From NCBI GenBank assembly GCA_034435375.1, contig DAOTXR010000037.1:76280-140279 (forward strand): a stretch of 64,000 nucleotides of DNA, in the 5' to 3' direction. Made by a program: the position numbers and the translations under genes. The first letter of the stretch is position 1. The number at the start of each line of letters is the position of its first letter. This DNA is from Anaerolineae bacterium. GTDB taxonomy: Bacteria; Chloroflexota; Anaerolineae; Aggregatilineales; UBA3940. Under the pieces are notes generated by a model. It ran no database searches and was not told the origin of the DNA. It was given only the letters and a program-made list of their open reading frames with translations. Shown here one piece after another: positions 1 through 64,000 of the stretch.

Positions 1-833
1 ACATAGGGATCGTAGAGATAGGGCGACTGTACCATCCCGGCCAAAAAGGCACACTCAGCTACGGTCAAGCCAGTGGCTGGCTTGCCAAAGTATGTCTGCG
101 AGGCAGCCTCAATGCCATAGGCCAGGTTGCCATAATAGACTTCGTTCAGGTACAGCTCAAGGATTTCATCCTTGCTGTACTGACGGGTCATCACCCATGC
201 CAGGGCTGCCTCTTTGAGCTTGCGACGCAGTGTCTGCTCGTTGCGTTCCTCATAGCTGAACACGATCTGTCGAACGAGCTGTTGGGTGATCGTGCTTCCC
301 CCACTGACGATCTCCCCTTCCGTGATCCACTGCCACGCTGCCCGTGCTATCGATGGCGGGTCAAAACCAGGGTTTTCGTAGAAGGTATCGTCCTCAGTAG
401 CAACCGTTGCCCAGCGCATAGCAAACGGGATACGGTCGAGCGGAACCTCAATGCGGCGGCCTTCGTTGATGACCTCATACAGCAGAATGCCATTGCGATC
501 GTAGATGCGAGTCGTCTGAAAGTCTTCCACGCCGGACATCGACTCCAGCGTGGCCATATCCTGACGAAGCTCTTCGGCCAGCGAGTTGTAGATCACCAGA
601 CCCACAATCAACAGTGAGCCTGTCGCAGCGGCCAGCGCCATTGCTACGATGGCCAGCCCCGTTCGAAAGCATCCCCATCGACCGCCTGGGCGACGTTTGC
701 GCCGCCTGACAGGTCGTGACAGTGGCGGGCTGGGAGGATAAGGATGGAACTCTGGGGATTCGGAAGGCTGGGTGGGCTGCTCGTCGGGCTGCCCGCCCCG
801 AAAGGGTCTACGGTTTACCTCATTCTCTACCAT
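1..833 (-). CDS. Penicillin-binding protein 1A family, N-terminal GT51 transglycosylase part (3' end runs off the window)
   Basis: Absent from the ORF track because it is edge-truncated. My reverse-strand translation starts at ATG 833, with AAGGA about 10 nt upstream. It reads MVENEV..RRRKRRPGGRW, then a TM helix GLAIVAMALAAATGSLLIVGLVIY, then RIPFAMRWATVATEDDTFYENPGFD..GGSTITQQLVRQ..RKLKEAALA..YSKDEILELYLNEVYYG. These are the classic GT51 motifs. Confidence 0.9.
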   Translation of the reverse strand, partial: MVENEVNRRPFRGGQPDEQPTQPSESPEFHPYPPSPPLSRPVRRRKRRPGGRWGCFRTGLAIVAMALAAATGSLLIVGLVIYNSLAEELRQDMATLESMSGVEDFQTTRIYDRNGILLYEVINEGRRIEVPLDRIPFAMRWATVATEDDTFYENPGFDPPSIARAAWQWITEGEIVSGGSTITQQLVRQIVFSYEERNEQTLRRKLKEAALAWVMTRQYSKDEILELYLNEVYYGNLAYGIEAASQTYFGKPATGLTVAECAFLAGMVQSPYLYDPY

Positions 834-1032
834 CGTGCAATTCCTTACCAACTCGGTTCAATCGCGCCCATTGTATCACGCCAGGGGCCGGGGCGACAGA
901 CAGACGTGGATATGCCGATAGGCAGTAAACTAGGCATGAGCTTCTGATTGGAAACCTCAGCACCTCAACGCCTTTTGGGATGTCAACCGGTGGCGAATCA
1001 AGGTTGGGGCAGTTGCTCAGCGCCGTGCTGCT

Positions 1033-1062
1033 TTGCTCGCACACTGCGAACTGTGGTATGAT
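1033..1062 (+). promoter_or_regulatory. Candidate sigma70-type promoter for the metallophosphoesterase gene
   Basis: TTGCTC (1033-1038), an 18-nt spacer with TG at 1054-1055, then TATGAT (1057-1062). It sits about 70 nt upstream of ATG 1130. Pattern match only. Confidence 0.3.
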
Positions 1063-1129
1063 CAGACCAAGACACCGTCAGGGCACGCTGTCCCTCTGCA
1101 TCCTGCTCTGATGCCAAAGGTGAACTGCC

Positions 1130-1870
1130 ATGCGTTACCTGATCATCTCTGACATTCATGCCAACTTGACTGCGTTCCAGGCAGTGCTTGAGGATGCCGG
1201 GACTCTTGGCAAGGACTACGACTTCGTGTGGTGCCTGGGCGATGTCGTAGGCTATGGTCCAGACCCCAACGAATGCGTTGACTTGCTGCGTAGCCTGCCC
1301 CACCTCTGCTTGGCCGGAAATCACGACTGGGCCGCGCTAGGTAGGCTGGATGTGCGCACCTTCAACACCGATGCTCGCAAGGCAGTGACCTGGACGCGCG
1401 AAACCCTCACTGATGCCAACCTGGCCTTTCTGGAGGCGCTGCCCACTACCTTCGTGCTGGGCGACTTTACGCTGGTGCACGGCTCACCCCGTGAACCGGT
1501 GTGGGAATATATCCTCGACCCTTTGGTGGCGGCGTTGAACTTCCCGCATTATGAGACCCCTTACTGCCTGGTCGGGCACACCCACACGCCCGTGATCTTT
1601 AAGTTGGCAAGCCAGAAGGGTGAATGTGAGCCAGTCTCACCCACCTACAATGCCCAAACCCAGCTCGATGGCAAGCGTCAGATCATCAACCCCGGCAGCG
1701 TTGGTCAGCCGCGCGACTCGGACCCACGGGCAGCCTATGCCATCCTCGATGCCGAACGCCAGATGTGGGAGTTCCGACGCATTCCCTACGACATCAAAGC
1801 AGTCCAGGAAAGGATGCGCCAGGCTGCGATGCCGGATCGCCTCGTCACACGCCTGGAGCACGGCTGGTAG
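1130..1870 (+). CDS. Metallophosphoesterase family protein (YfcE/MJ0936-like)
   Basis: The 246-aa ORF carries the calcineurin-like phosphoesterase motifs: MRYLIISDIHAN, GDVVGYGPDP, GNHD, VHGSP, GHTH. Confidence 0.9.
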   Translation: MRYLIISDIHANLTAFQAVLEDAGTLGKDYDFVWCLGDVVGYGPDPNECVDLLRSLPHLCLAGNHDWAALGRLDVRTFNTDARKAVTWTRETLTDANLAFLEALPTTFVLGDFTLVHGSPREPVWEYILDPLVAALNFPHYETPYCLVGHTHTPVIFKLASQKGECEPVSPTYNAQTQLDGKRQIINPGSVGQPRDSDPRAAYAILDAERQMWEFRRIPYDIKAVQERMRQAAMPDRLVTRLEHGW

Positions 1871-1891
1871 CAGACATCTACCCTATTGGAA

Positions 1892-2875
1892 CTATTGCCC
1901 TGGGACATCCTTGGCGCAGCGTGCTCCGGCGTCAAACTCAGCCGTGTCTGCTGGCAGACGGGCATCACCGTTTCGATTGGCCGAGCGATTGCGGAAAGCC
2001 ATATTCCAAAACGACCCGCCACGCGCGATGCGCCAGCGCCCTTCGTTCTCCTCGGGGCCAGGGGGATTGGCATAGGGTGAGCGCGTGTAGTAATCCGGCG
2101 CGTAAACATCCTGCACCCACTCATAGACGTTGCCTGCCATATCGAGCACGCCATACGGGCTGGCCCCCAGCGGATAGCTGCCAACCGGCGCTGTGGTGTA
2201 GCGTGGCCTGGCGTCGAAGGTACCATCCGGCCACAGGAAGTTCAGTAGATCAGGCGTGGGGTCCTCGTTGCCCCATGGATAACGGCGTCCATCAGTTCCA
2301 CGTGCAGCCTTCTCCCACTCAGCCTCGGTAGGCAGCCGCGCTCCGCGCCATGTGCAGTAGTCGAGCGCATGGTACCAGTTAAGCCAGATCACAGGGTAGT
2401 CATCATACTCTGGGTTGCCGTAGTACCAGGGCCAGATCGACTCGGCTATCTGCTTATTGCAGCAGTCGAAGCGAGCCGGTGGCTCACATGCCCCTGCATC
2501 GACGCACGCCCTGTAGTTGCGGTTGGTCACTTCCAGCAGATCGATGTAGAAGGCATCCAGATAGACGGTATGAATCGGCAGTTCGTCGCTAAAGCCCTCA
2601 TCGCTGCCCATGATAAATTCACCCGCCGGGACAAGCACCATCTCGGTGCCATGCTCGTCGATGATGCGCTCCGGCAGCGGTGTAGGGGAGGGTGTGAACG
2701 TCGCTGTCGGCGTATTGGTCGGCGTGGAGGTAGGCGACGGCATAGCCGTCGCGGTGGCAGTCACGGCAACCGGAGGCTCAACAAGTAAATCGGCGGAGGC
2801 TGTCTGACTCGCGCCAGTGCAGGCCACAAGCAGCAGGGCGAGATAGATCGGGAGGAAGGTTCTCAGATAGAGCAT
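1892..2875 (-). CDS. Formylglycine-generating-enzyme (SUMF1/FGE) domain lipoprotein
   Basis: The C-terminal FGE-sulfatase-type domain shows YRVNWY-like core, RGGSFWN and RSANRN. The N-terminal signal ends in the lipobox LLVAC and is followed by a Pro/Thr-rich linker. I prefer ATG 2875 (GGAG 6 nt upstream) over the track's GTG 2911. Confidence 0.85.
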
Positions 2876-2921
2876 GGTCATCTCCGAAATTGAGGACTTG
2901 TTCAGGCGCACCGCCTCTGTG

Positions 2922-5018
2922 TCACCTGCGCCTCCACAGACGCAGCCCGATCAGTCCCACGCCGATCGCAACCACAAGCGCAATCCCTGTCACCCACAAC
3001 GGAGAAAGGTTGCCAGTAGACACTTGCTCATCCAAAGTCGTAGGTCCCTGAGTTGACAAAACCGCCGGCGTGGCTGTCGGAGGAGGCGATGTGCTTGTTG
3101 GTTCCAACAGAGGCAATCGCGTGGCTGTCGGCTCTGGCTGCACTGTCGGGGGCAGGATCTGGATGGCGATTATCACACCGTCATGATCAGATGAGCGCAG
3201 CGGGCTGCCTGTGTCTTGTGCAAAATCGAGAGGCGCATCGGCATTGCCCCGGCTGTATTCGACCCGCACGACAAAGCGATCCAAGGTTTGTGTAGTCAGG
3301 ATATGGTCGAAGCTCTCAGCGCTTCCATCATAGATCGTCGAATAGCGCTCAGATGGATCGACCCGTAGGACGGTCTGGATCAGAAGGTCCGGTTCCACCC
3401 AGTCCTGATCGGGCCACCACATGGCTCTGGCCATTGATCCATCAGGAGAGACCACCGTCCCAGCGATGATCGGCACAATGGGCGCAATACCGTCGTTGAA
3501 AGGTGGGGCGTTGAAGTCGCCCACGACAACCAGATGAGCATCTGGATCATCCTCCTGGCGGGCCTGAACGTAGTGAGCCAGGTAGAGCGCCTCCTGATAA
3601 CGCTGCTCCTGATTGCGGGCAAGTTCGCTATCGAGATATGACCTGTTGTGCACATTGATGACTGTGATCGGGAAGGCTGTGTCCAGGGAAGTCAAGATCG
3701 CCTCAAGTACCAGTGGAGGTCGTGCAAACAACCTCTCCGGCGCAGAGCCATCTGACGGAGTGAACATCTCATCCACGCCAATCTGGGATACGGAGAGCAC
3801 CTGCTGCGTGCTACGCACCAGGTAGGCATTGTCGATGCCACGCTCATCATAGCCCTCGATGAGGTACGCTGCATAGAGGATGCCGCAGCGTGCTTGGATG
3901 GCGCTCACCAGATCGGGCATGGCCGCGTCAGGATGATCCAACACCTCCATTTTCTCGACTTCCTGCAAAGCCACGACGTCCGGGGTGCGCAGTACGTCAC
4001 AGACCTGCGCTGCCAGTTTGTTGAGGCGATGCTCATATTCCTCCGGTGTCGGCGTATCGGCGATGTCATCTTTGCCGGGATCATCCAGAGGATCGAATAA
4101 ATTGAGCACATTTTGCGAGGCAATAGTCAGTTCCCCGGACTGGGGAAACGAGACCGGGCGGGGCAAGCTTAGGCTAAAGGTGGCGTCAACGGTGAGCGTC
4201 CCGGCGAGCGGCCACATCTGGTAGCGACCGAAGCGGTAAACCACTGGCCCGGCAGCGCTGATCTGCGCACCGGTCACTACAGCCGCCTCTAAGTCCGCAA
4301 AATCTGTGCTGCGGGCGCCGCCGCCGAATCCGATCTCGAACACTTCCGGGTTGTTGTCGAACAACTCAACAGCGGGCGGCTCGCCCTGGGCTGGATATGG
4401 GAAACCCGGCTCTCGGAACGGCCTGGGGTGCCCTAACACGACCGGGACCTCTAGCTCTTCACGAAGCTGGCCCGCGTAATAGCGCACTGGCGGTCCCGTA
4501 GCTGTCGCCCCCACAATCTGGACCAGCATTCCCTCATAAGCCTCAAAGGCTGACAGTGTGTCGTTCGTAGTGCCAGGAAACGGTCCTTCAATTAGCTGCA
4601 AGGCCGGGATCGGCCCCCTGCCCGTGATCGCCAGCGACAGACCCTGGCGACTGAACTCAGTCATGCCGTAGTACTCGGCCACCCTGCCGCTGACCGTCAC
4701 AATGTCGCCGCACTGGACGGCGGGCAGCCCACCGGTGTAGACAAAAATGCCATCAGACGTGGCTGGATCGCCGTCGGTGTGTTCAGGCGAGACCTGCATG
4801 AAGAAGCCGTTCGCCCCTACCGCTGTCACGACGTTGCCCTGGGTTGTCACGAACCGATCAATGTAGGGGGAGCGATCACCTGTCCCCTGGATCTCCCACA
4901 ATTCGACGACATCAGCCTCGGCAGCTCCTGGGCTGGCAGCCAGAAAAATTAGCGCCGAAATGCACCACGAGAACCCCGACCACATACGCGCACTATGCCA
5001 TGTGGTGGTTGCCATCAT
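2922..5018 (-). CDS. ExeM/NucH-type extracellular endonuclease/exonuclease/phosphatase family protein, C-terminally membrane-anchored
   Basis: The N-terminal signal is followed by [20 protein letters not shown], typical of ExeM/NucH nucleases. An EEP core follows ([26 protein letters not shown]). The C terminus has a Pro/Thr linker, a TM helix and RLWRRR. Start taken at ATG 5018 (GGAG 5 nt upstream); the track uses GTG 5042. Confidence 0.85.
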
Positions 5019-5046
5019 CGCTACTCCATTTGCTAACCCCACAGGG

Positions 5047-6645
5047 TCAAAGCGATGCCAGGAAATACACCAGTACTGCCGTCAACACCACCGGGATCAT
5101 GCCATAGATCAGCATTTTGCCGATCACGCGACCCTCCTGCCCAACCAGGCCAACGGTGGTGCATCCCACGATCACTTTGGCTGGTGCGAACACACTGCCC
5201 AGTCCTGCGCCTGCTGTCTGCGCTGCCAGGATGAGTGTCACACTCAGGCCAAGCAGATCGGCTGTCTGTTTCTGAAGCGCGCCAAACAGCACATTCGAGT
5301 TGGTGTTGCTGCCAGTCATGAAGGCGCCCAACATCCCGATGAATGGCGAGACCAGCGGAAAGGCGACCTTGCCCACACCTTCGCTGATGCCCCGCGCTAG
5401 CAGATTGGTCATTCCGGCGTGGGACATCACCACCGCCATACCGACCATTGCTACGATGCCCAGGCTGGATGTCACTGCGCCCTTGACGACCTTTGTCACG
5501 ATGCGACGGGCAGCCCCGGGTCGGTAGTAACCGGCCTGGGCATAGATCAGGTAGGCAATGATCGAAGCATACAACAACACTGCGCCGGGATGCCCAAACA
5601 GGCTGATCTTGCGCCCCATCTCGGCTGGCGTGACCCACCCATAGGCAGTTGACATCTCAGGGAACTGAGATGTCAGTTCAACTGCGTTGAAGAAGTCGTC
5701 CAACGCAGGAATCAGGTTGATGGCAAAGGCCAGCACGATCAGCACGGCGTAGCCAGAGAGTGCCAGTGGCAGCGAGCGCCTTTTGCCGTCATCAGGAATG
5801 TGAGGGCCTTGTGGACCTGGGCTATCGTTCCGCCCGTTTAAGTTTTCGCCATCGTGGTTTTTGCGATAGAGAGGAAAGCGGGTCAGCCCCACGCCAACCA
5901 CAAGGCCCACTAATGAAGCTCCAGTAGCTCCCAGGGTCCACAGACCGTTGGTCGCCAGGACGTATTGCACTGCTCCCATCACCAGGCTAAGTGCGAGCAG
6001 GGCTGGGATCCCACGCCATAGCGATCCCCAGCCGCCGCTGAGGTAAGCCACTATCGCCCCACTAAAGAATGAGGCTATACCAAGCAGGAGCGCCGCTTCT
6101 GGCGCGATAGCCTCACCCGCCACATTTGTTGCTGCCATTAACGCCAGGAACGATGTGGCAAATGAGCCGAAGGTCACTGCCCAACCGTGCCCCACCGAGG
6201 CCATGATCACGGACCGGACTGGATCAAACCCTAACCCGACCAAGATCGGCGCGACGACAGCCACTGGCACTCCAAAGCCTCCCATTCCCTGCAAAAAGGA
6301 CACGAATACCCAGCTCAGCAGGAGGCCCTGCATCATACGATCGGCAGTCAGTTGGGGAAGCCGTTCTCCGATGACGCGAACTGCACCTGCCTCGTCTGCG
6401 ACATGGAACAGAGCCAATGCCATCCAGATGATGTACAGCACATCGAGCGCGAACAGGATGCTCTTGGCCTGCGCATAGCCGATGAGGAGCGGCCCGGCCC
6501 CGAATCCCACTGTGGCAACAATGACTGCCACAAACCAGCCCGCGGCTCCGGCTTTGCTGCCACTCCAGCGTAGCCCTACCATTGTAACCAGAACAGCAAG
6601 TACGGGTGAGAAGGCGAATAGCCAGTTGAGAAAGGTCAGTTGCAT
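5047..6645 (-). CDS. L-lactate/glycolate permease (LctP family)
   Basis: The 532-aa polytopic membrane protein has an N-terminal and overall pattern typical of the LctP family (MQLTFLNW..SPVLAVLV..). It contains a hydrophilic central loop. Confidence 0.85.
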   Translation of the reverse strand: MQLTFLNWLFAFSPVLAVLVTMVGLRWSGSKAGAAGWFVAVIVATVGFGAGPLLIGYAQAKSILFALDVLYIIWMALALFHVADEAGAVRVIGERLPQLTADRMMQGLLLSWVFVSFLQGMGGFGVPVAVVAPILVGLGFDPVRSVIMASVGHGWAVTFGSFATSFLALMAATNVAGEAIAPEAALLLGIASFFSGAIVAYLSGGWGSLWRGIPALLALSLVMGAVQYVLATNGLWTLGATGASLVGLVVGVGLTRFPLYRKNHDGENLNGRNDSPGPQGPHIPDDGKRRSLPLALSGYAVLIVLAFAINLIPALDDFFNAVELTSQFPEMSTAYGWVTPAEMGRKISLFGHPGAVLLYASIIAYLIYAQAGYYRPGAARRIVTKVVKGAVTSSLGIVAMVGMAVVMSHAGMTNLLARGISEGVGKVAFPLVSPFIGMLGAFMTGSNTNSNVLFGALQKQTADLLGLSVTLILAAQTAGAGLGSVFAPAKVIVGCTTVGLVGQEGRVIGKMLIYGMIPVVLTAVLVYFLASL

Positions 6646-6719
6646 GATGGCCTCGGAAAGAAAATGATCACGTCTGGATCGTATGCGTGTTCAAGAACGC
6701 CATAACCACACTCCGCTCC

Positions 6720-7694
6720 TCAACCGGGGTGGGCAAGTAGCCAGGCTACCGTTTCAACCAGCGTCTCGTCGAGCGGGCGGAAGCTCACACCAAGCTCCGC
6801 GCAGGCGCGACGATGATCGTACCACCAATAATATGACATCAGCCGGGCCTGAGCAGCGTCGAGGGCTGGGAACAGCCCTAGACGTTCCGCTAGATGGGCC
6901 AGCGGTATTCCCACAGACGACGGTAGTTGCAGCAGCAGAGGATGTTTTCCTGTGATGCGCCGCAGGCGGCTAAACAGGTCCGGCAGGGTGATGTTGTGCC
7001 CGGTAGCTAGGTACCTTTGGCCTGGCACACCCCTTGCCATTGCTGCCAAGTGTGCCGCTGCCACATCACGTACATCGGCCAGGCAGATGCCGCCTCCGGT
7101 CACAATCGCCGGAAGTTGGCCATGCAGCCAGGCATCGATCGAACCGCTGGACGAGCGGCGGCGATCGTTCGGCCCCAGGCACAGGCCAGGGTAAAGCCGG
7201 ATCAGGGGCAACCCTCGCGCAAGCGCATCCTCAGCGGCTAACTCGGCCTCGCGCTTGGCGCTCAGGTAAGGAATGTCAAGCAGGTCAGGCACATTGAAAG
7301 TGCCATTCTCGTCAACAGGCTGCGCAGGGTCGATGGCACAGCCGAAGGCAAAGATGCTGCCTGTATATACCACCCGCTCGATACCCAGCTCGAGCGCGGC
7401 CTCGAACAGGTTGACAGCTCCCTCGTAGTTGATGGCGCGGACCTGATCGGCATGGCGCGCCTTGAAGCTGATCCACCCGGCGACATGATAGACATGGTCA
7501 ACCCCTCGAAGCGCACGCCGCAGCGAGTCGCGATCCAGCAAGTCACCCGCAGCGACCTCAACGGGTAGGCCAGTAAGCAACGAGAGATCGCTCTGCGGGC
7601 GTGCCAGCACCCGCAGGTCGCCGGGGTTGGGGTTCATCAGGCGGGCTATCCAGCTTCCCAGAAAGCCAGAAGCGCCAGTGAGCAGAGTAGTCAT
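6720..7694 (-). CDS. NAD-dependent epimerase/dehydratase (extended SDR, dihydroflavonol-reductase/HpnA-like)
   Basis: It has the Rossmann motif TGASGFLGS at the N terminus and the catalytic YxxxK (YLSAK). Length is 324 aa. Confidence 0.85.
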   Translation of the reverse strand: MTTLLTGASGFLGSWIARLMNPNPGDLRVLARPQSDLSLLTGLPVEVAAGDLLDRDSLRRALRGVDHVYHVAGWISFKARHADQVRAINYEGAVNLFEAALELGIERVVYTGSIFAFGCAIDPAQPVDENGTFNVPDLLDIPYLSAKREAELAAEDALARGLPLIRLYPGLCLGPNDRRRSSSGSIDAWLHGQLPAIVTGGGICLADVRDVAAAHLAAMARGVPGQRYLATGHNITLPDLFSRLRRITGKHPLLLQLPSSVGIPLAHLAERLGLFPALDAAQARLMSYYWWYDHRRACAELGVSFRPLDETLVETVAWLLAHPG

Positions 7695-7726
7695 CTAGGG
7701 CCTCAGGGATGGCAAGGGCAGTGCAG

Positions 7727-8941
7727 TCAGTCCGATAACGCTTGTTGGAAGTCGTTTACCAGGTCGTCGGCATCCTCGATCCCAACTGAGAGGCGCAGCA
7801 CGCCCTCCGTGATGCCCTGTGCCTCGCGTTGATCGGGCGTCAAGGCACGATGGGATGCACTGGCAGGATGCAGGATCAGGCTGTAAACGTCGCCCAGGCT
7901 GGTCACCGGCTTGATCAGCCGTAGCTTCTCGACAAAGGCGAAAGCGCCTGCACGATCCACGCCAGCGATCTCAAACGCGATCATGCTGCCAAAGTATCCC
8001 TCACGGAACAAGGCCCGGGCTGCCTCATGGCTCGAGTCGGTGGACAGACCAGGATAGTAAACACGCCGGATTCGCGGCTGCCCGGCAAGCCAGGCTGCGA
8101 CATGTTGTGCGTTGGCACAAGCCTGACGCATCCGCACGGCGAGGGTGCGCAGCCCGCGCAGCGCCAGCCACGTATCGAAGGCGCTGGGCATAGCTCCCAG
8201 CACGCGGCGGTGCTGATAAGCTGCTTGCATGATCTCGACCGGTCCTGCCATAACGCCGCCCAGGACATCGCCGTGACCGTTGAGGAATTTGGTGGTGCTG
8301 TGAACGACAACATCCGCGCCCAGCTCAAGTGGACGCAGCAGAAATGGCGTGGCAAACGAGTTGTCAACCACCAGCTTGGCCCCGACTTCGTGCGCCATCT
8401 GGGCAATAGCGTCCATCCGTATCACACGCACCAGCGGATTGGTGAGCACTTCACAGATCACGCCGTTGGGATGAGTTGTCTCGATAGCTAGACGTGCTGC
8501 CTCTAAGTCGAGGAAGTCAGCGTAATGGACCTTGAGGCCCATAGCTCCCGTCAACCAATCAAGCAGCGTGCGCGTGACACCGTAAAGCTGGCTGGCAGCG
8601 ACCACCGTTCCGCCTGGTGGAATCAGAGCCAGGATCGCAGCGTGGATGGCAGCCATCCCGCTGCTGAAGCTCACCGCGCCCTCTGCGCCTTCCAGCGCTG
8701 CAATGGCCTCCTCGAAAGCGGCCTGATTGGGTGCGCCGTAGCGCGAGTAGACATAGGCATCCGGATCAGCGGGTGAGCTGCCACCTACGTAGCCAAGCGC
8801 TCGGTCGGTGGCATCCATAGTGGGGTGCGTAAACCCGACCGAGGGCACAATCGGTGGAACGCCGGGCGTTGAGTCGCCCAAGGGAGTCTTGCTGCCGGCC
8901 TGTACAGCCAGCGTGTCAAATTTGAGGGCAGTATCGGGCAT
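7727..8941 (-). CDS. Cys/Met-metabolism PLP-dependent enzyme (cystathionine gamma-synthase / O-acetylhomoserine sulfhydrylase / methionine gamma-lyase family)
   Basis: It carries FDTLAVQAG and the PLP-lysine motif STTKFLNGHGDVLGG. Start revised to ATG 8941 (AGGAG upstream). The track's TTG 8980 lies inside the predicted -10 box. Confidence 0.88.
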   Translation of the reverse strand: MPDTALKFDTLAVQAGSKTPLGDSTPGVPPIVPSVGFTHPTMDATDRALGYVGGSSPADPDAYVYSRYGAPNQAAFEEAIAALEGAEGAVSFSSGMAAIHAAILALIPPGGTVVAASQLYGVTRTLLDWLTGAMGLKVHYADFLDLEAARLAIETTHPNGVICEVLTNPLVRVIRMDAIAQMAHEVGAKLVVDNSFATPFLLRPLELGADVVVHSTTKFLNGHGDVLGGVMAGPVEIMQAAYQHRRVLGAMPSAFDTWLALRGLRTLAVRMRQACANAQHVAAWLAGQPRIRRVYYPGLSTDSSHEAARALFREGYFGSMIAFEIAGVDRAGAFAFVEKLRLIKPVTSLGDVYSLILHPASASHRALTPDQREAQGITEGVLRLSVGIEDADDLVNDFQQALSD

Positions 8942-8979
8942 ACAACGCTCCTGGTTAGAGACACACCAAACGCCAGGCA

Positions 8980-9009
8980 ATCATAACCCTTGAGTGGCAC
9001 ACTGGTCAA
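8980..9009 (-). promoter_or_regulatory. Candidate promoter for the transsulfuration gene
   Basis: On the minus strand: TTGACC (9009-9004), an 18-nt spacer, then TATGAT (8985-8980). This predicts a leader of about 30 nt to ATG 8941. Confidence 0.4.
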
Positions 9010-9060
9010 AATCGATGTACAGGATGCCGGGCGTAGGTACTTCGTTGTCCCGTCGCCTGT

Positions 9061-9089
9061 TGGCTGTGTCCAGGCCACATGTTACAATC
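9061..9089 (+). promoter_or_regulatory. Candidate promoter for the glycan-assembly operon
   Basis: TTGGCT (9061-9066), a 17-nt spacer, then TACAAT (9084-9089). It is about 55 nt upstream of the first GT gene. Confidence 0.4.
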
Positions 9090-9142
9090 CTCGGCGGTCC
9101 GCAAGCGTCGGGCCATAAGGCGAAGATTGACCGAGACATGAT

Positions 9143-10507
9143 GTGAGCCACGCACACAATGCCCAGCCATCTGCCATTCTGACAATTGAGGCTGCCAGCC
9201 CCGGCGGTGTTCCGGCGCTGGTCGATGTCGTTGGCAGGTTGATGCGCAAATGGGGCTATGCGCCTACAGTTTATCGCGCCGAGTTTGCCACAGGGGATCT
9301 GACACTGCTGGAGCGTCTGGCCATCACAGTTCGTCGTTGGATACCTCGCTTGGTTGACGAACGCGGTCTGCCAACCGTGCTCGTCCCGGCCCCGCCGTTG
9401 CCCCTATGGCTTTTTTACGTTGTACCACACTTCCTTTTCGGTCGATTGTTGGGACAACACCGGGCGATTTTTGTCGTGTCAGGGAGTGCCCATGTTGCGC
9501 TACCGCTGGCATTGCGCGGGATTCCCTACATCTTATGGATTGCCACCACCTATCAGGACGAGTTGGAGGCCAAGGCCGCCGCAGGCGACCACTGGGCGGA
9601 GCGAGTGCTGGCCAGCCCTACCTGGCGACTTCTGGATGCCCAGGAGAGATTGGCGTTGCGATGTGCACATCGTGTGTTGGCTCTGAGCTACCACACGGCG
9701 GAGCGCATTAAGACCATGACAGCGGATACTGTCAACTATGTCGAAACGGTGCTGTTTCCCATCGACACGACGCGCTACCGGCCCAACCCTGCGGTGCGCG
9801 CCAGCAGCCCCTACGGCGAATACCTGTTGCTTGCTGCGCGGATTAACGATCCACGGAAAAATGTAGGTCTCCTGTTGGAGGCTTTCGCACAGGTTCATAC
9901 CCAGCTTCCTGGCCTGCGGCTGATGCTTGTCGGTGAGGAACCAGGCCCGCTGCTGATCGACCGGGTGGCTGCGCTGGGTCTGGAAGACGCGGTCATCTTT
10001 AGGGGCATTGTCTCGGCTGACGAGCTGCTGCTCCTCTATCAGGGCGCACAGCTTTTCGTGCTACCCTCCACGCAGGAAGGACTGGGGATCGTAGTGCTGG
10101 AGGCCATGGCCTGCGGCACACCAGTCGTAGCGACCCGTTGCGGAGGGCCAGAGGGGATCGTGATCGACGGCGAAACTGGCAGGCTGGTATCCGACTTTCG
10201 CGATCCTACCCCCCTGGCGCGGGCAATGCTTGACCTGCTGAGTAACCCAGACCAGCTTGAACAAATGCGTCAGCGGTGCGTGGAATTTGCTCTCAGTCAT
10301 TTTAGCTTTCCAACTGTGGCAGAGCAGCTACGTGCAGCCTACGAAGATGTGCGGGCTGCACCGCCACGTCCTATTCCCCTGCGGGAATGGCTGTCTGCCA
10401 TCTGGGCTGCTCTGGTGTTCGTCATCTACATGCAGCATCAGATGATCATCCACTGGCCTTCGATCCAGGCGAAGCTGCTCGTGCCACTCCTGAACGCGAT
10501 CCGATGA
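9143..10507 (+). CDS. Glycosyltransferase, GT-B fold (GT4-like) with a C-terminal hydrophobic tail
   Basis: The GT4 C-terminal signature EGLGIVVLEAMACGTPVVATRCGGPEGIV..GETG is present. The tail is WLSAIWAALVFVIY. The GTG start is as in the track. Confidence 0.85.
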   Translation: MSHAHNAQPSAILTIEAASPGGVPALVDVVGRLMRKWGYAPTVYRAEFATGDLTLLERLAITVRRWIPRLVDERGLPTVLVPAPPLPLWLFYVVPHFLFGRLLGQHRAIFVVSGSAHVALPLALRGIPYILWIATTYQDELEAKAAAGDHWAERVLASPTWRLLDAQERLALRCAHRVLALSYHTAERIKTMTADTVNYVETVLFPIDTTRYRPNPAVRASSPYGEYLLLAARINDPRKNVGLLLEAFAQVHTQLPGLRLMLVGEEPGPLLIDRVAALGLEDAVIFRGIVSADELLLLYQGAQLFVLPSTQEGLGIVVLEAMACGTPVVATRCGGPEGIVIDGETGRLVSDFRDPTPLARAMLDLLSNPDQLEQMRQRCVEFALSHFSFPTVAEQLRAAYEDVRAAPPRPIPLREWLSAIWAALVFVIYMQHQMIIHWPSIQAKLLVPLLNAIR

Positions 10508-12411
10508 TCGATTTATGGGTTGACCTGGCTGTCGCCGCGCTGATGCTGGCGGCGATCTACGGTGTGGGCCGCGCCATATGGCAGCTGGTGAAACTGCCGA
10601 TGTGGTGCCGCACCGCCGACCTGGCCTACGCTCTTGCTTTGGGGCTAGGCGCGATCTTGACGTTGCTGTTTGGCCTGGCGTTGGTCGGCTGGTTGCGCCC
10701 ACTGGCTGGCTGGTCTCTCATCGTCATTGGCGTGATTCTGGCTGCGCTCCAGTATCGCCAACTTCTGACCGACTTGACCGCCGCCTGGGGCGTCGCACGT
10801 CGGATGCTCACTACATCATGGTTTGTCAAAGTGGCGATGCTAATTACAGCAGCGTTTGTGCTGACGAACTTGGTTGGCAACCTTGCACCTCCGGTCGAAG
10901 GCGACACGGTGCACCAGTACTTGCTGGTGCCTCGTTACTGGGTAACCGAAGGGCGCTACGTGCAGCCGTCTCACATCTGGGCATCAACGCTGCCAGGCCA
11001 TATGATGATGCTCTCAGCATGGGCGCTGCTGCTGCGTGGAAGCTATAGCTTGGCCACGCTGGTCACCGGGCTGAGCATGAGTCTGCTGTTGGCGCTGGCT
11101 GTCTTTGCCTTGACCCGTCTGTACTTCGGGCGGGGGGTCGCGGCGTTGGCAGCGATGGCAATCTACACCATGCCCGATGCGGGTTACCTGGCCCAGTCCG
11201 CCAAGGTTGATATGGGCTGGGCCTTTTTCGAGACACTGGCATTGGCGGCCTTCTTCCGCTGGCTGGATCAGAGTGGAGCAAGCAGGGACGGTAAACTAGC
11301 GAAACCCCACCCAGAGCGCTGGCTGATCCTGGCCGGGGTATGCTTGGGGCTAGCTGCTGCGTCCAAGAATCAGACGGCGATCAGTGTGGCGCTACTGGGC
11401 CTGTGGCTCGTGCTGCGGCAGGCGCTGCGAGGCGAGTGGCGCAGCATGCTGCGGGCTGTGCTGGCTTTTGGCCTGGCAACGTTGATAGTAGCACTGCCCT
11501 ACTATCTGTACAACGGGATCGTCCACCACAACCCATTTTACCCGGTCTTTGCCGACCTGTTCACCAGACTGTTGGCAGCAACTCCTTCCCCACGCAGCGA
11601 GCTGGGCACCGAGATATTTTATCCGTGGACTGTAGGAGGATATCTCGCTAACCTGTGGAACTCATCGCTTGGGCACACCCGACCTGGTTTCTATCTAGGT
11701 TTTATTGCCGGGCCAGTCTTCCTGCTCACCATCCCTATTGGCGTTGGGCTGGGCTTGCTTCGTGGGGAGTATCCCGCGTGGCGAATGCTGGCTTACGCGC
11801 TTGCGTTCTCAGTAGTGTGGTTCCTGGTCAAGCAGGCAGTAAGACACTTTCTGCCAGGGCTGGTGCTGATGGCCTCTGTGGCCGGATTGGTTCTGTGGCG
11901 GCTCACCCAACGCCAGACCTGGCCACGGCGCATCGTGCTGGGTGTGACAGTCCTGTCGTTGGGCTGGAACCTGGTGAGCCAGTTAGGCGTGCTATACTGG
12001 AATGGCGCATATCGGGTGGCGCTTGGCCTGGAGAGTCGCGACGAGTATCTGCTCCGCTGGCACAACGAAGTGATCATCCCCATCTTCCCAGACTGGGAAA
12101 CCATTAGGGCGCTGAACGAGCTGCCCCCCTCCACGCGCGTCTTGGCCGAGCACGCAACCAGCCCACTCTATATAGAGCTGGACCTTGTTTCTGGCAATTG
12201 GGGGGATCGTGAAAATTTGGATGGGATTGCGGATCCGAAGGTGCTGATCGATAAGCTTGAGGCGCAACATATCGACTACATTCTGGTATACAATGCCGAT
12301 CCGGACGAGACTCGGCTATTTACCCGGCCAGACTTCCTGGCTGCGTATGGTACGCTGGTGTACGAGGGAGAACGGGCACGGTTGTATCGCATTGCAGAGC
12401 CGGAGAGGTGA
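10504..12411 (+). CDS. Polytopic membrane protein, putative GT-C fold glycosyltransferase (ArnT/PMT, GT39/GT83-like)
   Basis: It has about 12 or more predicted TM helices and an acidic first external loop (PPVEGDTVHQY). A soluble C-terminal domain of about 130 aa follows. ATG 10504 overlaps the upstream stop (ATGA). The track's 10387 extension lies inside the upstream gene. Confidence 0.65.
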   Translation: MIDLWVDLAVAALMLAAIYGVGRAIWQLVKLPMWCRTADLAYALALGLGAILTLLFGLALVGWLRPLAGWSLIVIGVILAALQYRQLLTDLTAAWGVARRMLTTSWFVKVAMLITAAFVLTNLVGNLAPPVEGDTVHQYLLVPRYWVTEGRYVQPSHIWASTLPGHMMMLSAWALLLRGSYSLATLVTGLSMSLLLALAVFALTRLYFGRGVAALAAMAIYTMPDAGYLAQSAKVDMGWAFFETLALAAFFRWLDQSGASRDGKLAKPHPERWLILAGVCLGLAAASKNQTAISVALLGLWLVLRQALRGEWRSMLRAVLAFGLATLIVALPYYLYNGIVHHNPFYPVFADLFTRLLAATPSPRSELGTEIFYPWTVGGYLANLWNSSLGHTRPGFYLGFIAGPVFLLTIPIGVGLGLLRGEYPAWRMLAYALAFSVVWFLVKQAVRHFLPGLVLMASVAGLVLWRLTQRQTWPRRIVLGVTVLSLGWNLVSQLGVLYWNGAYRVALGLESRDEYLLRWHNEVIIPIFPDWETIRALNELPPSTRVLAEHATSPLYIELDLVSGNWGDRENLDGIADPKVLIDKLEAQHIDYILVYNADPDETRLFTRPDFLAAYGTLVYEGERARLYRIAEPER

Positions 12412-12417
12412 TGGGCT

Positions 12418-14298
12418 ATGTGTGGTATCTGGGGAGCTGTCAACGTCGCAGACGAACAGGCCGCCGAGGCCGCCGCTTGTGCCATGCGCCATCGTGGCCC
12501 AGATGACCATGGCATATTCGTGGCCCACGAGCCGGTGCCAGTGTCGTTAGCTAACACTCGGCTGGCGATCATCGACCTCTCGCCAGGCGGGCATCAGCCG
12601 ATGGCGGCTGAGGATGGGCGCTACTGGATTGTCTACAATGGCGAGGTGTACAACTACCAGCCGCTGCGTCAAGTGCTGCAAGGCGCTGGTCATCGGTTCT
12701 CCTCAGACAGTGACACCGAAGTGATCCTGCACGCTTACATCGAGTGGGGCGAGAAGTGCCTGGAACACCTGCGCGGCATGTTTGCCTTAGCCATCTGGGA
12801 TGTTGTGGAGGGCAAGCTGTTCGCTGCTCGTGACCGGCTGGGCATCAAACCGCTGTACTACGCTCAAGCAGGTGATGGGGAAGCGCGGTTTGCGTTTGCC
12901 TCGGAGCTTAAGGCCCTGATTGCCAGCGGCATGGTCGAACCGCGCCTCAATCTTGCAGCGTTGCATCATTACCTCTCGTTCTACTCTGTTCCATCGCCGT
13001 ACACCATCCTGGCAGGCGTCGAGGCGCTGCCGCCGGGCCACTATTTGACTTACCAGGGCGGGCAACTGAAGATCACCCAGTATTGGGCGTTGCCACCCGC
13101 TGAGCCCCTTGGCATGAGCGAGGACGAGATCGTGGCGAAGCTGCGGGAGTTGCTGGAAGAGTCAATCCGGCTGCGGATGATCGCCGATGTGCCAGTGGGA
13201 GCCTTCCTATCAGGGGGCATCGACTCAAGCGCTGTGGTAGCCCTGATGACCCGTGCCACCGGGGACCGACTGCGCACGTTCTCGATCGGCTTTGGCAACG
13301 AAGGGCGGAAGATCGACGAGCGCTCCCATGCACGGCTGCTGGCCGATTACTACGACACTGAGCACACTGAGGTGATCGTTACCGGCCAGCAGGTGCGCAA
13401 CGAGTTAGAAGCGATCATCCGGGCTATGGATCAGCCTTCAGGCGACGGGTTGAATACCTACCTGGTGTCGCAGGCCACAGCCAAACACGTCAAGGTGGCG
13501 CTGTCGGGCCTGGGGGGAGATGAACTCTTCGCCGGGTATCCCCAATTTAGAATGTTTCGGCAGGCCGATCAAGCGGGTAAGGTTTGGCACAGGCTGCCAG
13601 GTGTGGCAAGACAGGGGGTGCGTGGAAGCGCCTCCGTGGTAGGGACCGCGCGACGTGCAATCACCTGGTTGGATGGTGGTCTGCTCGAACGTTATGAACG
13701 TGTGCGCATTCTGTTCGACGAGCAGAGCAAGCAGGCGCTTTACACACCGGACACGGCAGCAGCTATGGCTGATCTCCAGCCTTCGTTAGATTACCTGGAG
13801 CGCTTTGTCCATCCAGCAGAGACGGACAGCGTCGTCCAGCTTACGCGGCTGGAGCTGCTCAACTATATGGCGCACACCCTGCTGCGCGACACTGACGCCA
13901 TGAGCATGGCTCACTCGTTAGAGGTGCGTGTTCCGCTGATCGACCACAAGCTGGTCGAGTTTGCAGTGCGTATCCCGTCGCCAATGAAGCTGCACGGGCG
14001 ACGTGGCAAGTGGGTTTTCGCCCAGGCGCTGGCCGATGTGCTGCCCCGTGAGACGCTGGCGCGACCCAAGCGGGGCTTTGAGATGCCGATGGCGACCTGG
14101 ATGCGCCATGAGTTACAAGATGTACTCAACGATGTCTTCTCATCGCGGTCAGTGGCCCAGCGTGGCCTGTTCAACATCGAGGCCGTCAGCACCATTTACC
14201 GTCACTTTCGAGAGGGTCGTGGCCCCTATGTGCGGGTCTGGGCACTGGCTGCGCTTGAGCTGTGGATGAGGCAGTTTATCGACGGAGACGGCCTGTAA
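12418..14298 (+). CDS. Asparagine synthase-type glutamine amidotransferase (canonical; WbpS-like role plausible)
   Basis: The N terminus is MCGIWG, giving Cys1 after Met removal. Other motifs are HRGPD, TRLAIIDLSPGGHQP, YNGEVYNY, SDSDTEV and the PP-loop FLSGGIDSS. Confidence 0.9.
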   Translation: MCGIWGAVNVADEQAAEAAACAMRHRGPDDHGIFVAHEPVPVSLANTRLAIIDLSPGGHQPMAAEDGRYWIVYNGEVYNYQPLRQVLQGAGHRFSSDSDTEVILHAYIEWGEKCLEHLRGMFALAIWDVVEGKLFAARDRLGIKPLYYAQAGDGEARFAFASELKALIASGMVEPRLNLAALHHYLSFYSVPSPYTILAGVEALPPGHYLTYQGGQLKITQYWALPPAEPLGMSEDEIVAKLRELLEESIRLRMIADVPVGAFLSGGIDSSAVVALMTRATGDRLRTFSIGFGNEGRKIDERSHARLLADYYDTEHTEVIVTGQQVRNELEAIIRAMDQPSGDGLNTYLVSQATAKHVKVALSGLGGDELFAGYPQFRMFRQADQAGKVWHRLPGVARQGVRGSASVVGTARRAITWLDGGLLERYERVRILFDEQSKQALYTPDTAAAMADLQPSLDYLERFVHPAETDSVVQLTRLELLNYMAHTLLRDTDAMSMAHSLEVRVPLIDHKLVEFAVRIPSPMKLHGRRGKWVFAQALADVLPRETLARPKRGFEMPMATWMRHELQDVLNDVFSSRSVAQRGLFNIEAVSTIYRHFREGRGPYVRVWALAALELWMRQFIDGDGL

Positions 14299-15228
14299 AT
14301 GCCAGAAACTGGGCATCCGCTGGTCAGCATTATCGTACCTACCTATAACGAGGAAGCTGACATCGCACGCACAATGGACGCACTCGCAGCGCTAACCTAC
14401 CATCCGCTGGAGGTCGTGGTTGTTGATGCGTCCACCGATCGCACGCCGGAGATCGTCCAGAGCTTCTCGGATCGCATCCCCAACCTGAGGCTGATCCGGC
14501 AGAGGCCCAAACCCGGCGTGTCGGTGGCACGCAACGATGGGCTGCGAGAGGCGAAGGGCGAGATCGTCGTCATCCTCAATGCAGACGTGTTCCCCGACAC
14601 GGATTTTGTCAATCGGATCATGGCCCACTATGAGCAGGGAGCTGACTACGTGCTGGTCGACTCCCAGGTGACAAATGTGGAGCACCTGTTTCCACGCTAC
14701 ATTCAGGCGCAGCACCGCTACGAACAGCTACACAACCCAACTGTGGCCGACTGGACTGAGGGCTATTCCTGCCGACGGGAGGCCGCACTCTCCGTAGGGG
14801 GGTTCCCAGAGGAGTTTGGGCGTAACACTGCGGGTGAGGACGGCATCTTCGCTGAGCGGATGCGCAGCCGCTACCGACGGGCAGTAGATTTTTCGATCGT
14901 TGTGCCACATGTCGCTCCAGCCAGCTTCCGAGAGTATTGGCGCCAAAGGTTGGGGCGCGGGCGCGGCGGAGCCTATCGCCTGTATGCCTACGAAAGACGG
15001 CCAATGCGTTGGGGAGCAATTGCGCAGTCAGTTCTGGGAACATGGTTCCTGGCAGCAATTCTGGTTCCGGCGCTGATCCATGCCTGGCGCATTTCACCGT
15101 ACTCGCCGCGAGGCAGGCGCGACTGGCTGCCTCTGGTGTGGGCACGTCTGATCGAGATGGTCGCTGGCGCTGCGGGATATGGGGATGGCTGCCTGGAGAT
15201 CGCACGGCTGGGCCTGAACAAACCATGA
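14299..15228 (+). CDS. Glycosyltransferase family 2 with C-terminal TM helices
   Basis: The GT-A motifs VSIIVPTYNEE..VVVVDASTD..ILNADV are present. The start codon abuts the upstream stop. Confidence 0.88.
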   Translation: MPETGHPLVSIIVPTYNEEADIARTMDALAALTYHPLEVVVVDASTDRTPEIVQSFSDRIPNLRLIRQRPKPGVSVARNDGLREAKGEIVVILNADVFPDTDFVNRIMAHYEQGADYVLVDSQVTNVEHLFPRYIQAQHRYEQLHNPTVADWTEGYSCRREAALSVGGFPEEFGRNTAGEDGIFAERMRSRYRRAVDFSIVVPHVAPASFREYWRQRLGRGRGGAYRLYAYERRPMRWGAIAQSVLGTWFLAAILVPALIHAWRISPYSPRGRRDWLPLVWARLIEMVAGAAGYGDGCLEIARLGLNKP

Positions 15229-16448
15229 GACGCATCCTGTACATTCACCACGGAGGAGAGATCGGCGGCGCACCGCTGAGCCTGCTGTACCTACTGCGGT
15301 ACCTGGACCGCTCCCGCTACGAACCGGTGGTCGTGGCTCTCAAACCGGGGCCTGTAGTTGACCTATACCGGACAGAAGGCATTGAGGTCATCATCGAGAC
15401 GGGGATCAGCGACTTCAGCCACACTACGCTAGAGTGGTATGGCGGGCGCAACTTGTGGCGGCTACCTGGCAAAGTCGCCACCTTCTGGCCATCAGTCCAA
15501 CGCACACGGGAGGTAATCCGCCGCCTGAAGCCAGATTTGGTACACTTGAACTCATCGACGCTGGTTCCCTCGGCCATCGCCTGCAGGCGGGAAGGGATAC
15601 CGGTTGTATGGCACATTCGCGAACCGTTGACCCAGGGCTACCTGGGCCTACGGCGGGCCTGGCTCCGCTCCGTGATTGACCGCACGGCAACCCGCGTGAT
15701 CGCCATTTGCCAGAACGACGCCGACCAGTTGCGCCCCAGTGACCGGATACGTGTGATTTACAATTTTGTGCACTTTGCCCAGTTTGATCGAACCCTGACA
15801 GGCGATGCCTTTCGGGCAGAACATGGCATTCCGCCAGAGTCGCCAGTGGTCACCATGCTGGGAGGTATCTCCGAGCCTAAGGGGACCTTGGTGCTGATCC
15901 GTGCGCTGCCCGACCTGGTAGCCGCGATCCCCACCGTAAAGGTGGTCATTGCGGGACCGCTCCCCCAACCGCCTGGTGATCGCAACTTGAAGAGGCTAGT
16001 CAAATGGCTGTTGGCTGCTGATGCCTACGAGAGAGAAGTGCGCCGTGCTATTGACAGACTCGACAGACAAGTTCGCGCAGCGCTGATCTTCACTGGCGTG
16101 CGGCGCGACATCCCTCAGGTGTTGGCTGCTACGACCTGCCTGGTGTTTCCCTCGGTGGTGCCACACTTTGCCCGGCCCATCATCGAAGCCGCAGCGATGG
16201 CAGTGCCATGTGTGGCATCTGATCTGGGTGGTCCAAGAGAGCTGGTAGTGCATGGCAAGACAGGTATATTGGTACCTCCGGGCGACGCTGGCGCGTTGGC
16301 TGCTGGCCTCTCCAGTGTGTTGCGCGACCAGCAGCATGCTCGCGCTATGGGTCAGACAGCCTATGAACGCGCGCGGCAGATGTTCGACGCCCATACCAAC
16401 GCGGCTGCCACTGTGGCTGTGTATGACGAAATGAGCAACGCTGATTAG
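15225..16448 (+). CDS. Glycosyltransferase, GT-B fold (GT4-like)
   Basis: It begins MRRILYIHHGGEIGGAP, and the C-terminal region has FARPIIEAAAMAVPCVASDLGGPRELV..GKTG. ATG 15225 overlaps the upstream TGA. The track's 14937 extension overlaps the GT2 gene in another frame. Confidence 0.88.
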   Translation: MRRILYIHHGGEIGGAPLSLLYLLRYLDRSRYEPVVVALKPGPVVDLYRTEGIEVIIETGISDFSHTTLEWYGGRNLWRLPGKVATFWPSVQRTREVIRRLKPDLVHLNSSTLVPSAIACRREGIPVVWHIREPLTQGYLGLRRAWLRSVIDRTATRVIAICQNDADQLRPSDRIRVIYNFVHFAQFDRTLTGDAFRAEHGIPPESPVVTMLGGISEPKGTLVLIRALPDLVAAIPTVKVVIAGPLPQPPGDRNLKRLVKWLLAADAYEREVRRAIDRLDRQVRAALIFTGVRRDIPQVLAATTCLVFPSVVPHFARPIIEAAAMAVPCVASDLGGPRELVVHGKTGILVPPGDAGALAAGLSSVLRDQQHARAMGQTAYERARQMFDAHTNAAATVAVYDEMSNAD

Positions 16449-16622
16449 GATCTCTACTAACACCGATGGCAACACGCAAGCAGGTAGGCTAGAAGCTGCA
16501 GATGGATCAAGCGTCGATGATGCCTGAGCCGCGAACCGGGGCAGGTGCAACCGAGCAGTACGTGGTAAACTTGAGAGCAAAACGTCAGGGATTTGGTACA
16601 ACTGGGAAACAGCGATTCAGCG

Positions 16623-18902
16623 ATGTCCGTTCCCACACGTGATCTGCCGCGCGTAGCGTGGCGTCGAATATTACGCGAACTTAGAACCCAGATGGCTCCG
16701 CGCACACCGCGCGAGATCCAAGTAGGGTCAAGCATCCAGGAGATCGCCGAACAGCTCCGCTCACGGCAGACTCCCCGTTTCTTTGGCCTGTTCCCCGAAC
16801 AGGCCGCATTGATTGCCCGATTTTTCCCGGAGGCGCGTAAGCTGACTATTGAGCAGGCAGATAAGATCCGCGCTCATCGTCTTGACCTCCTGGGATCGGG
16901 CGAGCAGGACCTCGGCACGCCGATCAAGTGGCACTGCGATTTCAAGAGCGGCCACACCTGGCCGCTGGAGCACCATACGCGCCTGACATTGTTCGATCCA
17001 GCAGGCGGCTTCGACGTCAAGGTGCCCTGGGAGCTAAGCCGCTTCTATCACGCTGTAAGGCTGGGGCAGGCTTACCTTTACACCCTCGATGAGGTATATG
17101 CTCAGGAGATTGTCGATCAGATTACGCATTGGATACAGGCCAACCCCTACGAATTTGGGGTCAACTGGGCTGGACCGATGGATGTGGCCATCCGGGCGGT
17201 CAACTGGATATGGGCCTACTACTTCATCCTTGAAGCGAAGGCATTGAACACACCCTTCCTGGCGCTGTGGCTGGCCAGCTTGCGCCAGCATGGCGAGTAC
17301 CTGCTCAAGCACCTCGAAGATGGCTGGCCGCGCACTAACCACTTGATCACCAACCTGACAGGGCTAGCGTACCTGGGCATCCTGTTCCCAGAGTTTCCTG
17401 AGGCGAGCCGGTGGCGCGCTGTGGGACTTAGGCGGTTGTGGGAGGAACTTGATCGCCAAGTGCATCCGGATGGCATGAGCTATGAAGCCTCTTTGCCATA
17501 CCACAGGCTAGTCACCGAGATGGTACTCAGCGTGGCTGGGTTGTGTGTGGTCAACAACATCCACATTCCAGAGACGACATTGGTTCGGCTGCGGTCAATG
17601 TTGGATGTGATCATGGCCTTTGTCCAGCCAAACGGCACAACTCCGCTGATCGGCGATGTGGATGATGGGCGTCTATTGCCGCTTTCAGTCCATGAGGACC
17701 CCCTGCAGGGAATCAACGACTATCGCCATCTGCTAGCCCTGGGGTCGCTGGTGTTAGAGCGCGAGTTAAACGAATGGGCTGGCTTCGTTGAACCGACCCG
17801 CAGCGGGTGGTCAATTGCAGCAGGCAGCGAGTGGCAGGATGCCTTCTGGTACTTCGTATCAGATGCCTCGGCGCGCTTCACAGATGTGATCACTCAGACC
17901 ACGCCTCGCCCGGAGAATGTTCCCCTGGATGATTGGGTGGACGTGAAGCCCGGTGTACGGGTGCGAGCACGAGCGTTGGCCCGCAAGCCGTTGACGTTGG
18001 ATGCCGTGGCCGGGTCGCGTGGCTTCGAGGCCAGCGGCCTGTACGTGATGCGCCACCATGACTTCCACCTGACGATTGACGCAGGCAGTGTGGGGCAAGA
18101 TGGAGCCGGCGGCCACGCCCACAACGATACGCTCAGTCTGACCCTCTGTGCCTATGGCCGTGCCTTCCTGATCGATCCCGGCAGCTATACCTACACTGCT
18201 GACCCCCAAGCTCGGAATGAGTTCCGTTCGACTGCCTCTCACAATGTGCTCCAGGTGGCGGATCAAGAGATCAACCGCCTGCCAGATGATCTGTTTCGCC
18301 TCTACAATGACGCCCAAGTGACCATCCATCACTGGATCTCACAGCCAGCCTTCGATCTGTTCGACGCCTCACACAACGGATATGCGCGGCTCCAGCCAGG
18401 CGTCATCCACCGCCGCCAGGTGTGGTTCGATAAGTTGGCCTCACTATGGGTGCTGCACGACCAGGTCAGGCTCACCGAGCGGCCTGGCTCGGCAGCAAAA
18501 GAACCACAGGACGGCCACGAAACCCCTGCAGCGAACCAACCTGAGATCGATGTGACCTTGTGGTTCCACTTCGCTTCGCTGTTGGTACGCCTGGATCGCA
18601 CCAATAACGCCATTCGGACTGAGGCCAGCTCTGGCCCTAACCTGATCATTCTCCCCTTAGGCGACTTCCCCCTTAAGGCCGAGCTGGGTGTCGGCTGGTA
18701 TGCTCCACGTTATGGAGTCAGAAAAAAAGCGCCAGTTGCCAGATTTAAAGGGCGCGTTAAACTCCCTGCCGACTTCGTGCTGCTGCTTTATCCTCACCGC
18801 GCCAGGGTCGATTTTGACGCAGTGCGTAACGCTGGGCGTGCGGCTCTGGTGAACATGCGGCAAATGCTGGCCCCGACACGCAAGTCGGGAAAGGGCAGCT
18901 GA
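16623..18902 (+). CDS. Heparinase II/III-like family protein, apparently cytoplasmic (no signal peptide)
   Basis: The N-terminal alginate-lyase-like helical region includes KIRAHRLDLLGSG..WHCDFKSGHTW..WELSRFYH. The C-terminal heparinase II/III-like region has the GGHAHNDTLSLTL motif. The start is ambiguous between TTG 16593 and ATG 16623. Confidence 0.85.
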   Translation: MSVPTRDLPRVAWRRILRELRTQMAPRTPREIQVGSSIQEIAEQLRSRQTPRFFGLFPEQAALIARFFPEARKLTIEQADKIRAHRLDLLGSGEQDLGTPIKWHCDFKSGHTWPLEHHTRLTLFDPAGGFDVKVPWELSRFYHAVRLGQAYLYTLDEVYAQEIVDQITHWIQANPYEFGVNWAGPMDVAIRAVNWIWAYYFILEAKALNTPFLALWLASLRQHGEYLLKHLEDGWPRTNHLITNLTGLAYLGILFPEFPEASRWRAVGLRRLWEELDRQVHPDGMSYEASLPYHRLVTEMVLSVAGLCVVNNIHIPETTLVRLRSMLDVIMAFVQPNGTTPLIGDVDDGRLLPLSVHEDPLQGINDYRHLLALGSLVLERELNEWAGFVEPTRSGWSIAAGSEWQDAFWYFVSDASARFTDVITQTTPRPENVPLDDWVDVKPGVRVRARALARKPLTLDAVAGSRGFEASGLYVMRHHDFHLTIDAGSVGQDGAGGHAHNDTLSLTLCAYGRAFLIDPGSYTYTADPQARNEFRSTASHNVLQVADQEINRLPDDLFRLYNDAQVTIHHWISQPAFDLFDASHNGYARLQPGVIHRRQVWFDKLASLWVLHDQVRLTERPGSAAKEPQDGHETPAANQPEIDVTLWFHFASLLVRLDRTNNAIRTEASSGPNLIILPLGDFPLKAELGVGWYAPRYGVRKKAPVARFKGRVKLPADFVLLLYPHRARVDFDAVRNAGRAALVNMRQMLAPTRKSGKGS

Positions 18903-18967
18903 GTAGTGTTAGGGCAGCTCGGTGGCGCCACTTTTGAACACCGGGGATTCGGACAACACAACAGGAC

Positions 18968-21133
18968 ATGAAACAGGTTTTCTTCGACGGCAAGGGAAAA
19001 CTGCTGGTGCAAGACGTACCCGCGCCGAAAGCGCCGTACAACGGTGCACTGGTGCGGGTGTGCACGTCGTTGATTTCCAGCGGCACTGAGATGGCCGCAG
19101 CCTCTGGCGGTGGTAGCTTGATCCGCAAGGCTCTATCGCAGCCACAACTCATCCGGCGGGCTTTTGAGGTGGCTGTGAGCCAGGGCTTGCGCTTCACAGC
19201 CAGGCAGGTGCAGGACATTGCCGGGACATGGTTCCCGGTGGGCTACAGCGCAGCGGGCGTGATCGTCGAGATAGGGCAGGGGCTGGAAGGGTTGCAAATC
19301 GGCGACAGCGTGGCCTGTGCAGGGGCAGGATTCGCCAATCATGCCGAGTACGACGCAGTGCCTCTCAACCTGATGGCCCACATCCCGGAGGGTGTCAGCT
19401 GCCGACAGGCGGCTTTCACGACGGTGGGCGCAATCGCGCTGCAGGGTGTACGGCGTGCTGAAGCGATGTTGGGCGAGACAGTAGTGGTGGTTGGTCTGGG
19501 GCTGATTGGGCAGATTGTGTGCCAGCTCCTTGATGCCGCAGGCTGTGTCGTAATCGGCTCGGACCCCGTCGCAGCACGGCGTGAGCTGGCCGCGCGGCTG
19601 GCAGGCGCGCAAACGATCGATCCCACAGCAGGCGATGCCTCTCGGCAGGTGTTGAAGCTGACTGGCGGGATCGGGGCCGACCGGGTGATCTTATGTGCGG
19701 CTACTCGCAGCAGCCAAGCAACCAATGAAGCGTTTAGGATGTGCCGTGAGCGCGGGCGTGTGGTCATGGTGGGCGCTATGGGGATGGACCTGGAACGCAC
19801 CGATTTTTACAACCGCGAGCTGGACTTTGTGATCTCGCGTTCGACGGGACCGGGCCGTTATGACCGCAACTACGAGGAGCGTGGCATTGACTACCCCATC
19901 GGTTATGTGCGCTGGACGGAGCAGCGCAACATGGGGGCCTTCCTGCGCCTGATTGCTGACGGCAAGCTCGACGTGGACTCACTGATTTCGGCTGAATACC
20001 CAGTTCAGGAGGCGGATCGGGCCTACCAGGCTGTGCAACAGGGTGCGCTGGCTGTGCTGTTGAACTATGGCGAACCTGCTACTGTCGAAGACCCTGCTCG
20101 GCGGCGGGCCGTGACACGGGTGGCTGCGCCCAGAGCCGGGAGGATCGGTGTGGCATTGGTAGGGGCAGGGAACTTTGCTCGGGCAGTGCACCTGCCTAAT
20201 TTGAAGGCCAGCCCCTATTTCGAGGTTCAGGCAGTTGTCAGCGACAGCATCACAGCGGCACAGGCGGCACAGAAGATCGCCGCGCCACTGGCGACGACAG
20301 ACCTGGTGCTGGCGTTGGACCATCCAGGCGTCGAGGCCGTGGTAATCGCTACCCGGCACCATCTGCACGCCCGCCAGGCCATCCTGGCAGCCGAGTCAGG
20401 CAAACATGTGTTGGTCGAGAAACCAATGGCGCTGACCCTTTCTGATTGTCGGGCGATGATCGACGCAGCGCAAAAGGCGGGCGTGTTGCTGACGGTGGAC
20501 TTCAACCGGAGACTGTCCCCAGCCGCCATAGCGCTCAAGCAGGCGCTTGATGAAGTGAGGAGTCCTAAAACAATCGTGTATCGCATCAACGCTGGCCCGT
20601 TGCCAGCATCGCACTGGCTGAACGACCCGGCAGAAGGCGGCGGACGGTTGCTGGGGGAGGGTGTACACTTCATCGATTTCGTCTGCGGGATGCTGAACGC
20701 CGAGCCGCTGGCCGTCAGCGCCCAGGGCAGTTCTGACGGTCAGGACTTCGTACTGACGATGCGTTTCCCTGGCGACTCAGTGGGGGTGGTGATCTACACG
20801 GCTCAAGGCGATCCGACTTTCCCTAAAGAGCGAGTGGAGACCTTCGCCGGGGGTGGAGTGGCTGTGATCGATGATTTCAGGACTTTGACGTTCAGTAAGC
20901 TGCGGGGACGAGCATTCAGGGGCGCGCCAGACAAAGGGCATCGGGCATTGCTCGACAACTTTGGAGCAGCGATCCGCGGCAAGTCCGAGCTGCTCGTTAC
21001 TGGCGCTGACGGTCTACGGGCGACGCGCATCGGGTTGGCAGCGCTGGAGAGCATCCGAACGGGCGCGACGGTTATGCTGGACGGATGGCCTGACAAGGCT
21101 AGCCCACCCCGGCAGGACAGTGACAAAGGATGA
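18968..21133 (+). CDS. Bi-domain oxidoreductase: N-terminal zinc-type alcohol dehydrogenase (MDR) fused to a C-terminal Gfo/Idh/MocA oxidoreductase
   Basis: The N-terminal half is MDR-like, with Rossmann motif VVVVGLGLIGQ. The C-terminal half begins IGVALVGAGNFA with ..VLVEKP.., which is Gfo/Idh/MocA-like. Length is 721 aa. Confidence 0.85.
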   Translation: MKQVFFDGKGKLLVQDVPAPKAPYNGALVRVCTSLISSGTEMAAASGGGSLIRKALSQPQLIRRAFEVAVSQGLRFTARQVQDIAGTWFPVGYSAAGVIVEIGQGLEGLQIGDSVACAGAGFANHAEYDAVPLNLMAHIPEGVSCRQAAFTTVGAIALQGVRRAEAMLGETVVVVGLGLIGQIVCQLLDAAGCVVIGSDPVAARRELAARLAGAQTIDPTAGDASRQVLKLTGGIGADRVILCAATRSSQATNEAFRMCRERGRVVMVGAMGMDLERTDFYNRELDFVISRSTGPGRYDRNYEERGIDYPIGYVRWTEQRNMGAFLRLIADGKLDVDSLISAEYPVQEADRAYQAVQQGALAVLLNYGEPATVEDPARRRAVTRVAAPRAGRIGVALVGAGNFARAVHLPNLKASPYFEVQAVVSDSITAAQAAQKIAAPLATTDLVLALDHPGVEAVVIATRHHLHARQAILAAESGKHVLVEKPMALTLSDCRAMIDAAQKAGVLLTVDFNRRLSPAAIALKQALDEVRSPKTIVYRINAGPLPASHWLNDPAEGGGRLLGEGVHFIDFVCGMLNAEPLAVSAQGSSDGQDFVLTMRFPGDSVGVVIYTAQGDPTFPKERVETFAGGGVAVIDDFRTLTFSKLRGRAFRGAPDKGHRALLDNFGAAIRGKSELLVTGADGLRATRIGLAALESIRTGATVMLDGWPDKASPPRQDSDKG

Positions 21134-22347
21134 TGACATCTCCAGCCGTCCACCGCCCGGCGCCAGTGACTGGCCAGGATTTTGTGATCCTCTCGACGCA
21201 GGATTGGGACTGCCTGCCAACCCGCAAGCAGCGCTTTGCTCGGTGGTGGGCGCAGGCTGGCAACCGTGTGCTGTATGTCGAGCAGCAGATGCACCTGGCC
21301 GGCTGGTTGGCCGAGATTGGCAAGCACTTCAGCCGGGCCTGGCGCTGGCTGGAAGGCCCACGCCAAGTGGAACCTAACCTGTGGGTTTTCACGTTGCCGG
21401 TGGTGTTGCCTTTCTTCCAGATGTCAGGGCTGGTAAACCGACTCAACAACGCCGTTTTGCTGCCGATATTAAGAGCACAGACCCGCAGGCTGGGATTTTG
21501 CAGTCCAGTGTTGTGGACTTACACCCCGCACTCAGCAGATTTTGTGGGGAGGCTGGGTGAAAAGGCTGATGTCTATGAATGTGTGGATGATTTCACCGCT
21601 GCCCAGGGGTTGGTCAACGCGCGCGTGATCGCGCGACTGGAGCGGCAGCTCATCGAAGCAGTGGACCTGCTGATCACTACTCACCCAGCGCTGCACGAGA
21701 CCCGTTCAGCATGGGCTCGACGGGCATTGATGGTGCCCAATGGGGCCGATGCGGACCATTTTGCACGTGCCGCCGACCCCGATCTTCCGGCGGCAGGGGC
21801 TGTGGCCAGTCTTAAGCATCCCATTATCGGATACCTGGGGGCCATCAACTACTGGATCGACACAGCCCTGCTGGCATATATGGCTCGAAAGCATCCCGAC
21901 TGGACAATCGTGCTGGTGGGGCCGCAGGTGCTGCTGGCTGACATGGAACCGCTTAAAGGTTTGCCAAACGTGGTGCTGACTGGGCGTGTGCCCTATGAAG
22001 AAGTGCCATCCTACGTAAAAGCCTTCGATGTGTGCGTCAATCCCTATGTGTTGGATGCGGTCGCCGAGCATTGCAGTCCGCTCAAGCTCTACGAGTATCT
22101 AGCGACTGGCAAGCCAACGGTCTCGGTGGATATGCCTGAGGCACACCGGTTCGAAGGGCTGATCGATATTGCACGCGATGCCGACGAATTTGTACAACTG
22201 GTCGAGATGGCAGTGGAGGCGCTGACGAATGGCAGCGCTGACAACCGCGCAGCGCAGCGCATGGCCGAGGCGCAGCATCACACCTGGCGCAGCCGCTTTC
22301 ACGAGGTCTCGATGGCGCTTGCAGAAGTGTTAGGAACGAAGGCATGA
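21130..22347 (+). CDS. Glycosyltransferase, GT-B fold (GT1/GT4-like)
   Basis: Length is 405 aa. The C-terminal region has FDVCVNPY..SPLKLYEYLATGKPTVS, typical of GT-B nucleotide-sugar binding. ATGA overlap with the upstream gene. Confidence 0.8.
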   Translation: MMTSPAVHRPAPVTGQDFVILSTQDWDCLPTRKQRFARWWAQAGNRVLYVEQQMHLAGWLAEIGKHFSRAWRWLEGPRQVEPNLWVFTLPVVLPFFQMSGLVNRLNNAVLLPILRAQTRRLGFCSPVLWTYTPHSADFVGRLGEKADVYECVDDFTAAQGLVNARVIARLERQLIEAVDLLITTHPALHETRSAWARRALMVPNGADADHFARAADPDLPAAGAVASLKHPIIGYLGAINYWIDTALLAYMARKHPDWTIVLVGPQVLLADMEPLKGLPNVVLTGRVPYEEVPSYVKAFDVCVNPYVLDAVAEHCSPLKLYEYLATGKPTVSVDMPEAHRFEGLIDIARDADEFVQLVEMAVEALTNGSADNRAAQRMAEAQHHTWRSRFHEVSMALAEVLGTKA

Positions 22348-23147
22348 CCGCATCCCGGCGAGCAGTTGCCGTATTTGATGATGAGAACTCCACCGAGCGC
22401 CCTGAGCCACGCCTACTTGTGATCATTCTGGCCTACAATGAGGAGGACAGCCTGGGTAAGGTGCTGCGCAGCGTGCGCAACGCGGTGCCCTTGGCCGACA
22501 TTGTGGTGATCGATGACGGATCAACGGACGCTACGGCGCAGGTTGCCGAGGGATACGGGGCAGCGGTGCTGCGTCTGCCATACAATCTGGGGATTGGCGC
22601 TGCCGAGCAGACCGGGTTCATGTATGCCCGCGATGCCCGTTATGATGTGGTCGTGCGGGTCGACGGCGATGGACAACATGATCCAGATGAAATCCGGGAT
22701 TTGTTGAATGCACTGGAACAGTCTGATGCCGATGTTGTAGTTGGGTCGCGCTATCTGGAAGACCGGGGGTACATCACCCCCTGGCAGCGACGCATAGGGA
22801 TCGTCATCCTGGCATCGATTATCTCGGCCATTATCAGGCAGCGCATCACCGATCCTACCTCGGGTTTCCGTGCGCTGAACCGGCGGGCCATCGACTTCTG
22901 CGCAACCGATTATCCTTTTGATTATCCAGAGCCAGAGTCGCTTGTGACCTTCCGGCGGGCCGGTCTGCGTATCCACGAGATCCCTGTCACTATGAACCCC
23001 CGATACGGCGGCCAGTCTTCGATTACCCCAGTGCGCTCGGCTTACTACATGGTCAAGGTGATCATGGCAGTCTTGATCGGTCTGCTACGTACAAGGCCGC
23101 GCGTAGTAGAGGAGGTGCAAGTTGTCCATCAACATCTCGCGAACTGA
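22344..23147 (+). CDS. GT2 polyprenyl-phosphate glycosyltransferase-like (GtrB/DPM1/ArnC-type)
   Basis: Motifs LVIILAYNEE, VVIDDGSTD, VDGDGQHDP, GSRY and TSGFRA are characteristic of polyprenol-phosphate sugar synthases. ATGA overlap with the upstream gene. Confidence 0.8.
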   Translation: MTASRRAVAVFDDENSTERPEPRLLVIILAYNEEDSLGKVLRSVRNAVPLADIVVIDDGSTDATAQVAEGYGAAVLRLPYNLGIGAAEQTGFMYARDARYDVVVRVDGDGQHDPDEIRDLLNALEQSDADVVVGSRYLEDRGYITPWQRRIGIVILASIISAIIRQRITDPTSGFRALNRRAIDFCATDYPFDYPEPESLVTFRRAGLRIHEIPVTMNPRYGGQSSITPVRSAYYMVKVIMAVLIGLLRTRPRVVEEVQVVHQHLAN

Positions 23148-23520
23148 GCTGCTGATGATCGCTGGCCCGGTGCTGATGTTTGTGATTGTGCTGGAGCTAG
23201 TGCGACGTCGTCATCTGCGTGAGGACTACTCTTTGCTGTGGCTGGGAACATTTGTAGTGCTGGTGATGCTCTCGCTTCTGCGTACTTCGCTGCTCAACGT
23301 TGTAGCCCGTCTGATGGGCATCCAGTACCCACCCACTGCCCTGTTTGTGATCGGCTTTGGGCTGCTGTTGTTGGTGATGCTCCAGTTTTCGATGGTCATC
23401 ACACGGCTGTCACGCCAGAGCCAGCAGGCAGCTCAGCACATTGCGTTGCTGAGCATGCGTGTGCGCGATCTGGAGCGCCAGCTTGAATCACGCAGCAGCA
23501 CAATGACATCGGAGCTGTAG
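23122..23520 (+). CDS. DUF2304-type small membrane protein (usual partner of the preceding GT2)
   Basis: Length is 132 aa. It shows hydrophobic helices, an RRRHLREDYSLLWL motif and a C-terminal coiled-coil-like tail. TTG 23122 is preceded by GAGGAGG at 6-nt spacing and overlaps the GT2 3' end. Confidence 0.75.
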   Translation: MSINISRTELLMIAGPVLMFVIVLELVRRRHLREDYSLLWLGTFVVLVMLSLLRTSLLNVVARLMGIQYPPTALFVIGFGLLLLVMLQFSMVITRLSRQSQQAAQHIALLSMRVRDLERQLESRSSTMTSEL

Positions 23521-23535
23521 ACCGGGTATGGAATC

Positions 23536-24666
23536 ATGCGTGTCGTCCACGTGAGCAAAGTAACCGGCATTGCCGGCTCAGAGGGACATCTCTTGACGCT
23601 GCTACCGGGACTAGCTGGACGCAAAATCGAGGTCTCCATGATGGTGCTCGAAGACCCCCGTCGCCCAGCGAAGTCGTTCTGTCGTGAGATGGCTGCCCGT
23701 GGGGTGCCAGTCGAGTGTGTCCCGATCGAGGGTCACCTGGATGTCAGGCTGTTCAGGCGGTTGGCGGATCGATGGCGGGCGCTCACACCTGACCTGGTGC
23801 ACACGCACCTGCTGCACGCCGACCTCTACGGTCTACCCTCGGCACGCTGGGCTGGTGTGCGATGCGCTGTCTCATCACGCCACAACGACAACCCATTCCG
23901 ACGCAACCCGGTCATCCGCCTGGTCAATCAGTGGGCCATGCGCTACGCTGACCGCGTGATCGCAATCTCTCACGCGCTGGCTGCTTTTGTGAGCGAAGTG
24001 GAGCGCCTTGATCGCGAGCAGGTCGTGACGATCCATTACGGATTCGCTCCACCAGAGTATCCATCCGATGCACGCGAACAGGCGCGTGCTGCTCTAGGTT
24101 ACCGGCCCGACGAACCAGTGATAGGGCTGTTTGGACGGCTGATCCGTCAGAAGGGCGTTGACGTGCTGCTGGAAGCCTTTGCGCATGTTCTAGAACGTGT
24201 CACGGCAGCACGGTTGCTGATTGTAGGCGACGGCGTGCTGCGCACCAGCTTGGAGGCCCAAGCGAGGTCGCTAGGGCTGGCTCAATCTGTCACTTTTGCT
24301 GGATGGATAGAGCAGGCATACCGACTGATGCCTGCTTGCGATATGATAGTCATGCCTTCACGCTGGGAGGGGTTCGGGCTGGTGGCGTTGGAAGCTATGG
24401 GATGCGCTCGCCCAGTCATTGCTAGCCGAGTGAGTGCTCTGCCCGAGATCATCCTTAATGGCGAGACCGGGCTACTCGTCCCGCCGGAAGACTCGAAGAG
24501 CCTGGCCCAAGCCATTTTGAGCCTGCTAAGCGATCCGGACCGCGCCGCAGCGCTGGGACGAGCCGGTCATGAGCGTCTGGTTAGGGAATTCTCGGTTGAA
24601 AAGATGGTGCAGGCCACAGTTGACCTCTACACCCAGGTCCTGCACTCGCCACAGGAGGCAGGCTGA
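23536..24666 (+). CDS. Glycosyltransferase, GT-B fold (GT4)
   Basis: It begins MRVVHVSKVTGIAGSEGHLL. The C-terminal region has SRWEGFGLVALEAMGCARPVIASRVSALPEII..GETG. Confidence 0.88.
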   Translation: MRVVHVSKVTGIAGSEGHLLTLLPGLAGRKIEVSMMVLEDPRRPAKSFCREMAARGVPVECVPIEGHLDVRLFRRLADRWRALTPDLVHTHLLHADLYGLPSARWAGVRCAVSSRHNDNPFRRNPVIRLVNQWAMRYADRVIAISHALAAFVSEVERLDREQVVTIHYGFAPPEYPSDAREQARAALGYRPDEPVIGLFGRLIRQKGVDVLLEAFAHVLERVTAARLLIVGDGVLRTSLEAQARSLGLAQSVTFAGWIEQAYRLMPACDMIVMPSRWEGFGLVALEAMGCARPVIASRVSALPEIILNGETGLLVPPEDSKSLAQAILSLLSDPDRAAALGRAGHERLVREFSVEKMVQATVDLYTQVLHSPQEAG

Positions 24667-24668
24667 GA

Positions 24669-26591
24669 ATGTCGGGCATCTGTGGGCTGCTGGGGCTGAG
24701 AGGACAGCCACCCGATGATACCGTCTTAGCTGCAATGGCAGAAGCCATGCATTACGGGTCGGGTGGTGCACGAACAGCCATCAACGGCCCCTGCGGACTG
24801 GGCTTTGCCTGGCAGGGCCCCCCTGACCTCGGCAGCGCTGTCCAACCCCTACGCGCCTCGCACGCCATGCTCCGTTTGCCTGACGCCGTACACACCGAAG
24901 TGTGGGGAGTCCACAGCGGGCGCATCTACAATTACCTTGAGATTCGAAAGGCGCTGGAGGCCACCGGGCACCGCTTTGCCACTGATACCGACACTGAGAC
25001 CTTGCTGCGTTCATATCTCCAGTTCGGTCCTACCAACTTCATCAAAGCCTTTCGCGGGATGTTTTCGCTGGCCATCTGGGATCTGCAACATCAGCGGCTC
25101 TTACTGCTACGTGATCGTCTGGGGTTGAGACCGCTTTACTATGCGCTGTCTGAGGATTGGCTCGTGTTCGGGTCGGAGATCAGAGCGCTGCTGGCCTGTC
25201 CAGCGGTGCCCAGGCGACTGAATGAAGCCTTCGTCCCGCACTATCTCGCCTATGGTTACCCGCCGTCACCGGAGACTCTCTTCGAGGGCATCCGGGCTGT
25301 GCCGCCGGGTTATATGCTCACCGTCGAATTGGGCGGGACCCGCCCAACCTTCCAGCTCGATGCTTATTGGTATCCGCCGTATCCATTCAGCGGACCTGAT
25401 CCGCGTGGTGAGGACAATATCTGCAATGACCTCCTGGCTCACCTGCGTTGGGCTGTCCGTTTGCGCATGGACAAAGACAAACCAATGGGCGCATTTCTGT
25501 CCGGCGGACTTGACTCAGCAGCAGTGGTGGCGTTGATGGCTCAGGAGAGTAGTCGGACGATCCAGACGTTTTCCTTTGGGTTCGAAGGTCGTTACTCGTT
25601 TGAAGACACACGCTATGCACGGCAGATCGCCGCACGCTTTGTGACCGATCACCACGAGTTGGTGATCGAACCGGAACTGGAGACTTTGCTGAGTGAGCTG
25701 ATCCTGGCCTATGACCAGCCGTTTGGCAACGCGGCGGCCATCCCCGTCTACTTGATCAGCCGGGAGGCCCGTCAGCACGTTCCTGTGGTGCTGACCGGCG
25801 ACGGCGGCGACGAGCTGTTCGCAGGATATCCCCACTTCCGCACCGCGCGGCTGGCGCGCAGCTACAACCAGCTTCCGGACGTGGCGCAGCGTGCCGTTGA
25901 AGGACTGCTCGATCGGCTGCCCGAGGCGGTGGCCTTTGGAGGGTTTATGCAGCAGGCCAATCACATCGTGCGGGCAGCCCACCTGCCGCTAGCCGAGCGC
26001 TACTTGAGCTGGGTGCGCTGCGTGCCGGATGTGTGGCTGACAGCCCTGATGGGTGGACAGCGTGAGCAGGCCGTGCAAGAACATTACCGGTCGCTGTTTA
26101 CAGTGCCCCAGGGCGGTGAGGAGCCTGATGTCATTGCCCAATTGCTAGACGTAAACCTGCGTACCTACCTGCCCGGCGACCTGCTGACCCGGCTGGATCG
26201 CTGCGGCGCGGCTGCCGCGCTTGAGGTTCGGCTCCCATTTCTGGATCACCAGTTCCTGCATTTCGTGGCGACTATCCCGTCGAGCCTCAAGCTGCGGAGG
26301 GGCACACCTAAGTATGTCCTCAGGCAGGCCTTGCGAGGCGTTTTGCCCGATGCAGTGATCGACCGCAAGCAGCGCAGCCCGGAGGTTCCAGTGGACGAGT
26401 GGTTCCGGGGCCAGCTCATGGGCTACGCACGGTCGGTTCTGCTGGGCAAACAGGCCGCACAGCGCGGTTTATTCGATATGGAAGCAGTACGCGCCATGCT
26501 TGATGCCCATCTCGCCGAGCAGGCCGACCTGGGTTATGCGCTGTGGGCGTTGCTGACCTTCGAGTTGTGGATGCAACTTTACCTCGATTGA
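24669..26591 (+). CDS. Asparagine synthase-like amidotransferase paralog with a divergent N-terminal glutaminase domain
   Basis: The synthetase PP-loop is intact (FLSGGLDSAA). The N terminus reads MSGICG, so Cys is not at position 2. The canonical HRGPD, RLxIxD and NGE(I/V)YN motifs are replaced by HYGSGG, GFAWQG and SGRIYN. Confidence 0.85.
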   Translation: MSGICGLLGLRGQPPDDTVLAAMAEAMHYGSGGARTAINGPCGLGFAWQGPPDLGSAVQPLRASHAMLRLPDAVHTEVWGVHSGRIYNYLEIRKALEATGHRFATDTDTETLLRSYLQFGPTNFIKAFRGMFSLAIWDLQHQRLLLLRDRLGLRPLYYALSEDWLVFGSEIRALLACPAVPRRLNEAFVPHYLAYGYPPSPETLFEGIRAVPPGYMLTVELGGTRPTFQLDAYWYPPYPFSGPDPRGEDNICNDLLAHLRWAVRLRMDKDKPMGAFLSGGLDSAAVVALMAQESSRTIQTFSFGFEGRYSFEDTRYARQIAARFVTDHHELVIEPELETLLSELILAYDQPFGNAAAIPVYLISREARQHVPVVLTGDGGDELFAGYPHFRTARLARSYNQLPDVAQRAVEGLLDRLPEAVAFGGFMQQANHIVRAAHLPLAERYLSWVRCVPDVWLTALMGGQREQAVQEHYRSLFTVPQGGEEPDVIAQLLDVNLRTYLPGDLLTRLDRCGAAAALEVRLPFLDHQFLHFVATIPSSLKLRRGTPKYVLRQALRGVLPDAVIDRKQRSPEVPVDEWFRGQLMGYARSVLLGKQAAQRGLFDMEAVRAMLDAHLAEQADLGYALWALLTFELWMQLYLD

Positions 26592-26677
26592 CCACACAAC
26601 CTGCTGGAACTTCATAGTCCTGTTGGGCGTCTCTTCAATAAGATGTGGATTTCCAGTTTGAAGGGAGGAAAATCGCT

Positions 26678-28252
26678 ATGAAGAGACTAGCCCAGAGCGC
26701 CATCCCCATAGCCTTGCTCATTGTGCTGTCGAGCTGTGCTGGCAAGAATGCCCCGACTGTAGAGCCGATGTTGGTTCCTGGGGAGCCGCAGGCTATCAGT
26801 GCTGATGCTGTTCAGGAGCCTACCAGGGAGGCAGTTGCCCCCTCAGCCGTAGAGGCTCCCATGATGGCACCTTCCCAGGCAGGGGAGCAGCCAGACACTA
26901 TGATCTTCCAGGACTATGGGACCAACCCATTTGTTGACGCCAGCTCCGACAACCTATCCACTTTTGCCGTCGATGTGGACACGGGTTCGTACACACTCAC
27001 GCGCAGCTACCTCAATGATGGCATCCTGCCCCCACCGGAAGCAGTACGTCTGGAGGAATTTGTCAACTACTTTGACCAGGACTATCCCTTGCCACAGCAA
27101 GATGCCTTCAACATCGTCATCGATGCTGCACCGACTCCTTTCAGCGCTGAGCATAACCTAGTGATGCGTGTGGGCATCCAGGGGTATGATATTGACCCTG
27201 ACCAGCGCTCTGATGCCTTGTTGATCTTCGTCATTGACGTGTCTGGCTCAATGGACCGCGAGGATCGCCTGGGATCGGTCAAAGTGGCCCTGAATACGCT
27301 GATCGACCACCTGCGCCCAACTGATAAGGTCGGCATCGTCGTCTACGGTTCGTCAGGTCGTGTGCTGCTTGAGCCGACACCCATCAGCCAGTCCGAGAGG
27401 ATCCGCAGCGCTATCGCAGCTCTTCAGCCTGACGGCTCGACAAACGCCGAGGAGGGCCTCAGGCTTGCTTACCAGATGGCTACTGCTCACTTTGTGCCCG
27501 ACCGCATCAACCGTCTGATTCTATGTTCGGATGGCGTAGCCAACGTTGGCGCCACCGGACCTGAGGCCATCCTAGAGACAGTTCGTCAGCAGGCCCGTGA
27601 CGGAATCACGCTGACCACCGTTGGTTTTGGGATGGGCAACTACAACGATGTACTGATGGAGCAGCTCGCCGATGACGGCGATGGCCAGTACTTCTATGTC
27701 GATAGCCAGGATGAAGCTGAACGCATCTTCGTTGAGAGGTTGACAGGTGTGCTCCAGACGATTGCACACAACGCCAAGATCCAGGTCGAGTTCAACCCCG
27801 AAGCCGTGACATACTACCGACTGATGGGTTACGAGAACCGCGACGTTGCCGACGAGGATTTCCGCAATGACGCGGTGGATGCCGGGGAGATCGGCGCGGG
27901 ACATAGCGTCACTGCGCTATATGAGGTTGTGCCCGCCGAGGGGGCACAGGGGTCCCTCGCCACCGTCCGTCTGCGCTGGGAAGATCCTGAGACCGGTAGT
28001 GTGACCGAGATTGAGCGTAGTGTTACGATGGACGAGGTGCTCGGCTCGTTCGAGCAGGCTCCAGCCCGCTTCCGGCTGGACGTGGCGGTAGCGGCCTTTG
28101 CCGACAATCTGGGCCAGGGGGCATGGGTGCAAAGCGCCCATCTCGAAGAAATCTGGACGATTGCCAACCAGGTCTCGATCGAACTCCCGGATGACGCCGA
28201 CATCCGCGAGTTCGCTAACCTGGTCACGCTGGCAATGGGTCTCCAGCAGTGA
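26678..28252 (+). CDS. von Willebrand factor type A domain lipoprotein (YfbK-like)
   Basis: The signal MKRLAQSAIPIALLIVLSSC has a lipobox. The vWA MIDAS-type motif is VIDVSGSM. ATG 26678 has GGGAGG upstream; the track's GTG 26645 extension is unnecessary. Confidence 0.85.
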   Translation: MKRLAQSAIPIALLIVLSSCAGKNAPTVEPMLVPGEPQAISADAVQEPTREAVAPSAVEAPMMAPSQAGEQPDTMIFQDYGTNPFVDASSDNLSTFAVDVDTGSYTLTRSYLNDGILPPPEAVRLEEFVNYFDQDYPLPQQDAFNIVIDAAPTPFSAEHNLVMRVGIQGYDIDPDQRSDALLIFVIDVSGSMDREDRLGSVKVALNTLIDHLRPTDKVGIVVYGSSGRVLLEPTPISQSERIRSAIAALQPDGSTNAEEGLRLAYQMATAHFVPDRINRLILCSDGVANVGATGPEAILETVRQQARDGITLTTVGFGMGNYNDVLMEQLADDGDGQYFYVDSQDEAERIFVERLTGVLQTIAHNAKIQVEFNPEAVTYYRLMGYENRDVADEDFRNDAVDAGEIGAGHSVTALYEVVPAEGAQGSLATVRLRWEDPETGSVTEIERSVTMDEVLGSFEQAPARFRLDVAVAAFADNLGQGAWVQSAHLEEIWTIANQVSIELPDDADIREFANLVTLAMGLQQ

Positions 28253-28294
28253 GGTAGCGATCCAGGACACCCCATAACTATCTCCAGATAAACG

Positions 28295-28328
28295 ACAAGG
28301 CCGTCCTCCAGCATAAGGACGGCCTTGT
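28295..28328. terminator. Hairpin between convergent genes (likely bidirectional terminator)
   Basis: A perfect 13-bp stem, ACAAGGCCGTCCT / AGGACGGCCTTGT, with an 8-nt loop. Both sides have only moderately T-rich flanks. Confidence 0.55.
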
Positions 28329-28352
28329 TGGTGGTTACACCTACCCAGTGGC

Positions 28353-29294
28353 TCAATCTCCGATTTGCACGTTGCCAAAAACGTTGCTCACCTGGATGGT
28401 GACGCGGTTTTCAGCAGTGTCATAGTGCATGGTCTGCCAAACCCCATCTCCTATTTTCTTGAACCGGTTCGGCAAGTCGATGTTAGAGAGAAACCCATCC
28501 ACACTGACACGCGCTTCAAGCCCCTCCGGCACAGTGAGGCGCACACTGCCCATAGCTGCCTCAACGTTTACCACATAATCCCCTCGGTCGGGAAGCATGG
28601 CAGTGACCCGGCCGACCCCACTTTGAAGGGTCAGCAGCCTGATCTGCAGGCCGGTAAGGTCCAGGGTGAAATCGCCGACACCCGCCTCAACAATCAGGTT
28701 GTCAATCGGCACTGCGTCGGTCAGCCTTAAATTGAGATCACCCACGAGACCAGAACCGAGGTTCGTATTTCTTTCCCCTTGCTGCTCGATGCGTAGGCGG
28801 CCCGTGCTGCCAGTCGTATCGTATATGATCTCGAAGTTCAGGGCCTCATCGGTACGAAACTCGCCTTCGACAACATTGCGGCTGTCAGACAGCGGGCTGA
28901 TGCGAGCTGAGGCCGCCCCTATGGCGACCTCGACGCGCTCAAGCTCAGTCACGTCGCCTAGCTCCTGCTCAATCTGGCGGGTGACGGTGTTGCCGGATGG
29001 CGAAACCAGGGCAGGACCGGAAGATGTCCCTGCCCAGAAGATCATAACCCCCACTATAACAAGGCCCAGAATCGCCACTGCTATGCTCCCAACCATCGAA
29101 CGGCTCAGCAGCAAATCCAGGCCGATCAGGATAATGGCCACTGGCCAGAACCGCCACAGCAACCACCAGTTCAGCTGAATCACTCCCATGTTTTGCAGCA
29201 ACAGCGCAACGCCAATCCCGATCAGAATGATGGCTCCGGCAAGCCCTCGTGGACCCCGCTGGCGCTCCTGAGGATAAATCCGATGTTCTGTCAT
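28353..29294 (-). CDS. LiaF-like / toastrack-domain membrane protein (cell-envelope stress family)
   Basis: The N-terminal LiaI-LiaF-like TM region is GAIILIGIGVALLLQN..WPVAIILIGLDLLL. The C-terminal repetitive beta-rich domain resembles the LiaF/DUF2154 toastrack. Confidence 0.7.
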   Translation of the reverse strand: MTEHRIYPQERQRGPRGLAGAIILIGIGVALLLQNMGVIQLNWWLLWRFWPVAIILIGLDLLLSRSMVGSIAVAILGLVIVGVMIFWAGTSSGPALVSPSGNTVTRQIEQELGDVTELERVEVAIGAASARISPLSDSRNVVEGEFRTDEALNFEIIYDTTGSTGRLRIEQQGERNTNLGSGLVGDLNLRLTDAVPIDNLIVEAGVGDFTLDLTGLQIRLLTLQSGVGRVTAMLPDRGDYVVNVEAAMGSVRLTVPEGLEARVSVDGFLSNIDLPNRFKKIGDGVWQTMHYDTAENRVTIQVSNVFGNVQIGD

Positions 29295-29334
29295 GCCTAC
29301 AGTCTCCTAACGATCAAATCTGAACCAGGACAGG

Positions 29335-29766
29335 CTAGCGGCGTGCAAATAGCACAAGCACACCAATCGCAATCAGGGCTATGGGCCACAGCAAGCCGGG
29401 GTTGATCCCCGGTACGAGATTGTTCAGCAGAAACAATGCTCCCAGCACAATCAGGATCACACCCAGGATCAGTGTGCCCTGCGGCGCATTGCGGAATGAA
29501 GTGCCCAGCCGCTTGGCCTGTTCTCCGATGTCTTGAATGTTCGATCGTACCAGGTCCTCACCGCCCAGTTCGCGGTTTGTCTCGTCAGGTACAATCACCC
29601 AGATGATCAGGTAGATCAACAGACCCAGACCATTGACCAGCGCCAGGATACCAAACGCCAGGCGGAACAACATCGGATCGATGCTGAAGTACTCGCCTAG
29701 CCCGGCACACACACCACCGATCACCCGGTTGGTTCTGCTGCGATATAGTCTTTTCATCTCAGACAT
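29335..29766 (-). CDS. PspC domain-containing membrane protein
   Basis: The PspC motif is LYRSRTNRVIGGVCAGLGEYFSIDPMLFRLAFGILAL..GLLIYLIIWVIVP. Start chosen at ATG 29766 (GAGGTG upstream). Alternatives are 29787 and 29757. Confidence 0.85.
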   Translation of the reverse strand: MSEMKRLYRSRTNRVIGGVCAGLGEYFSIDPMLFRLAFGILALVNGLGLLIYLIIWVIVPDETNRELGGEDLVRSNIQDIGEQAKRLGTSFRNAPQGTLILGVILIVLGALFLLNNLVPGINPGLLWPIALIAIGVLVLFARR

Positions 29767-30034
29767 ACCACACCTCGTAGCTGTCAAACTTCACTCAGCA
29801 GGAGTGAATACTTTCATCATACAGTACGCATCCTGGTAGCAAAGGTTGCGCGGCCTCACACGGGATTATACCTCCCTTGCTCACCAGTACTTCGGCATTC
29901 AGCATCACCCTTATCACCTGCTATACTCACAACACGTTCTCGCTCGACTCTGGACTGTGTGGTCCTGAGGGCCTTTGCTCATGCCTCCCGTTCGCTCGTA
30001 TCCAGCCCTTGATACTCCTTGTGAAAAGCAATAT

Positions 30035-30063
30035 TTGACGAATCGCGCAGGACATGGTATCTT
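30035..30063 (+). promoter_or_regulatory. Candidate promoter for the arg leader/operon
   Basis: TTGACG (30035-30040), a 17-nt spacer, then TATCTT (30058-30063). It is preceded by an unusually AT-rich patch (gtgaaaagcaatattt). Confidence 0.4.
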
Positions 30064-30091
30064 CGCCCGCAAATTTCTACAGGACACCTGA

Positions 30092-30175
30092 ATGTCACAG
30101 ATTGTTGTTGCCGTCCGCCGTAATCGCCCTTCGCCTCGCCAGACTCCCCCGGGGTCCGGCTTGGTGGCGTTGTAG
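30092..30175 (+). promoter_or_regulatory. Candidate leader-peptide ORF (27 codons) with an Arg-codon cluster
   Basis: ATG 30092 has AGGA 7 nt upstream. The translation is MSQIVVAVRRNRPSPRQTPPGSGLVAL*. Arg codons fall at positions 9, 10, 12 and 16. The ORF ends 35 nt before the terminator hairpin. Confidence 0.3.
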
Positions 30176-30210
30176 CGGCAGTCAGCAACACCCAGCGCAC
30201 GCAGCACAAC

Positions 30211-30244
30211 CCGCTCCCGGACCACAGCCGGGAGCGGTTTTTTT
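30211..30244 (+). terminator. Intrinsic terminator immediately upstream of argC (attenuator candidate)
   Basis: A perfect 10-bp GC-rich stem, CCGCTCCCGG / CCGGGAGCGG, with a 7-nt loop, followed by TTTTTTT. No + strand gene lies upstream. The argC RBS (GGGGGA) and ATG 30262 follow within 18 nt. Confidence 0.75.
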
Positions 30245-30261
30245 AGTACAGGGGGAAAGAC

Positions 30262-31272
30262 ATGATGGTTGCCGTAGGCATCTACGGTGCGACAGGCTAT
30301 ACCGGGCTGGAGTTGGTGCGGTTATTGGCGCACCACCCAGAGGTGCACATCGGTTTCGTGACATCGGAAAGCATGGCCAACCAGAGCCTGCGCCGTAGCT
30401 GGCCTCTTGCTCCTGACCTGCAGTTAGTACATGCCGCCGACGCGCCGCTGGACAGCGTACAGAGTGTGTTCCTGTGCTTGCCCCACACTGAGTGTGCGCC
30501 GCTGGCTGCGCAGGCGCTAATGAGGAATGTCCGCGTTGTCGATCTGTCTGCCGATCTGCGCCTGAACGAAGTCGAGGCATACTCGCAGTGGTATAGCGCA
30601 GCCCATCCTGCTCCCCATCTCCTGCCGATACCTTACGGCCTGCCAGAACTGGGCCGTGGCCCGCTGAGCGGGGCAAAGTGCATCGCCAACCCAGGCTGCT
30701 ACGCAACGGCAGCTTTGCTGGGACTAGTGCCGTTGGCGCGATTCGAATTGCTTGTCGATGGCACCCCATTGATCGTCGATGCCAAGTCGGGGGTGTCGGG
30801 TGCGGGGCGGTCACCTAAACCGCACCTCCTGTTCGGCGAGGTCCACGGCAACCTCTCCCCCTATAGTATCGGGCGTACTCACCGCCACATTGCGGAGATC
30901 GAGCAGGTGCTGGCGGCTGAGGGTGTATCTGCAGGGCGGCTGATCTTCTCCCCGCACCTGTTACCCACCGACCGTGGCATTCTGGCCACGATCTATGTCC
31001 AGGTGAGGGACGTCACCCTGGCTCGCGCAGCCTATGAGGAAATGTACGGCGCTGAACCACTGATCGAAGTGCTGCCGGAGGGCGATCTGGCAACCCTGGC
31101 CCATGTGGTGCGGACACCGCGTGCGGCGATCTCGCTAACCCCAGTAGGCAGCAGGACGCTGATCGTCGTGGTGACCATTGACAACCTGCTCAAGGGCGCA
31201 GCCTCACAAGCTGTGCAGAATTTTAACCTGATGTGGGGCTTCGAGGAAACCACCGGACTGCTGTCTTGCTGA
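30262..31272 (+). CDS. argC: N-acetyl-gamma-glutamyl-phosphate reductase
   Basis: It has IYGATGYTGLELVRLL and the active-site motif NPGCYAT. Length is 336 aa. Confidence 0.93.
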   Translation: MMVAVGIYGATGYTGLELVRLLAHHPEVHIGFVTSESMANQSLRRSWPLAPDLQLVHAADAPLDSVQSVFLCLPHTECAPLAAQALMRNVRVVDLSADLRLNEVEAYSQWYSAAHPAPHLLPIPYGLPELGRGPLSGAKCIANPGCYATAALLGLVPLARFELLVDGTPLIVDAKSGVSGAGRSPKPHLLFGEVHGNLSPYSIGRTHRHIAEIEQVLAAEGVSAGRLIFSPHLLPTDRGILATIYVQVRDVTLARAAYEEMYGAEPLIEVLPEGDLATLAHVVRTPRAAISLTPVGSRTLIVVVTIDNLLKGAASQAVQNFNLMWGFEETTGLLSC

Positions 31273-31305
31273 ATAGACCGCGGTTCGGCCTTTGATGGAG
31301 AGGCT

Positions 31306-32055
31306 ATGGACAAGGGTTCACCAATTGTGATCAAAGTGGGCGGCAACCATCTAGAACAGCCCGGTTTCATCCCGGCGCTGGCGCAGGTGGTGGCTGAGCA
31401 TCAGCAGCGGCAGCCCTGCATTCTGATCCACGGCGGCGGGCGGGCGGTAGACGCCCTGATGGCTCGGTTGGGCATCACGCCATCCTACATCGATGGGCAG
31501 CGCGTGACCGACGATGACACGTTGGCGGCTGTGGAGATGATGCTCACGGGTCGCGTGAACAAGGACCTCACTCTGGCGCTGCTGGAGGTGGGTGTTGACG
31601 CGCTGGGGATGAGTGGAGTGGATCGCGGGCTGATCCGCGTCGAACCGTGGTCGGCGGCGATGGGGCGCGTGGGGCGCGTGGTGAACGTGAGGGCTGAGGT
31701 GCTGCGCGAGCTGTGCGCCCAGGGTGTGGTGCCTGTCATCTCACCGATCTCTGCTGGGCCGGAGGGGCGCTATAACGTCAATGCCGACCACATAGCAGGA
31801 GCCATCGCGGGAGCAGTGGATGCCTCACATGCTGCTTTCGTGACCGACACACCCGGTGTGTGGGTAGGCAACACACTGGCAGAGCAGCTTTCGGCAGGCG
31901 AGGTCAGAGAGTTAATTGCCCAGGGAGTCATCCACGGCGGAATGGTTCCCAAGGTCAATGCCGCGCTGGACGCCCTGACAAACGGAGTGCACAGGGTGGT
32001 CATCACCGATTTGGAAGGATTGCGCCGGGGAACTGGCACGACCGTGGTGCAGTGA
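31306..32055 (+). CDS. argB: Acetylglutamate kinase
   Basis: The amino-acid kinase motifs are IKVGG, IHGGG, GQRVT, NVNADH and GGMVPKV. Length is 249 aa. Confidence 0.9.
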   Translation: MDKGSPIVIKVGGNHLEQPGFIPALAQVVAEHQQRQPCILIHGGGRAVDALMARLGITPSYIDGQRVTDDDTLAAVEMMLTGRVNKDLTLALLEVGVDALGMSGVDRGLIRVEPWSAAMGRVGRVVNVRAEVLRELCAQGVVPVISPISAGPEGRYNVNADHIAGAIAGAVDASHAAFVTDTPGVWVGNTLAEQLSAGEVRELIAQGVIHGGMVPKVNAALDALTNGVHRVVITDLEGLRRGTGTTVVQ

Positions 32056-32085
32056 GTGGCAGCTAGCATACTTGAGGAGGCAGTC

Positions 32086-33282
32086 ATGGCTATCGACACG
32101 CAGCACATCATCGCTACGGAGATCGTAGAGAAGGAAGGCCGGTACGTCCTGGGGACCTACAAACGTGCTCCTTTTGTGCTGGTAGAGGCGGCAGGGATGA
32201 CCGTTACCGACAGCACAGGCAAACGCTACCTGGACTTTGGGGCAGGGATCGCAGTGAATGCGCTGGGGCACGCCGACCCTGAGATCGTGGCCGTGGTGCA
32301 ACAACAGATAGCGCAGCTCAACCACGTCTCGAACCTGTATCACACTGCGCCCCATGTCGAGCTGGCTGAGATGCTCTGCAACCTCAGCTTTGCCGATAAG
32401 GTGTTCTTTTGCAACTCGGGCGCCGAAGCCATTGAGGCAGCGATTAAGTTCGCCCGCAAATATGCTCGTGTCACGCACGATCCCGGCAAGACCGGGATCG
32501 TCGCTTTTGGCGGCGCTTTCCATGGGCGGACCATTGGCGCACTATCCATTACACCACGCGAAGCCTACCAGGCCCCTTTCCGACCACTAGTCAATGGCGT
32601 GACGTATGGAAACTTCAACAACATTGAGGCAGCACAGGCGTTCATTGGGCCAAACACGTGCGCGGTGTTTGTCGAGCCGGTGCAGGGCGAGGGCGGCGTG
32701 CATGTCGCTACAGCGCAGTTCCTGGAGGCGCTGCGCGAACTGTGCGACCGTCACGATGCGCTGCTGGTGTTCGATGAGGTGCAGTGCGGGCTTGGGCGGA
32801 CCGGCAGGTTGTGGGCCTACGAGCATTATGGCGTGCAGCCGGACATCATGACAGTGGCTAAGGCGCTGGGCGGCGGTCTGCCGATGGGCGCCACGCTGGT
32901 CAGCGAGCGGGTAGCAGCAGTGATGGAAGCAGGCGATCACGGCAGCACATTTGCTGGCAGCCCTGTGGTGGCGCGTGCGGCACAGGTCGTACTGCGGCGT
33001 GTCAGCGATCCAGCGTTTTTAGAGCATGTCCGTGCGATGGGCGATGTGCTGATCACGCGCCTGCGTGGGTTAAAGTCATCCCACATCAAAGAGGTACGAG
33101 GGTTGGGGCTGATGGCTGGGATTGAGCTGGATGTGGAAGTTGCGCCAATGATCGCCGCAGGGTACGAGCGTGGCGTGATTCTGCTCAATGCCGGACCAAA
33201 TGTGCTGCGCCTGCTGCCGCCACTGATCGTCGAGGAGGAGCACATCGAAGTGCTGATCGGGGTATTGGAGGAAATCCTGTAG
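32086..33282 (+). CDS. argD: Acetylornithine aminotransferase (class III)
   Basis: Motifs are FCNSGAEA, FDEVQCGLGRTG and the PLP-lysine context TVAKALGGG. ATG 32086 has GAGGAGG upstream; the track's GTG 32056 is less likely. Confidence 0.9.
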   Translation: MAIDTQHIIATEIVEKEGRYVLGTYKRAPFVLVEAAGMTVTDSTGKRYLDFGAGIAVNALGHADPEIVAVVQQQIAQLNHVSNLYHTAPHVELAEMLCNLSFADKVFFCNSGAEAIEAAIKFARKYARVTHDPGKTGIVAFGGAFHGRTIGALSITPREAYQAPFRPLVNGVTYGNFNNIEAAQAFIGPNTCAVFVEPVQGEGGVHVATAQFLEALRELCDRHDALLVFDEVQCGLGRTGRLWAYEHYGVQPDIMTVAKALGGGLPMGATLVSERVAAVMEAGDHGSTFAGSPVVARAAQVVLRRVSDPAFLEHVRAMGDVLITRLRGLKSSHIKEVRGLGLMAGIELDVEVAPMIAAGYERGVILLNAGPNVLRLLPPLIVEEEHIEVLIGVLEEIL

Positions 33283-33340
33283 GAACAAGTGTTTTTGCGA
33301 AAAGCCATTGGATTACTTTCCGCTGAAGAAGGGAGGCCGG

Positions 33341-33871
33341 TTGACCGACATAGCTGTCCATACGCCTGCGCCGCACTTCTCACACATCCGCGCGGCGCGG
33401 GTCGAGGAGGTGGAGAACATCCTGGCGCTGTTTGCTGATGAAGTCCGTGCAGGCAAGATGTTGCCGCGCGATGCGGGAGAGGTTCGCGCCCGGATCGCTG
33501 ACTGGTTGGTAGCCGAGTCAGCAGGCCGCCTGGTCGGCTGTGTGTCTCTGGTGTTCTTTGACGAGGACTTGTGTGAGCTGCGCTCGCTGGCAGTCGATGC
33601 CCAATGGAGAGGCAATGGCCTGGGCGGAGCGCTGATCGACGCTGCTGTCAACCTGGCGCGGCAACGTGGGATGCAGCGCGTGCTGACATTGACCCGATCA
33701 GTGAGTCTGTTTGAACAGCATGGCTTCCGACGGGATCTTGTAGCTAACTTTCCAGAGAAGGTGTGGCGCGATTGCATGCCATGCCCTCTGCGTGAGCGGT
33801 GCGACGAAGTAGCGTTGATCTGCTCTTTGGGACTGACTGACGGGCACAGTGGCAACGGAAGGCAACCATGA
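33341..33871 (+). CDS. GNAT-family amino-acid N-acetyltransferase (short N-acetylglutamate-synthase-like)
   Basis: The GNAT motif A is LAVDAQWRGNGLGGALI. The C-terminal tail is KVWRDCMPCPLRERCDE. Position within the arg operon supports the call. The start is uncertain: TTG 33341 with GGGAGG upstream, versus the track's TTG 33308. Confidence 0.75.
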   Translation: MTDIAVHTPAPHFSHIRAARVEEVENILALFADEVRAGKMLPRDAGEVRARIADWLVAESAGRLVGCVSLVFFDEDLCELRSLAVDAQWRGNGLGGALIDAAVNLARQRGMQRVLTLTRSVSLFEQHGFRRDLVANFPEKVWRDCMPCPLRERCDEVALICSLGLTDGHSGNGRQP

Positions 33872-35055
33872 CCCATGTTCAGGTAAAGGGGTATAGCGCA
33901 GCAGGGGTGTCCTGCGGGTTGAAACCCGATGGCAAGAAAGACCTCGCGCTGATCGTAGGGGAAAGACCCTGTACGGTAGCTGGTGTGTTCACGACCAACC
34001 GCGTTAAGGCTGCGCCGGTGCTGTATGACATGCTGACAATCGGCGCTGGAAAGCCAGTACGAGCAGTGGTAGCTAATGCAGGAAACGCCAATGCCTGTAC
34101 GGGTGAGCAAGGTATGTCCAACGTCCGTGCGATGGCCGATCAGACCGCCAGGGTCGTCGGCTGCACACCAGACGAAGTGCTAGTGCTGTCAACAGGTGTG
34201 ATCGGCGTGCAGATGCCGATGGACAAAGTACTGCCCGGCATCCAGGCTGCGGCACAGGCGCTTGCAGCAGAGGGATGGGACGCTGCTGCCCATGCCATCA
34301 TGACAACCGACACGCGGCCTAAGATCGTTAGTCTCACCTCCCACCGAGGGTACACCATCACAGGCATTGCCAAAGGGGCAGGGATGATCGCGCCGAACAT
34401 GGCAACCATGCTAGCCGTGATCGTTACGGATGCACAGGCGACGCGCCGCTGCCTTCACAACGCACTGATGGAGTCCGTCAATGTGAGCTTTAACCGCATC
34501 GTCGTCGATGGCGACATGAGCACCAACGACACGGTACTGCTGCTGGCGAACGGAGCATCGGGGGTGGCGGTGGATGGCAGCGAGGTGGAGTTCGGCTCGC
34601 TGCTGAGGAGCGTGTGTGTGACACTGGCGCAGGCCATCGTCCGTGATGGCGAGGGCGCGACGAAGTTTGTGACGGTCGAGGTGACTGGCGCACCTGACCA
34701 GGCTTCGGCGCTGGCGGTGGCTCGTAGCATTGCCACCTCGCCGCTCTGCAAGACGGCCTTTTACGGCAACGATCCAAACTGGGGGCGAATCGTGTGCGCT
34801 GCGGGATATTCTGGCGCAGCTGTGGAGCCAGACCGGCTGACGTTGGAGCTAGCCGATGCCAACGGAGGCGCAAAGGTCCGACTTGTGGTGGGCGGACAGC
34901 CTGCGGATTACGACGAGAATGCAGCTATCGCCTTGATGCAAGGGCCGGAATGGAGCATCCACCTTGACCTTGGGCTGGGGGGTGCGTCGAGCACAGTCTG
35001 GACATGTGATCTCAGCCCTGAGTATGTGTCTATCAACGGACACTATCGCACCTGA
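33868..35055 (+). CDS. argJ: Bifunctional ornithine acetyltransferase / N-acetylglutamate synthase
   Basis: The ArgJ family pattern includes the autoprocessing site context PNMATMLAVIVTDA. ATGA overlap with the upstream gene. Confidence 0.92.
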   Translation: MTHVQVKGYSAAGVSCGLKPDGKKDLALIVGERPCTVAGVFTTNRVKAAPVLYDMLTIGAGKPVRAVVANAGNANACTGEQGMSNVRAMADQTARVVGCTPDEVLVLSTGVIGVQMPMDKVLPGIQAAAQALAAEGWDAAAHAIMTTDTRPKIVSLTSHRGYTITGIAKGAGMIAPNMATMLAVIVTDAQATRRCLHNALMESVNVSFNRIVVDGDMSTNDTVLLLANGASGVAVDGSEVEFGSLLRSVCVTLAQAIVRDGEGATKFVTVEVTGAPDQASALAVARSIATSPLCKTAFYGNDPNWGRIVCAAGYSGAAVEPDRLTLELADANGGAKVRLVVGGQPADYDENAAIALMQGPEWSIHLDLGLGGASSTVWTCDLSPEYVSINGHYRT

Positions 35056-35179
35056 TTGTCGATTCAGGGGTGCGGGAGTGCCGGGCCTCTAGGCGTTGGC
35101 AGCCCTACAGAGGGTGCCAAAGGATGCAGAGGCTGTCTCGTCTCATAGAATGTCTGCCTTTGGGAAGGGAGAAATTCTC

Positions 35180-36445
35180 GTGGTTGAGCAGAAGCAGGTA
35201 AAAAAGGTGGTCCTGGCCTATTCGGGCGGCCTGGATACCTCGATCATCGTCCCCTGGCTCAAAGAGAACTATGGCTGTGAGGTGGTATGCTTCACTGCTG
35301 ATCTGGGTCAGGGTGAGGAGCTTGATGGGCTGGAGGAGAAAGCCATCCGGAGTGGAGCCAGCAAGGTCTTTATCGAGGACCTACGTGAAGAGTTTCTGAC
35401 CGGATACATATTCCCGACGATGCAGGCTGGCGCAATCTACGAACATAAGTATCTGCTGGGTACGTCGTTCGCACGCCCTTTGATTGCCAAACGGCAGGTC
35501 GAGATCGCCGAGCAGGAAGGCGCCGATGCCGTTGCCCACGGCTGCACCGGCAAGGGCAACGACCAGGTGCGGTTTGAGGTGACGGTGATGGCCCTCAACC
35601 CGACGTTGCGTATTATTGCGCCGTGGCGTGAATGGGACATCCGCAGCCGTGAGGATGCACTGGCCTACGCCCGCGCACACAATGTGCCCGTCCGCCAGAC
35701 GGAGAAGTCGATCTACAGCCGCGACGCTAATCTATGGCATATGAGCCACGAGGGCGGCCCGCTGGAGGATCCCTGGCTGGAGCCTGAGGAAGCCATGTAC
35801 ACCCTGACGGTCAGCCCTGAGACTGCCCCCGATGTGCCGGAGGTGATCGATCTGGAGTTCAAGAATGGCACACCGGTCGGTCTGAACGGTGAGAAGCTGG
35901 GGCCTGTCGAGCTGGTGCTGCGGCTTAATGCGCTGGGCGGCAAGCATGCCATCGGGCGGGTGGACTTGGTCGAGAACCGGCTGGTGGGGATGAAATCACA
36001 CGGTGTGTATGAGACACCCGGCGGCACGATCCTATACACAGCCCATCGTGAACTGGAGAGCATCTGCTTGGACAAAGACACCCTGCACTACAAGCAGATG
36101 CTCAGCATCCGTTACGCCGAGCTGGTGTACGACGGCAAGTGGTTCTCGGCACTGCGTGAGGCACTGGACGGTTTCGTGATGGTCACGCAGCGGCATGTAA
36201 CGGGGCATGTGCGGCTGAAGCTGTACAAGGGCAATGTCATTGTCCTGGGACGCAAGTCACCGTATAGCCTATACCGCGAGGACTATGCCTCCTTCGGGCA
36301 GATGGATGTGTACGATCAGCGCGATGCTGAGGGATTCATCAACCTATGGGGGTTGCCGCTGAAGGTTGATGCCATGCTGAGCATCATGGGCACCGGGAAG
36401 AGCCGGTTCCGCGCCCCTGACTATTCGATCTTCAAGCGAGATTGA
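35180..36445 (+). CDS. argG: Argininosuccinate synthase
   Basis: It has the [11 protein letters not shown]-loop and the family pattern throughout. Start chosen at GTG 35180 (GGAAGGGAG 8 nt upstream). Alternatives are ATG 35150 and the track's 35096. Confidence 0.92.
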
Positions 36446-36534
36446 TGTCAGGTTAGGATAAGACTCAGGCGGCCTCTACCTACTCCCACGCATGATGCTG
36501 GTCTATGAACTCACGAGTTGAGAGGGGGCAAACG

Positions 36535-37905
36535 ATGCGTCTGTGGGGCGATCCCTTCAGTGACGAGCCAGACGGCCTGATGAACCGTTTCAACGACAGC
36601 TTCACTTTTGATCGGCGGCTGTACGCTGCCGATATCCGGGGCAGTATCGCCTACGCTGGCGCACTACGACGGGTAGGGCTGATCGATGAGAGAGAGCACG
36701 CCGCGATGGTTTCGGGGCTGGAGCAGGTGCGGCGTGAGTTCGAAGAAGGATATTTTGAGGCGCTGCCCACTGACGAGGATATTCACACGGCCATCGAACG
36801 CCGCCTGACGGACCTGATCGGTGTTACAGCGGGCAAGCTGCACACCGGGCGCAGCCGTAACGACCAAGTGGCTCTTGACCTGCGGCTGTGGCTGTTGGAA
36901 GCCATCGAGAATGTGCAACGTAGCCTCAGGGAAACCCAGGCTGCTCTCGTGACGAAGGCTGAGGCCCACTTGGGCCTGATCATGCCAGGATATACTCATC
37001 TACGGCCTGCCCAGCCGGTGCTGTTTAGCCATTGGTTGTTGAGCTTTTTCTGGATGTTGGAGCGCGATCAAGATCGACTAATCCACTGTGCACGCCGCAC
37101 CGCCGTGTGCCCGCTCGGCGCAGGAGCACTGGCTGGAAATCCCTTCCCCATCGACCGCGCGGCGCTGGCAGCGGACCTGGGGATGGATGAGATTGCGCCC
37201 AACAGCCTGGACGCAGTGAGCGACCGCGACTTCGCGGCTGAGTTTTTGTTTGTGGCGGCTCTCATAGGCGTGCATCTTAGCCGATTGGCAGAGGATCTGA
37301 TCGTGCTCTCCAGCCCTGGCTACCACTTCGTCATCATCGATGAAGCCTACACGACCGGATCGAGCCTGATGCCGCAGAAACGCAACCCCGATGCGCTGGA
37401 GTTGACGCGCGGCAAGTGCGGTCGGCTGATCGGCGATCTCATGGCGCTGCTCGCTGTACTCAAGGGGTTGCCCTTGACTTACAATAAGGATTTGCAAGAG
37501 GACAAAGAGCCGGTCTTTGACGCGGTGGACACACTCAACCTGACACTGCCGGTGGTCGCAGGCGTGATCCGAACGTTAGAACCTGACCCTCAGGCAATGC
37601 GTGCCGCGTTGTCAAGCGAAATGTTGGCCACCGACTTGGCTGACTACCTTGTCGAACGTGGGGTGCCGTTTCGAGAGGCACATCATGTGGTGAGAAGGTT
37701 GGTGCAGCGAGCCATATCACGGGGTAGAACGCTGGCTGACCTGTCTGTGGAGGACTTGCAGGCTGAGTCGGCAGCATTTGGGGAAGACGCACGGGCTGTG
37801 CTCGACTTTGAGCGGTCGGTGGCGCGTCGAACAGCGACCGGCGGGACCGCGCCGGAGGCCGTGCGGAAGCAGATCGTACAGGCGCGGGAGCGCCTGGGGG
37901 GTTGA
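36535..37905 (+). CDS. argH: Argininosuccinate lyase
   Basis: It begins MRLWGDPF and carries GRSRNDQV and the fumarate-lyase signature GSSLMPQKRNP. ATG 36535 has GAGGGGG upstream. Confidence 0.93.
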   Translation: MRLWGDPFSDEPDGLMNRFNDSFTFDRRLYAADIRGSIAYAGALRRVGLIDEREHAAMVSGLEQVRREFEEGYFEALPTDEDIHTAIERRLTDLIGVTAGKLHTGRSRNDQVALDLRLWLLEAIENVQRSLRETQAALVTKAEAHLGLIMPGYTHLRPAQPVLFSHWLLSFFWMLERDQDRLIHCARRTAVCPLGAGALAGNPFPIDRAALAADLGMDEIAPNSLDAVSDRDFAAEFLFVAALIGVHLSRLAEDLIVLSSPGYHFVIIDEAYTTGSSLMPQKRNPDALELTRGKCGRLIGDLMALLAVLKGLPLTYNKDLQEDKEPVFDAVDTLNLTLPVVAGVIRTLEPDPQAMRAALSSEMLATDLADYLVERGVPFREAHHVVRRLVQRAISRGRTLADLSVEDLQAESAAFGEDARAVLDFERSVARRTATGGTAPEAVRKQIVQARERLGG

Positions 37906-37981
37906 GACGGGTCAAAGGCATGAGGGCTTGCCACAGGGTGGTCAGGCGACGCAGGGAGCATGAGTCGCAATCAGTACCTCC

Positions 37982-39955
37982 TTAACAGTACCCAGCGGCT
38001 CCTCTCCTTCCGCTCACCTCCTCCCGGCTGAACTGCGTATGATAAAGCTGCGCATACAGTCCACCCTGTGCCAGCAGCTCCTCGTGTTTTCCTCGTTCCA
38101 CAATCTGCCCCCGGTCCAGCACCAGGATCACATCTGCTGCCAGAATCGTGCTCAGGCGGTGGGCGATCACCACGCTCGTCCGTCCTGCCATCACTATCTT
38201 CAGCGCCTCCTGAATCAGTCCTTCCGATTGGCTGTCCAGGTGGCTCGTCGCCTCGTCCAACACCAAGACACGTGGGTCCTTCAGGATCACCCGCGCCAGG
38301 GCAATGCGCTGCTTCTCCCCGCCACTCAGCCGATATCCCCGCTCACCTACGATGGTGTCATATCCCTCTGGCAGCCCCATGATGAAGTCGTGGATGTTCG
38401 CTGCCCGGCACGCCGCTGCTATCTCCTCTGGCGAGGCCTCTGGGCTGGCATACAGCAGGTTGGTACGTATGGTATCGTGGAACAGATATGTCTCCTGCGT
38501 CACCATGCCAATGTGCGCCGCAAGTGAGGCAAGCGTCACATCGCGCAGGTCGTGCCCATCCAGCAGGACCCGCCCATCCGTCGGGTCGTACAGCCGGGGG
38601 ATCAGGTAGGTCAGTGTTGTCTTGCCTGCCCCGCTCGGTCCTACCAGCGCAGCTAACTGCCCTGCCCGGATGGTGAACGATATGTCTTCCAGGGCCACCT
38701 CGCGGGCCTGGGTGACAGGCAGGTGTCCTTCGGTCCTCCGTTCCTCCCGCCGGCCATCCCCTGCGCTGGCCTCACCGCCGGACAGCACTGCCCGCACGCT
38801 TTCCATCTGACCGTGACGTTGCACGTCGCTCAGCACAGCTTGGCGAGCCGCATCGTAGCGGAACGTCACGTGGTCAAAAGTAAGTTCGCCCCTCACTTCT
38901 CTCAGGTCGATGGCTCCCGGCTTCTCGGCAATGTCCAGCGGCAGGTCGATCACCTCGAACACCCGCTCAAAGCTCACCATCGAGGTGGCAAAGTCCACGG
39001 GAGCGTTGGTCAGCGCCTGCAATGCTCCATAAAGCTGGGTCAGGTATGCGCTGAATGCCACAATTGTCCCGATGCTAAACACTCCCCGCAGCACCAAGTG
39101 TCCCCCGATCCAATACACCAGCGCCACGCCCACGGCTGCCACCAATCCGATCATCACAAAGAACTGGCTGGCGACCACTGCCCGGCTCACGCCAATATCC
39201 CGCACGCGCCCCGCCCGTCCCTCGAAACGCCCAATTTCCGTCCGCTCTCGCCCAAACAGCTTCACTAGCAGCGCACCGCTCACGTTGAGAGTCTCATGCA
39301 TCATGGCGTTCATCTGGGCATTGAGGTCCATTGCCTCTCGCTGAATGTCCCGCAGGCGAGCGCCTATCCGCCTGGCTGCGATGATGAATAACGGTAGCAC
39401 CAACACACCCAGCACCGTCAGCCGCCATTCTAGCGTCAACATCACCCCCAGAGTCGCCGCCGCCTGGACCAGGTTCGTGACGATGCTCACCCCTGTGTTG
39501 CTGATCGCATTTTGTGCGCCGACCACATCGTTGTTCAACCGGCTCATCAATTCCCCGGTGCGGTGATTGGTGAAGAACCGCAGTGACATGCGTTGTAGGT
39601 GCTCAAACAGACTCACCCGCAAGTCGTAGATCACTCCCTCACCAATGCTGGCGTTGACCTTGCGCTGAAAGACGCTCAAGGCTCCCGTCAGCAGGGGAAT
39701 CAGCACCAGCCCCAGCGCCAGCAAATTCAGCCGCCCTATATTGCGGGCTGGCAGCGTGTGGTCGATCAGATCGCGGAAGATCAGTGGCGTCAGCAACTGC
39801 AGGCTGGTCGTCAACGCAATGGCAACCAGCAGAATCGCAATTGACCCTCTGTAAGGGTAGGCATACTCTGACACACGCCTGATCAGCTTCCAGGTAACGC
39901 GCGGCTTTTCCTCGATGTCAGCGCGAAAGTAGGCCCACCAGCCTCCACCGTGCAT
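37982..39955 (-). CDS. ABC exporter, fused permease/ATPase (MsbA/MdlB type) with an insertion in the NBD
   Basis: It has a six-TM exporter domain, Walker A GPSGAGKTT, signature LSGGEKQR and Walker B LVLDEATS. About 45-50 extra residues sit between FRYD and ALEDISF. Confidence 0.88.
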   Translation of the reverse strand: MHGGGWWAYFRADIEEKPRVTWKLIRRVSEYAYPYRGSIAILLVAIALTTSLQLLTPLIFRDLIDHTLPARNIGRLNLLALGLVLIPLLTGALSVFQRKVNASIGEGVIYDLRVSLFEHLQRMSLRFFTNHRTGELMSRLNNDVVGAQNAISNTGVSIVTNLVQAAATLGVMLTLEWRLTVLGVLVLPLFIIAARRIGARLRDIQREAMDLNAQMNAMMHETLNVSGALLVKLFGRERTEIGRFEGRAGRVRDIGVSRAVVASQFFVMIGLVAAVGVALVYWIGGHLVLRGVFSIGTIVAFSAYLTQLYGALQALTNAPVDFATSMVSFERVFEVIDLPLDIAEKPGAIDLREVRGELTFDHVTFRYDAARQAVLSDVQRHGQMESVRAVLSGGEASAGDGRREERRTEGHLPVTQAREVALEDISFTIRAGQLAALVGPSGAGKTTLTYLIPRLYDPTDGRVLLDGHDLRDVTLASLAAHIGMVTQETYLFHDTIRTNLLYASPEASPEEIAAACRAANIHDFIMGLPEGYDTIVGERGYRLSGGEKQRIALARVILKDPRVLVLDEATSHLDSQSEGLIQEALKIVMAGRTSVVIAHRLSTILAADVILVLDRGQIVERGKHEELLAQGGLYAQLYHTQFSREEVSGRRGAAGYC

Positions 39956-40027
39956 CTAATCCATCCTGTTCAACCGCCCGCCTGGCGGGCTAGAACTGAA
40001 TCGCTCGATCTTCCCGCCCCTCCTGCC

Positions 40028-41110
40028 TCAGCCAATGCGCCTACCTGTCACGGGGTCAAAGTACAAGATGCCGTCCGAGTCGAGTGTGCACCAAATCATC
40101 TGGCCGGCATGGACCCGCTCGGCCAGCGGCACGATCAGCGACCATCGCTCGCCCTCGCGCTGCACTTCCACCAGTTGAGTGCGCTCCGAGAAGAGGGGGG
40201 TCACATATTCCACACGGGCTGGCGTGCCCGTTCCGGCCAGGTGGATAAACTCGGGGCGGATGGCAAGTATCACTGGTGTGCCGTTGGGCAAGTCCTGACG
40301 AATCGGGTAGCCGCCAAAGCTCGCGCTCTGCCAGCGCCCCCCTTGGGCATGTCCCGCAAACAGGTTGATGGGGACCGTCCCGATGAATGTCGCCACGAAT
40401 AGGTTGATCGGTGTTTGGTAAAGCTGGCGATATGTGCCAATCTGCTCCAGCCGTCCCTCGTTCATCAAAGCGATCCGATCCGCCAGCGCCATGGCCTCTA
40501 CCTGATCATGGGTGACGTACACAGCTGTGGTTGGAAACTCTCGCAGCAGGCGTTTCAGTTCGATACGAGCGCTGGAACGGAGTTTGGCATCCAGATTGGA
40601 GAACGGCTCATCGAACAGCAGAACACGCAGATCGCGCGTGAGGGCGCGCGCCACAGCTACCCGCTGCTGTTCACCCCCCGAAAGCTGGGGAGGTTTGCGC
40701 TCCAACAGCTTCTCAATCCCAATCCCCGTGATCTCCGAGATACGCTCCAGGCGCTCCGGCAGCTCCACCTCGCGTTTGCGCAGCTCCAGGAAGAAGCCGA
40801 TGTTTCGCCTGCTCTTCCAGTGAGGCACTAGCGCCCGTTCTTGGAATACCATGCCGATCCCGCGCTGGTCGAACGGAATCTCCTCGAGCGGCACGTCATC
40901 ATACAGCACGCAGCCACTGTCAGCCGTTTCCAGCCCTGCGATGAGTCGCAGCAGTGTAGTCTTGCCGCAGCCGGAGGGACCCAGAAACACCATTACCTCT
41001 CCAGGGGCAATCTTCATGGATACGTGATCGACCGCCGTGATGACTTCCTGCACGCCCAGACTCGACCGCGTGTAGCGTTTGACGACTCGATCTAGCGTAA
41101 TGGTGGTCAT
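40028..41110 (-). CDS. ABC transporter ATP-binding protein, MalK/UgpC/MsiK-like (no adjacent permease or binding protein)
   Basis: It has Walker A GPSGCGKTT, signature LSGGEQQR, Walker B LLFDEPFSNLD and a C-terminal TOBE-like region. Start taken at ATG 41110 (MTTITLDRVVKRY). Confidence 0.88.
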   Translation of the reverse strand: MTTITLDRVVKRYTRSSLGVQEVITAVDHVSMKIAPGEVMVFLGPSGCGKTTLLRLIAGLETADSGCVLYDDVPLEEIPFDQRGIGMVFQERALVPHWKSRRNIGFFLELRKREVELPERLERISEITGIGIEKLLERKPPQLSGGEQQRVAVARALTRDLRVLLFDEPFSNLDAKLRSSARIELKRLLREFPTTAVYVTHDQVEAMALADRIALMNEGRLEQIGTYRQLYQTPINLFVATFIGTVPINLFAGHAQGGRWQSASFGGYPIRQDLPNGTPVILAIRPEFIHLAGTGTPARVEYVTPLFSERTQLVEVQREGERWSLIVPLAERVHAGQMIWCTLDSDGILYFDPVTGRRIG

Positions 41111-41229
41111 GAGAGTTTGTCCATAGGCAACTTCGCATTTCGGACGAGCAGCGCAGGACAAGCCTTGCCGATTAGCCGTGAATGGCCTCGCCGCCAAGGC
41201 CTGAGGCTACCCTCTATATGGCTCGTTGC

Positions 41230-41634
41230 TTAGCCCGCTGCCCGCACGATCTGGAGCAGGTCCTGTTCTAGCGAACCGCTGGTAGGATTCTCGACGATGC
41301 GACCCAGTTCATTTCCCCCTTCGCGGTCATAGACGATAAACGTCGGGATGCGCGTGATGCCGAGCCGCGCCCGACGTTCGGCGTTCGGGGTGCTGTCGAA
41401 GACCTCCCATGTCCAGCCGGGCAGGTGATCGGCAATACGGGCCATGCGTGGGATGTGGCGGGCACAGTCTGGGCAGGTACGCCGGCTGGGTGTGATCACA
41501 TGGGCCTCAGGCCGCAGTACACGGACCTGGGCGATGATGTCCAGGTTGGGCTGGTAGCTTTCATAAGCGGCAAAGTATCCCTCATCAGCCTCAACGTAGG
41601 ATTTGATCGATAAGCAGGTGGATGGGACGCCCAT
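41230..41634 (-). CDS. Thioredoxin-fold protein (CPDC active site)
   Basis: Length is 134 aa. It carries TCPDC and the GITRIPTFIVY cis-Pro loop typical of the thioredoxin fold. Confidence 0.75.
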   Translation of the reverse strand: MGVPSTCLSIKSYVEADEGYFAAYESYQPNLDIIAQVRVLRPEAHVITPSRRTCPDCARHIPRMARIADHLPGWTWEVFDSTPNAERRARLGITRIPTFIVYDREGGNELGRIVENPTSGSLEQDLLQIVRAAG

Positions 41635-41696
41635 GATCGGGTTCCTCCGCTGTGATCAGTCCACAGTAGACAGCTATTTCCTGTGGCTGCCCGCTG

Positions 41697-42731
41697 TCAA
41701 CTCAGGTGATGAAGCTGGGCCAGCAACTCGATGAGTTTCTCGGTTGTTTGGCCGGGCATGTCAAGTTGGCCCAGCGGATCAACGATCTCGTCCACGCCCT
41801 GCAACGCACGGGCGACATTCAGCATTCCGTGCGACAGTACCTCCAGGTCATAGCCGCCCTCCAACACAAACACGATCCGTCCCTGGCATAGTTCATCGGC
41901 CATCGCAATCAGCTCGCGTGTCAGGTGGGTATAGCCGTGCAGGTCAAGTTGGAGCATGGCCAGCGGATCGGCCCAGTGCGCGTCAAACCCAGCCGACACC
42001 AAGATCAGGTCGGGCTTGAAACGGCGAGCTGCCGGCCACAACACGCTTTCGTAGAGCATGTGAAAGCCTGCGTTGCCCGTTCCGGCCCGTAGCGGCATGT
42101 TGAGCGTCGTGCCGCGCCCCTCACCTTCACCGATCTCGCCAGCTGCTCCCGTGCCAGGGTAAAACGGATATTGGTGGGTTGAGACATATAGGACACTGGG
42201 GTCCTCATAAAAGGCATCCTGTGTACCATTGCCGTGGTGTACATCGTAGTCGACGATCATCACACGACGGATGGCCTCGTAGGTCTTCTGGGCATGGCGG
42301 GCTGCTATGGCCACATTGTTGAACAGGCAGAAGCCCATGGCTCGACCCGGCGTGGCATGGTGCCCCGGCGGGCGCACGGCCACCAGCCCATTGTTTGCCT
42401 GGCCGCCCATCACCGCGTCGACCGCAGCGATCACGCCGCCAGCAGCCAGCAGCGCGACGCGATAGGAAACTGAGGTCACGTAGGTGTCGGGATCCATGAG
42501 CATGTCGCCGGCGTCGCTGGCACGCTTCACGCGCTCCACGTGCTGGGGATGGTGAACCAGGAGGAGCTGCTCAACGGTAGCCGGGTCGGGTGTGATCGAC
42601 AGCAGTTGGTCGAGGACTTTGTGCTCGTCCAGCACCTGCCAGATGCGCTCGATACGCCCGGCATGCTCAGGATGGCCGTTAACGTTGTGCAGCCGATAAT
42701 CGGCATGGGTGACATAAGCCGTGACCGTCAT
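41697..42731 (-). CDS. Histone deacetylase-family amidohydrolase (AcuC / acetylpolyamine amidohydrolase-like)
   Basis: Motifs are RPPGHHA, DYDVHHGNGTQ and GGGY-type EGGY. ATG 42731 has AGGAGA upstream. Confidence 0.88.
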   Translation of the reverse strand: MTVTAYVTHADYRLHNVNGHPEHAGRIERIWQVLDEHKVLDQLLSITPDPATVEQLLLVHHPQHVERVKRASDAGDMLMDPDTYVTSVSYRVALLAAGGVIAAVDAVMGGQANNGLVAVRPPGHHATPGRAMGFCLFNNVAIAARHAQKTYEAIRRVMIVDYDVHHGNGTQDAFYEDPSVLYVSTHQYPFYPGTGAAGEIGEGEGRGTTLNMPLRAGTGNAGFHMLYESVLWPAARRFKPDLILVSAGFDAHWADPLAMLQLDLHGYTHLTRELIAMADELCQGRIVFVLEGGYDLEVLSHGMLNVARALQGVDEIVDPLGQLDMPGQTTEKLIELLAQLHHLS

Positions 42732-42795
42732 GATTTTCTCCTGGCGAGAAGGTCGTCTCCATCGATCATACCACATCCGCGCCCTTGATGGTCGA

Positions 42796-43554
42796 TCAGC
42801 CTAGCTGCCGGTCGAAGAACTCGGCCACTCTTTGGGTGAAGGCGTCTCCCAGCGCCGCGTGTGGAGTGTGACCTGCACCTGGAATCAGCCACAGTTCGGA
42901 GTTGGGCAGTGCCGAGGCGATGTCCAGCGCGTGCTGGTCAGTGGCATATTCGTCCTCAGCGCCTTGCACAACCAGCACTGGACAGGCGATCCGGCGCAGC
43001 AGGTCAGGCGCGACCAACTCGGCAGGTATGTTGCGTGCATCCGCCCAATGATTTAGCCAGGTCTCAGCCAAAGCCTGCCATCGATTGCCGTGCAGTGCGG
43101 CCAAGTATGCCTGCACGCTAGCACGGCTGTGGACTTTGGCCAGCATCGCGCCGATTCCTTCTCCGATCTTCGGCTCGTAGTAGATATGCGCGGCCTCGAT
43201 CACCATCGCACGCACCAGATCAGGCCGCAGTCCAGCCACGATCAGCGCAATGGTACCACCATCGCTGTGCCCCCACAGGCAGGCATCCTGCACCCAGAGG
43301 TGATCCAACAATGCGATGGCCTCCTGTGCGTCCTCCCATAGATAGGCGTGCTCGAAGCGTGGGCGGACATCGGAGCGGCCATAGCCCCAGCGGTCGAAGG
43401 TGATCACACGATAGCGCGACGCAAAGTGATCGACCTGCGCCTGCCACTCGGCTGACGCCCCGAGGCCCTGGTGCAGAAAAACCAGAGGCGGCGCATCCCC
43501 ATCGCCGCAGAACTCATAATGCAGGCTATGACCATTGACGCGGAACTCAGGCAT
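42796..43554 (-). CDS. Alpha/beta hydrolase
   Basis: It has an HQGLG oxyanion region, a nucleophile elbow GHSDGG and a C-terminal GAGH. Length is 252 aa. Confidence 0.85.
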   Translation of the reverse strand: MPEFRVNGHSLHYEFCGDGDAPPLVFLHQGLGASAEWQAQVDHFASRYRVITFDRWGYGRSDVRPRFEHAYLWEDAQEAIALLDHLWVQDACLWGHSDGGTIALIVAGLRPDLVRAMVIEAAHIYYEPKIGEGIGAMLAKVHSRASVQAYLAALHGNRWQALAETWLNHWADARNIPAELVAPDLLRRIACPVLVVQGAEDEYATDQHALDIASALPNSELWLIPGAGHTPHAALGDAFTQRVAEFFDRQLG

Positions 43555-43577
43555 CGGCGGATGGGTTGAATGAGAGG

Positions 43578-43859
43578 TTACAGGTAGAAGTCACGCAGTG
43601 CATCGCTGACATCCTCGATCAGGCTGTGCCATTCGACGCCAGAGGCCCGGGTGATCCACAGCATATGGCCATCTAGCGTGAGCGCGGCCAGACCAGGCAC
43701 CCCAAATAACGCCTGTGCCAGCGGCGATCCTTGGTCGCCCTGATCTGAGCTGTCGTACACCTCAGGACTGCCTTCAGGTGTCAGGTCCAGGTTGGTCACC
43801 AGGCGCATGACGTCGGGATCGGCAGTCGGTACAACGCGGATGTCAATATACTCGGTCAT
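43578..43859 (-). CDS. NifU N-terminal-like (Nfu_N scaffold-type) small protein
   Basis: The 93-aa product starts at ATG 43859. It contains PLAQALFGVPGLAALTLDGHMLWITR, which resembles the Nfu_N domain. The call is moderately confident only. Confidence 0.6.
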   Translation of the reverse strand: MTEYIDIRVVPTADPDVMRLVTNLDLTPEGSPEVYDSSDQGDQGSPLAQALFGVPGLAALTLDGHMLWITRASGVEWHSLIEDVSDALRDFYL

Positions 43860-43931
43860 TGGTGAAGACTGATAAATACGCCAGGCCGTTGCAGAGCACA
43901 ACGGCCCGGCCAGTGTGTTTATGGGAACACG

Positions 43932-44612
43932 TTACGGCGTCGGGATCTCAACTGGCTCACCAAAGGCGAAGAAGTCGATCAGCCAGCGACCGCCGCTGGC
44001 TTCCGTGATCACGACCCGCACGACCTCGCTGGTCTCCTTGTCAACAAATACATCGAGGGTCGCTGGGCCTGGCTCGACGGCTCCTCCGACCAGCGCACTC
44101 AACTCGCTGCCGTCTGCTTCAGCCGTGATGTGATAGGCCTCCACTCCTTCGATGTCCTCCTCCTCGCCAAACTCTGGTGCTTCTAGCTCCTTAAGAATCC
44201 GGGGCAAGCCCACATCGGCTTGGAAGATGTCTGTTGCGTTGAAGGTCTCCTGCAGATCTACCGGCGTGAATGCCGCCACCAGAGGGGGCAGTTTGAAGAA
44301 GACGCCATCAGCATTCCACAAGAACTCGGCCTCGGCTACTACGCCCTGGGCACTGACCTTGACGGTAGCATAGACGCTGTCAGGGGACTGGTAGACGCCC
44401 TCTGCGCCGAGGATGGCGGCACTCAACATCCCGGCAGTGATGGGGATCGGGTCTCCCTCACGCTCGATGATAAACTGAAGACTCTCAACAGCCGCCATCG
44501 TATCTGATGCTTGGCTGAGGACTTCGTCAGCGGTTGGCTGGCCACCTCCGCAAGCCGCCAACAGCCCCAGCGCCACCCCCAACCCCCCCAGTGTCAAGAG
44601 AATGCGCTTCAA
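43932..44612 (-). CDS. LppX/LprAFG-family lipoprotein
   Basis: The signal MKRILLTLGGLGVALGLLAAC has a lipobox. Length and pattern resemble lipid-binding LppX_LprAFG proteins. The TTG start has a strong AGGAGGTG RBS. Confidence 0.7.
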   Translation of the reverse strand: MKRILLTLGGLGVALGLLAACGGGQPTADEVLSQASDTMAAVESLQFIIEREGDPIPITAGMLSAAILGAEGVYQSPDSVYATVKVSAQGVVAEAEFLWNADGVFFKLPPLVAAFTPVDLQETFNATDIFQADVGLPRILKELEAPEFGEEEDIEGVEAYHITAEADGSELSALVGGAVEPGPATLDVFVDKETSEVVRVVITEASGGRWLIDFFAFGEPVEIPTP

Positions 44613-44684
44613 GGTCCACCTCCTTTGTAGTTGTACAACTCAAATGCGCCCTTCGGAGCGCCCCGACAATGCCAGCACTCCCCC

Positions 44685-45860
44685 TTATGAGGTTTCCTCC
44701 GGCACAAAACGCAGCGTCAGGACCCCGTCCTGCAACCGCGCTGATTCGATATCCAGCGACCACAGCACGCGCGGCAGGACGATGTTCCGGCGGTATGTTC
44801 CAACACCCAGCGTCAGTTCGTCCTCGGAACGGTACAGATCGATCTGGGTTCTGTCAGCCAGTGGCAGGGGGAGGTGTAAAGAGTAGCTGTTGTCGCCGTG
44901 TGGCACCAACCTCTGGACGCTGCCTTCGAAGAAGCGTTCAGTTGGGTCGCGCCCATCGAATAACGTTTCACCCATGCGGCGCAGCAGATCAAAGCCGCCC
45001 ATCTCACGCTCGAACAGCGGAGCAGTCAGCAGGGGCAGTGGATCAAAACACTCGTGGATCAGCGCCAGGTGTTCAGCCTGGGATTCTTTCCAAGCCCGGA
45101 AGTAGGGATCGGAGATGCTATCTGGCAAAATGCGATTGCAGATCACGGCGTCCACCGGGTAGCCGTACAGGTTGAGGTAGGTGTAGGTCCGCTGTGTCTC
45201 CTTGATCACCATACGCTCGGCGTTGATCACCATCCGCATCGATGAGCGACTGCTATCGGCCAGCATGGCCCGCACCTCGTCCAGCGTGTCAAACAGGCGC
45301 TCAACAGTGTTGATTGCCTCTACGTCGGGCGCATTGACACCCAAGGGCCGCGCAACCGGCGATAGCAGCCGGGCCGCGGTACGTCCCAGAGGGATGAACT
45401 TCTCCACCCACCAGCGGGCCACATCGGGCAGGCTGAGCAGCCGCAACGTCTCAGCGGTGGGAGCCGCATCGATCACGACCACCTCATACTGGCCGCCCTG
45501 GGCGTACTCGGCTAGCCATAACAGGCTGGCCCCTTCTTCCAATCCCGGCAGGACTGTCACCTCCTCGGCAACCACGTCTCCTGCCCCTCGTTGGGTGAAG
45601 AGGCTGATCATGAACTTCTGGAAGGCGCCCCAGTACTTGTCAATCGAGTAGTGTACGTCAATTTCCTGCGCGTCGAGGTTAGGAATGACGCGCCTTGGCT
45701 CAGGTCCAAGCTCGGCTTGAAGCGAATCGCCCAGCGAGTGCGCCGTGTCGGTGCTGATGACCAGCGTCCGATAGCCTAGGTCGGCGCAGCGGACGGCCGT
45801 CGCCGCCGCGACACTGGTCTTGCCCACTCCTCCCTTGCCGGTATAGACGAGTACCCGCAT
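44685..45860 (-). CDS. ArsA/GET3-family ATPase with a C-terminal HSP20-like domain
   Basis: It has the deviant Walker A GKGGVGKTS, STDTAHSL, and a C-terminal alpha-crystallin-like segment (YSLHLPLP..LTLGVGTYRRNIVLP..GVLTLRF). Confidence 0.88.
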   Translation of the reverse strand: MRVLVYTGKGGVGKTSVAAATAVRCADLGYRTLVISTDTAHSLGDSLQAELGPEPRRVIPNLDAQEIDVHYSIDKYWGAFQKFMISLFTQRGAGDVVAEEVTVLPGLEEGASLLWLAEYAQGGQYEVVVIDAAPTAETLRLLSLPDVARWWVEKFIPLGRTAARLLSPVARPLGVNAPDVEAINTVERLFDTLDEVRAMLADSSRSSMRMVINAERMVIKETQRTYTYLNLYGYPVDAVICNRILPDSISDPYFRAWKESQAEHLALIHECFDPLPLLTAPLFEREMGGFDLLRRMGETLFDGRDPTERFFEGSVQRLVPHGDNSYSLHLPLPLADRTQIDLYRSEDELTLGVGTYRRNIVLPRVLWSLDIESARLQDGVLTLRFVPEETS

Positions 45861-45883
45861 GGCAGCTGTCCCTCACACATGAT

Positions 45884-47230
45884 CTAACCCGCTTGGGCCT
45901 TCCGGGTGGCGGTCCTGGCTTGACGGCTGGCGATCCGTTCCACCTCGGCTAGGAAGCGGTCGACTTCTCGTCGAGTGTTATAGTGGACCGCGCCAACGCG
46001 CACCATGCCGCCATGTTCCTCGCGACCCAGCACTTCCATCACTGAGAGAGCATAGTAGTTGCCATCCCATACGTAGATGCCGGCCTTGCCCAACGCCCAT
46101 GCCACGTCCTGTGGAGTTTTGCCCTGGATATTGAAGATCACCGTTGGCACACGCTCATCCAGGCGACCGAGATCGGTAATGCCGCGTATTTCCACGCCCT
46201 TGATCGACGACAAACCCTCAATTAGCGCATGGCTGAGGGTTTGCTCGTAATGGCAGATGGCGTGCATGGCCTGCTTGAGCGTCCGCCTGCGGCCTCTGTA
46301 GCCTTTGCTCTGCTTCTGGAATGGCCCCCCAAACTGCTCGCCGATCCACGCCAGGTACTCCACAGCGGCGGTCACGCCGGCGATCCCTTCGTGGTTCAAT
46401 GTGCCGGTCTCCCAGCGGTCGGGCACTTGTTCTGGTGCAGGACGGACCTTATACACAGGCAAGCGGGCCAGATGATCGCGCCTGCCGTACAGAATCCCCA
46501 CATGTGGCCCGAAGAACTTATACGCCGAGCACACCAGGAAGTCGCAGCCGAGCGCCTGCACATCAATCGGCCCGTGAGGGGCATAATGCACTGCATCAAT
46601 GTATGCCAGCGCACCGACGCTGTGGGCCATCTCGACTACCCCGGCTACATCGTTGATCGTGCCCAGAGCGTTGGAGGCATACACACAGGCCACGACCGCT
46701 GTCCTCTCGGTGATCAGGCCAGCCATGTGGTCGAGGTCGAGGCGGCCCGTCTCAGGGTCGAAGTTGGCCCACTTCACACTCAGGCCATGGTCGCGGGCTG
46801 CCAGCAGCCACGGCGCGATGTTGGCATCGTGATCCATCCTCGTGACCACGATTTCATCGCCTGCGGCCAGCGTGCGGCCAATGGCGCGGCTGATGGCCAG
46901 GGTCAGAGTAGTCATGTTCGCGCCGAACACGATCTCGTCAGGCGAAGGCGCGTTAAGCAGGTCCGCTATCGCCACACGCGCCGCCTGGAGTGTTTGGTCG
47001 GTGAGATGGCTGGTGTGGAATAGGCCGTGCGTATTGCAATTGGCCTCAATCAGGTAGCGGCGCATGGCATCGATCACGCGGGCGGGCACTTGGGTGCCGC
47101 CAGGGTTGTCGAAGTACACTGGCCGGACGCCGCCCACACGCTGGCGCAACGCCGGAAATTGGCGGCGAATGGCAGCCACGTCGAAGCTCCTGGCAGCGGT
47201 GGATGTCTTTGCTTGAGAAGTAGATGCCAT
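45884..47230 (-). CDS. Cysteine desulfurase-like class V aminotransferase
   Basis: It shows the class V fold pattern, the PLP-lysine context SAYKFFGPHVG, and a C-terminal VRVGAVHYNT. Length is 448 aa. Confidence 0.82.
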   Translation of the reverse strand: MASTSQAKTSTAARSFDVAAIRRQFPALRQRVGGVRPVYFDNPGGTQVPARVIDAMRRYLIEANCNTHGLFHTSHLTDQTLQAARVAIADLLNAPSPDEIVFGANMTTLTLAISRAIGRTLAAGDEIVVTRMDHDANIAPWLLAARDHGLSVKWANFDPETGRLDLDHMAGLITERTAVVACVYASNALGTINDVAGVVEMAHSVGALAYIDAVHYAPHGPIDVQALGCDFLVCSAYKFFGPHVGILYGRRDHLARLPVYKVRPAPEQVPDRWETGTLNHEGIAGVTAAVEYLAWIGEQFGGPFQKQSKGYRGRRRTLKQAMHAICHYEQTLSHALIEGLSSIKGVEIRGITDLGRLDERVPTVIFNIQGKTPQDVAWALGKAGIYVWDGNYYALSVMEVLGREEHGGMVRVGAVHYNTRREVDRFLAEVERIASRQARTATRKAQAG

Positions 47231-47297
47231 TTATTCTCCCTCTCGTCAGCGTGTAGACAGCATTCTAAGCCTTCTCTGACCAAGCTGCAAAGCGATT

Positions 47298-49976
47298 CTA
47301 TGGGCCGCTGCCTGCCGGATGGTGGTTGATATGAGCCAGCAGCGTCAACAGGTTAAGCCGTTCGGCCAGCTGTCGCGCTTCGCGGAGGGCAGCATGGGTG
47401 TTGTCCTCGCGTCCCAGCCGCCACTCGAGGTCAGCCAGGTTGTACCACGTGTAGGCCATGCCCACTTCGTCACCCAGACGGCTCTGAAGGTCGATCGCCT
47501 CGCGCCATACCTGAAGCGCCTCTGCCCACCGCTCTTCGTGGATATAGACTGCGCCCAGGTTGGTGAGAACGCGAGCCTGGCCCAGCGCATCGCCCAGAGT
47601 CTGCATCATGCGCAGACCCTCCTCCAGGCGATCTAGCGCACGGCTTGTGTCATGCGCAGCATGATAAGCCATGCCCAGCCGCAGGGTGGTGCGGGCCTGC
47701 CGGGGCAGGTCACCCTCCTCTTCAAAGCGCGCCAATGCCTGCTGTTGGAAGTGAATTGCCTCGTCCACCCTGCCCTGCTGAAGGGTCGCTATTCCCAGGT
47801 TGCTGAGCGTCTCGCCGTCAGGCTGATCGGCCTCGCACGTTGCGAGCGCCTGGTAGAGGAGATCGAGCGCCTCCTCCGCACGCTGGTTGTGCAGCGCCAG
47901 GCCCGCCAATCCGTTGAGCGCTCGGCGGCGCAGGTCGACCGCGCCGTGACGATAGGCAGCGGAGGCGGCGCGCTGATAGGCCAGGTAGGCCGGTCCGGTC
48001 AGCCCCATCGACTGCCGCAGGTAGCCGATCTCAAGCAGCGCCTCGGCCTGGCTGCTGAAATCACCTTGCTGGCCCAGGACAGCTACTGCCTCCTGGAGCG
48101 TGGCCTCGGCTGCATGGCTGTCGCCCAGCCAGCGGTAGGCCACGCCCAGCTCGATCAGCGCACGGCCCAGCCCTACCGACTCAGCTCCGCCCGCCCGGAG
48201 ACGACCCACGGCGTGAAGCAACGCATCGCGCCACACTGCCCATAGGCCAGACCGTCGCGCGGCTGGGGCGACCCGTGCGATCAGGTCGCCAAGCGCCGCG
48301 CCTTCCTGCTCTATGTGGGACCCTTTCGCGATCAGGGTCAGGGTATGTGACAAGCCCTCCGACTCCACGTAGGGGGCTGCCTCGGCGCGGCGCTCGCGGT
48401 CGATCGCTCGCCGCAGCAGCCGCTCGTAGACCGTGGACCACGGCGCATGGCGTGCCCGATCCTCGACGAATAGCCGGGCGAGGGCGTGCATGGTGTACAG
48501 GCGGAACTCGCCGCCAGTGTCGATCAGCGATGTCGCGGTCAACTCGCCCAAGGCGTGATCGAGCGCATCGGGAGGCAGATCGGCCACGGCAAACAGCTCG
48601 TGCCAGCCCACGCCTGTGGGCGGTAGCAGGCACATCGCCAGCGCAACCTGGTGCGCGGCGGCGCTCAGCCGTTCCCAGGTGAAAGCAAACAGCCAATCGA
48701 ACAGCCCTACGCCGTGCGCTGTCATCGATGTGGACAGGTTCTCCAACACGCGGTCCAGCGGCAGCGCACCGAGTTGACTCACCACCAAGCGACCTGCCAG
48801 CGGATTGCCACCCACCGCGGCATAGATGGCATCAATGACGTCCTGAGGCAGCCGCCGGGCCTGAGAGACGTGTCTCAGCCGCGCATAACTGTGCAGCAGT
48901 GCCGCGAACTCGGCGGGCGGCAGCGCATCTACCTGGACCACCTGAACCGGGACATCAGTCGGCGGCCAATGGCGGCTGGTCAGCAGCAGATGGCCCGGGG
49001 CGACCATCATATCGAGTCGAGGCAGTAGTGCGCCCAGGTCTTCCAGCAGGTCGGCGTTGTCGATCACCACCAACACGTGTGTCTCAGCCAGACGCACACG
49101 CAGGTTGGCCTCTACATCCTCCGGGGAGGATTCGGCCCAGTGCAGGTAGCCCAACGCATGAGCCAGCCTGGCCAAGATTGTGGAATAGGTGGTAGGCAGA
49201 TCGAGGTCAATCCAGGCCACATTGCCGACTTGGCCGTCGTCGATCAGGCGCACTGCTACAGCATGGGCCAGCGTCGTCTTGCCGATCCCGCCTGGCCCAA
49301 CCAGCGCCAGGGTGTGCGGCGGTCCAGGCGCGCACAGCAGGTTGAACAAACGCGCGATTGTCTGCTCAACACCGAACAGTGAGGTGTACATAGGCGGCGG
49401 GAGCTTGAGACGTAGCCACTGACGACGGTTGCTGACGCGGGCTGAAGCCTCCAGGCGGCTGAGTATCTCGGCCAGGCGGCGGCATCCATGCGCCAGGCGG
49501 CGGCGCACCTGCCGAGGTGCAATGCCCAGGATGGCGGCAATGTCCTGGACCTGAAGGTCCAGATCGAGGCGGACGTAGCGGTAGTAGAGTGTGCTCCAAG
49601 CCTCCAGTTCGCGGTTGCCTTGTCGGAAGTCTTGGCGTAGCCAATCAAGCGCCACGGTGCGATCTTGAGAAGAAGGGGGGGCAACTCCTACCAACGCCCG
49701 GTGGTGGTGGAGGCTGTCTTCGATGCACGTATTGAGCACTGTACTGAGCGCGACATCGACCTCCACGGGCGACGCGGCGGGTCCTCTCGCTTCGATCTGC
49801 TGGCGCACCCACACCAGCTGCCGCAGAGGATTGTTGCCGAGTGGCTCGGCCTGTCGAGCACACTCCAGTGCATGACGGACAACGCTCTGGTCAATAAGCA
49901 GCACAGCTGTGCGTTCAGACACCTGGACTATTTTCCGCAAGTTCGTACCGAATTTTAACCTTCTGCCTTGCGCCAT
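47298..49976 (-). CDS. STAND NTPase: N-terminal sigma-70 region-4-like HTH, NB-ARC-type P-loop and C-terminal TPR array
   Basis: The HTH-like segment is LQVQDIAAILGIAPRQVRRRLAHGCRRLAEIL. The Walker A is LVGPGGIGKTTLAHA and the Walker B-like motif is VLVVIDNAD. The C terminus has repeated TPR-like units (..LGxxYxxxGxxxxAxxxxxxAL..). Confidence 0.85.
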   Translation of the reverse strand: MAQGRRLKFGTNLRKIVQVSERTAVLLIDQSVVRHALECARQAEPLGNNPLRQLVWVRQQIEARGPAASPVEVDVALSTVLNTCIEDSLHHHRALVGVAPPSSQDRTVALDWLRQDFRQGNRELEAWSTLYYRYVRLDLDLQVQDIAAILGIAPRQVRRRLAHGCRRLAEILSRLEASARVSNRRQWLRLKLPPPMYTSLFGVEQTIARLFNLLCAPGPPHTLALVGPGGIGKTTLAHAVAVRLIDDGQVGNVAWIDLDLPTTYSTILARLAHALGYLHWAESSPEDVEANLRVRLAETHVLVVIDNADLLEDLGALLPRLDMMVAPGHLLLTSRHWPPTDVPVQVVQVDALPPAEFAALLHSYARLRHVSQARRLPQDVIDAIYAAVGGNPLAGRLVVSQLGALPLDRVLENLSTSMTAHGVGLFDWLFAFTWERLSAAAHQVALAMCLLPPTGVGWHELFAVADLPPDALDHALGELTATSLIDTGGEFRLYTMHALARLFVEDRARHAPWSTVYERLLRRAIDRERRAEAAPYVESEGLSHTLTLIAKGSHIEQEGAALGDLIARVAPAARRSGLWAVWRDALLHAVGRLRAGGAESVGLGRALIELGVAYRWLGDSHAAEATLQEAVAVLGQQGDFSSQAEALLEIGYLRQSMGLTGPAYLAYQRAASAAYRHGAVDLRRRALNGLAGLALHNQRAEEALDLLYQALATCEADQPDGETLSNLGIATLQQGRVDEAIHFQQQALARFEEEGDLPRQARTTLRLGMAYHAAHDTSRALDRLEEGLRMMQTLGDALGQARVLTNLGAVYIHEERWAEALQVWREAIDLQSRLGDEVGMAYTWYNLADLEWRLGREDNTHAALREARQLAERLNLLTLLAHINHHPAGSGP

Positions 49977-49992
49977 CGCACAGGCTCAGGTA

Positions 49993-50001
49993 TGCTACAA
50001 T
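49993..50001 (+). promoter_or_regulatory. Candidate extended -10 promoter element for the dNK operon
   Basis: TGcTACAAT, with no convincing -35. It would give a 5' UTR of about 125 nt. It overlaps the divergent STAND gene's start region. Confidence 0.3.
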
Positions 50002-50132
50002 TCCATAAGAGAGTGACTTCGCTGCTAGACTGAGTGTGACCGCTCGGCGCAGCGTGGGTACTATTCAGCCGCACAGCCGCAGCGATGTCGTCCCGATCCG
50101 TCCAAACCACTTCGGACAACGGATAGTTACGT

Positions 50133-51200
50133 ATGACTCGTCACCCCTACATCGCGATTGAGGGTGTTATTGGGGTTGGCAAGACCACGCTTGCCCGCCT
50201 GCTCCAACCACGTTTGGGTGGTGCAGTGCTGCTCGAGGAGTTTGAAGAGAACCCCTTTCTCTCGGATTTCTATGCGGACCGGGTACGCTATGCGTTCCAG
50301 ACTCAGATTTTCTTCCTTTTGAGCCGTTACCGCCAACAGATGGCCACCGTCCGACAGGCATTGCGGCGAGGCCCGGTCATCTCGGATTACACTTTTGCCA
50401 AAGACAGCCTGTTTGCCCACCTGAATCTGAAAGGCGACGAACTTGCCGTTTATGAGCGGCTGTACATAGCGCTGGGTGCGAATATCCCACGGCCTGATCT
50501 GCTGGTTTTCTTGCGTGCGGACCTGGACGTGCTGATGGCACGCATCGCTGCCCGTGACCGCCCCTATGAACGCAATATGGATCGTGATTATATCGAACAG
50601 TTGCGGGCTGCCTATGAGCAGTTCATCGCCGATTACCATGAGGCGCCTGTCCTAGTGATCGATACTAACAACCTGAACATTGTGCAAAACCAGGATGACC
50701 TGAACTATATTGCGGAGCGCATCAAGAGTAGCCTGGAGTACGGCATTTACCAGACCCGCCTGCCAGGGGTTGAGGTCCCAATGACCACGGCCAAGCCACA
50801 GGTTATCCTGCAAGAACTGGAGAGCGGTCCGCACCGTCTCTCGGACTTTCAGCAGTTCCACCTGTCGCTGGACGCCGACAAGGGTTTTGATCCTGATCTG
50901 TTTATGAATTTCATTGCTTTCAGCGAGGAGATTGGCGAGCTGGCCCGCGTCTTGAAGTGGATGTGGGCCAGACAGGTTCGGCTGCAAGGGGAAGGGCGGT
51001 CGCCGCAAGAGGCGCACAGTGTGGCTGTAGACGAGTATCGCTCCTCGATTCAGGATGAACTGGCCGATTGCCTGGCCTATTTGCTCAAGCTTAGCAACTA
51101 CGTTGGTATTGACTTGGAACAGGCTTACCTGGACAAGATGAGCGTCAATGCAAACCGGCGCTGGCGCGACGGTCGGATCGTGGAAAGGGAAGAAGAATGA
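50133..51200 (+). CDS. Deoxynucleoside kinase fused to a MazG-like all-alpha NTP pyrophosphohydrolase domain
   Basis: The N-terminal dNK has P-loop IEGVIGVGKTT, EENPFLSDFY..FQTQIFFLLSR and a lid RIAARDRPYER. The C-terminal 120 aa or so carry MazG-type acidic motifs (FSEEIGELARV and IQDELADCLAYLL). Confidence 0.85.
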   Translation: MTRHPYIAIEGVIGVGKTTLARLLQPRLGGAVLLEEFEENPFLSDFYADRVRYAFQTQIFFLLSRYRQQMATVRQALRRGPVISDYTFAKDSLFAHLNLKGDELAVYERLYIALGANIPRPDLLVFLRADLDVLMARIAARDRPYERNMDRDYIEQLRAAYEQFIADYHEAPVLVIDTNNLNIVQNQDDLNYIAERIKSSLEYGIYQTRLPGVEVPMTTAKPQVILQELESGPHRLSDFQQFHLSLDADKGFDPDLFMNFIAFSEEIGELARVLKWMWARQVRLQGEGRSPQEAHSVAVDEYRSSIQDELADCLAYLLKLSNYVGIDLEQAYLDKMSVNANRRWRDGRIVEREEE

Positions 51201-51880
51201 TGATCAGCAAAAAGTTCGTCGCGATTGCAGGCAACATTGGAGTCGGCAAGAGCACGCTGACGCGCATGCTATCTGAACGTCTGGGCTGGGCGCCCTTCTA
51301 CGAGGCTGTCGATGACAACCCCTACTTGGCCGACTTTTACCGGGATATGCGCACATGGAGCTTCCATTCGCAGATATTCTTCCTCTCACGACGGCTGCGC
51401 CACCACCGCCAGCTGCTCGATCATCCTAACTCGGTAGTCCAGGACCGCAGCGTGTACGAGGACGCCGAGATCTTCGCCTGCAACCTGTACCAGCAGGGCC
51501 ACATGGACGAGCGCGACTATCGCAGCTACCGCGAGCTGTATGAGACGCTGGTCCAGTTCCTGCCGCCGCCTGACATGGTGATCTACCTTCGGGCTTCGGT
51601 TGAGACGTTGCTCAGCCGCATCCGTATGCGGGGCCGCGAGTTTGAACAGGACATCGATCCCGGCTACCTGCATCGTTTGAATACTTTGTACGAAGACTGG
51701 GTCAGGCGCTTCACTGCCAGCCCGGTGCTGATCGTCCCTGCCGACGCATTGGACTTTGTCGCCAACAGCGCACATCTTGATCTGATCATCGAGAAGATAC
51801 GCGAGAAGTTAGAGGGCAAGAGCGAGGTCTTTTTTCTAGCTGAGGACATCGCGCGAGCCAATGGTATGGCTGCCGACTAA
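51197..51880 (+). CDS. Deoxynucleoside kinase (dGK/dAK-type)
   Basis: It has P-loop IAGNIGVGKST, DDNPYLADFY..FHSQIFFLSRR and lid RIRMRGREFE. ATGA overlap with the upstream gene. Confidence 0.9.
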   Translation: MMISKKFVAIAGNIGVGKSTLTRMLSERLGWAPFYEAVDDNPYLADFYRDMRTWSFHSQIFFLSRRLRHHRQLLDHPNSVVQDRSVYEDAEIFACNLYQQGHMDERDYRSYRELYETLVQFLPPPDMVIYLRASVETLLSRIRMRGREFEQDIDPGYLHRLNTLYEDWVRRFTASPVLIVPADALDFVANSAHLDLIIEKIREKLEGKSEVFFLAEDIARANGMAAD

Positions 51881-51937
51881 GCTCTAGCTCCTGGCCCAGT
51901 CGGCAGCCCTCAATTGCTCTCTGTATCTCCGAAGACG

Positions 51938-51971
51938 AGGGCCGGGCAGACATGTCCGGCCCTTCTGTCTT
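51938..51971. terminator. Hairpin terminator between convergent genes
   Basis: The stem is AGGGCCGGGCA / TGTCCGGCCCT (11 bp including one G-U) with loop GACA, followed by TCTGTCTT on the + strand. Confidence 0.55.
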
Positions 51972-51992
51972 AGAGCGAGTTACATCTATAAA

Positions 51993-54917
51993 TCATACTT
52001 CGCTGTCAACCAACGCCCCAGCCAGCACTTCAATGGGATGCATGGCGGGCCTGCCGGTGGTGTGATTGATCTGGTCACGGCAGGAAGCGCCGGTCGCGCA
52101 GATGATCGTGTCCGACGGAGCAGCGCGTACCGTGGGAGCCAATGACATCTCGGCCAGCTGCATCGACAGTTTGTAGTGCTCGACCTCGTAGCCGAACGAC
52201 CCAGCCATGCCGCAGCAGCCCGAGTCGATCGACTCGACTGTACAGCCAGGGATCAGACGTAACATCCGGAGCGTACTGTCCATGCCGAACAGGGCTTTCT
52301 GCTGGCAGTGGCCGTGGAGCAGCACCCGGCGCAGCCTGCCGTCGAAACTCAGGTTCAGGCGGCCTGCCTCAGCCTCGCGCATCAGGAATGTCTCAATAGG
52401 CATGGCCATCTGCGCTACAGCCTCAGCATCTTCCCCCCTGGCCAACTCGCGGTACTCATCGACCAGCATGGCAACGCAACTAGGCTCACAACCCACCATC
52501 GGGATGCCGCGATGGGCATATGGAGCCAGCAACGCGATGTTGTGACGCGCCAGCCGTACAGCCTCTCCAAGCAGACCCTTGGAGACTGCCGGTCGGCCAC
52601 AGCACTGCTTGTCGGGCAGGAAGATCACATCACACCCCGCAGCTTCCAGCACCCGAATCGCGGCCTGTCCAATCTGAGGGTGGTTGTGCTCCATAAAAGT
52701 ATCGTGGAGAAACACCACCGGGGTCCGTCGAGCGGATCGGTTGCGGGGCTGCCGTGAAGTGTGTTCACCGTACCACTGGCTGAAGGTGGGGGAGGCTAAC
52801 AGCGGTAGTGGGCGATTCGGATGTACTCCCAGTCGGGTCATGGCCCACCGGCCTGGCCCTCTCAGCACAGCATTGACCAGCGGTGCGAAGGGCTGGATCA
52901 GCCGGTTGATCGCTGCAATGTTGCCAAACATCCATGCACGCAATGGTATGCCGTGCACCCGGTAGTAACCGTGCAGGAATTCTGCCTTCAGTTTTGCCAC
53001 GTCAACCGAGGAGGGACACTCGGATTTACAGGCCTTACATGACAGGCACAGGTCGAGCACTTCGTATACTTCCTGCGAAGCCATGCCGTCTGGCCCCAGC
53101 AGGCCCATCATGGCTGCCCGGAGCGCGTTAGCTCGCCCGCGAGGGCTGTGTGTTTCGTCATGGGTAGCCTGGAAAGATGGACACATCACCCCCTGGCCGA
53201 GTTGGCGGCACACCCCAGCGCCGTTGCACATTTCGACCGCTCTCGCAAAGCCCCCATCCAAGTGAAAGCTGAAGACGGTAAAAGGCGGAGCCTGGGGTGT
53301 TGCGTAGTTGGGGCCATAGCGTAACAGCGCTGGGTTGTCCATCGCAGGCGGATCGACGATTTTGCCAGGGTTCAGGATGCCCTGCGGATCGAAAGCTGCC
53401 TTGACTTGGCGGAAGGCTTGCACCAGCTCTGGCCCGAACACGCGCTCCAAGAATTCGCTGCGGGCAATGCCATTGCCGTGCTCGCTGCTGGGCGTACCGC
53501 CCAGACTGATCGCTAAGTCGATCACGGCTCCTACCACTTCGCGGAGCTGGCGAATGCCCTCCACCGTTTTGAGGTTGAGGAGCGGGCGCATGTGCAGACA
53601 ACCTGCGCTGGCGTGGCCATAGACCGCCATCCGGCCCAGGCCAGCTCGTTGCACAATGTTCAACACACCGTCAACGTAATCTGCCAAGTGTTCAACTGGC
53701 ACGGCGGTGTCCTCGATGAAGGGCAAGGGCTTGGCGTCTCCCCTGACGCTCATCAGGATGCCCAGGGCCGCCTTGCGTGCAGACCACACCCTGAGCTGCG
53801 CTGTCGGGTCTGCCACCATTGTCACTGGCCCGCAATGGTGGGTTCGTCGCAGCACGGCATGGAGGCGTTGCACACCGGCTTCAAGCTCAGCCTCCGACTC
53901 GCCCGCATATTCAACGGCCAGTATTGCCTCCGGGTTGTCCTCGACAAAGGTCTGTAGCTGTTGATGCTCAGGCTTACTACGCGCCAAGTCCAAGATCATG
54001 CGGTCAATCAGCTCGACGGCAGTCGGGGTGCTTTCAAGCAACGCTGGGACAGCCTCCAGTGCAGCACGCATGGATGAGAAGTGCACCAGCGCCAGGCGTG
54101 TCACCTGAGGAGCCGGGACCAGCTTCAGTGTGGCCTCGGTGATGATCGCCAGCGTCCCCTCGGACCCAACCACCAGCCTGGCAATGTTGGCAGAGTCTTC
54201 CTCAACAACATGGTTCAGGTTATAGCCTGCCACCGTGCGCCAGGTCTTAGGGTAATGGGTGGCGATCGGGATAGCGTACTGATCGAGGATCTGTGGCATA
54301 GCCTGGTAGATGGCTCCCTCCAGGCCAGGGCGTTGGCTGCGATCCTCCCACTTGTCTCCCTTCAGCGCATCGAGCCGCGCCCGGCTCCCGTCGGCCAGGA
54401 TTGTCTCCAGCGCGATCACATGGTCGGACGCCATACCGTACACAATCGAGTGTGCGCCGGTCGAATTGTTGCCGATGATGCCCCCCAGTGTTGCACGGTC
54501 GCCGCTGGCCGGGTCGGGGCCAAACATCAGGCCATAGCGCTTGAGATGGGCGTTCAAGTGGCCCAATGTCACGCCCGGCTGCACGCGCGCCGTATGGGTT
54601 TCGGCTTCGATTTCAAGAATGTGGTCCATATGGCGCGTGAAGTCGAGCACCAGAGCGTGGTTGACCGCCTGACCGTCCAGGCTGCTGCCGCCGCCGCGTG
54701 GTAGGATCGGTGCGCCGTGCCGCGCCGCGATCTCAACCGTCGCCGCGACTTCGTCAACGTTGCGTGGGAAGGCCACCCCCAGCGGCACCATCTGGTAGAT
54801 GCTGGCATCGGTGCTGTATAACAGGCGCGTCATGCGGTCGAAGTGAACCTCAGGGAGTGCGTTGCGCAGATCGTGGATCAGTTCCTGGCTAGGCTCGGGG
54901 CTGTGGGATGGGATCAT
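51993..54917 (-). CDS. FAD-linked oxidase fused to an Fe-S/CCG-domain subunit (YdiJ-like 2-hydroxyacid dehydrogenase; GlcD-GlcF fusion architecture)
   Basis: The N terminus is an FAD-binding PCMH-type domain (PRGGGSSLDGQ). The middle has 4Fe-4S ferredoxin-type Cys clusters (CNGAGVCR.., CLSCKACKSECP). Two C-terminal cysteine-rich CCG-like regions follow. Length is 974 aa. Confidence 0.85.
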   Translation of the reverse strand: MIPSHSPEPSQELIHDLRNALPEVHFDRMTRLLYSTDASIYQMVPLGVAFPRNVDEVAATVEIAARHGAPILPRGGGSSLDGQAVNHALVLDFTRHMDHILEIEAETHTARVQPGVTLGHLNAHLKRYGLMFGPDPASGDRATLGGIIGNNSTGAHSIVYGMASDHVIALETILADGSRARLDALKGDKWEDRSQRPGLEGAIYQAMPQILDQYAIPIATHYPKTWRTVAGYNLNHVVEEDSANIARLVVGSEGTLAIITEATLKLVPAPQVTRLALVHFSSMRAALEAVPALLESTPTAVELIDRMILDLARSKPEHQQLQTFVEDNPEAILAVEYAGESEAELEAGVQRLHAVLRRTHHCGPVTMVADPTAQLRVWSARKAALGILMSVRGDAKPLPFIEDTAVPVEHLADYVDGVLNIVQRAGLGRMAVYGHASAGCLHMRPLLNLKTVEGIRQLREVVGAVIDLAISLGGTPSSEHGNGIARSEFLERVFGPELVQAFRQVKAAFDPQGILNPGKIVDPPAMDNPALLRYGPNYATPQAPPFTVFSFHLDGGFARAVEMCNGAGVCRQLGQGVMCPSFQATHDETHSPRGRANALRAAMMGLLGPDGMASQEVYEVLDLCLSCKACKSECPSSVDVAKLKAEFLHGYYRVHGIPLRAWMFGNIAAINRLIQPFAPLVNAVLRGPGRWAMTRLGVHPNRPLPLLASPTFSQWYGEHTSRQPRNRSARRTPVVFLHDTFMEHNHPQIGQAAIRVLEAAGCDVIFLPDKQCCGRPAVSKGLLGEAVRLARHNIALLAPYAHRGIPMVGCEPSCVAMLVDEYRELARGEDAEAVAQMAMPIETFLMREAEAGRLNLSFDGRLRRVLLHGHCQQKALFGMDSTLRMLRLIPGCTVESIDSGCCGMAGSFGYEVEHYKLSMQLAEMSLAPTVRAAPSDTIICATGASCRDQINHTTGRPAMHPIEVLAGALVDSEV

Positions 54918-54989
54918 AACGAACTTGCTCCGGCGACGCGATTCCCGAACGATCTTGGGAGTCGTTCATTGTATCCATGCAGAACGATG

Positions 54990-55022
54990 AACAGGGGACA
55001 CCTGTGACAGATGCCCCCTGTT
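54990..55022 (-). terminator. Possible terminator hairpin after the aminotransferase gene
   Basis: The 8-bp stem AACAGGGG / CCCCTGTT encloses a 17-nt loop. It lies 17 nt downstream of the stop at 55039 and has a weak T tail. Confidence 0.3.
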
Positions 55023-55038
55023 GGGAAGGTGATTGCCT

Positions 55039-56160
55039 CTAACTGTTGCTCAGGATGCGCTCTAAGGCGCCCAGGAGTGTCACCACATTGACAACCCGGC
55101 TGGAATAGCCCATCAGTCCGATCCGCCATACCTTGCCCTTCAGTGCTCCCAAGCCGCCTGCGATCTCGATGTTGTACTCATCCAGCAGGCGGCGGCGGAC
55201 AGCAGTCTCGTCTATCCCGTCCGGAACACGCACCGTCGTCAACGAGGGTAGACGATGATCCTCAGGAACATGCAGGGTCAGATCGAGGTCGGCCAGGCCA
55301 TCCCACAGCAGGCGAGCATTGCTGGCGTGACGGGCAAAGCGGGCTTCTAGCCCTTCCTCGACGGCCAGTCGCAGCGCCTCGCGAAGTGCGTAGTTCATGC
55401 TAATGGGCGCTGTATGGTGATAGGTGCGTTCTGGCCCCCAATACTTGAGGATGAGCGTCATATCGAGGTACCAGTTGGTCACTTTGGTCTTGCGATTCTT
55501 GAGCACCTCCAACGCGCGAGGGCCAATGGCCAACGGAGCCAGTCCCGGCGGCGCACTCAGGCATTTCTGAGACCCTGAATAGGCAATGTCGATGCCCACC
55601 TCAGCCATTCGCACCGGGACTCCGCCCAGCGAAGTCACGGTGTCGGCCAGCAGCAATGCGCCATGAGCGTGGGCAATCCTGGCGATTTCATCCAGCGGCT
55701 GCAGTGCGCCGGTCGAAGTCTCAGCATGGACGATAGCGACCAGCTTGGCGGGGTGCGCCTTAAGCTCCGCCTCGATCTGCGCTGGGTCAAAGATGTCTCC
55801 CCATGCGGCGTCCAGACGCCGCACCTGAGCGCCATAGCGGCTAGCCATCTCGGCCATGCGATCGCCGAAGTACCCGTTCACACATATCAGCACCGGGTCT
55901 CCCATCTCGATGAAGTTGCACAGTGCTGCCTCCATCCCGGCGCTGCCTGTGCCTGAGACCGGAATGGTCAGCGTATCATCGGAAGCCTGGAAGACCACAC
56001 GCATCAGCTCCTGGACTTCGTTCATCAGCGTGATGAACTCCGGGTCCAGGTGCCCCACCAGCGGTGTAGACATGGCGCGTAGCACACGTGGATGGACCAT
56101 ACTTGGACCTGGCCCCAACAGCAGTCGAGGCGAGGGATCAAGTTCCTTGTAGGTCGCCAT
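55039..56160 (-). CDS. Class V aminotransferase (alanine/serine--glyoxylate aminotransferase-like)
   Basis: It begins LLLGPGPSMVHPRVLRAM and has the PLP-lysine context SGSQKCLSAPPG. Length is 373 aa. Confidence 0.88.
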   Translation of the reverse strand: MATYKELDPSPRLLLGPGPSMVHPRVLRAMSTPLVGHLDPEFITLMNEVQELMRVVFQASDDTLTIPVSGTGSAGMEAALCNFIEMGDPVLICVNGYFGDRMAEMASRYGAQVRRLDAAWGDIFDPAQIEAELKAHPAKLVAIVHAETSTGALQPLDEIARIAHAHGALLLADTVTSLGGVPVRMAEVGIDIAYSGSQKCLSAPPGLAPLAIGPRALEVLKNRKTKVTNWYLDMTLILKYWGPERTYHHTAPISMNYALREALRLAVEEGLEARFARHASNARLLWDGLADLDLTLHVPEDHRLPSLTTVRVPDGIDETAVRRRLLDEYNIEIAGGLGALKGKVWRIGLMGYSSRVVNVVTLLGALERILSNS

Positions 56161-56171
56161 AAGCTCTCCTT

Positions 56172-56993
56172 TCAGCCTTGCGAATATACGTCCGGCCGGC
56201 GATCGTCAAAGACCGGGATCCTCTGTCGAATATGGGCCACATGGGACAGATCAACCGTGGCAGTCAGCAGAGTCTCGGACTCATTCCCCTCGATCACAGC
56301 CTCCCCCCAGGCATCGAGGATGACCGAGCGCCCTCCAAAGCGGACTGGTCCTTTGGCCCCCTGCTCTTCTCCGACACGGTTGCAGGCCACCACGACCATC
56401 TGGTTTTCGATAGCACGCGCCCGCAGGAGCGTTTGCCAGTGGGCCATGCGAGGATGTGGCCACTGAGCGGGGATGACTGTCAGCACAGCGCCGCCAAGCG
56501 CGTAGCTGCGGAACAGCTCTGGAAAGCGCAGATCGTAGCAGATGGCAGTGCCTGTGGTTCCCCACGGGAGGTCGAGCAACAAGAGAGCTTCGCCCGGATC
56601 GAGGTAGCGTTCTTCATTCATCAGCCGGAACAGGTGCAGCTTGCGGTAGACGCCCAACACGTCCCCCTCTGGCCCAAACCAAACAGCGGTGTTGTAGGCA
56701 CGAGGTGAAGCTCCTGCTGATGCCGCCGCTGCCAGCTCAAGCATCGAACCGATCACATGGACACGATGCTCCCTAGCCAGGGCGGCCACGCTGGCAAAAC
56801 GTCCTCCTTCTAGCGGAGACCCCAATTGCGCGGCTTGAGCGAGTGCATAGCCGGTGTCCCACAGTTCGGGGAACACCACCAGGTCTGATCCCCGGCGGGC
56901 TGCTTCAGCGATCCACTCTCGCACGCGCGACAGGTTCCGGTCGGGTTGCCCAGCGTGCACATCCATCTGCCCCAGGCTAATTGTCAGGTTCAT
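56172..56993 (-). CDS. Carbon-nitrogen hydrolase (nitrilase superfamily, omega-amidase/Nit2-like)
   Basis: The catalytic E-K-C pattern is VFPELW, YRKLHLF and AICYDLRFPE. Length is 273 aa. Confidence 0.88.
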   Translation of the reverse strand: MNLTISLGQMDVHAGQPDRNLSRVREWIAEAARRGSDLVVFPELWDTGYALAQAAQLGSPLEGGRFASVAALAREHRVHVIGSMLELAAAASAGASPRAYNTAVWFGPEGDVLGVYRKLHLFRLMNEERYLDPGEALLLLDLPWGTTGTAICYDLRFPELFRSYALGGAVLTVIPAQWPHPRMAHWQTLLRARAIENQMVVVACNRVGEEQGAKGPVRFGGRSVILDAWGEAVIEGNESETLLTATVDLSHVAHIRQRIPVFDDRRPDVYSQG

Positions 56994-57075
56994 GGGTTTA
57001 TCGATCCATGTCGAGCGGACGTGGAAAAGCAGGGAGGCGGAACACCCGTTCGATTGCGGGTTGATGCCTGTGTCC

Positions 57076-57101
57076 TATAATGGTCCCCAAGTAAGTATAA
57101 T
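57076..57101 (+). promoter_or_regulatory. Two perfect TATAAT boxes 20 nt apart upstream of the exported repeat protein
   Basis: TATAAT occurs at 57076-57081, with TTGCGG 16 nt upstream, and again at 57096-57101. Pattern only. Confidence 0.3.
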
Positions 57102-57133
57102 TCTGGCTTGTGGGCCGGGCAAGGCTTGGAATC

Positions 57134-58018
57134 ATGCGCAGAACACACAGGGCGCTGCCCCTCCTGATTGCCGCTCTGATAGCCCTAGGGTTCATCGGCG
57201 CTCTGGCGATTCGCGGCGACACACCCCTGCAGAGCCGTTATTACCCACAGACAGGGCGCGTAGTACGTGAACCATTCCTGTCCTTTTTCCTGGAGCATGG
57301 TGGTGTGGCAACCTTCGGGTATCCCCTCACCGATGCCTATCAGGACGAAGATGGTCTATGGGTACAGACTTTCCAGCGTGCCAAATTTCAACTGGCCGTG
57401 CAAGGCGTTGAGCTGGCGCCCATTGGACGTACGCTCAATCTGGGCGACCCGGCAGGCGGTCACGCCGTGGATGCTGTGTTCACCGACTTCTACCGCGAGC
57501 GTGGCGGTGAGGCATTTTTTGGACTGCCGCTGAACGCCGCCCATGATCAGAACGGTGTGTTAGTGCAAGACTTTGAGCGCGCGCGGTTGGTGCATGATGC
57601 TCTGGGCGAAATTCATCTGGCTGACCTGGGTTCTGCCTACCTCACAGTCTTTCCCCCTCCACAGGACATCGGTCAGGCCGCGATCCACTTGCAAGGAGTA
57701 CCCACTCCGCAGCCTAGACTCCGCGCTAGCGTGAGCGTGGCACGACCTACTGTGGGGCATGGTGAACAGCAGACGATTTACCTGGTGCTTGAAGACGAAA
57801 ATGGCAGCCCCGTGACAGGGGCGCAGGCATTGGCTATGTTGCGCTACAACGACGCCGTGGCAGAAGTCACGCTGCCGGATACCGACAGCCGAGGAGTGTC
57901 GCAGACCACATTTATCGTACCTCCTGCGTTGCCGGGATCGCGGGTGGGGGTCGAGGTGTACGTCCTCGCTGGAGAGACCTTCCTCACTGTCGAGACCGCC
58001 TACTTCCAGTGGTGGTGA
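57134..58018 (+). CDS. Exported/anchored protein with two LGFP-like repeats and a C-terminal Ig-like domain
   Basis: The signal/anchor is MRRTHRALPLLIAALIALGFIGALA. Two repeats of about 45 aa are present (F..F....GG...FG.PL..A....G..VQ.F.RA). The C terminus is beta-rich. No confident family assignment. Confidence 0.65.
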   Translation: MRRTHRALPLLIAALIALGFIGALAIRGDTPLQSRYYPQTGRVVREPFLSFFLEHGGVATFGYPLTDAYQDEDGLWVQTFQRAKFQLAVQGVELAPIGRTLNLGDPAGGHAVDAVFTDFYRERGGEAFFGLPLNAAHDQNGVLVQDFERARLVHDALGEIHLADLGSAYLTVFPPPQDIGQAAIHLQGVPTPQPRLRASVSVARPTVGHGEQQTIYLVLEDENGSPVTGAQALAMLRYNDAVAEVTLPDTDSRGVSQTTFIVPPALPGSRVGVEVYVLAGETFLTVETAYFQWW

Positions 58019-58146
58019 CATTAGGTTCCAAAGACCAGACACTGGGCCGGCGAAGCCCATCGGGCCGTTGCTCTGTGGTGGAGAAATCGAGCCAGAATCA
58101 GACAGGATGGTTTTGTCTCACCTGCGGGTGCATACCTGAGGCAGGG

Positions 58147-58452
58147 TCAGTCCTGAGACTTCTCTTTCTTTCTCTCTGGCTTGGCCTGCGGGGTTTCGAC
58201 TTCTTCACTGCCATCTTCCCAACTGATGATCCACACGCAGGCTCCGGCCACCAGGATGGTTGCTACAATCAGCGCGACCCACTGGTAGGGCAGCAACCCT
58301 ACGTGGCGCGCCTCAATCACCAGCAAAATCACCATGCCTGTGGCCAGCACGAACCAGGCTGACAGGCGGGGGTGTCTCTCAATCCAGCGCACCGCAGGGC
58401 CGACTGGCCCGTGGCGCAGGTTGTCGATAGCACGGTTCACAAACTTGGCCAT
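58147..58452 (-). CDS. Small membrane protein, unknown function
   Basis: Length is 101 aa, with two predicted TM helices and a charged C-terminal tail. It lies 19 nt downstream of coaE on the same strand. Confidence 0.55.
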   Translation of the reverse strand: MAKFVNRAIDNLRHGPVGPAVRWIERHPRLSAWFVLATGMVILLVIEARHVGLLPYQWVALIVATILVAGACVWIISWEDGSEEVETPQAKPERKKEKSQD

Positions 58453-58471
58453 GTGACCCCTTTACCAAGGA

Positions 58472-59611
58472 CTAGATTGGTTTCAAGACGCGGTCTGCAC
58501 GCAGCCGCTTGACGAGCATATAAGTGCCCTGAGGAGCTGAATCCTGAGCAGCCTCCCGCCAATCGGGTACGCGCAGGTCGGCAGGGACCTTCTGCTCATA
58601 GCCGGTGGACAGGATGGCCTGACGGACGCTGTCAGGCGTGTTGTTCTTCAGGAAAATCATGGCGATCTCGCTCTGCAGATCGTTGGCGCTGCGCTCGACG
58701 ACCTCCAGCAGCCCGCTGACGGCTTTGTCGATAGGGGCATTGGGCGCCACGATGAACTCGTCTACACGGGCGATCAGATTCTCGACCTGCCAGCCTGCCA
58801 GACCGATCACCTGAGTCCCTGCGTAGGCTAGGGAGTAAGCCTTCTGTCCAAAACGCAGCAGGATGTCAGTGCGGGTGAGTGATACGCCTTGTACCCGGTT
58901 GATGAATAAGGCAATGTCCTCAGCCTGCTTAGGCCCACCCCGGCGCACGCTGATCTCCCCAGCAGGGACCTCGATAACCGGCTCCGGTTCTGGAGGAGCC
59001 TCCTCGATCCCCACGAGCTTGTTGAAGGCCCTTTGGACCTGATTGTAGGTCTCCTCGTACCCGCCGCTGTTGTCGATCACCACATTGGCCCTGGCTAGCT
59101 TGGCAGACTGCGGGGGCTGTGCTCCGATTCGCGTGCGAGCCTCAGCCTCGCTCAACTTACGATCGCGCACCAGCCGCTGGACCTGTAACTCGATTGGTGT
59201 GTCTACCACCCACACGGTATCGCACATGTCGGCCAGCCCAGCCTCGATCAGCTTGATGGCCTCAATGACGACCACCTTCTGCTTGGCCCGCCGGATAAGC
59301 AGATCGATCACCTGGGCAACAATCGGGTGGGTGATCTTTTCCAGCAACGCCAAGGCTCCGGCATCGGCGAACACCACCTGCCCTAGCCGCTGGCGGTCGA
59401 TCTGGCCCTCGCTGGTCAGAATCCACCTGCCAAAAGTCTCGACAATAGGCTGATAAGCAGGCGCACCTGGTGACATGGCGCGATGCGCCAATCCATCGGC
59501 ATCAATGCCGAATGCTCCCAGGTGTTCCAGCATGCGGCGCACCACGCTCTTGCCGGTGGCAATGTTGCCCGTCAGTCCAATGATCGTTTTGTCTGGCCAT
59601 CGCTTGCTCAC
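58472..59611 (-). CDS. coaE: Dephospho-CoA kinase with a C-terminal extension of about 180 aa and unknown function
   Basis: The CoaE N-terminal domain has IGLTGNIATGKS. The extension follows a Pro/Glu linker (EEAPPEPEP). Start chosen at GTG 59611 (GGAG 7 nt upstream); the track's 59677 is possible. Confidence 0.82.
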   Translation of the reverse strand: MSKRWPDKTIIGLTGNIATGKSVVRRMLEHLGAFGIDADGLAHRAMSPGAPAYQPIVETFGRWILTSEGQIDRQRLGQVVFADAGALALLEKITHPIVAQVIDLLIRRAKQKVVVIEAIKLIEAGLADMCDTVWVVDTPIELQVQRLVRDRKLSEAEARTRIGAQPPQSAKLARANVVIDNSGGYEETYNQVQRAFNKLVGIEEAPPEPEPVIEVPAGEISVRRGGPKQAEDIALFINRVQGVSLTRTDILLRFGQKAYSLAYAGTQVIGLAGWQVENLIARVDEFIVAPNAPIDKAVSGLLEVVERSANDLQSEIAMIFLKNNTPDSVRQAILSTGYEQKVPADLRVPDWREAAQDSAPQGTYMLVKRLRADRVLKPI

Positions 59612-59729
59612 TGGGCCGCTCCACACAGGTTGACAACGGATCGGGGTACGTGATCGGTATTCTAGCTGTAGCAGCACCGGGCGTCAAGCAAGGTTCACAT
59701 TGGCCGTAGAGTTGGCTATACTTGCGTCT

Positions 59730-60671
59730 ATGAGACACGGCCTGCTTGTGAGCCTGATCGTTGCGGCGCTGCTGGCAGTTATGTCCGCTTGTTCCTTGTT
59801 TCCATCGGATAGCATGGCCACTTCCTCCATCTCTACTGTGGAGATCGACCTGCGCACCGCCAGTGCGCCCTCTGGCATGTTCACCTCCATTCCCACGGCC
59901 ACTGCTGCGCCTACCCTCACGCCCACTCCCACCTACACTCCCACCCCGACTGCTACACCCACTCCGCCGGCTTGGGATCCTGTTGCGCCTGGGATCAGCC
60001 GGACTTACCTGCCCGTGCCTGTCCCTGAGCGGGACACCCTCGCCTACGCCTACGCTCTGCGCCTCGACCCGAACCGGGTCGCATTTCGGGTATATTATGA
60101 GGGTGACCAGCCACATTCCATCGCTGAGTGGCAGACCATCACTGGTGCGCCGGTGGTTGTGAACGGCGGGTTCTTCTCCGGCGATCATCGCCCTGTGGGA
60201 CGGCTAGTGATCGATGGGGAACTGTACGGTGCGCCGATCAGCACCGAGGAACGGATTGGCACGCCAGGACTTTTTGCTGTGCTCGATGACAGGGTTGAAA
60301 TTTATGCCCTGGGGCGCTCATCGTATAGCCCGCGCGGGATGCGCTTCGACCAAGCAGTCGAGTCCTATCCCATGTTGCTGCTGCCGGGCCGCCAGCCGAC
60401 CTATCCTGACGATGTAGGTCGCCGTGCTCGTCGGACAGTGATCGGGATTGACGACCAGGGATATGTGGTGATTGTGCTGTTCGACAGCTCGGTGTTCTCG
60501 CTGGCCGAGCTGTCGCGGTGGCTGGCTGCGTCTAACCTGAACCTGGACACGGCGCTCAACCTGGACGGTGGGCGGTCGAGCGGCTTGGGTGTAGCATTGC
60601 CCTATGAACAGAAGCTGATCGAGGCTTATGTCCCGTTGCCAATCGTCATTGGGGTGTTTCTTAACCCTTAG
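59730..60671 (+). CDS. Phosphodiester glycosidase family (DUF2233/NAGPA-like) lipoprotein
   Basis: The signal MRHGLLVSLIVAALLAVMSAC has a lipobox and is followed by a Pro/Thr linker. The C-terminal domain ends ..ALNLDGGRSSG, typical of the family. Confidence 0.78.
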   Translation: MRHGLLVSLIVAALLAVMSACSLFPSDSMATSSISTVEIDLRTASAPSGMFTSIPTATAAPTLTPTPTYTPTPTATPTPPAWDPVAPGISRTYLPVPVPERDTLAYAYALRLDPNRVAFRVYYEGDQPHSIAEWQTITGAPVVVNGGFFSGDHRPVGRLVIDGELYGAPISTEERIGTPGLFAVLDDRVEIYALGRSSYSPRGMRFDQAVESYPMLLLPGRQPTYPDDVGRRARRTVIGIDDQGYVVIVLFDSSVFSLAELSRWLAASNLNLDTALNLDGGRSSGLGVALPYEQKLIEAYVPLPIVIGVFLNP

Positions 60672-60741
60672 GGACTGACCATGCCACGATCGTCGCCGGA
60701 CCACTGGTTCGAGATCGCCTCTGATCGCGGAGCAGAACCCG

Positions 60742-61491
60742 ATGTTTGAATCTGTGTCGGTGATCTACCGCTCGATCTTCGCTGTGCTGTGCGCCACCTG
60801 GGTGGGAGCCTATGCCGTCGGCATGCTGCGTGGCAAGCCCAACGCCGACCGTTCGCGGCGGTTGCCGATTGGGGCCAAGGTCACCATGATCGCCGTGGTG
60901 TTGGTCTGTGGTATGCTGTGGTGGCTGGGCTTGGCAAGAGACACCCCCGCTGCCCGATTTGCCGCCTGGATTGTGTCCGGTTTGGTCGTCGGGGCAGGCG
61001 GCGACTTGCTAATGGCTGGCCTGTTTGCCATGCCCAGGGCTGAGATCGCCGCCATGGCTGCCTTCGGCGTGGGACATGTATGTTACGCCGTTGCGTGTCT
61101 CTTGGCGCGATCTTTGCTGGATCGGACCGAGAGCGGGCCAGCGCTCACTGCCGCAGGACTTGGCATCACCGTAGGTGTGCTTGGGTGGATCGCGCTAATC
61201 CGCCGCCCCGATGGCTCCCACACCATGAATGTCGCCAGTTTGCTCTATGGGCTGCTGCTGTTTGCCGCTCTGGGCATTGCAGTCGGGCTGTGGATCGAGA
61301 CTGGCGCACTGGCGCTCTTGGCGCTGGGATTGGCACTGTTCGCCGCCTCAGATTTGCTATTGGCTCAGGTCCTGGTGCGCGGACGCGGCTTTCCCTATAT
61401 CCGGGATGTAGTATGGATCATCTACAGCACTGGCCAGCTACTGATCGCTTTCTCCATTGGGGCTGTGCTAGTGGCAGTGCAGGGCATATGA
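60742..61491 (+). CDS. YhhN-family (lysoplasmalogenase-like) membrane protein
   Basis: It has eight or so TM helices, GGDLLM in the N-terminal half and FAASDLLLA in the C-terminal half, as in YhhN proteins. Confidence 0.72.
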   Translation: MFESVSVIYRSIFAVLCATWVGAYAVGMLRGKPNADRSRRLPIGAKVTMIAVVLVCGMLWWLGLARDTPAARFAAWIVSGLVVGAGGDLLMAGLFAMPRAEIAAMAAFGVGHVCYAVACLLARSLLDRTESGPALTAAGLGITVGVLGWIALIRRPDGSHTMNVASLLYGLLLFAALGIAVGLWIETGALALLALGLALFAASDLLLAQVLVRGRGFPYIRDVVWIIYSTGQLLIAFSIGAVLVAVQGI

Positions 61492-61523
61492 AGCTGTCCT
61501 GCGTCGCTTAAGAGCGGTGTCAG

Positions 61524-61551
61524 AGGCCAGCTGGGCGCCCAGCTGGCCTCC
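61524..61551. terminator. Perfect 28-nt palindrome between convergent genes (hairpin terminator candidate)
   Basis: The palindrome is GAGGCCAGCTGGGC|GCCCAGCTGGCCTC. Neither side has a clear T tract. Confidence 0.45.
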
Positions 61552-61554
61552 CGG

Positions 61555-62211
61555 CTAATTCTCCACCGCCGCCTTGATGGCGTCCAGCAACATGATCTCC
61601 GGAACAGCCCCCTCGACGAATTCCGTCTCGTTGATCACGGTGCGTGGGACCCCCATGACATTATATTTCATCGCCAGGTACGGGAACTCGGTCGCCTCCA
61701 CCATGTCGGCGCGGATGTGCTCGCTGGCAATGGCCAGCGCGTGAGCCATCACCACCGCACGCGGGCAGTATGGGCAGGTCGGCGTGACAAATACCTGTAG
61801 ATGAATGTCTTTGTCAAGTGTCTTCAGGAAAGCCTGCGTCTCTGGGCTAAGCGATACGGCTTCAGGCCCGTCACCTACCGCTTTGATGTCATGCAGCAGC
61901 GAGCTGAACTCGTAACCTGATGGGATGCCGTAGTAGCGCACGCCGAAGTCGTGGCCGTTGCCGTCCAAAATGGCGATGGCCGGAATCTTGTCGATGGCGT
62001 AGCTCTGAGCTTTGTCCTTGTCCTGGATGAGATCGTACACCTCCACCGTGATCTGTTCAGACAGCCCGGCGATCTCCTCGACGATCTGCCGTGTCTCTCG
62101 GCAGTACTGACATTCGAATTCCTGTGTGAACACAACCAGCTTCACCGACCCAGCCATGTCCTCCAGGAGCGCCTTCACATCCTTGCGCGTTCGCTCATCC
62201 AACAGCGACAT
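61555..62211 (-). CDS. Glutaredoxin-like protein disulfide oxidoreductase (two thioredoxin-fold units, PDO type)
   Basis: Two CxxC sites are present (CQYC and CPYC) in tandem thioredoxin-fold halves. Length is 218 aa. Confidence 0.85.
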   Translation of the reverse strand: MSLLDERTRKDVKALLEDMAGSVKLVVFTQEFECQYCRETRQIVEEIAGLSEQITVEVYDLIQDKDKAQSYAIDKIPAIAILDGNGHDFGVRYYGIPSGYEFSSLLHDIKAVGDGPEAVSLSPETQAFLKTLDKDIHLQVFVTPTCPYCPRAVVMAHALAIASEHIRADMVEATEFPYLAMKYNVMGVPRTVINETEFVEGAVPEIMLLDAIKAAVEN

Positions 62212-62361
62212 GCTCTATCTCCCTCTATGAAAACGTAAGTTTGGTCGTCTGTCTCACTGCTCTATTGGATGCAGTGCTGGGCGGCAGGTTGCACAATAGG
62301 CGACACCTGGGGCATGCGCCGTGAGGATCGAATATGCGACAGCCGGAGGTTCAGTGGAGGA

Positions 62362-63594
62362 TCACGGCTTGCTCAGCAGCATCATCGCCAACAGTGCATA
62401 GATGGATGCTGCCTCAGCTACGTCGTTTAGTACGATGTGTTCTTCAGTGGTGTGAGCATACTCAGGATTGCCAGGCCCAAACCCAACCGTTGGAATGCCT
62501 GCCACACCCATGCTATACACGCCGTCAGTTGAGAACGCCCACCGCCCCACACTCGGCGACTGGCCGCGCACGGCGCGCACCGCTGTTGCTATGGCCCGGA
62601 TCAGCAGGTGATTCTCCTCCAGCGCCCAGGCATTGAAAGCTTCACGTGTGGAGAACATGTAACCGGCGTAAGACTGGGCGCAATATTCGGCTACCTCCAC
62701 CTGGGCGCGGATTCCCTCCCGCTCGATGATGCTCTCGATCTGCGCCTGGGCGCGTGTCGGCGTCTCGCCAAGCGTCAGGCGACGGTCCACGTAAAACGTG
62801 CACGAGTCGGGAATAGCGTTAAGGCTAGGCGCCTGGCTCTCGATGTGCGTGACGGCAATGGTACCCGGTCCCAGGAAGGGATCGCTTGGCAGGTCGGCTG
62901 AAAGCAGGTCGATTCCGAAGATCAACCGTGAGGCGGCCAGAATGGCGTTCTCGCCCAGGTCAGGGCAGGCTCCATGGCTGCTCTTGCCGTGGACTGTCAC
63001 CTTGAACAGCACACGCCCTCGATGCCCGCGCTTGATCTGCATGGCGCTTGGCTCCCCCAGGATCACCCAATCGGGCCGGATACCACTCTCTTCAACCACG
63101 ATCTTGAGGGCACAGCCTTCACAGGGTTCCTCCTGCACCACAAACGCCAGAATCAGCGTGCCATGCAGCTCAGCTTTGCTCTCCACCAACTGACGGGCGG
63201 CATAGACCATAGCGGCCAATGATCCCTTCATGTCACACGAGCCTAGGCCATACAGCACGCCATTCTGGATGACGCCCGCATAAGGATCGTGTGGCCAGTC
63301 CCTGCCGGTCGCAGCGACGGTGTCCATGTGGCCATCGTACAGCAAAGTAGGGCCATCTCCATTGCCCAGCCGTGCGATCACACTCCCGGCCCGATCCACC
63401 GTCACGTCACTGATGCCGAAGCTGCGAAGTTGCGTCTCGACCAGCCTGGCGACCTCTGCCTCGCAGGTCGGGTGGCTGGGCGTCTGAACGAGGCGCTGCA
63501 AAAAGCTCTCCATCTCGGCACGTTCATCGGGGTCGAGCGCCAGCCCGACCTCAGATACAGACTTGGGTATAGGGAACAGGGGTGCAGTGGGCAT
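62362..63594 (-). CDS. M20-family metallopeptidase (ArgE/DapE/YgeY-like deacylase)
   Basis: M20 motifs are LLYDGHMDTV and FVVQEEPCEG, with a dimerisation-domain pattern. It starts 2 nt after the stop of the upstream sugar transferase. Confidence 0.85.
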   Translation of the reverse strand: MPTAPLFPIPKSVSEVGLALDPDERAEMESFLQRLVQTPSHPTCEAEVARLVETQLRSFGISDVTVDRAGSVIARLGNGDGPTLLYDGHMDTVAATGRDWPHDPYAGVIQNGVLYGLGSCDMKGSLAAMVYAARQLVESKAELHGTLILAFVVQEEPCEGCALKIVVEESGIRPDWVILGEPSAMQIKRGHRGRVLFKVTVHGKSSHGACPDLGENAILAASRLIFGIDLLSADLPSDPFLGPGTIAVTHIESQAPSLNAIPDSCTFYVDRRLTLGETPTRAQAQIESIIEREGIRAQVEVAEYCAQSYAGYMFSTREAFNAWALEENHLLIRAIATAVRAVRGQSPSVGRWAFSTDGVYSMGVAGIPTVGFGPGNPEYAHTTEEHIVLNDVAEAASIYALLAMMLLSKP

Positions 63595-63596
63595 GA

Positions 63597-64000
63597 TCAG
63601 TATGCTCCATTACCGACGATCAGGTGGGGAATGGTTTGCAACATGATGCGAAAGTCAAGTTCGAGGGACCAGTTCTCGATGTAAAAAATGTCAAGCAGAC
63701 ACATCTCATCAAATGGCACATCGCTGCGCCCGCTGACCTGCCATAGACCGGTAATGCCCGGCAGTACACTCAGCCGCTTACGCTGCCAGGGAGCATACTG
63801 CGCAACCTCGTCTGGCGTGTTTGGGCGTGGCCCAATCCAGCTCATCTCACCACGCAGGACATTGATGATCTGTGGCAGCTCGTCGATGCTGGTCCGTCGT
63901 AGGAAGCGCCCCACGCGCGTCATGCGTGGATCATCCGGCACTTTCAGCAGAATGTTATCCTTGAATTTGTTCAGGTGGGTCACTGCGTCTTTCATCTGTT
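63597..64000 (-). CDS. Bacterial sugar transferase (polyprenyl-phosphate hexose-1-phosphate transferase, WbaP/PglC-type), C-terminal part; 5' end beyond the window
   Basis: Conserved motifs are [41 protein letters not shown] and [10 protein letters not shown]. Confidence 0.88.

Follow-up and report, generated by a model that had tools for sequence, protein, structure and literature searches.

How is a surface glycan primed, flipped and exported when the operon that appears to assemble it encodes no recognizable enzyme for these steps? The question is raised by a gene cluster at positions 9143–26591 of a 64,000-nucleotide contig segment (the window) from an Anaerolineae bacterium, for which the original prediction proposed a new export logic. 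The ORF inventory of this region contains 12 genes, all on the plus strand, and not the 13 initially counted; the initial gene list itself adds up to 12. Every predicted junction was correct. Neighboring genes overlap by 4 nt in ATGA-type arrangements at 10504/10507, 15225/15228, 21130/21133 and 22344/22347, and the remaining junctions consist of one 26-nt overlap (23122/23147) and gaps of 6 nt (12411/12418), 0 nt (14298/14299), 144 nt (16448/16593), 65 nt, 15 nt and 2 nt. Pfam and NCBIfam agreed with the predicted content of four GT-B and two GT2 glycosyltransferases, one GT-C-like membrane protein, one DUF2304 protein, two AsnB-type amidotransferases, a heparinase II/III-like protein and a bi-domain oxidoreductase. 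In the divergent intergenic region ahead of the first gene lies a promoter-like plus-strand site (9060–9088, TTGGCT-17-TACAAT with an upstream TG); such sites are no more numerous in the region than in shuffled sequence, which makes this one weak evidence. The locus is a real, tightly packed glycan-assembly operon built from known kinds of modules.

The larger of the operon's two polytopic membrane proteins is the 635-residue product of 10504–12411. Pfam alone leaves its assignment open, with PMT_2 matched at E = 6e-4, under the curated cutoff. Its AlphaFold model (pLDDT 92.8) was compared with the PDB by Foldseek, and the best match was ArnT (5f15, E = 2e-9), with further matches to AglB/STT3/PglB, ALG9/12, AftA/B, Pmt, PimE and EmbB. 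PDB neighbors at E ≤ 0.001 are exclusively GT-C enzymes, and neither Wzy nor WaaL is found among the Foldseek neighbors of the model. Supporting the predicted GT-C assignment, the family profile also matches ArnT (E = 1e-8). The possibility that this protein is a Wzy polymerase or an O-antigen ligase was thus rejected on its structural neighbors. Across 39 homologues, Asp134 is invariant and Glu132 nearly so; about 70 orthologues were found, and the named ones all belong to Anaerolineae/Chloroflexi. The enzyme would act on the acceptor side, using a polyprenyl-phosphate sugar at the outer face of the membrane.

Such a donor could be supplied by two genes further downstream. The 267-residue GT2 enzyme encoded at 22344–23147 belongs to the polyprenyl-phosphate glycosyltransferase class (GacI/PpgS/DPM1-like). 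Its best NCBIfam matches (PpgS, AglJ and dolichyl-phosphate hexose transferase) all fall under their equivalog cutoffs, and the PpgS score of 106.6 bits against a cutoff of 370 bits means that the sugar is not assignable from the score; the best PDB matches are the Pyrococcus Dol-P-Man synthase (5mlz, E = 1e-15), ArnC and GtrB. Its stop codon overlaps the start of a 132-residue DUF2304 membrane protein (23122–23520; PF10066, 73.4 bits against a cutoff of 25.5), which has three transmembrane segments, is GacJ/Rv3632-like and is read from a TTG codon with GGAGG 7 nt upstream. The same succession of a GT2 gene and, directly after it, a three-segment DUF2304 gene, with a GT-C gene in the same locus, is seen in GacI/GacJ/GacL of the Streptococcus pyogenes group A carbohydrate, and the homologous PpgS/Rv3632 pair of Mycobacterium tuberculosis also has a GT-C enzyme in its locus. 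In the published GacJ work, the DUF2304 protein forms a complex with the GT2 enzyme and stimulates it, and the polyprenyl-phosphate sugar serves as donor for the GT-C enzyme on the outside of the membrane (bioRxiv 10.1101/180810). By component identity, the window proteins are a GacI/GacJ (PpgS/Rv3632)-type pair, which the original prediction had overlooked; it would make a polyprenyl-phosphate sugar and, with the GT-C protein, completes the known three-part side-chain module. If the pair charges a lipid carrier for the GT-C enzyme, the locus itself provides for one such charging step. Unlike GacI/GacJ/GacL, the window locus has no GacK/Wzx-like or GtrA-like flippase; in contrast to both systems, its GT-C gene lies apart from the pair and encodes a member of a family known so far only from Anaerolineae MAGs, and its backbone is not polyrhamnose or arabinogalactan.

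This module might instead glycosylate a protein (PMT-like, for an S-layer or sheath) or a lipid (ArnT-like), so that the operon would make two separate products. ArnT, the closest solved relative, does modify lipid A, and the Pfam matches are to PMT/PMT_2, families that include protein O-mannosyltransferases. However, the GT-C gene is translationally coupled within the GT4/AsnB operon and its orthologues hold this position, the surrounding genes offer no candidate acceptor protein, and wall polysaccharide is the acceptor in the characterized GT2, DUF2304 and GT-C systems (bioRxiv 10.1101/180810). We therefore consider a protein or lipid acceptor improbable and retain the glycan side-chain reading.

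The remaining glycosyltransferases are of familiar types. GT4a (9143–10507, 454 residues, cytoplasmic) matches Glyco_trans_1_4 and Glycos_transf_1 at E ~2e-35 and shares 43–58% identity with its counterparts in relatives. An ordinary, non-processive GT2 of 309 residues (14299–15228; Glycos_transf_2, E = 2e-29) has one weak hydrophobic segment and best NCBIfam matches to EpsD, TuaG and AglG, all under cutoff. GT4b (15225–16448, 407 residues, assigned by Pfam) travels with the heparinase-like and bi-domain genes, and this trio recurs elsewhere (L006) with identities of 57/37/53%. The TuaH-like GT4c (21130–22347, 405 residues; Glyco_trans_1_4), whose TuaH score of 107 bits is under cutoff, is 61–72% identical in relatives. 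GT4d (23536–24666, 376 residues; Pfam E = 8e-44) is closest in NCBIfam to the PEP-CTERM/XrtA exopolysaccharide glycosyltransferase 'stp2' (172 bits, under cutoff).

Two adjacent genes point to tailoring of a uronic acid. The first (16593–18902) encodes a 769-residue cytoplasmic protein with Hepar_II_III_N and Hepar_II_III_C domains and, as originally described, no hydrophobic N-terminus that could serve as a signal peptide at any candidate start. The top 37 PDB neighbors of its AlphaFold model (pLDDT 90.5) are all uronate-polysaccharide lyases, led by heparinase III (E = 1e-25) and followed by PL17, PL15, PL33, PL21 and PL8. Like the PL12 heparinase III and the PL15, PL17, PL21 and PL33 enzymes, it has both Pfam domains and the (alpha/alpha)-toroid and beta-sandwich fold. 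The conserved residues N249-H250, Y303-H304, H508/H510/D512, D528, H550-N551 and R608, which are of catalytic type, keep the Asn-His, Tyr-His and His-x-His-x-Asp residues of uronate lyases. By contrast with these lyases, with which identity is 17–19% for those of solved structure, it lacks a secretion signal and is encoded beside glycosyltransferases in a biosynthetic operon. The protein may thus act at C5 of a uronic acid by epimerase or lyase chemistry. AglQ/Agl32, soluble uronate epimerases of a different fold family that act in archaeal N-glycan assembly, offer an analogy by which its biosynthetic role would be C5 epimerization. The family has 3,947 representatives at E ≤ 1e-30, counting one per 50%-identity cluster. 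The second gene (18968–21133) encodes a 721-residue bi-domain oxidoreductase in which an MDR/ADH-type Rossmann domain (ADH_zinc_N) is joined to a Gfo/Idh/MocA domain (GFO_IDH_MocA). It carries two GxGxxG/A motifs, at residues 176 and 399, and its PDB relatives are sugar secondary-alcohol dehydrogenases, WbpB among them; oxidation or reduction of a sugar ring is the activity this suggests.

The two genes are also neighbors, with flanking GT4 genes, in the Ralstonia solanacearum EPS I (eps), Sphingobium, Streptomyces and Parabacteroides loci, where the order is reversed (bi-domain gene first) and the bi-domain proteins are 37–39% identical to ours over 95–98% of their length. Of seven annotated loci from other phyla, six (Ralstonia, Sphingobium, Parabacteroides, Streptomyces, Deinococcus and Chondrinema) encode a nucleotide-sugar dehydrogenase no more than a few genes away from the heparinase-like homologue, and asnB is a direct neighbor in the Streptomyces and Deinococcus loci. 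Galactosaminuronic acid is a component of Ralstonia EPS I (PMC3759889). The Ralstonia-type loci have wecB/wecC or another nucleotide-sugar dehydrogenase, a primer, Wzx, Wzy and Wza/Wzc, unlike the window locus, which has none of these; what is shared is the cassette of two to three genes and not the whole locus. For the pair itself, no biochemical function was found in the literature for any organism.

Both amidotransferases combine class-II glutaminase and Asn_synthase domains within a glycan locus, as do the WbpS-type enzymes of Pseudomonas aeruginosa O6 and Helicobacter pullorum. Published genetic work has shown that conversion of HexNAcA to HexNAcAN requires a WbpS homologue (PMC6025236). 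The likeness is at the domain level, the best specialized model being the XrtA/PEP-CTERM exopolysaccharide amidotransferase TIGR03108 (516 bits for AsnB1, under its cutoff). AsnB1 (12418–14298, 626 residues; Asn_synthase 313 bits, with GATase_7) has an intact N-terminal Cys (MCGIWG) and thereby a complete glutaminase site. AsnB2 (24669–26591, 640 residues; Asn_synthase 316 bits), unlike WbpS, lacks the catalytic Cys: codon 2 is TCG, giving MSGICG in place of MCGICG, the start present in 56 of 120 homologues among the matches listed. HYGSGG replaces HRGPDD, and the GATase match is weaker, beginning at residue 76. An identical protein with the same downstream junction, to a vWA gene, occurs in an independent assembly. 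Without its nucleophile, AsnB2 would be ammonia-dependent or impaired.

Comparison of gene neighborhoods placed the operon in a wider context. Its gene order is kept in at least nine other Anaerolineae genomes at 40–78% protein identity, which is more than chance. In nine syntenic loci, AsnB2 is followed by an epimerase, a GT4, a WecA-type (PF00953) primer and a GT-C-like protein of ~800 residues (in L018, where AsnB2 is lacking, these genes follow GT4d directly), and in most of these by a response regulator and a class A PBP. Five loci carry a second, PMT_2-type GT-C gene directly after DUF2304, and a TviC-like UDP-GlcNAcA 4-epimerase is found in relatives' loci. Neither the window, whose copy breaks off exactly after AsnB2, nor the examined contig flanks contain this tail, and the PMT_2 GT-C and upstream epimerase are missing from the window; the PBP orthologue lies inverted at its left end. 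Since nine syntenic relatives keep the primer in the locus, its absence here is best read as local rearrangement or truncation, which provides no evidence for a new export route. The complete loci, with a WecA-like primer, a polyprenyl-phosphate sugar synthase, two to three GT-C-like proteins and an adjoining class A PBP, resemble mycobacterial arabinogalactan/LAM clusters in overall logic but not in orthology; the mycobacterial clusters include an ABC-2 exporter, unlike the Anaerolineae loci, and the window copy retains one GT-C and no primer.

Such losses might mean that the locus is a decaying remnant and that the ancestral glycan is no longer made in this genome. The primer, two GT-C genes, two epimerases and one GT4 are missing, and AsnB2 has lost both its nucleophile and an intact HRGPDD motif. 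However, all 12 ORFs are intact and full-length relative to their orthologues, and translational coupling through ATGA overlaps is kept. Gene content also varies among relatives (L004/L013, one relative, lacks AsnB1 and the 309-residue GT2; L018 lacks AsnB2; L007 lacks the 635-residue GT-C), so modular gain and loss is normal for this locus. In addition, a stand-alone pair of a GT4 and a Bac_transf primer lies 37 kb away. The window includes the C-terminal part of the latter, a polyprenyl-phosphate sugar-1-phosphate transferase (63597–64000, minus strand; PF02397, E = 1e-42), in line with the predicted truncated transferase; the full gene encodes 474 residues, with the GT4 before it and unrelated housekeeping genes beyond. 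This unlinked enzyme is a candidate primer only by default. On balance, we regard decay of the locus as unlikely.

There remains the export question. As originally claimed, profile searches of the 12 proteins gave no match to Wzx, Wzy, Wzz, ABC-2, Bac_transf or Glycos_transf_4 at E ≤ 0.01 (0.1 for the GT-C protein). The only polytopic membrane proteins are the GT-C and DUF2304 proteins, and the intergenic space is too small for an unannotated flippase. Assembly outside the Wzx/Wzy, ABC and synthase paradigms could then mean that GT-C-like proteins translocate or polymerize the glycan, or that most of it is built extracellularly from polyprenyl-phosphate sugars, as mycobacterial arabinan is. 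Consistent with this, Wzx, Wzy, Wzz and ABC-2 genes are missing from every one of roughly ten Anaerolineae copies, and complete loci have up to three mutually unrelated GT-C-like types (635 residues, 448–468-residue PMT_2 and ~800 residues), the last from a family with almost no Pfam or NCBIfam assignment. Flippases are often unlinked, however, which makes their absence from a locus weak evidence, and translocation of lipid-linked glycans is not known for GT-C enzymes. In L005, a Polysacc_synt (Wzx) gene is found two genes downstream of a GT-C orthologue; the tailoring cassette occurs elsewhere inside ordinary Wza/Wzc/Wzx/Wzy loci, with one family member fused to a Wzx domain; and an MsbA/PglK-like ABC half-transporter is encoded 11 kb from the operon (37982–39955). 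With a GacI/GacJ-type pair in the locus and a primer in nine relatives, a new export logic is not supported, and we judge it very unlikely.

Based on these findings, we propose a plausible route to the product. The four GT4 enzymes and the 309-residue GT2 would build an oligosaccharide on a polyprenyl-diphosphate carrier in the cytoplasm, with priming, given the lost tail, left to an unlinked enzyme, for example the Bac_transf transferase. Neither the window locus nor those of its relatives encode a UDP-sugar 6-dehydrogenase, which makes the uronate precursor an assumption. The heparinase-like and bi-domain proteins would remodel a uronic-acid residue in the cytoplasm, most likely by epimerization through C5 proton abstraction together with oxidation and reduction of a ring carbon, and the AsnB enzymes would turn uronate carboxyls into amides. 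The 267-residue GT2 and DUF2304 proteins would load a sugar onto polyprenyl phosphate, and after flipping, the GT-C enzyme would move this sugar onto the glycan at the outer face of the membrane; flipping and export are assumed to depend on unlinked genes. We thus favor, with moderate confidence, reading the locus as a rearranged and shortened version of an Anaerolineae-conserved operon, combining three known kinds of modules, for assembly, tailoring and side-chain addition. With the tail and the AsnB2 nucleophile gone, the pathway may run differently in this bacterium or be partly inactive. The predicted amidated, uronate-containing envelope glycan is plausible in light of the two AsnB enzymes, the uronate-lyase fold, the dehydrogenase neighbors and the relatives' epimerase, and a cell-wall-associated heteropolysaccharide with a uronamide is the most likely product.

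The glycan operon consists of twelve + strand open reading frames (9143–26591); the original prediction had counted 13, although its own inventory sums to twelve. Its domain content was borne out by Pfam and NCBIfam searches, which returned four GT4 glycosyltransferases, two GT2 enzymes (GT2-309, 14299–15228, and GT2-267, 22344–23147, named by length), two AsnB-type amidotransferases, a DUF2304 protein, a heparinase-like protein with Hepar_II_III N- and C-terminal domains, and a fusion of ADH_zinc_N and Gfo/Idh/MocA domains (the bi-domain oxidoreductase). Only two of the twelve products are polytopic membrane proteins. Pfam "GT4-conflict" matches, considered as a possible defence system, were rejected as generic GT4 similarity. 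The junctions quoted earlier all proved correct, with ATGA-type overlaps at 10504/10507, 15225/15228, 21130/21133 and 22344/22347, an overlap of 26 nt at 23122/23147, and gaps of 6 nt at 12411/12418 and 0 nt at 14298/14299. The sizeable gaps are confined to the 144 nt before and the 65 nt after the heparinase-like gene (16593–18902). The window was assigned to contig CAZJUN010000010.1 of the metagenome-assembled genome (MAG) GCA_964549235.1, and named orthologues of its proteins all come from Anaerolineae or Chloroflexi MAGs.

An Rfam scan of the window gave no matches, and promoter and terminator scans gave site counts not above those of shuffled sequence. The only strong hairpin in the region, at 28295–28328, follows a gene for a vWA/YfbK-type lipoprotein with a lipobox-like LSSC signal (26645–28252), which lies on the same strand 53 nt after the operon; because this terminator-like hairpin lies beyond it, the vWA gene may be co-transcribed with the operon. 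As a conserved member of the locus it was rejected, being absent after the second amidotransferase gene in all relatives. Farther along, a LiaF-like and PspC-domain membrane protein pair of the cell-envelope stress type (28353–29787, −) sits between the glycan operon and an arginine biosynthesis operon (30262–37905). Elsewhere in the window, an 892-aa STAND-type NTPase (47298–49976, −) with NB-ARC/AAA_16 domains, TPR repeats at its C-terminus and a weak match to sigma-70 region 4 has a regulator-like or defence-like architecture. A tandem pair of deoxynucleoside kinase (dNK) genes occupies 50133–51880 (+); the first of them is extended to 355 aa.

Within the operon, GT2-267 best matches PpgS, AglJ and dolichyl-phosphate hexose transferase among NCBIfam models, and Pyrococcus Dol-P-Man synthase, ArnC and GtrB in the PDB. 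Enzymes of the PpgS, AglJ, Dol-P-Man synthase, ArnC and GtrB types load a sugar onto polyprenyl monophosphate. Since all scores fall below the equivalog cutoffs, GT2-267 is assigned to the polyprenyl-phosphate glycosyltransferases at the class level only. Its stop codon is overlapped by the start of the DUF2304 gene (23122–23520), a TTG codon preceded by GGAGG, whose product has three transmembrane segments and scores 73.4 bits with PF10066 (cutoff 25.5). The original prediction overlooked that this pair is of a characterised system type. [quoted passage not shown] Compared with GacI/GacJ/GacL and PpgS/Rv3632, the GT2, the adjoining DUF2304 protein and a GT-C enzyme in the same locus are all present in the window; however, a GacK- or GtrA-type flippase is not. 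From the identities of these three proteins, the operon holds a complete trio of donor synthase, activator and GT-C enzyme, short only of the flippase. It is a new, uncharacterised member of the polyprenol-linked glycan loci with a GacI/J/L-type decoration module, and every module belongs to a known kind.

The 635-aa polytopic product of 10504–12411 has only a sub-threshold PMT_2 match in Pfam. Its AlphaFold model, built with 39 homologues, is of high confidence (pLDDT 92.8, pTM 0.93), and in a Foldseek comparison of this model with the PDB every match with E ≤ 0.001 was a GT-C enzyme. ArnT ranked first (E = 2e-9), followed by AglB/STT3/PglB, ALG9/12, AftA/AftB, Pmt1/2/4, PimE and EmbB; a sequence profile of the family also matches ArnT (E = 1e-8). 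GT-C enzymes carry an acidic motif in the first loop, and the invariant D134 and nearly invariant E132 fit this motif, lying just past the helix at 106–126. On its predicted structure, the protein is a GT-C enzyme. The alternative that it is a standard Wzy polymerase or a WaaL/O-antigen ligase was checked and rejected, as it has no such Pfam match and neither Wzy nor WaaL appears among its PDB matches at E ≤ 0.001. An orthologue also occurs outside the operon context in a metagenomic relative (L005, 10001–16781; 46% identity by BLASTP, 47% by tblastn), where it neighbours a GDSL lipase, a Polysacc_synt (Wzx) gene and an ALGX-domain protein, so members of the 635-aa GT-C family can occur in association with a flippase of the Wzx type.

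The reported absence of priming and export genes from the operon was confirmed. At E ≤ 0.01 (0.1 for the GT-C protein), the twelve proteins gave no match to Wzx, Wzy, Wzz, ABC-2, Bac_transf or Glycos_transf_4. PF01943/PF13440, PF04932 and PF02706 (Wzx/Wzy/Wzz) were found neither in the window's locus nor in those of its relatives. No Polysacc_synt or GtrA-like flippase is present among the twelve proteins, and the coding space leaves no room for one. The locus also contains no ABC-2 permease (Wzm) or ATPase (Wzt), and the nearest ABC protein is an ABC_membrane plus ABC_tran half-transporter past the arginine operon (37982–39955, −). A processive multi-TM GT2 synthase was not found either, the two GT2 enzymes, of 267 and 309 aa, showing no more than one or two weak hydrophobic segments. 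None of the twelve genes encodes a priming polyprenyl-phosphate sugar-1-phosphate transferase; GT2-267 was compared with the Ralstonia priming transferase and is unrelated to it. In the contig sequence flanking the window, covered for ~9 kb on its left side and ~10 kb on its right, there is no WecA-type primer and no flippase. The distant fragment at 63597–64000 (−) is, as had been read, the C-terminus of a priming transferase of the Bac_transf family; the complete gene encodes 474 aa and is preceded by a single GT4 gene, with housekeeping genes beyond that.

Comparison with relatives places the missing primer in a different light. At least nine other Anaerolineae genomes were found to carry the locus, through database look-ups together with a genome scan. 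The first half of the shared core runs GT4a, GT-C (635 aa; variable), AsnB1 (variable), GT2-309 (variable), GT4b (15225–16448 in the window), heparinase-like and bi-domain (18968–21133); the second half runs GT4c (21130–22347), GT2-267, DUF2304, a PMT_2 GT-C protein of 448–468 aa (variable), GT4d (23536–24666) and AsnB2. In nine of nine relatives, this core is followed (directly after GT4d in L018, which has no AsnB2) by a tail comprising an SDR epimerase whose best NCBIfam match is TviC (UDP-GlcNAcA 4-epimerase), a fifth GT4, a WecA-like priming transferase (PF00953) and a polytopic protein of ~800 aa; past the tail, most of these loci go on with genes for a response regulator and a class A penicillin-binding protein (PBP). 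In each complete locus, the ~800-aa protein is encoded after the WecA-like primer (for example, L011 15161–17623, L012 15097–17487 and L013 15113–17539, all relatives outside the window). It has ~11 transmembrane segments and a C-terminal domain of ~300 aa, matches only PMT/TMEM260, weakly and marginally, and the Leptospira LA_3751/LA_3752 family; BLAST shows no relationship between it and the GT-C proteins of 635 and 448 aa.

None of the tail genes was found in the window, where AsnB2 is followed instead by the vWA/YfbK lipoprotein gene, a junction reproduced in an independently assembled Logan contig. A genome scan with the ~800-aa protein returned seven Anaerolineae loci, none from the source MAG. 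A metagenome scan with AsnB2 yielded only distant AsnB paralogues (≤39% identity), whose neighbours were never heparinase-like, bi-domain, DUF2304, GT-C or primer genes. An NAD epimerase upstream of the operon (6720–7694, −) was considered as the counterpart of the tail epimerase and rejected, as it has no tblastn match and its best NCBIfam match is HpnA-like. The 5' part of a gene for a 996-aa class A PBP lies at the window's left edge (15–527, −) and continues to the left (6714–9704 of the fetched locus L026). Its orthologue is directly downstream of the locus in at least six relatives; in the window it is inverted and ~8.6 kb upstream of the operon, indicating a rearrangement, the one that removed the primer-containing tail. 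Because the tail primer occurs in nine relatives and is absent from the locus here, the lack of an initiating transferase is a peculiarity of the source genome and not of the pathway: the missing primer is a local truncation.

The heparinase-like protein and the bi-domain oxidoreductase form a cassette that extends far beyond Anaerolineae. As originally read, none of the plausible starts would give the heparinase-like protein a signal peptide. It adopts a toroid plus beta-sandwich fold in its AlphaFold model (pLDDT 90.5), and its top structural neighbours are exclusively uronate-polysaccharide lyases, with heparinase III first (E = 1e-25), then PL17, PL33, PL15, PL21 and PL8. N249-H250, Y303-H304, H508/H510/D512, D528, H550-N551 and R608 are conserved in 50 diverse homologues, and the family counts 3,947 representatives at E ≤ 1e-30 (one per 50%-identity cluster). 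Hepar_II_III lyases of the PL12/15/17/21-like kind are secreted or periplasmic and have a catabolic gene context; the window protein, however, lacks a signal peptide, its gene is part of a glycosyltransferase operon, and homologues of it are encoded in loci for EPS/CPS biosynthesis. Three homologues (P0466, P0459 and P0323) are predicted to include fusions with Polysacc_synt (Wzx), with GT4 and a methyltransferase together, and with a methyltransferase alone, tying the family to glycan assembly at the cytoplasmic face. The bi-domain oxidoreductase belongs to a very large family and has two Rossmann motifs; its Gfo/Idh/MocA half resembles sugar secondary-alcohol dehydrogenases.

In annotated records, the two genes adjoin in the EPS I operon of Ralstonia solanacearum (132 megaplasmids), ordered as epsA/P/B-type genes, wecB, wecC, transporter, EpsG-family protein, GT4, acyltransferase, bi-domain, heparinase-like, GT4, primer, acetyltransferase and aminotransferase. 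They are also side by side in an EPS locus of Sphingobium, together with wecB/wecC, Wza and Wzc, and in a capsule locus of Parabacteroides, together with Wzx, Wzy and wecC/wecB. A Streptomyces locus likewise has the pair, and further encodes a primer, a nucleotide-sugar dehydrogenase, two proteins with Wzz domains, asnB and a protein with an O-antigen-ligase domain. In Deinococcus the heparinase-like gene occurs without the bi-domain gene, in the order primer, asnB, heparinase-like, dehydrogenase (UDP-glucose-dehydrogenase family) and GT4; in Chondrinema it is again without the bi-domain gene, beside a UDP-glucose-dehydrogenase-family gene and among sulfotransferases; in Manganitrophus it is not beside such a dehydrogenase gene. 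The Chondrinema litorale plasmid locus (L029, 2469–16135), with the heparinase-like and dehydrogenase genes, several GT4 and four sulfotransferases, may encode a bacterial sulfated, glycosaminoglycan-like polysaccharide. The adjoining pair is common to EPS I and the window locus, whereas the adjacent wecC-type nucleotide-sugar dehydrogenase of EPS I, the supplier of the uronate, is absent from the window locus and its Anaerolineae relatives.

Lyases and C5-epimerases have a proton-abstraction step in common. From the modelled fold and the gene context, we infer that, while the glycan is being assembled, the heparinase-like protein would act on the C5 position of a uronic acid at the cytoplasmic face. 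A precedent in function, though not in fold family, is given by the soluble AglQ/Agl32 of archaeal N-glycan assembly (PMC3827465, PMC12624080). With its two Rossmann motifs and its likeness to sugar secondary-alcohol dehydrogenases, the bi-domain enzyme would suit inversion of a ring carbon via a keto intermediate. We therefore hypothesize that the pair together epimerises a uronic acid. The galactosaminuronic acid of Ralstonia EPS I has the L-configuration; conversion of D-ManNAcA to L-GalNAcA would need inversion at exactly C3 and C5. Galactosaminuronic acid is a documented constituent of EPS I (PMC3759889). A literature search on the combination of heparinase-like protein, AsnB and oxidoreductase returned nothing usable, "II/III" not being matchable in the query.

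These comparisons bear on the original proposal of a different export logic, which was not upheld: it rests on absence from one rearranged locus, and it is weakened by the primer in relatives and because, in other phyla, the shared cassette is surrounded by ordinary export genes. One version of it would assign translocation and/or polymerisation, outside the three classical export paradigms, to the polytopic GT-C-like proteins, especially the ~800-aa and 635-aa families. In its favour, no Anaerolineae copy contains a Wzx, Wzy or ABC exporter, despite a primer and up to three mutually unrelated GT-C-like proteins; we nevertheless consider it improbable. The missing flippase may simply be unlinked.

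The amidotransferases AsnB1 (12418–14298) and AsnB2 (24669–26591) each combine class-II glutaminase and Asn_synthase domains and are 37% identical to each other. Their closest NCBIfam model is the EPS-locus amidotransferase TIGR03108, with scores below its cutoff. AsnB1 starts MCGIWG, with the N-terminal Cys intact. AsnB2 starts MSGICG, with TCG as codon 2, and its HRGPDD motif is changed to HYGSGG (both within 24669–24790); MCGICG is found in 56 of the 120 homologues listed, and the AsnB2 sequence is identical in an independent assembly. With Cys2 replaced by Ser, the glutaminase nucleophile is lost. A homologue 57% identical to AsnB2 (P0214) reads MAGICG...HRGSPGGG, a similar degeneration. 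Judged from their sequences, the two suggest a sub-lineage whose amidotransferase has ceased glutamine hydrolysis. Loci L004/L013 lack AsnB1 and L018 lacks AsnB2, showing that the amidotransferases are accessory among relatives. AsnB1 thus has both WbpS-type features, the glutaminase Cys and the Asn_synthase domain, whereas AsnB2, with Cys2 replaced, has them only in part. Genetics in Helicobacter pullorum showed that a WbpS homologue is needed for HexNAcAN (PMC6025236). Given two AsnB-type enzymes, a uronate-lyase fold and the WbpS precedent, the earlier idea of a uronamide glycan is reasonable.

[quoted passage not shown] First, a primer would charge polyprenyl phosphate; this is the WecA-type enzyme of the locus in relatives and would be unlinked in the source genome. 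The four GT4 enzymes and GT2-309 would, according to their families, extend the glycan in the cytoplasm. As fold and gene context suggest, the lyase-fold protein and the bi-domain enzyme might then remodel a uronate, which AsnB would subsequently amidate. The glycan would next be flipped, a step for which no gene was identified in the locus. Finally, by analogy with characterised homologous systems, GT2-267 and DUF2304 would make a polyprenyl-phosphate sugar, which the GT-C enzyme would add on the outer face.

The most useful lead is the bi-domain/heparinase-like pair, which is very widespread, unstudied and uncharacterised, and adjoins UDP-ManNAcA genes in the Ralstonia solanacearum EPS I virulence locus. 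For Anaerolineae, whose cell envelope is poorly understood, the analysis delineates a glycan locus that is conserved in the group and can reach ~20 genes, with a WecA-type primer, a GacI/GacJ-type polyprenyl-phosphate sugar synthase, several GT-C enzymes and an adjoining class A PBP. The adjacency of the PBP and the primer in relatives tentatively suggests that the product is linked to the wall, and the locus as a whole points to a wall-linked glycopolymer in these bacteria.

Follow-up and report, generated by a model that had tools for sequence, protein, structure and literature searches.

A predicted arginine-codon attenuator in the leader of the arg operon of Anaerolineae (Chloroflexota)

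Introduction

The biosynthesis of arginine is a standard example of control by a DNA-binding repressor rather than by attenuation. The bacterial arg genes are as a rule repressed by ArgR/AhrC at ARG boxes, ArgR being a protein that binds DNA at the promoter and responds to free arginine. T-box leaders bind uncharged tRNA directly and need no translation; they are about 200 nt or longer, and carry a specifier loop together with the conserved T-box sequence. The fungal arginine attenuator peptide (N. crassa arg-2 and yeast CPA1) is encoded by an upstream ORF (uORF) of about 24 codons and belongs to eukaryotic translational control, the nascent peptide together with free arginine stalling the ribosome at the uORF stop codon; we know of neither an Arg-codon run nor a terminator in this system. 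The classical attenuators of E. coli (trpL, hisL, leuL, thrL, pheL and ilvL) share with the leader described here a short ORF in which codons for the amino acid of their own pathway form a run, four segments that form the pairings 1:2, 2:3 (antiterminator) and 3:4 (intrinsic terminator), and a stop codon placed such that the terminating ribosome covers segment 2.

The nearest bacterial case to the argC leader is orf34 of the Salmonella speF leader, where scarcity of arginine makes ribosomes pause at consecutive Arg codons and thereby redirects the folding of mRNA (PMC6386406, Ben-Zvi et al. 2019). In a survey of Actinobacteria, arginine genes were noted to be under T-boxes in other species and attenuators were listed only for other amino acids (PMC1262725), while arginine is not mentioned in a genome-wide survey of attenuators (PMC2965389). 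Our search of the full-text literature, with most subscription journals outside its coverage, gave no earlier description of an Arg-codon attenuator of arginine biosynthesis; as far as this search reached, the remark in the first-pass annotation of this DNA that attenuation is unusual for arg genes holds. The argC leader reported here is, as we read it, a new family of a known mechanism, lying outside any described family.

Results

Organization of the argC leader and its operon

The DNA analysed, hereafter the window, is a single stretch of 64,000 nucleotides, and positions are counted from its first letter. The argC gene (30262-31272) heads a seven-gene operon on the plus strand, argC-argB-argD-GNAT-argJ-argG-argH (30262-37905), identified by Pfam matches; a gene for GNAT acetyltransferase sits between argD and argJ, and argH, the last gene, occupies 36505-37905. 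The leader comprises the 190 bases in front of this operon. The first-pass annotation, prepared from the sequence alone, had noted there a promoter (TTGACG-N17-TATCTT, 30035-30063), an AGGA located 7 nt 5' of a mini-ORF of 27 codons with four Arg codons at positions 9 to 16, and a perfect 10-bp GC stem followed by T7 (30211-30244), and had pointed out that the upstream pspC gene is divergent and leaves no plus-strand gene to be terminated. All these elements are present at these positions. The upstream gene (29335-29787) encodes a PspC-domain protein on the minus strand, divergent from argC, so that nothing upstream needs a plus-strand terminator.

The promoter, found by consensus scan on the plus strand, is of the sigma-70 type, with -35 TTGACG (30035-30040), a 17-nt spacer and an extended -10, TGgTATCTT (30055-30063), that carries TG before TATCTT. 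By itself this match is at chance level, since one such site is expected per 2.5 kb; the arrangement TTGnnn-N17-TGnTAnnnT, however, recurs in at least 14 of the 22 related loci, at a distance of 22-51 nt 5' of the leader ORF. Transcription is predicted to start near 30070. About half of the relatives also have an A/T-rich motif 5' of the -35.

The Shine-Dalgarno segment (30080-30090, plus strand) contains AGGA at 30081-30084, 7 nt before the ATG of the leader ORF, and in the minimum free energy (MFE) fold this AGGA lies inside a weak 4-bp hairpin (CAGG-ACA-CCTG). Reading of the related sequences by eye indicated a Shine-Dalgarno-like purine run in roughly half of them, the run being weak or absent in the others.

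The leader ORF (30092-30175, plus strand; 27 codons plus TAG) starts 28 nt after the -10 and encodes MSQIVVAVRRNRPSPRQTPPGSGLVAL. Its Arg codons 9, 10, 12 and 16, i.e., CGC (30116-30118), CGT (30119-30121), CGC (30125-30127) and CGC (30137-30139), form a cluster at 30116-30139 that we propose as the sensing site. Four Arg within eight codons corresponds to P of about 0.001 at the Arg frequency of the operon (6.7%), which is modest when taken alone. Since the promoter is at chance level and the Arg cluster is modest alone, the case for a regulatory leader rests on the comparison with relatives.

Conservation of the leader in front of argC

A genome scan with ArgC placed the window in Chloroflexota, class Anaerolineae (Aggregatilineaceae/Anaerolineaceae-like), the closest ArgC being 74% identical. 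The best 120 ArgC matches listed in the protein search were all 64-100% identical, and the family range sampled here corresponds to ArgC relatives of 64-74% identity. The same leader design was found directly upstream of argC in all of the 21 Anaerolineae genome loci for which upstream DNA was available, and the gene order downstream of the leader is the same in the relatives. A metagenome scan with the 18-nt motif GTCCGGCTTAGTGGYGTT yielded 23 stretches, of which 9 were true leaders and 14 were chance matches in unrelated sequence; the metagenome leaders precede argC wherever downstream DNA is visible. With the covariance model R1, the leader was detected in five of five independent ArgC loci that had not been used for construction of the model (66-87 bits).

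R1 identified one copy per locus. Copies outside argC leaders were found neither in the 412 kb searched nor elsewhere in the window, and R1 gave no match in distant ArgC loci (Lactobacillaceae and other groups). The motif search of the window gave a single second match, at 60975, which is at chance level, and a BLAST search of the leader against plasmids gave no match. The genes upstream of the leader differ between leader-bearing loci, and whatever this upstream neighbour, the leader lies in the same orientation as argC, at 12-79 nt from the argC start.

The leader ORF and its arginine codons

Homologous ORFs are present in all 31 leaders. Their length is 22-28 codons, mostly 23, and the frame has an in-frame start and not a single internal stop in the 31 leaders, whereas in most of them stops interrupt both other frames. 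The family consensus of the peptide is M-x6-[P/V]-R-R-P-R-x-R-R-[P/Q]-x4-G-P-A-stop. Each leader encodes 3-8 Arg in total, 2-7 of which are CGC or CGT within the cluster, and the cluster occupies codons 6-18 among the relatives. The retention of the mini-ORF and its Arg codons in relatives, which had been put forward as a check on the first-pass reading, is accordingly seen in every one of the 31 related leaders examined.

The choice of Arg codon is narrow. Among the 26 tabulated leaders, the clusters contain 127 Arg codons, consisting of 64 CGC, 62 CGT and one CGA (leader L014), and CGC and CGT replace each other synonymously at the same cluster positions. Ordinary genes of the same genomes use CGC and CGT together for 51-66% of the Arg codons (CGT, 12-20%), as against 126 of 127 in the clusters. 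Two readings of this near-exclusive usage are possible: the codons may report a single starvation-sensitive isoacceptor, or a pyrimidine may be needed opposite G in the long leader hairpin P1 described below. CGC and CGT are both decoded by tRNA-Arg(ICG), and the selective-charging theory (Elf et al. 2003) is said to predict this tRNA as the most starvation-sensitive; the attenuator may in that case read one tRNA-Arg isoacceptor specifically. The restriction is also compatible with the pairing need of P1 because both C and U pair with G, and it could come, together with part of the Arg/Pro-rich pattern, from a C-rich strand that pairs with the G-rich region 2.

A solitary intrinsic terminator

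The intrinsic terminator (segments 3:4; 30211-30244, plus strand) consists of a 10-bp stem formed by 30211-30220 with 30228-30237, in which 9 of the 10 bp are G-C, a 7-nt loop and T7 at 30238-30244, with a calculated energy of -21.2 kcal/mol. From its end to the argC ATG (30262) there are 17 nt. Terminators were searched for at a strict setting (9-bp stem or longer with T6 or more) and at a loose one (6-bp stem or longer with T4 or more). Even at the loose setting, the argC terminator is the sole hairpin with a perfect stem and T-run in the 64 kb on either strand, and none of the 200 dinucleotide shuffles of the window contained one at the strict setting. Across the 31 sequences its pairing is kept at 97.9%, with compensatory changes at 8 of the 11 pairs, and no shuffle attains these values. 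The presence of one lone canonical intrinsic terminator in 64 kb suggests that such terminators are rare at gene ends, and that these bacteria seldom use them there and retain them for switches.

Region 2 and its alternative partners

Between the Arg-codon cluster and the terminator lies region 2 (GGTCCGGCTTGGTGGCGTTGT, 30153-30173, plus strand; family consensus GGTCCGGCTTAGTGGCGTT), which in two alignments is the most conserved segment of the leader. It includes the near-invariant segment GGTCCGGCTTAGTGGCG common to the relatives, usually with the stop codon inside. Two partners are available to region 2, i.e., the Arg-codon strand, giving hairpin P1, and the 5' arm of the terminator, giving the antiterminator.

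P1 (segments 1:2, anti-antiterminator; 30103-30190, plus strand) is the long hairpin of the MFE fold (-40.6 kcal/mol). Its 5' strand consists of leader codons 4-19, including all four Arg codons, and its 3' strand consists of region 2 and the spacer. An equivalent long hairpin is present in the MFE structure of all the 22 loci, and a fraction of about 0.6-0.7 of region 2 pairs with bases upstream of it. The folding of P1 relative to shuffles is modest (mean z, -1.4), while the basal stem suits the partner of its own locus better than those of other loci (permutation p = 5e-5). Applied to the MAFFT alignment, RNAalifold retrieved the terminator only. A P1 of fixed register across loci was rejected, as averaging of pair probabilities in gapless coordinates gave almost nothing; such a count fails because bulges and register differ between loci, and the support for P1 was taken from per-sequence measures instead of alignment columns.

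The partner strand of the antiterminator is segment 3 (ACAAC-CCGCT-C-CCGGACC, 30206-30223, plus strand), which also contains the terminator 5' arm and the first bases of its loop. In the window, the antiterminator (30153-30223) has 17 bp in three helices and a calculated energy of -33.3 kcal/mol, compared with -21.2 for the terminator. Helix 1 (GGTCCGG, 30153-30159, with CCGGACC, 30217-30223) and helix 2 (GGTGG, 30163-30167, with CCGCT, 30211-30215) were obtained by folding and are conserved in relatives; helix 3 (GTTGT, 30169-30173, with ACAAC, 30206-30210) was obtained by folding of the window. For the two conserved helices (12 pairs, 31 sequences), 90.3% of the positions are paired versus 34-51% with a shifted partner. 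Double-sided changes were found in five cells at three pairs, as in L003 (GGACCCGG with CGGGTCC) and in L015; covariation is thin because region 2 is nearly invariant, and it is mainly the conserved complementarity that argues for the antiterminator.

A structure exclusive of the terminator had been anticipated in the first-pass annotation, and such a structure, conserved and with some compensatory changes, was found, but its partners are not those proposed there. The pairing then suggested, CCGGGG (30149-30154) with CTCCCGG, is kept in only 64% over the 31 sequences versus 70% for shifted controls, and is abandoned.

Calculation of the predicted switch

The nascent RNA was folded up to the terminator loop, which was taken as the decision point, and the ribosome was modelled as a masked stretch. 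The expected number of pairs between region 2 and the terminator arm was 0.7 with no ribosome, increased to 7.9 and 9.5 with stalling at the second and the last cluster Arg codon, respectively (in the latter case at least 6 in 19 of the 22 loci), and was 0.0 with the ribosome at the stop codon. The difference between ribosome states is significant (Wilcoxon p below 1e-6). When the 5' strand of the leader is masked, region 2 pairs with the terminator 5' arm in nearly all loci. The geometry of the leader agrees with these states: the distance from the last CGC/CGT codon to GGTCCGG (median, 17 nt; 14 nt in the window) leaves the latter outside the footprint of a stalled ribosome, and in the standard form of the leader the stop codon begins 3 nt after GGTCCGG, within the footprint of a terminating ribosome.

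At equilibrium, the full leader favours the terminator in 16-18 of the 22 loci despite a stalled ribosome, so that antitermination would have to be kinetic. The switch is visible only in the co-transcriptional calculation at the decision point, and equilibrium folding with masks left most loci unflipped. In the trp attenuator, too, the terminator is the more stable structure at equilibrium and the choice is kinetic.

Proposed mechanism of attenuation

The features of an attenuator were found computationally in this leader, i.e., a leader ORF, an Arg-codon cluster, an intrinsic terminator, an exclusive antiterminator and a 1:2 hairpin. On the basis of sequence comparison and folding models, we propose, with a probability of roughly 85%, that argC-B-D-GNAT-J-G-H is controlled by classical ribosome-mediated transcription attenuation in the argC leader, with charged tRNA-Arg as the signal sensed. 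RNA polymerase would start near 30070, and a ribosome would translate the 27-codon ORF as the polymerase heads to the terminator. When arginine is plentiful, the ribosome would pass the four CGC/CGT codons and reach the stop codon, where it would cover region 2 (GGTCCGG...GGTGGCG) or permit re-pairing behind it; in either case the terminator (30211-30244) would form and transcription would end before argC. When Arg-tRNA is scarce, the ribosome would stall on the cluster (30116-30139) and hold the 5' strand of P1, leaving region 2 free to pair with ACAAC-CCGCT-CCGGACC as soon as the latter is made; with its 5' arm occupied by the antiterminator the terminator should not form, and the polymerase is proposed to read into argC. 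In the case of no translation, P1 would sequester region 2 and the terminator would form. We infer the translation of the ORF, the stalling under arginine limitation and the termination in vivo. The first-pass annotation had suggested arginine-sensing attenuation through a ribosome-stalling leader peptide, and the conservation of the ORF and its Arg codons, the predicted antiterminator and the absence of Rfam matches lend support to this suggestion at the level of sequence and modelling.

What the leader senses

The strong conservation of region 2 could also point to an RNA switch independent of translation, in which region 2 would bind a small ligand (arginine or a pathway intermediate) or an RNA-binding protein and the ORF would be incidental. 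Region 2 (consensus GGTCCGGCTTAGTGGCGTT) is indeed far more conserved than the other parts of the leader, its columns being invariant or near-invariant in the alignments; the Arg/Pro-rich frame may in part simply follow from the pairing of a C-rich with a G-rich strand, and about half of the leaders have a weak Shine-Dalgarno sequence. However, region 2 is under three overlapping constraints, i.e., the P1 pairing, the antiterminator pairing and the codons for G-P-A-stop, so that its conservation is explained without a ligand, and an in-frame start, a fixed ORF length, a stop-free frame and replacement stops are unexpected for a non-coding RNA. The apical loop of P1 varies between loci in both sequence and length, so that no conserved pocket is evident. 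As for known riboswitches and T-boxes, an Rfam scan, which had been recommended as a check at the first pass, gave no match when the whole window was scanned at the gathering score; within 29700-30400, with the limit relaxed to E of 10, it gave only two chance snoRNA-like matches on the other strand. We consider an RNA switch of this kind improbable.

Somewhat less probable still is a sensor residing in the nascent peptide, as in the fungal arginine attenuator peptide, TnaC and SpeFL, which would recognize free arginine and, at high arginine, commit the leader to termination by halting the ribosome on the stop codon, above region 2. The conserved length (23 residues), the basic core R-R-P-R-x-R-R and the C-terminal G-P-A-stop of most members are in line with such a peptide, and a ribosome arrested at the stop codon would lie exactly over region 2. 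The behaviour of the C-terminus speaks against it. Most leaders stop at the TAG contained in the conserved motif GGTCCGGCTTAGTGG. In a frame-shifted variant, represented by the window, L006 and L058, the TAG of the motif is unread because a shorter apical loop shifts the frame, and the ORF ends at a new in-frame stop 11 nt further downstream; this TAG is even mutated to TGG in the window and in L006. In L012 the TAG is lost from the frame and a stop follows five codons later. The C-termini are replaced in these four leaders (SGLVAL or SGLAAL in the window, L006 and L058; GPDLWRWA in L012) with the RNA motif kept, indicating that the nucleotides rather than the peptide tail are conserved. The retention of the RNA motif and of a nearby stop in leaders with an exchanged C-terminus argues for a codon-reading sensor and against a sensor of peptide sequence. 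The N-terminal residues are not conserved either, and sensors of tRNA charging typically stand out by a run of codons for the amino acid that their pathway makes, whereas the ligand-sensing arrest peptides known to us are without such a run.

The least probable of the alternatives is an independent small gene (for a trans-acting small RNA or an arginine-rich micropeptide) that lies by chance upstream of argC and is ended by the terminator, for although promoter, ORF and terminator make up a complete transcription unit of about 175 nt and attenuator-derived RNAs and peptides can act in trans (as is reported for rnTrpL and peTrpL), the unit invariably stands directly in front of argC, at 12-79 nt and in the orientation of argC, the 17 nt between terminator and argC in the window show no sign of a separate argC promoter, and the complementarity of region 2 to the terminator arm would be purposeless in a free-standing gene. 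In addition to attenuation, the leader might still have a role in trans. Each of the three alternatives covers a subset of the features and fails on the in-frame design, the replaceable C-terminus or the strict linkage to argC.

Discussion

The predicted attenuator of argC, if it operates as proposed, implies that the trp-style mechanism was also recruited for arginine, in Chloroflexota, a phylum in which, to our knowledge, gene regulation is almost unstudied. A wider claim, to which we attach moderate confidence, is that this is the first family of arginine-codon attenuators, that it extends across much of Anaerolineae, and that it acts there as a main arginine-responsive control of the arg operon, in the role held by ArgR in model bacteria. 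The covariance model R1 and the alignment A3 can be used for annotation of such leaders in metagenome-assembled genomes. The leaders predict which Arg codons are starvation-sensitive in these organisms, and the argC leader offers a compact arginine-responsive part for synthetic biology.

The proposed system shares with ArgR/AhrC the aim of turning off arginine biosynthesis when arginine is plentiful, but ArgR/AhrC acts on DNA, whereas the argC leader would act on RNA and sense charged tRNA-Arg. A gene for ArgR was not found within the 64-kb window, a result that carries no weight for the other parts of the genome. With the fungal arginine attenuator peptide it has in common a short uORF, a ribosome-mediated response to arginine and a gene of the arginine pathway. 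Arg-specific T-box leaders likewise are RNA-level switches between terminator and antiterminator that report the charging of tRNA-Arg; the argC leader differs from them in being about 175 nt in length, in containing a conserved ORF and in giving no T-box match at E up to 10.

The leader ORF orf34 resembles the argC leader as a bacterial upstream ORF in which pausing at Arg codons alters mRNA folding, but it controls ornithine decarboxylase and the synthesis of putrescine, not the biosynthesis of arginine, and its outputs are Rho-dependent termination, unmasking of the RBS, sensitivity to RNase G and altered decay, not the switch of an intrinsic terminator (PMC6386406). It has two Arg codons in an ORF of 34 codons, and its sequence is unrelated to the argC leader. 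In comparison with the classical attenuators, no similarity of sequence or covariance model exists between the argC leader and the Rfam families of Trp, His, Leu, Thr and Phe leaders. The argC leader differs from them further in that its Arg codons have other codons between them (R-R-x-R-x-R-R) instead of standing strictly in tandem, and are almost all CGC or CGT, in that the amino acid sensed would be arginine, and in that the hosts are Chloroflexota of the class Anaerolineae.

Leader promoter and A/T-rich motif

In about half of the related loci carrying the same leader before argC, a conserved A/T-rich sequence of about 20 nt, 5′-TTTGTRCnTTTnnACCAAAA-3′, adjoins the −35 of the leader promoter and forms a partial palindrome (TTTG...CAAA). 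Relative to the leader promoter, the motif occupies about −60 to −38 in L001, L002, L004, L005, L008, L010-L013, L021 and L023, and a weak version was identified at positions 30018-30034 of the window. The loci with the motif also have a −10 of the TGTGnTAnnnT type. This motif could be a UP element or a transcription factor operator, and an operator would provide a second layer of arg control.

Frame and stop codon of the leader ORF

By comparison of positions 30149-30175 with positions 2880-2895 of the closest relative, L055, the window leader carries two G fewer in the run CCCCCGGGG(GG)TCC, and is therefore shifted in frame relative to L055, of which the leader peptide ends with ...RQTPPGGPA-stop. 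The former TAG of the leader is TGG in the window. The same frame shift was found in two leaders from other lineages, L006 and L058, the TAG of the conserved motif being mutated in L006 and retained out of frame in L058. Comparison of these leader sequences suggests that a stop 11 nt further downstream is tolerated, recurrently or by inheritance.

Uniqueness of the leader elements within the window

The attenuator terminator (30211-30244) is the sole hairpin with a perfect stem and T-run in 64 kb (window 1-64000, both strands), even when the thresholds are relaxed to a perfect stem of 6 bp or more with 4 or more G-C pairs and a run of T4 or longer, and about 50 genes of the window are without such a hairpin at their ends. 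On this count, which covers perfect stems only, the organism appears to use canonical intrinsic terminators rarely at the ends of its genes. For region 2, the most conserved leader segment, a second motif match with 2 mismatches, GTCCGGTTTGGTCG, lies at 60975-60988 (+) within an ORF of the YhhN family. Such a match is expected by chance, as two or more matches arose in 29 of 100 shuffles, and the covariance model did not detect this site.

Gene organization around the leader

The GNAT acetyltransferase gene (33308-33871, +; about 170-190 residues), also present in L054, L055, L056 and L058, is located directly 5′ of argJ and overlaps the argJ start in both the window and the relatives, and may encode a short N-acetylglutamate synthase. 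The arg operon lacks argF, and L056 lacks argD. Divergent from the leader are the genes for two membrane proteins of the envelope-stress type (28353-29787, −). One of these proteins joins PspC to a LiaF-like transmembrane region, and the second is LiaF-like and carries the LiaF C-terminal domain. Since the gene 5′ of the leader varies among loci, this pair is probably not linked functionally to the leader.

The long cluster at 9143-26591 (+) encodes several GT4 and GT2 glycosyltransferases, two asparagine synthase paralogues, a heparinase II/III-like protein, a fused ADH/GFO oxidoreductase and a 674-residue ORF (10387-12411) without Pfam match, and is probably a polysaccharide biosynthesis locus. 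The 892-residue protein encoded at 47298-49976 (−) combines a weak match to a sigma-70 region 4-like helix-turn-helix with TPR repeats and an NB-ARC/STAND NTPase domain, and thus resembles the MalT/AfsR regulators in its domain architecture.
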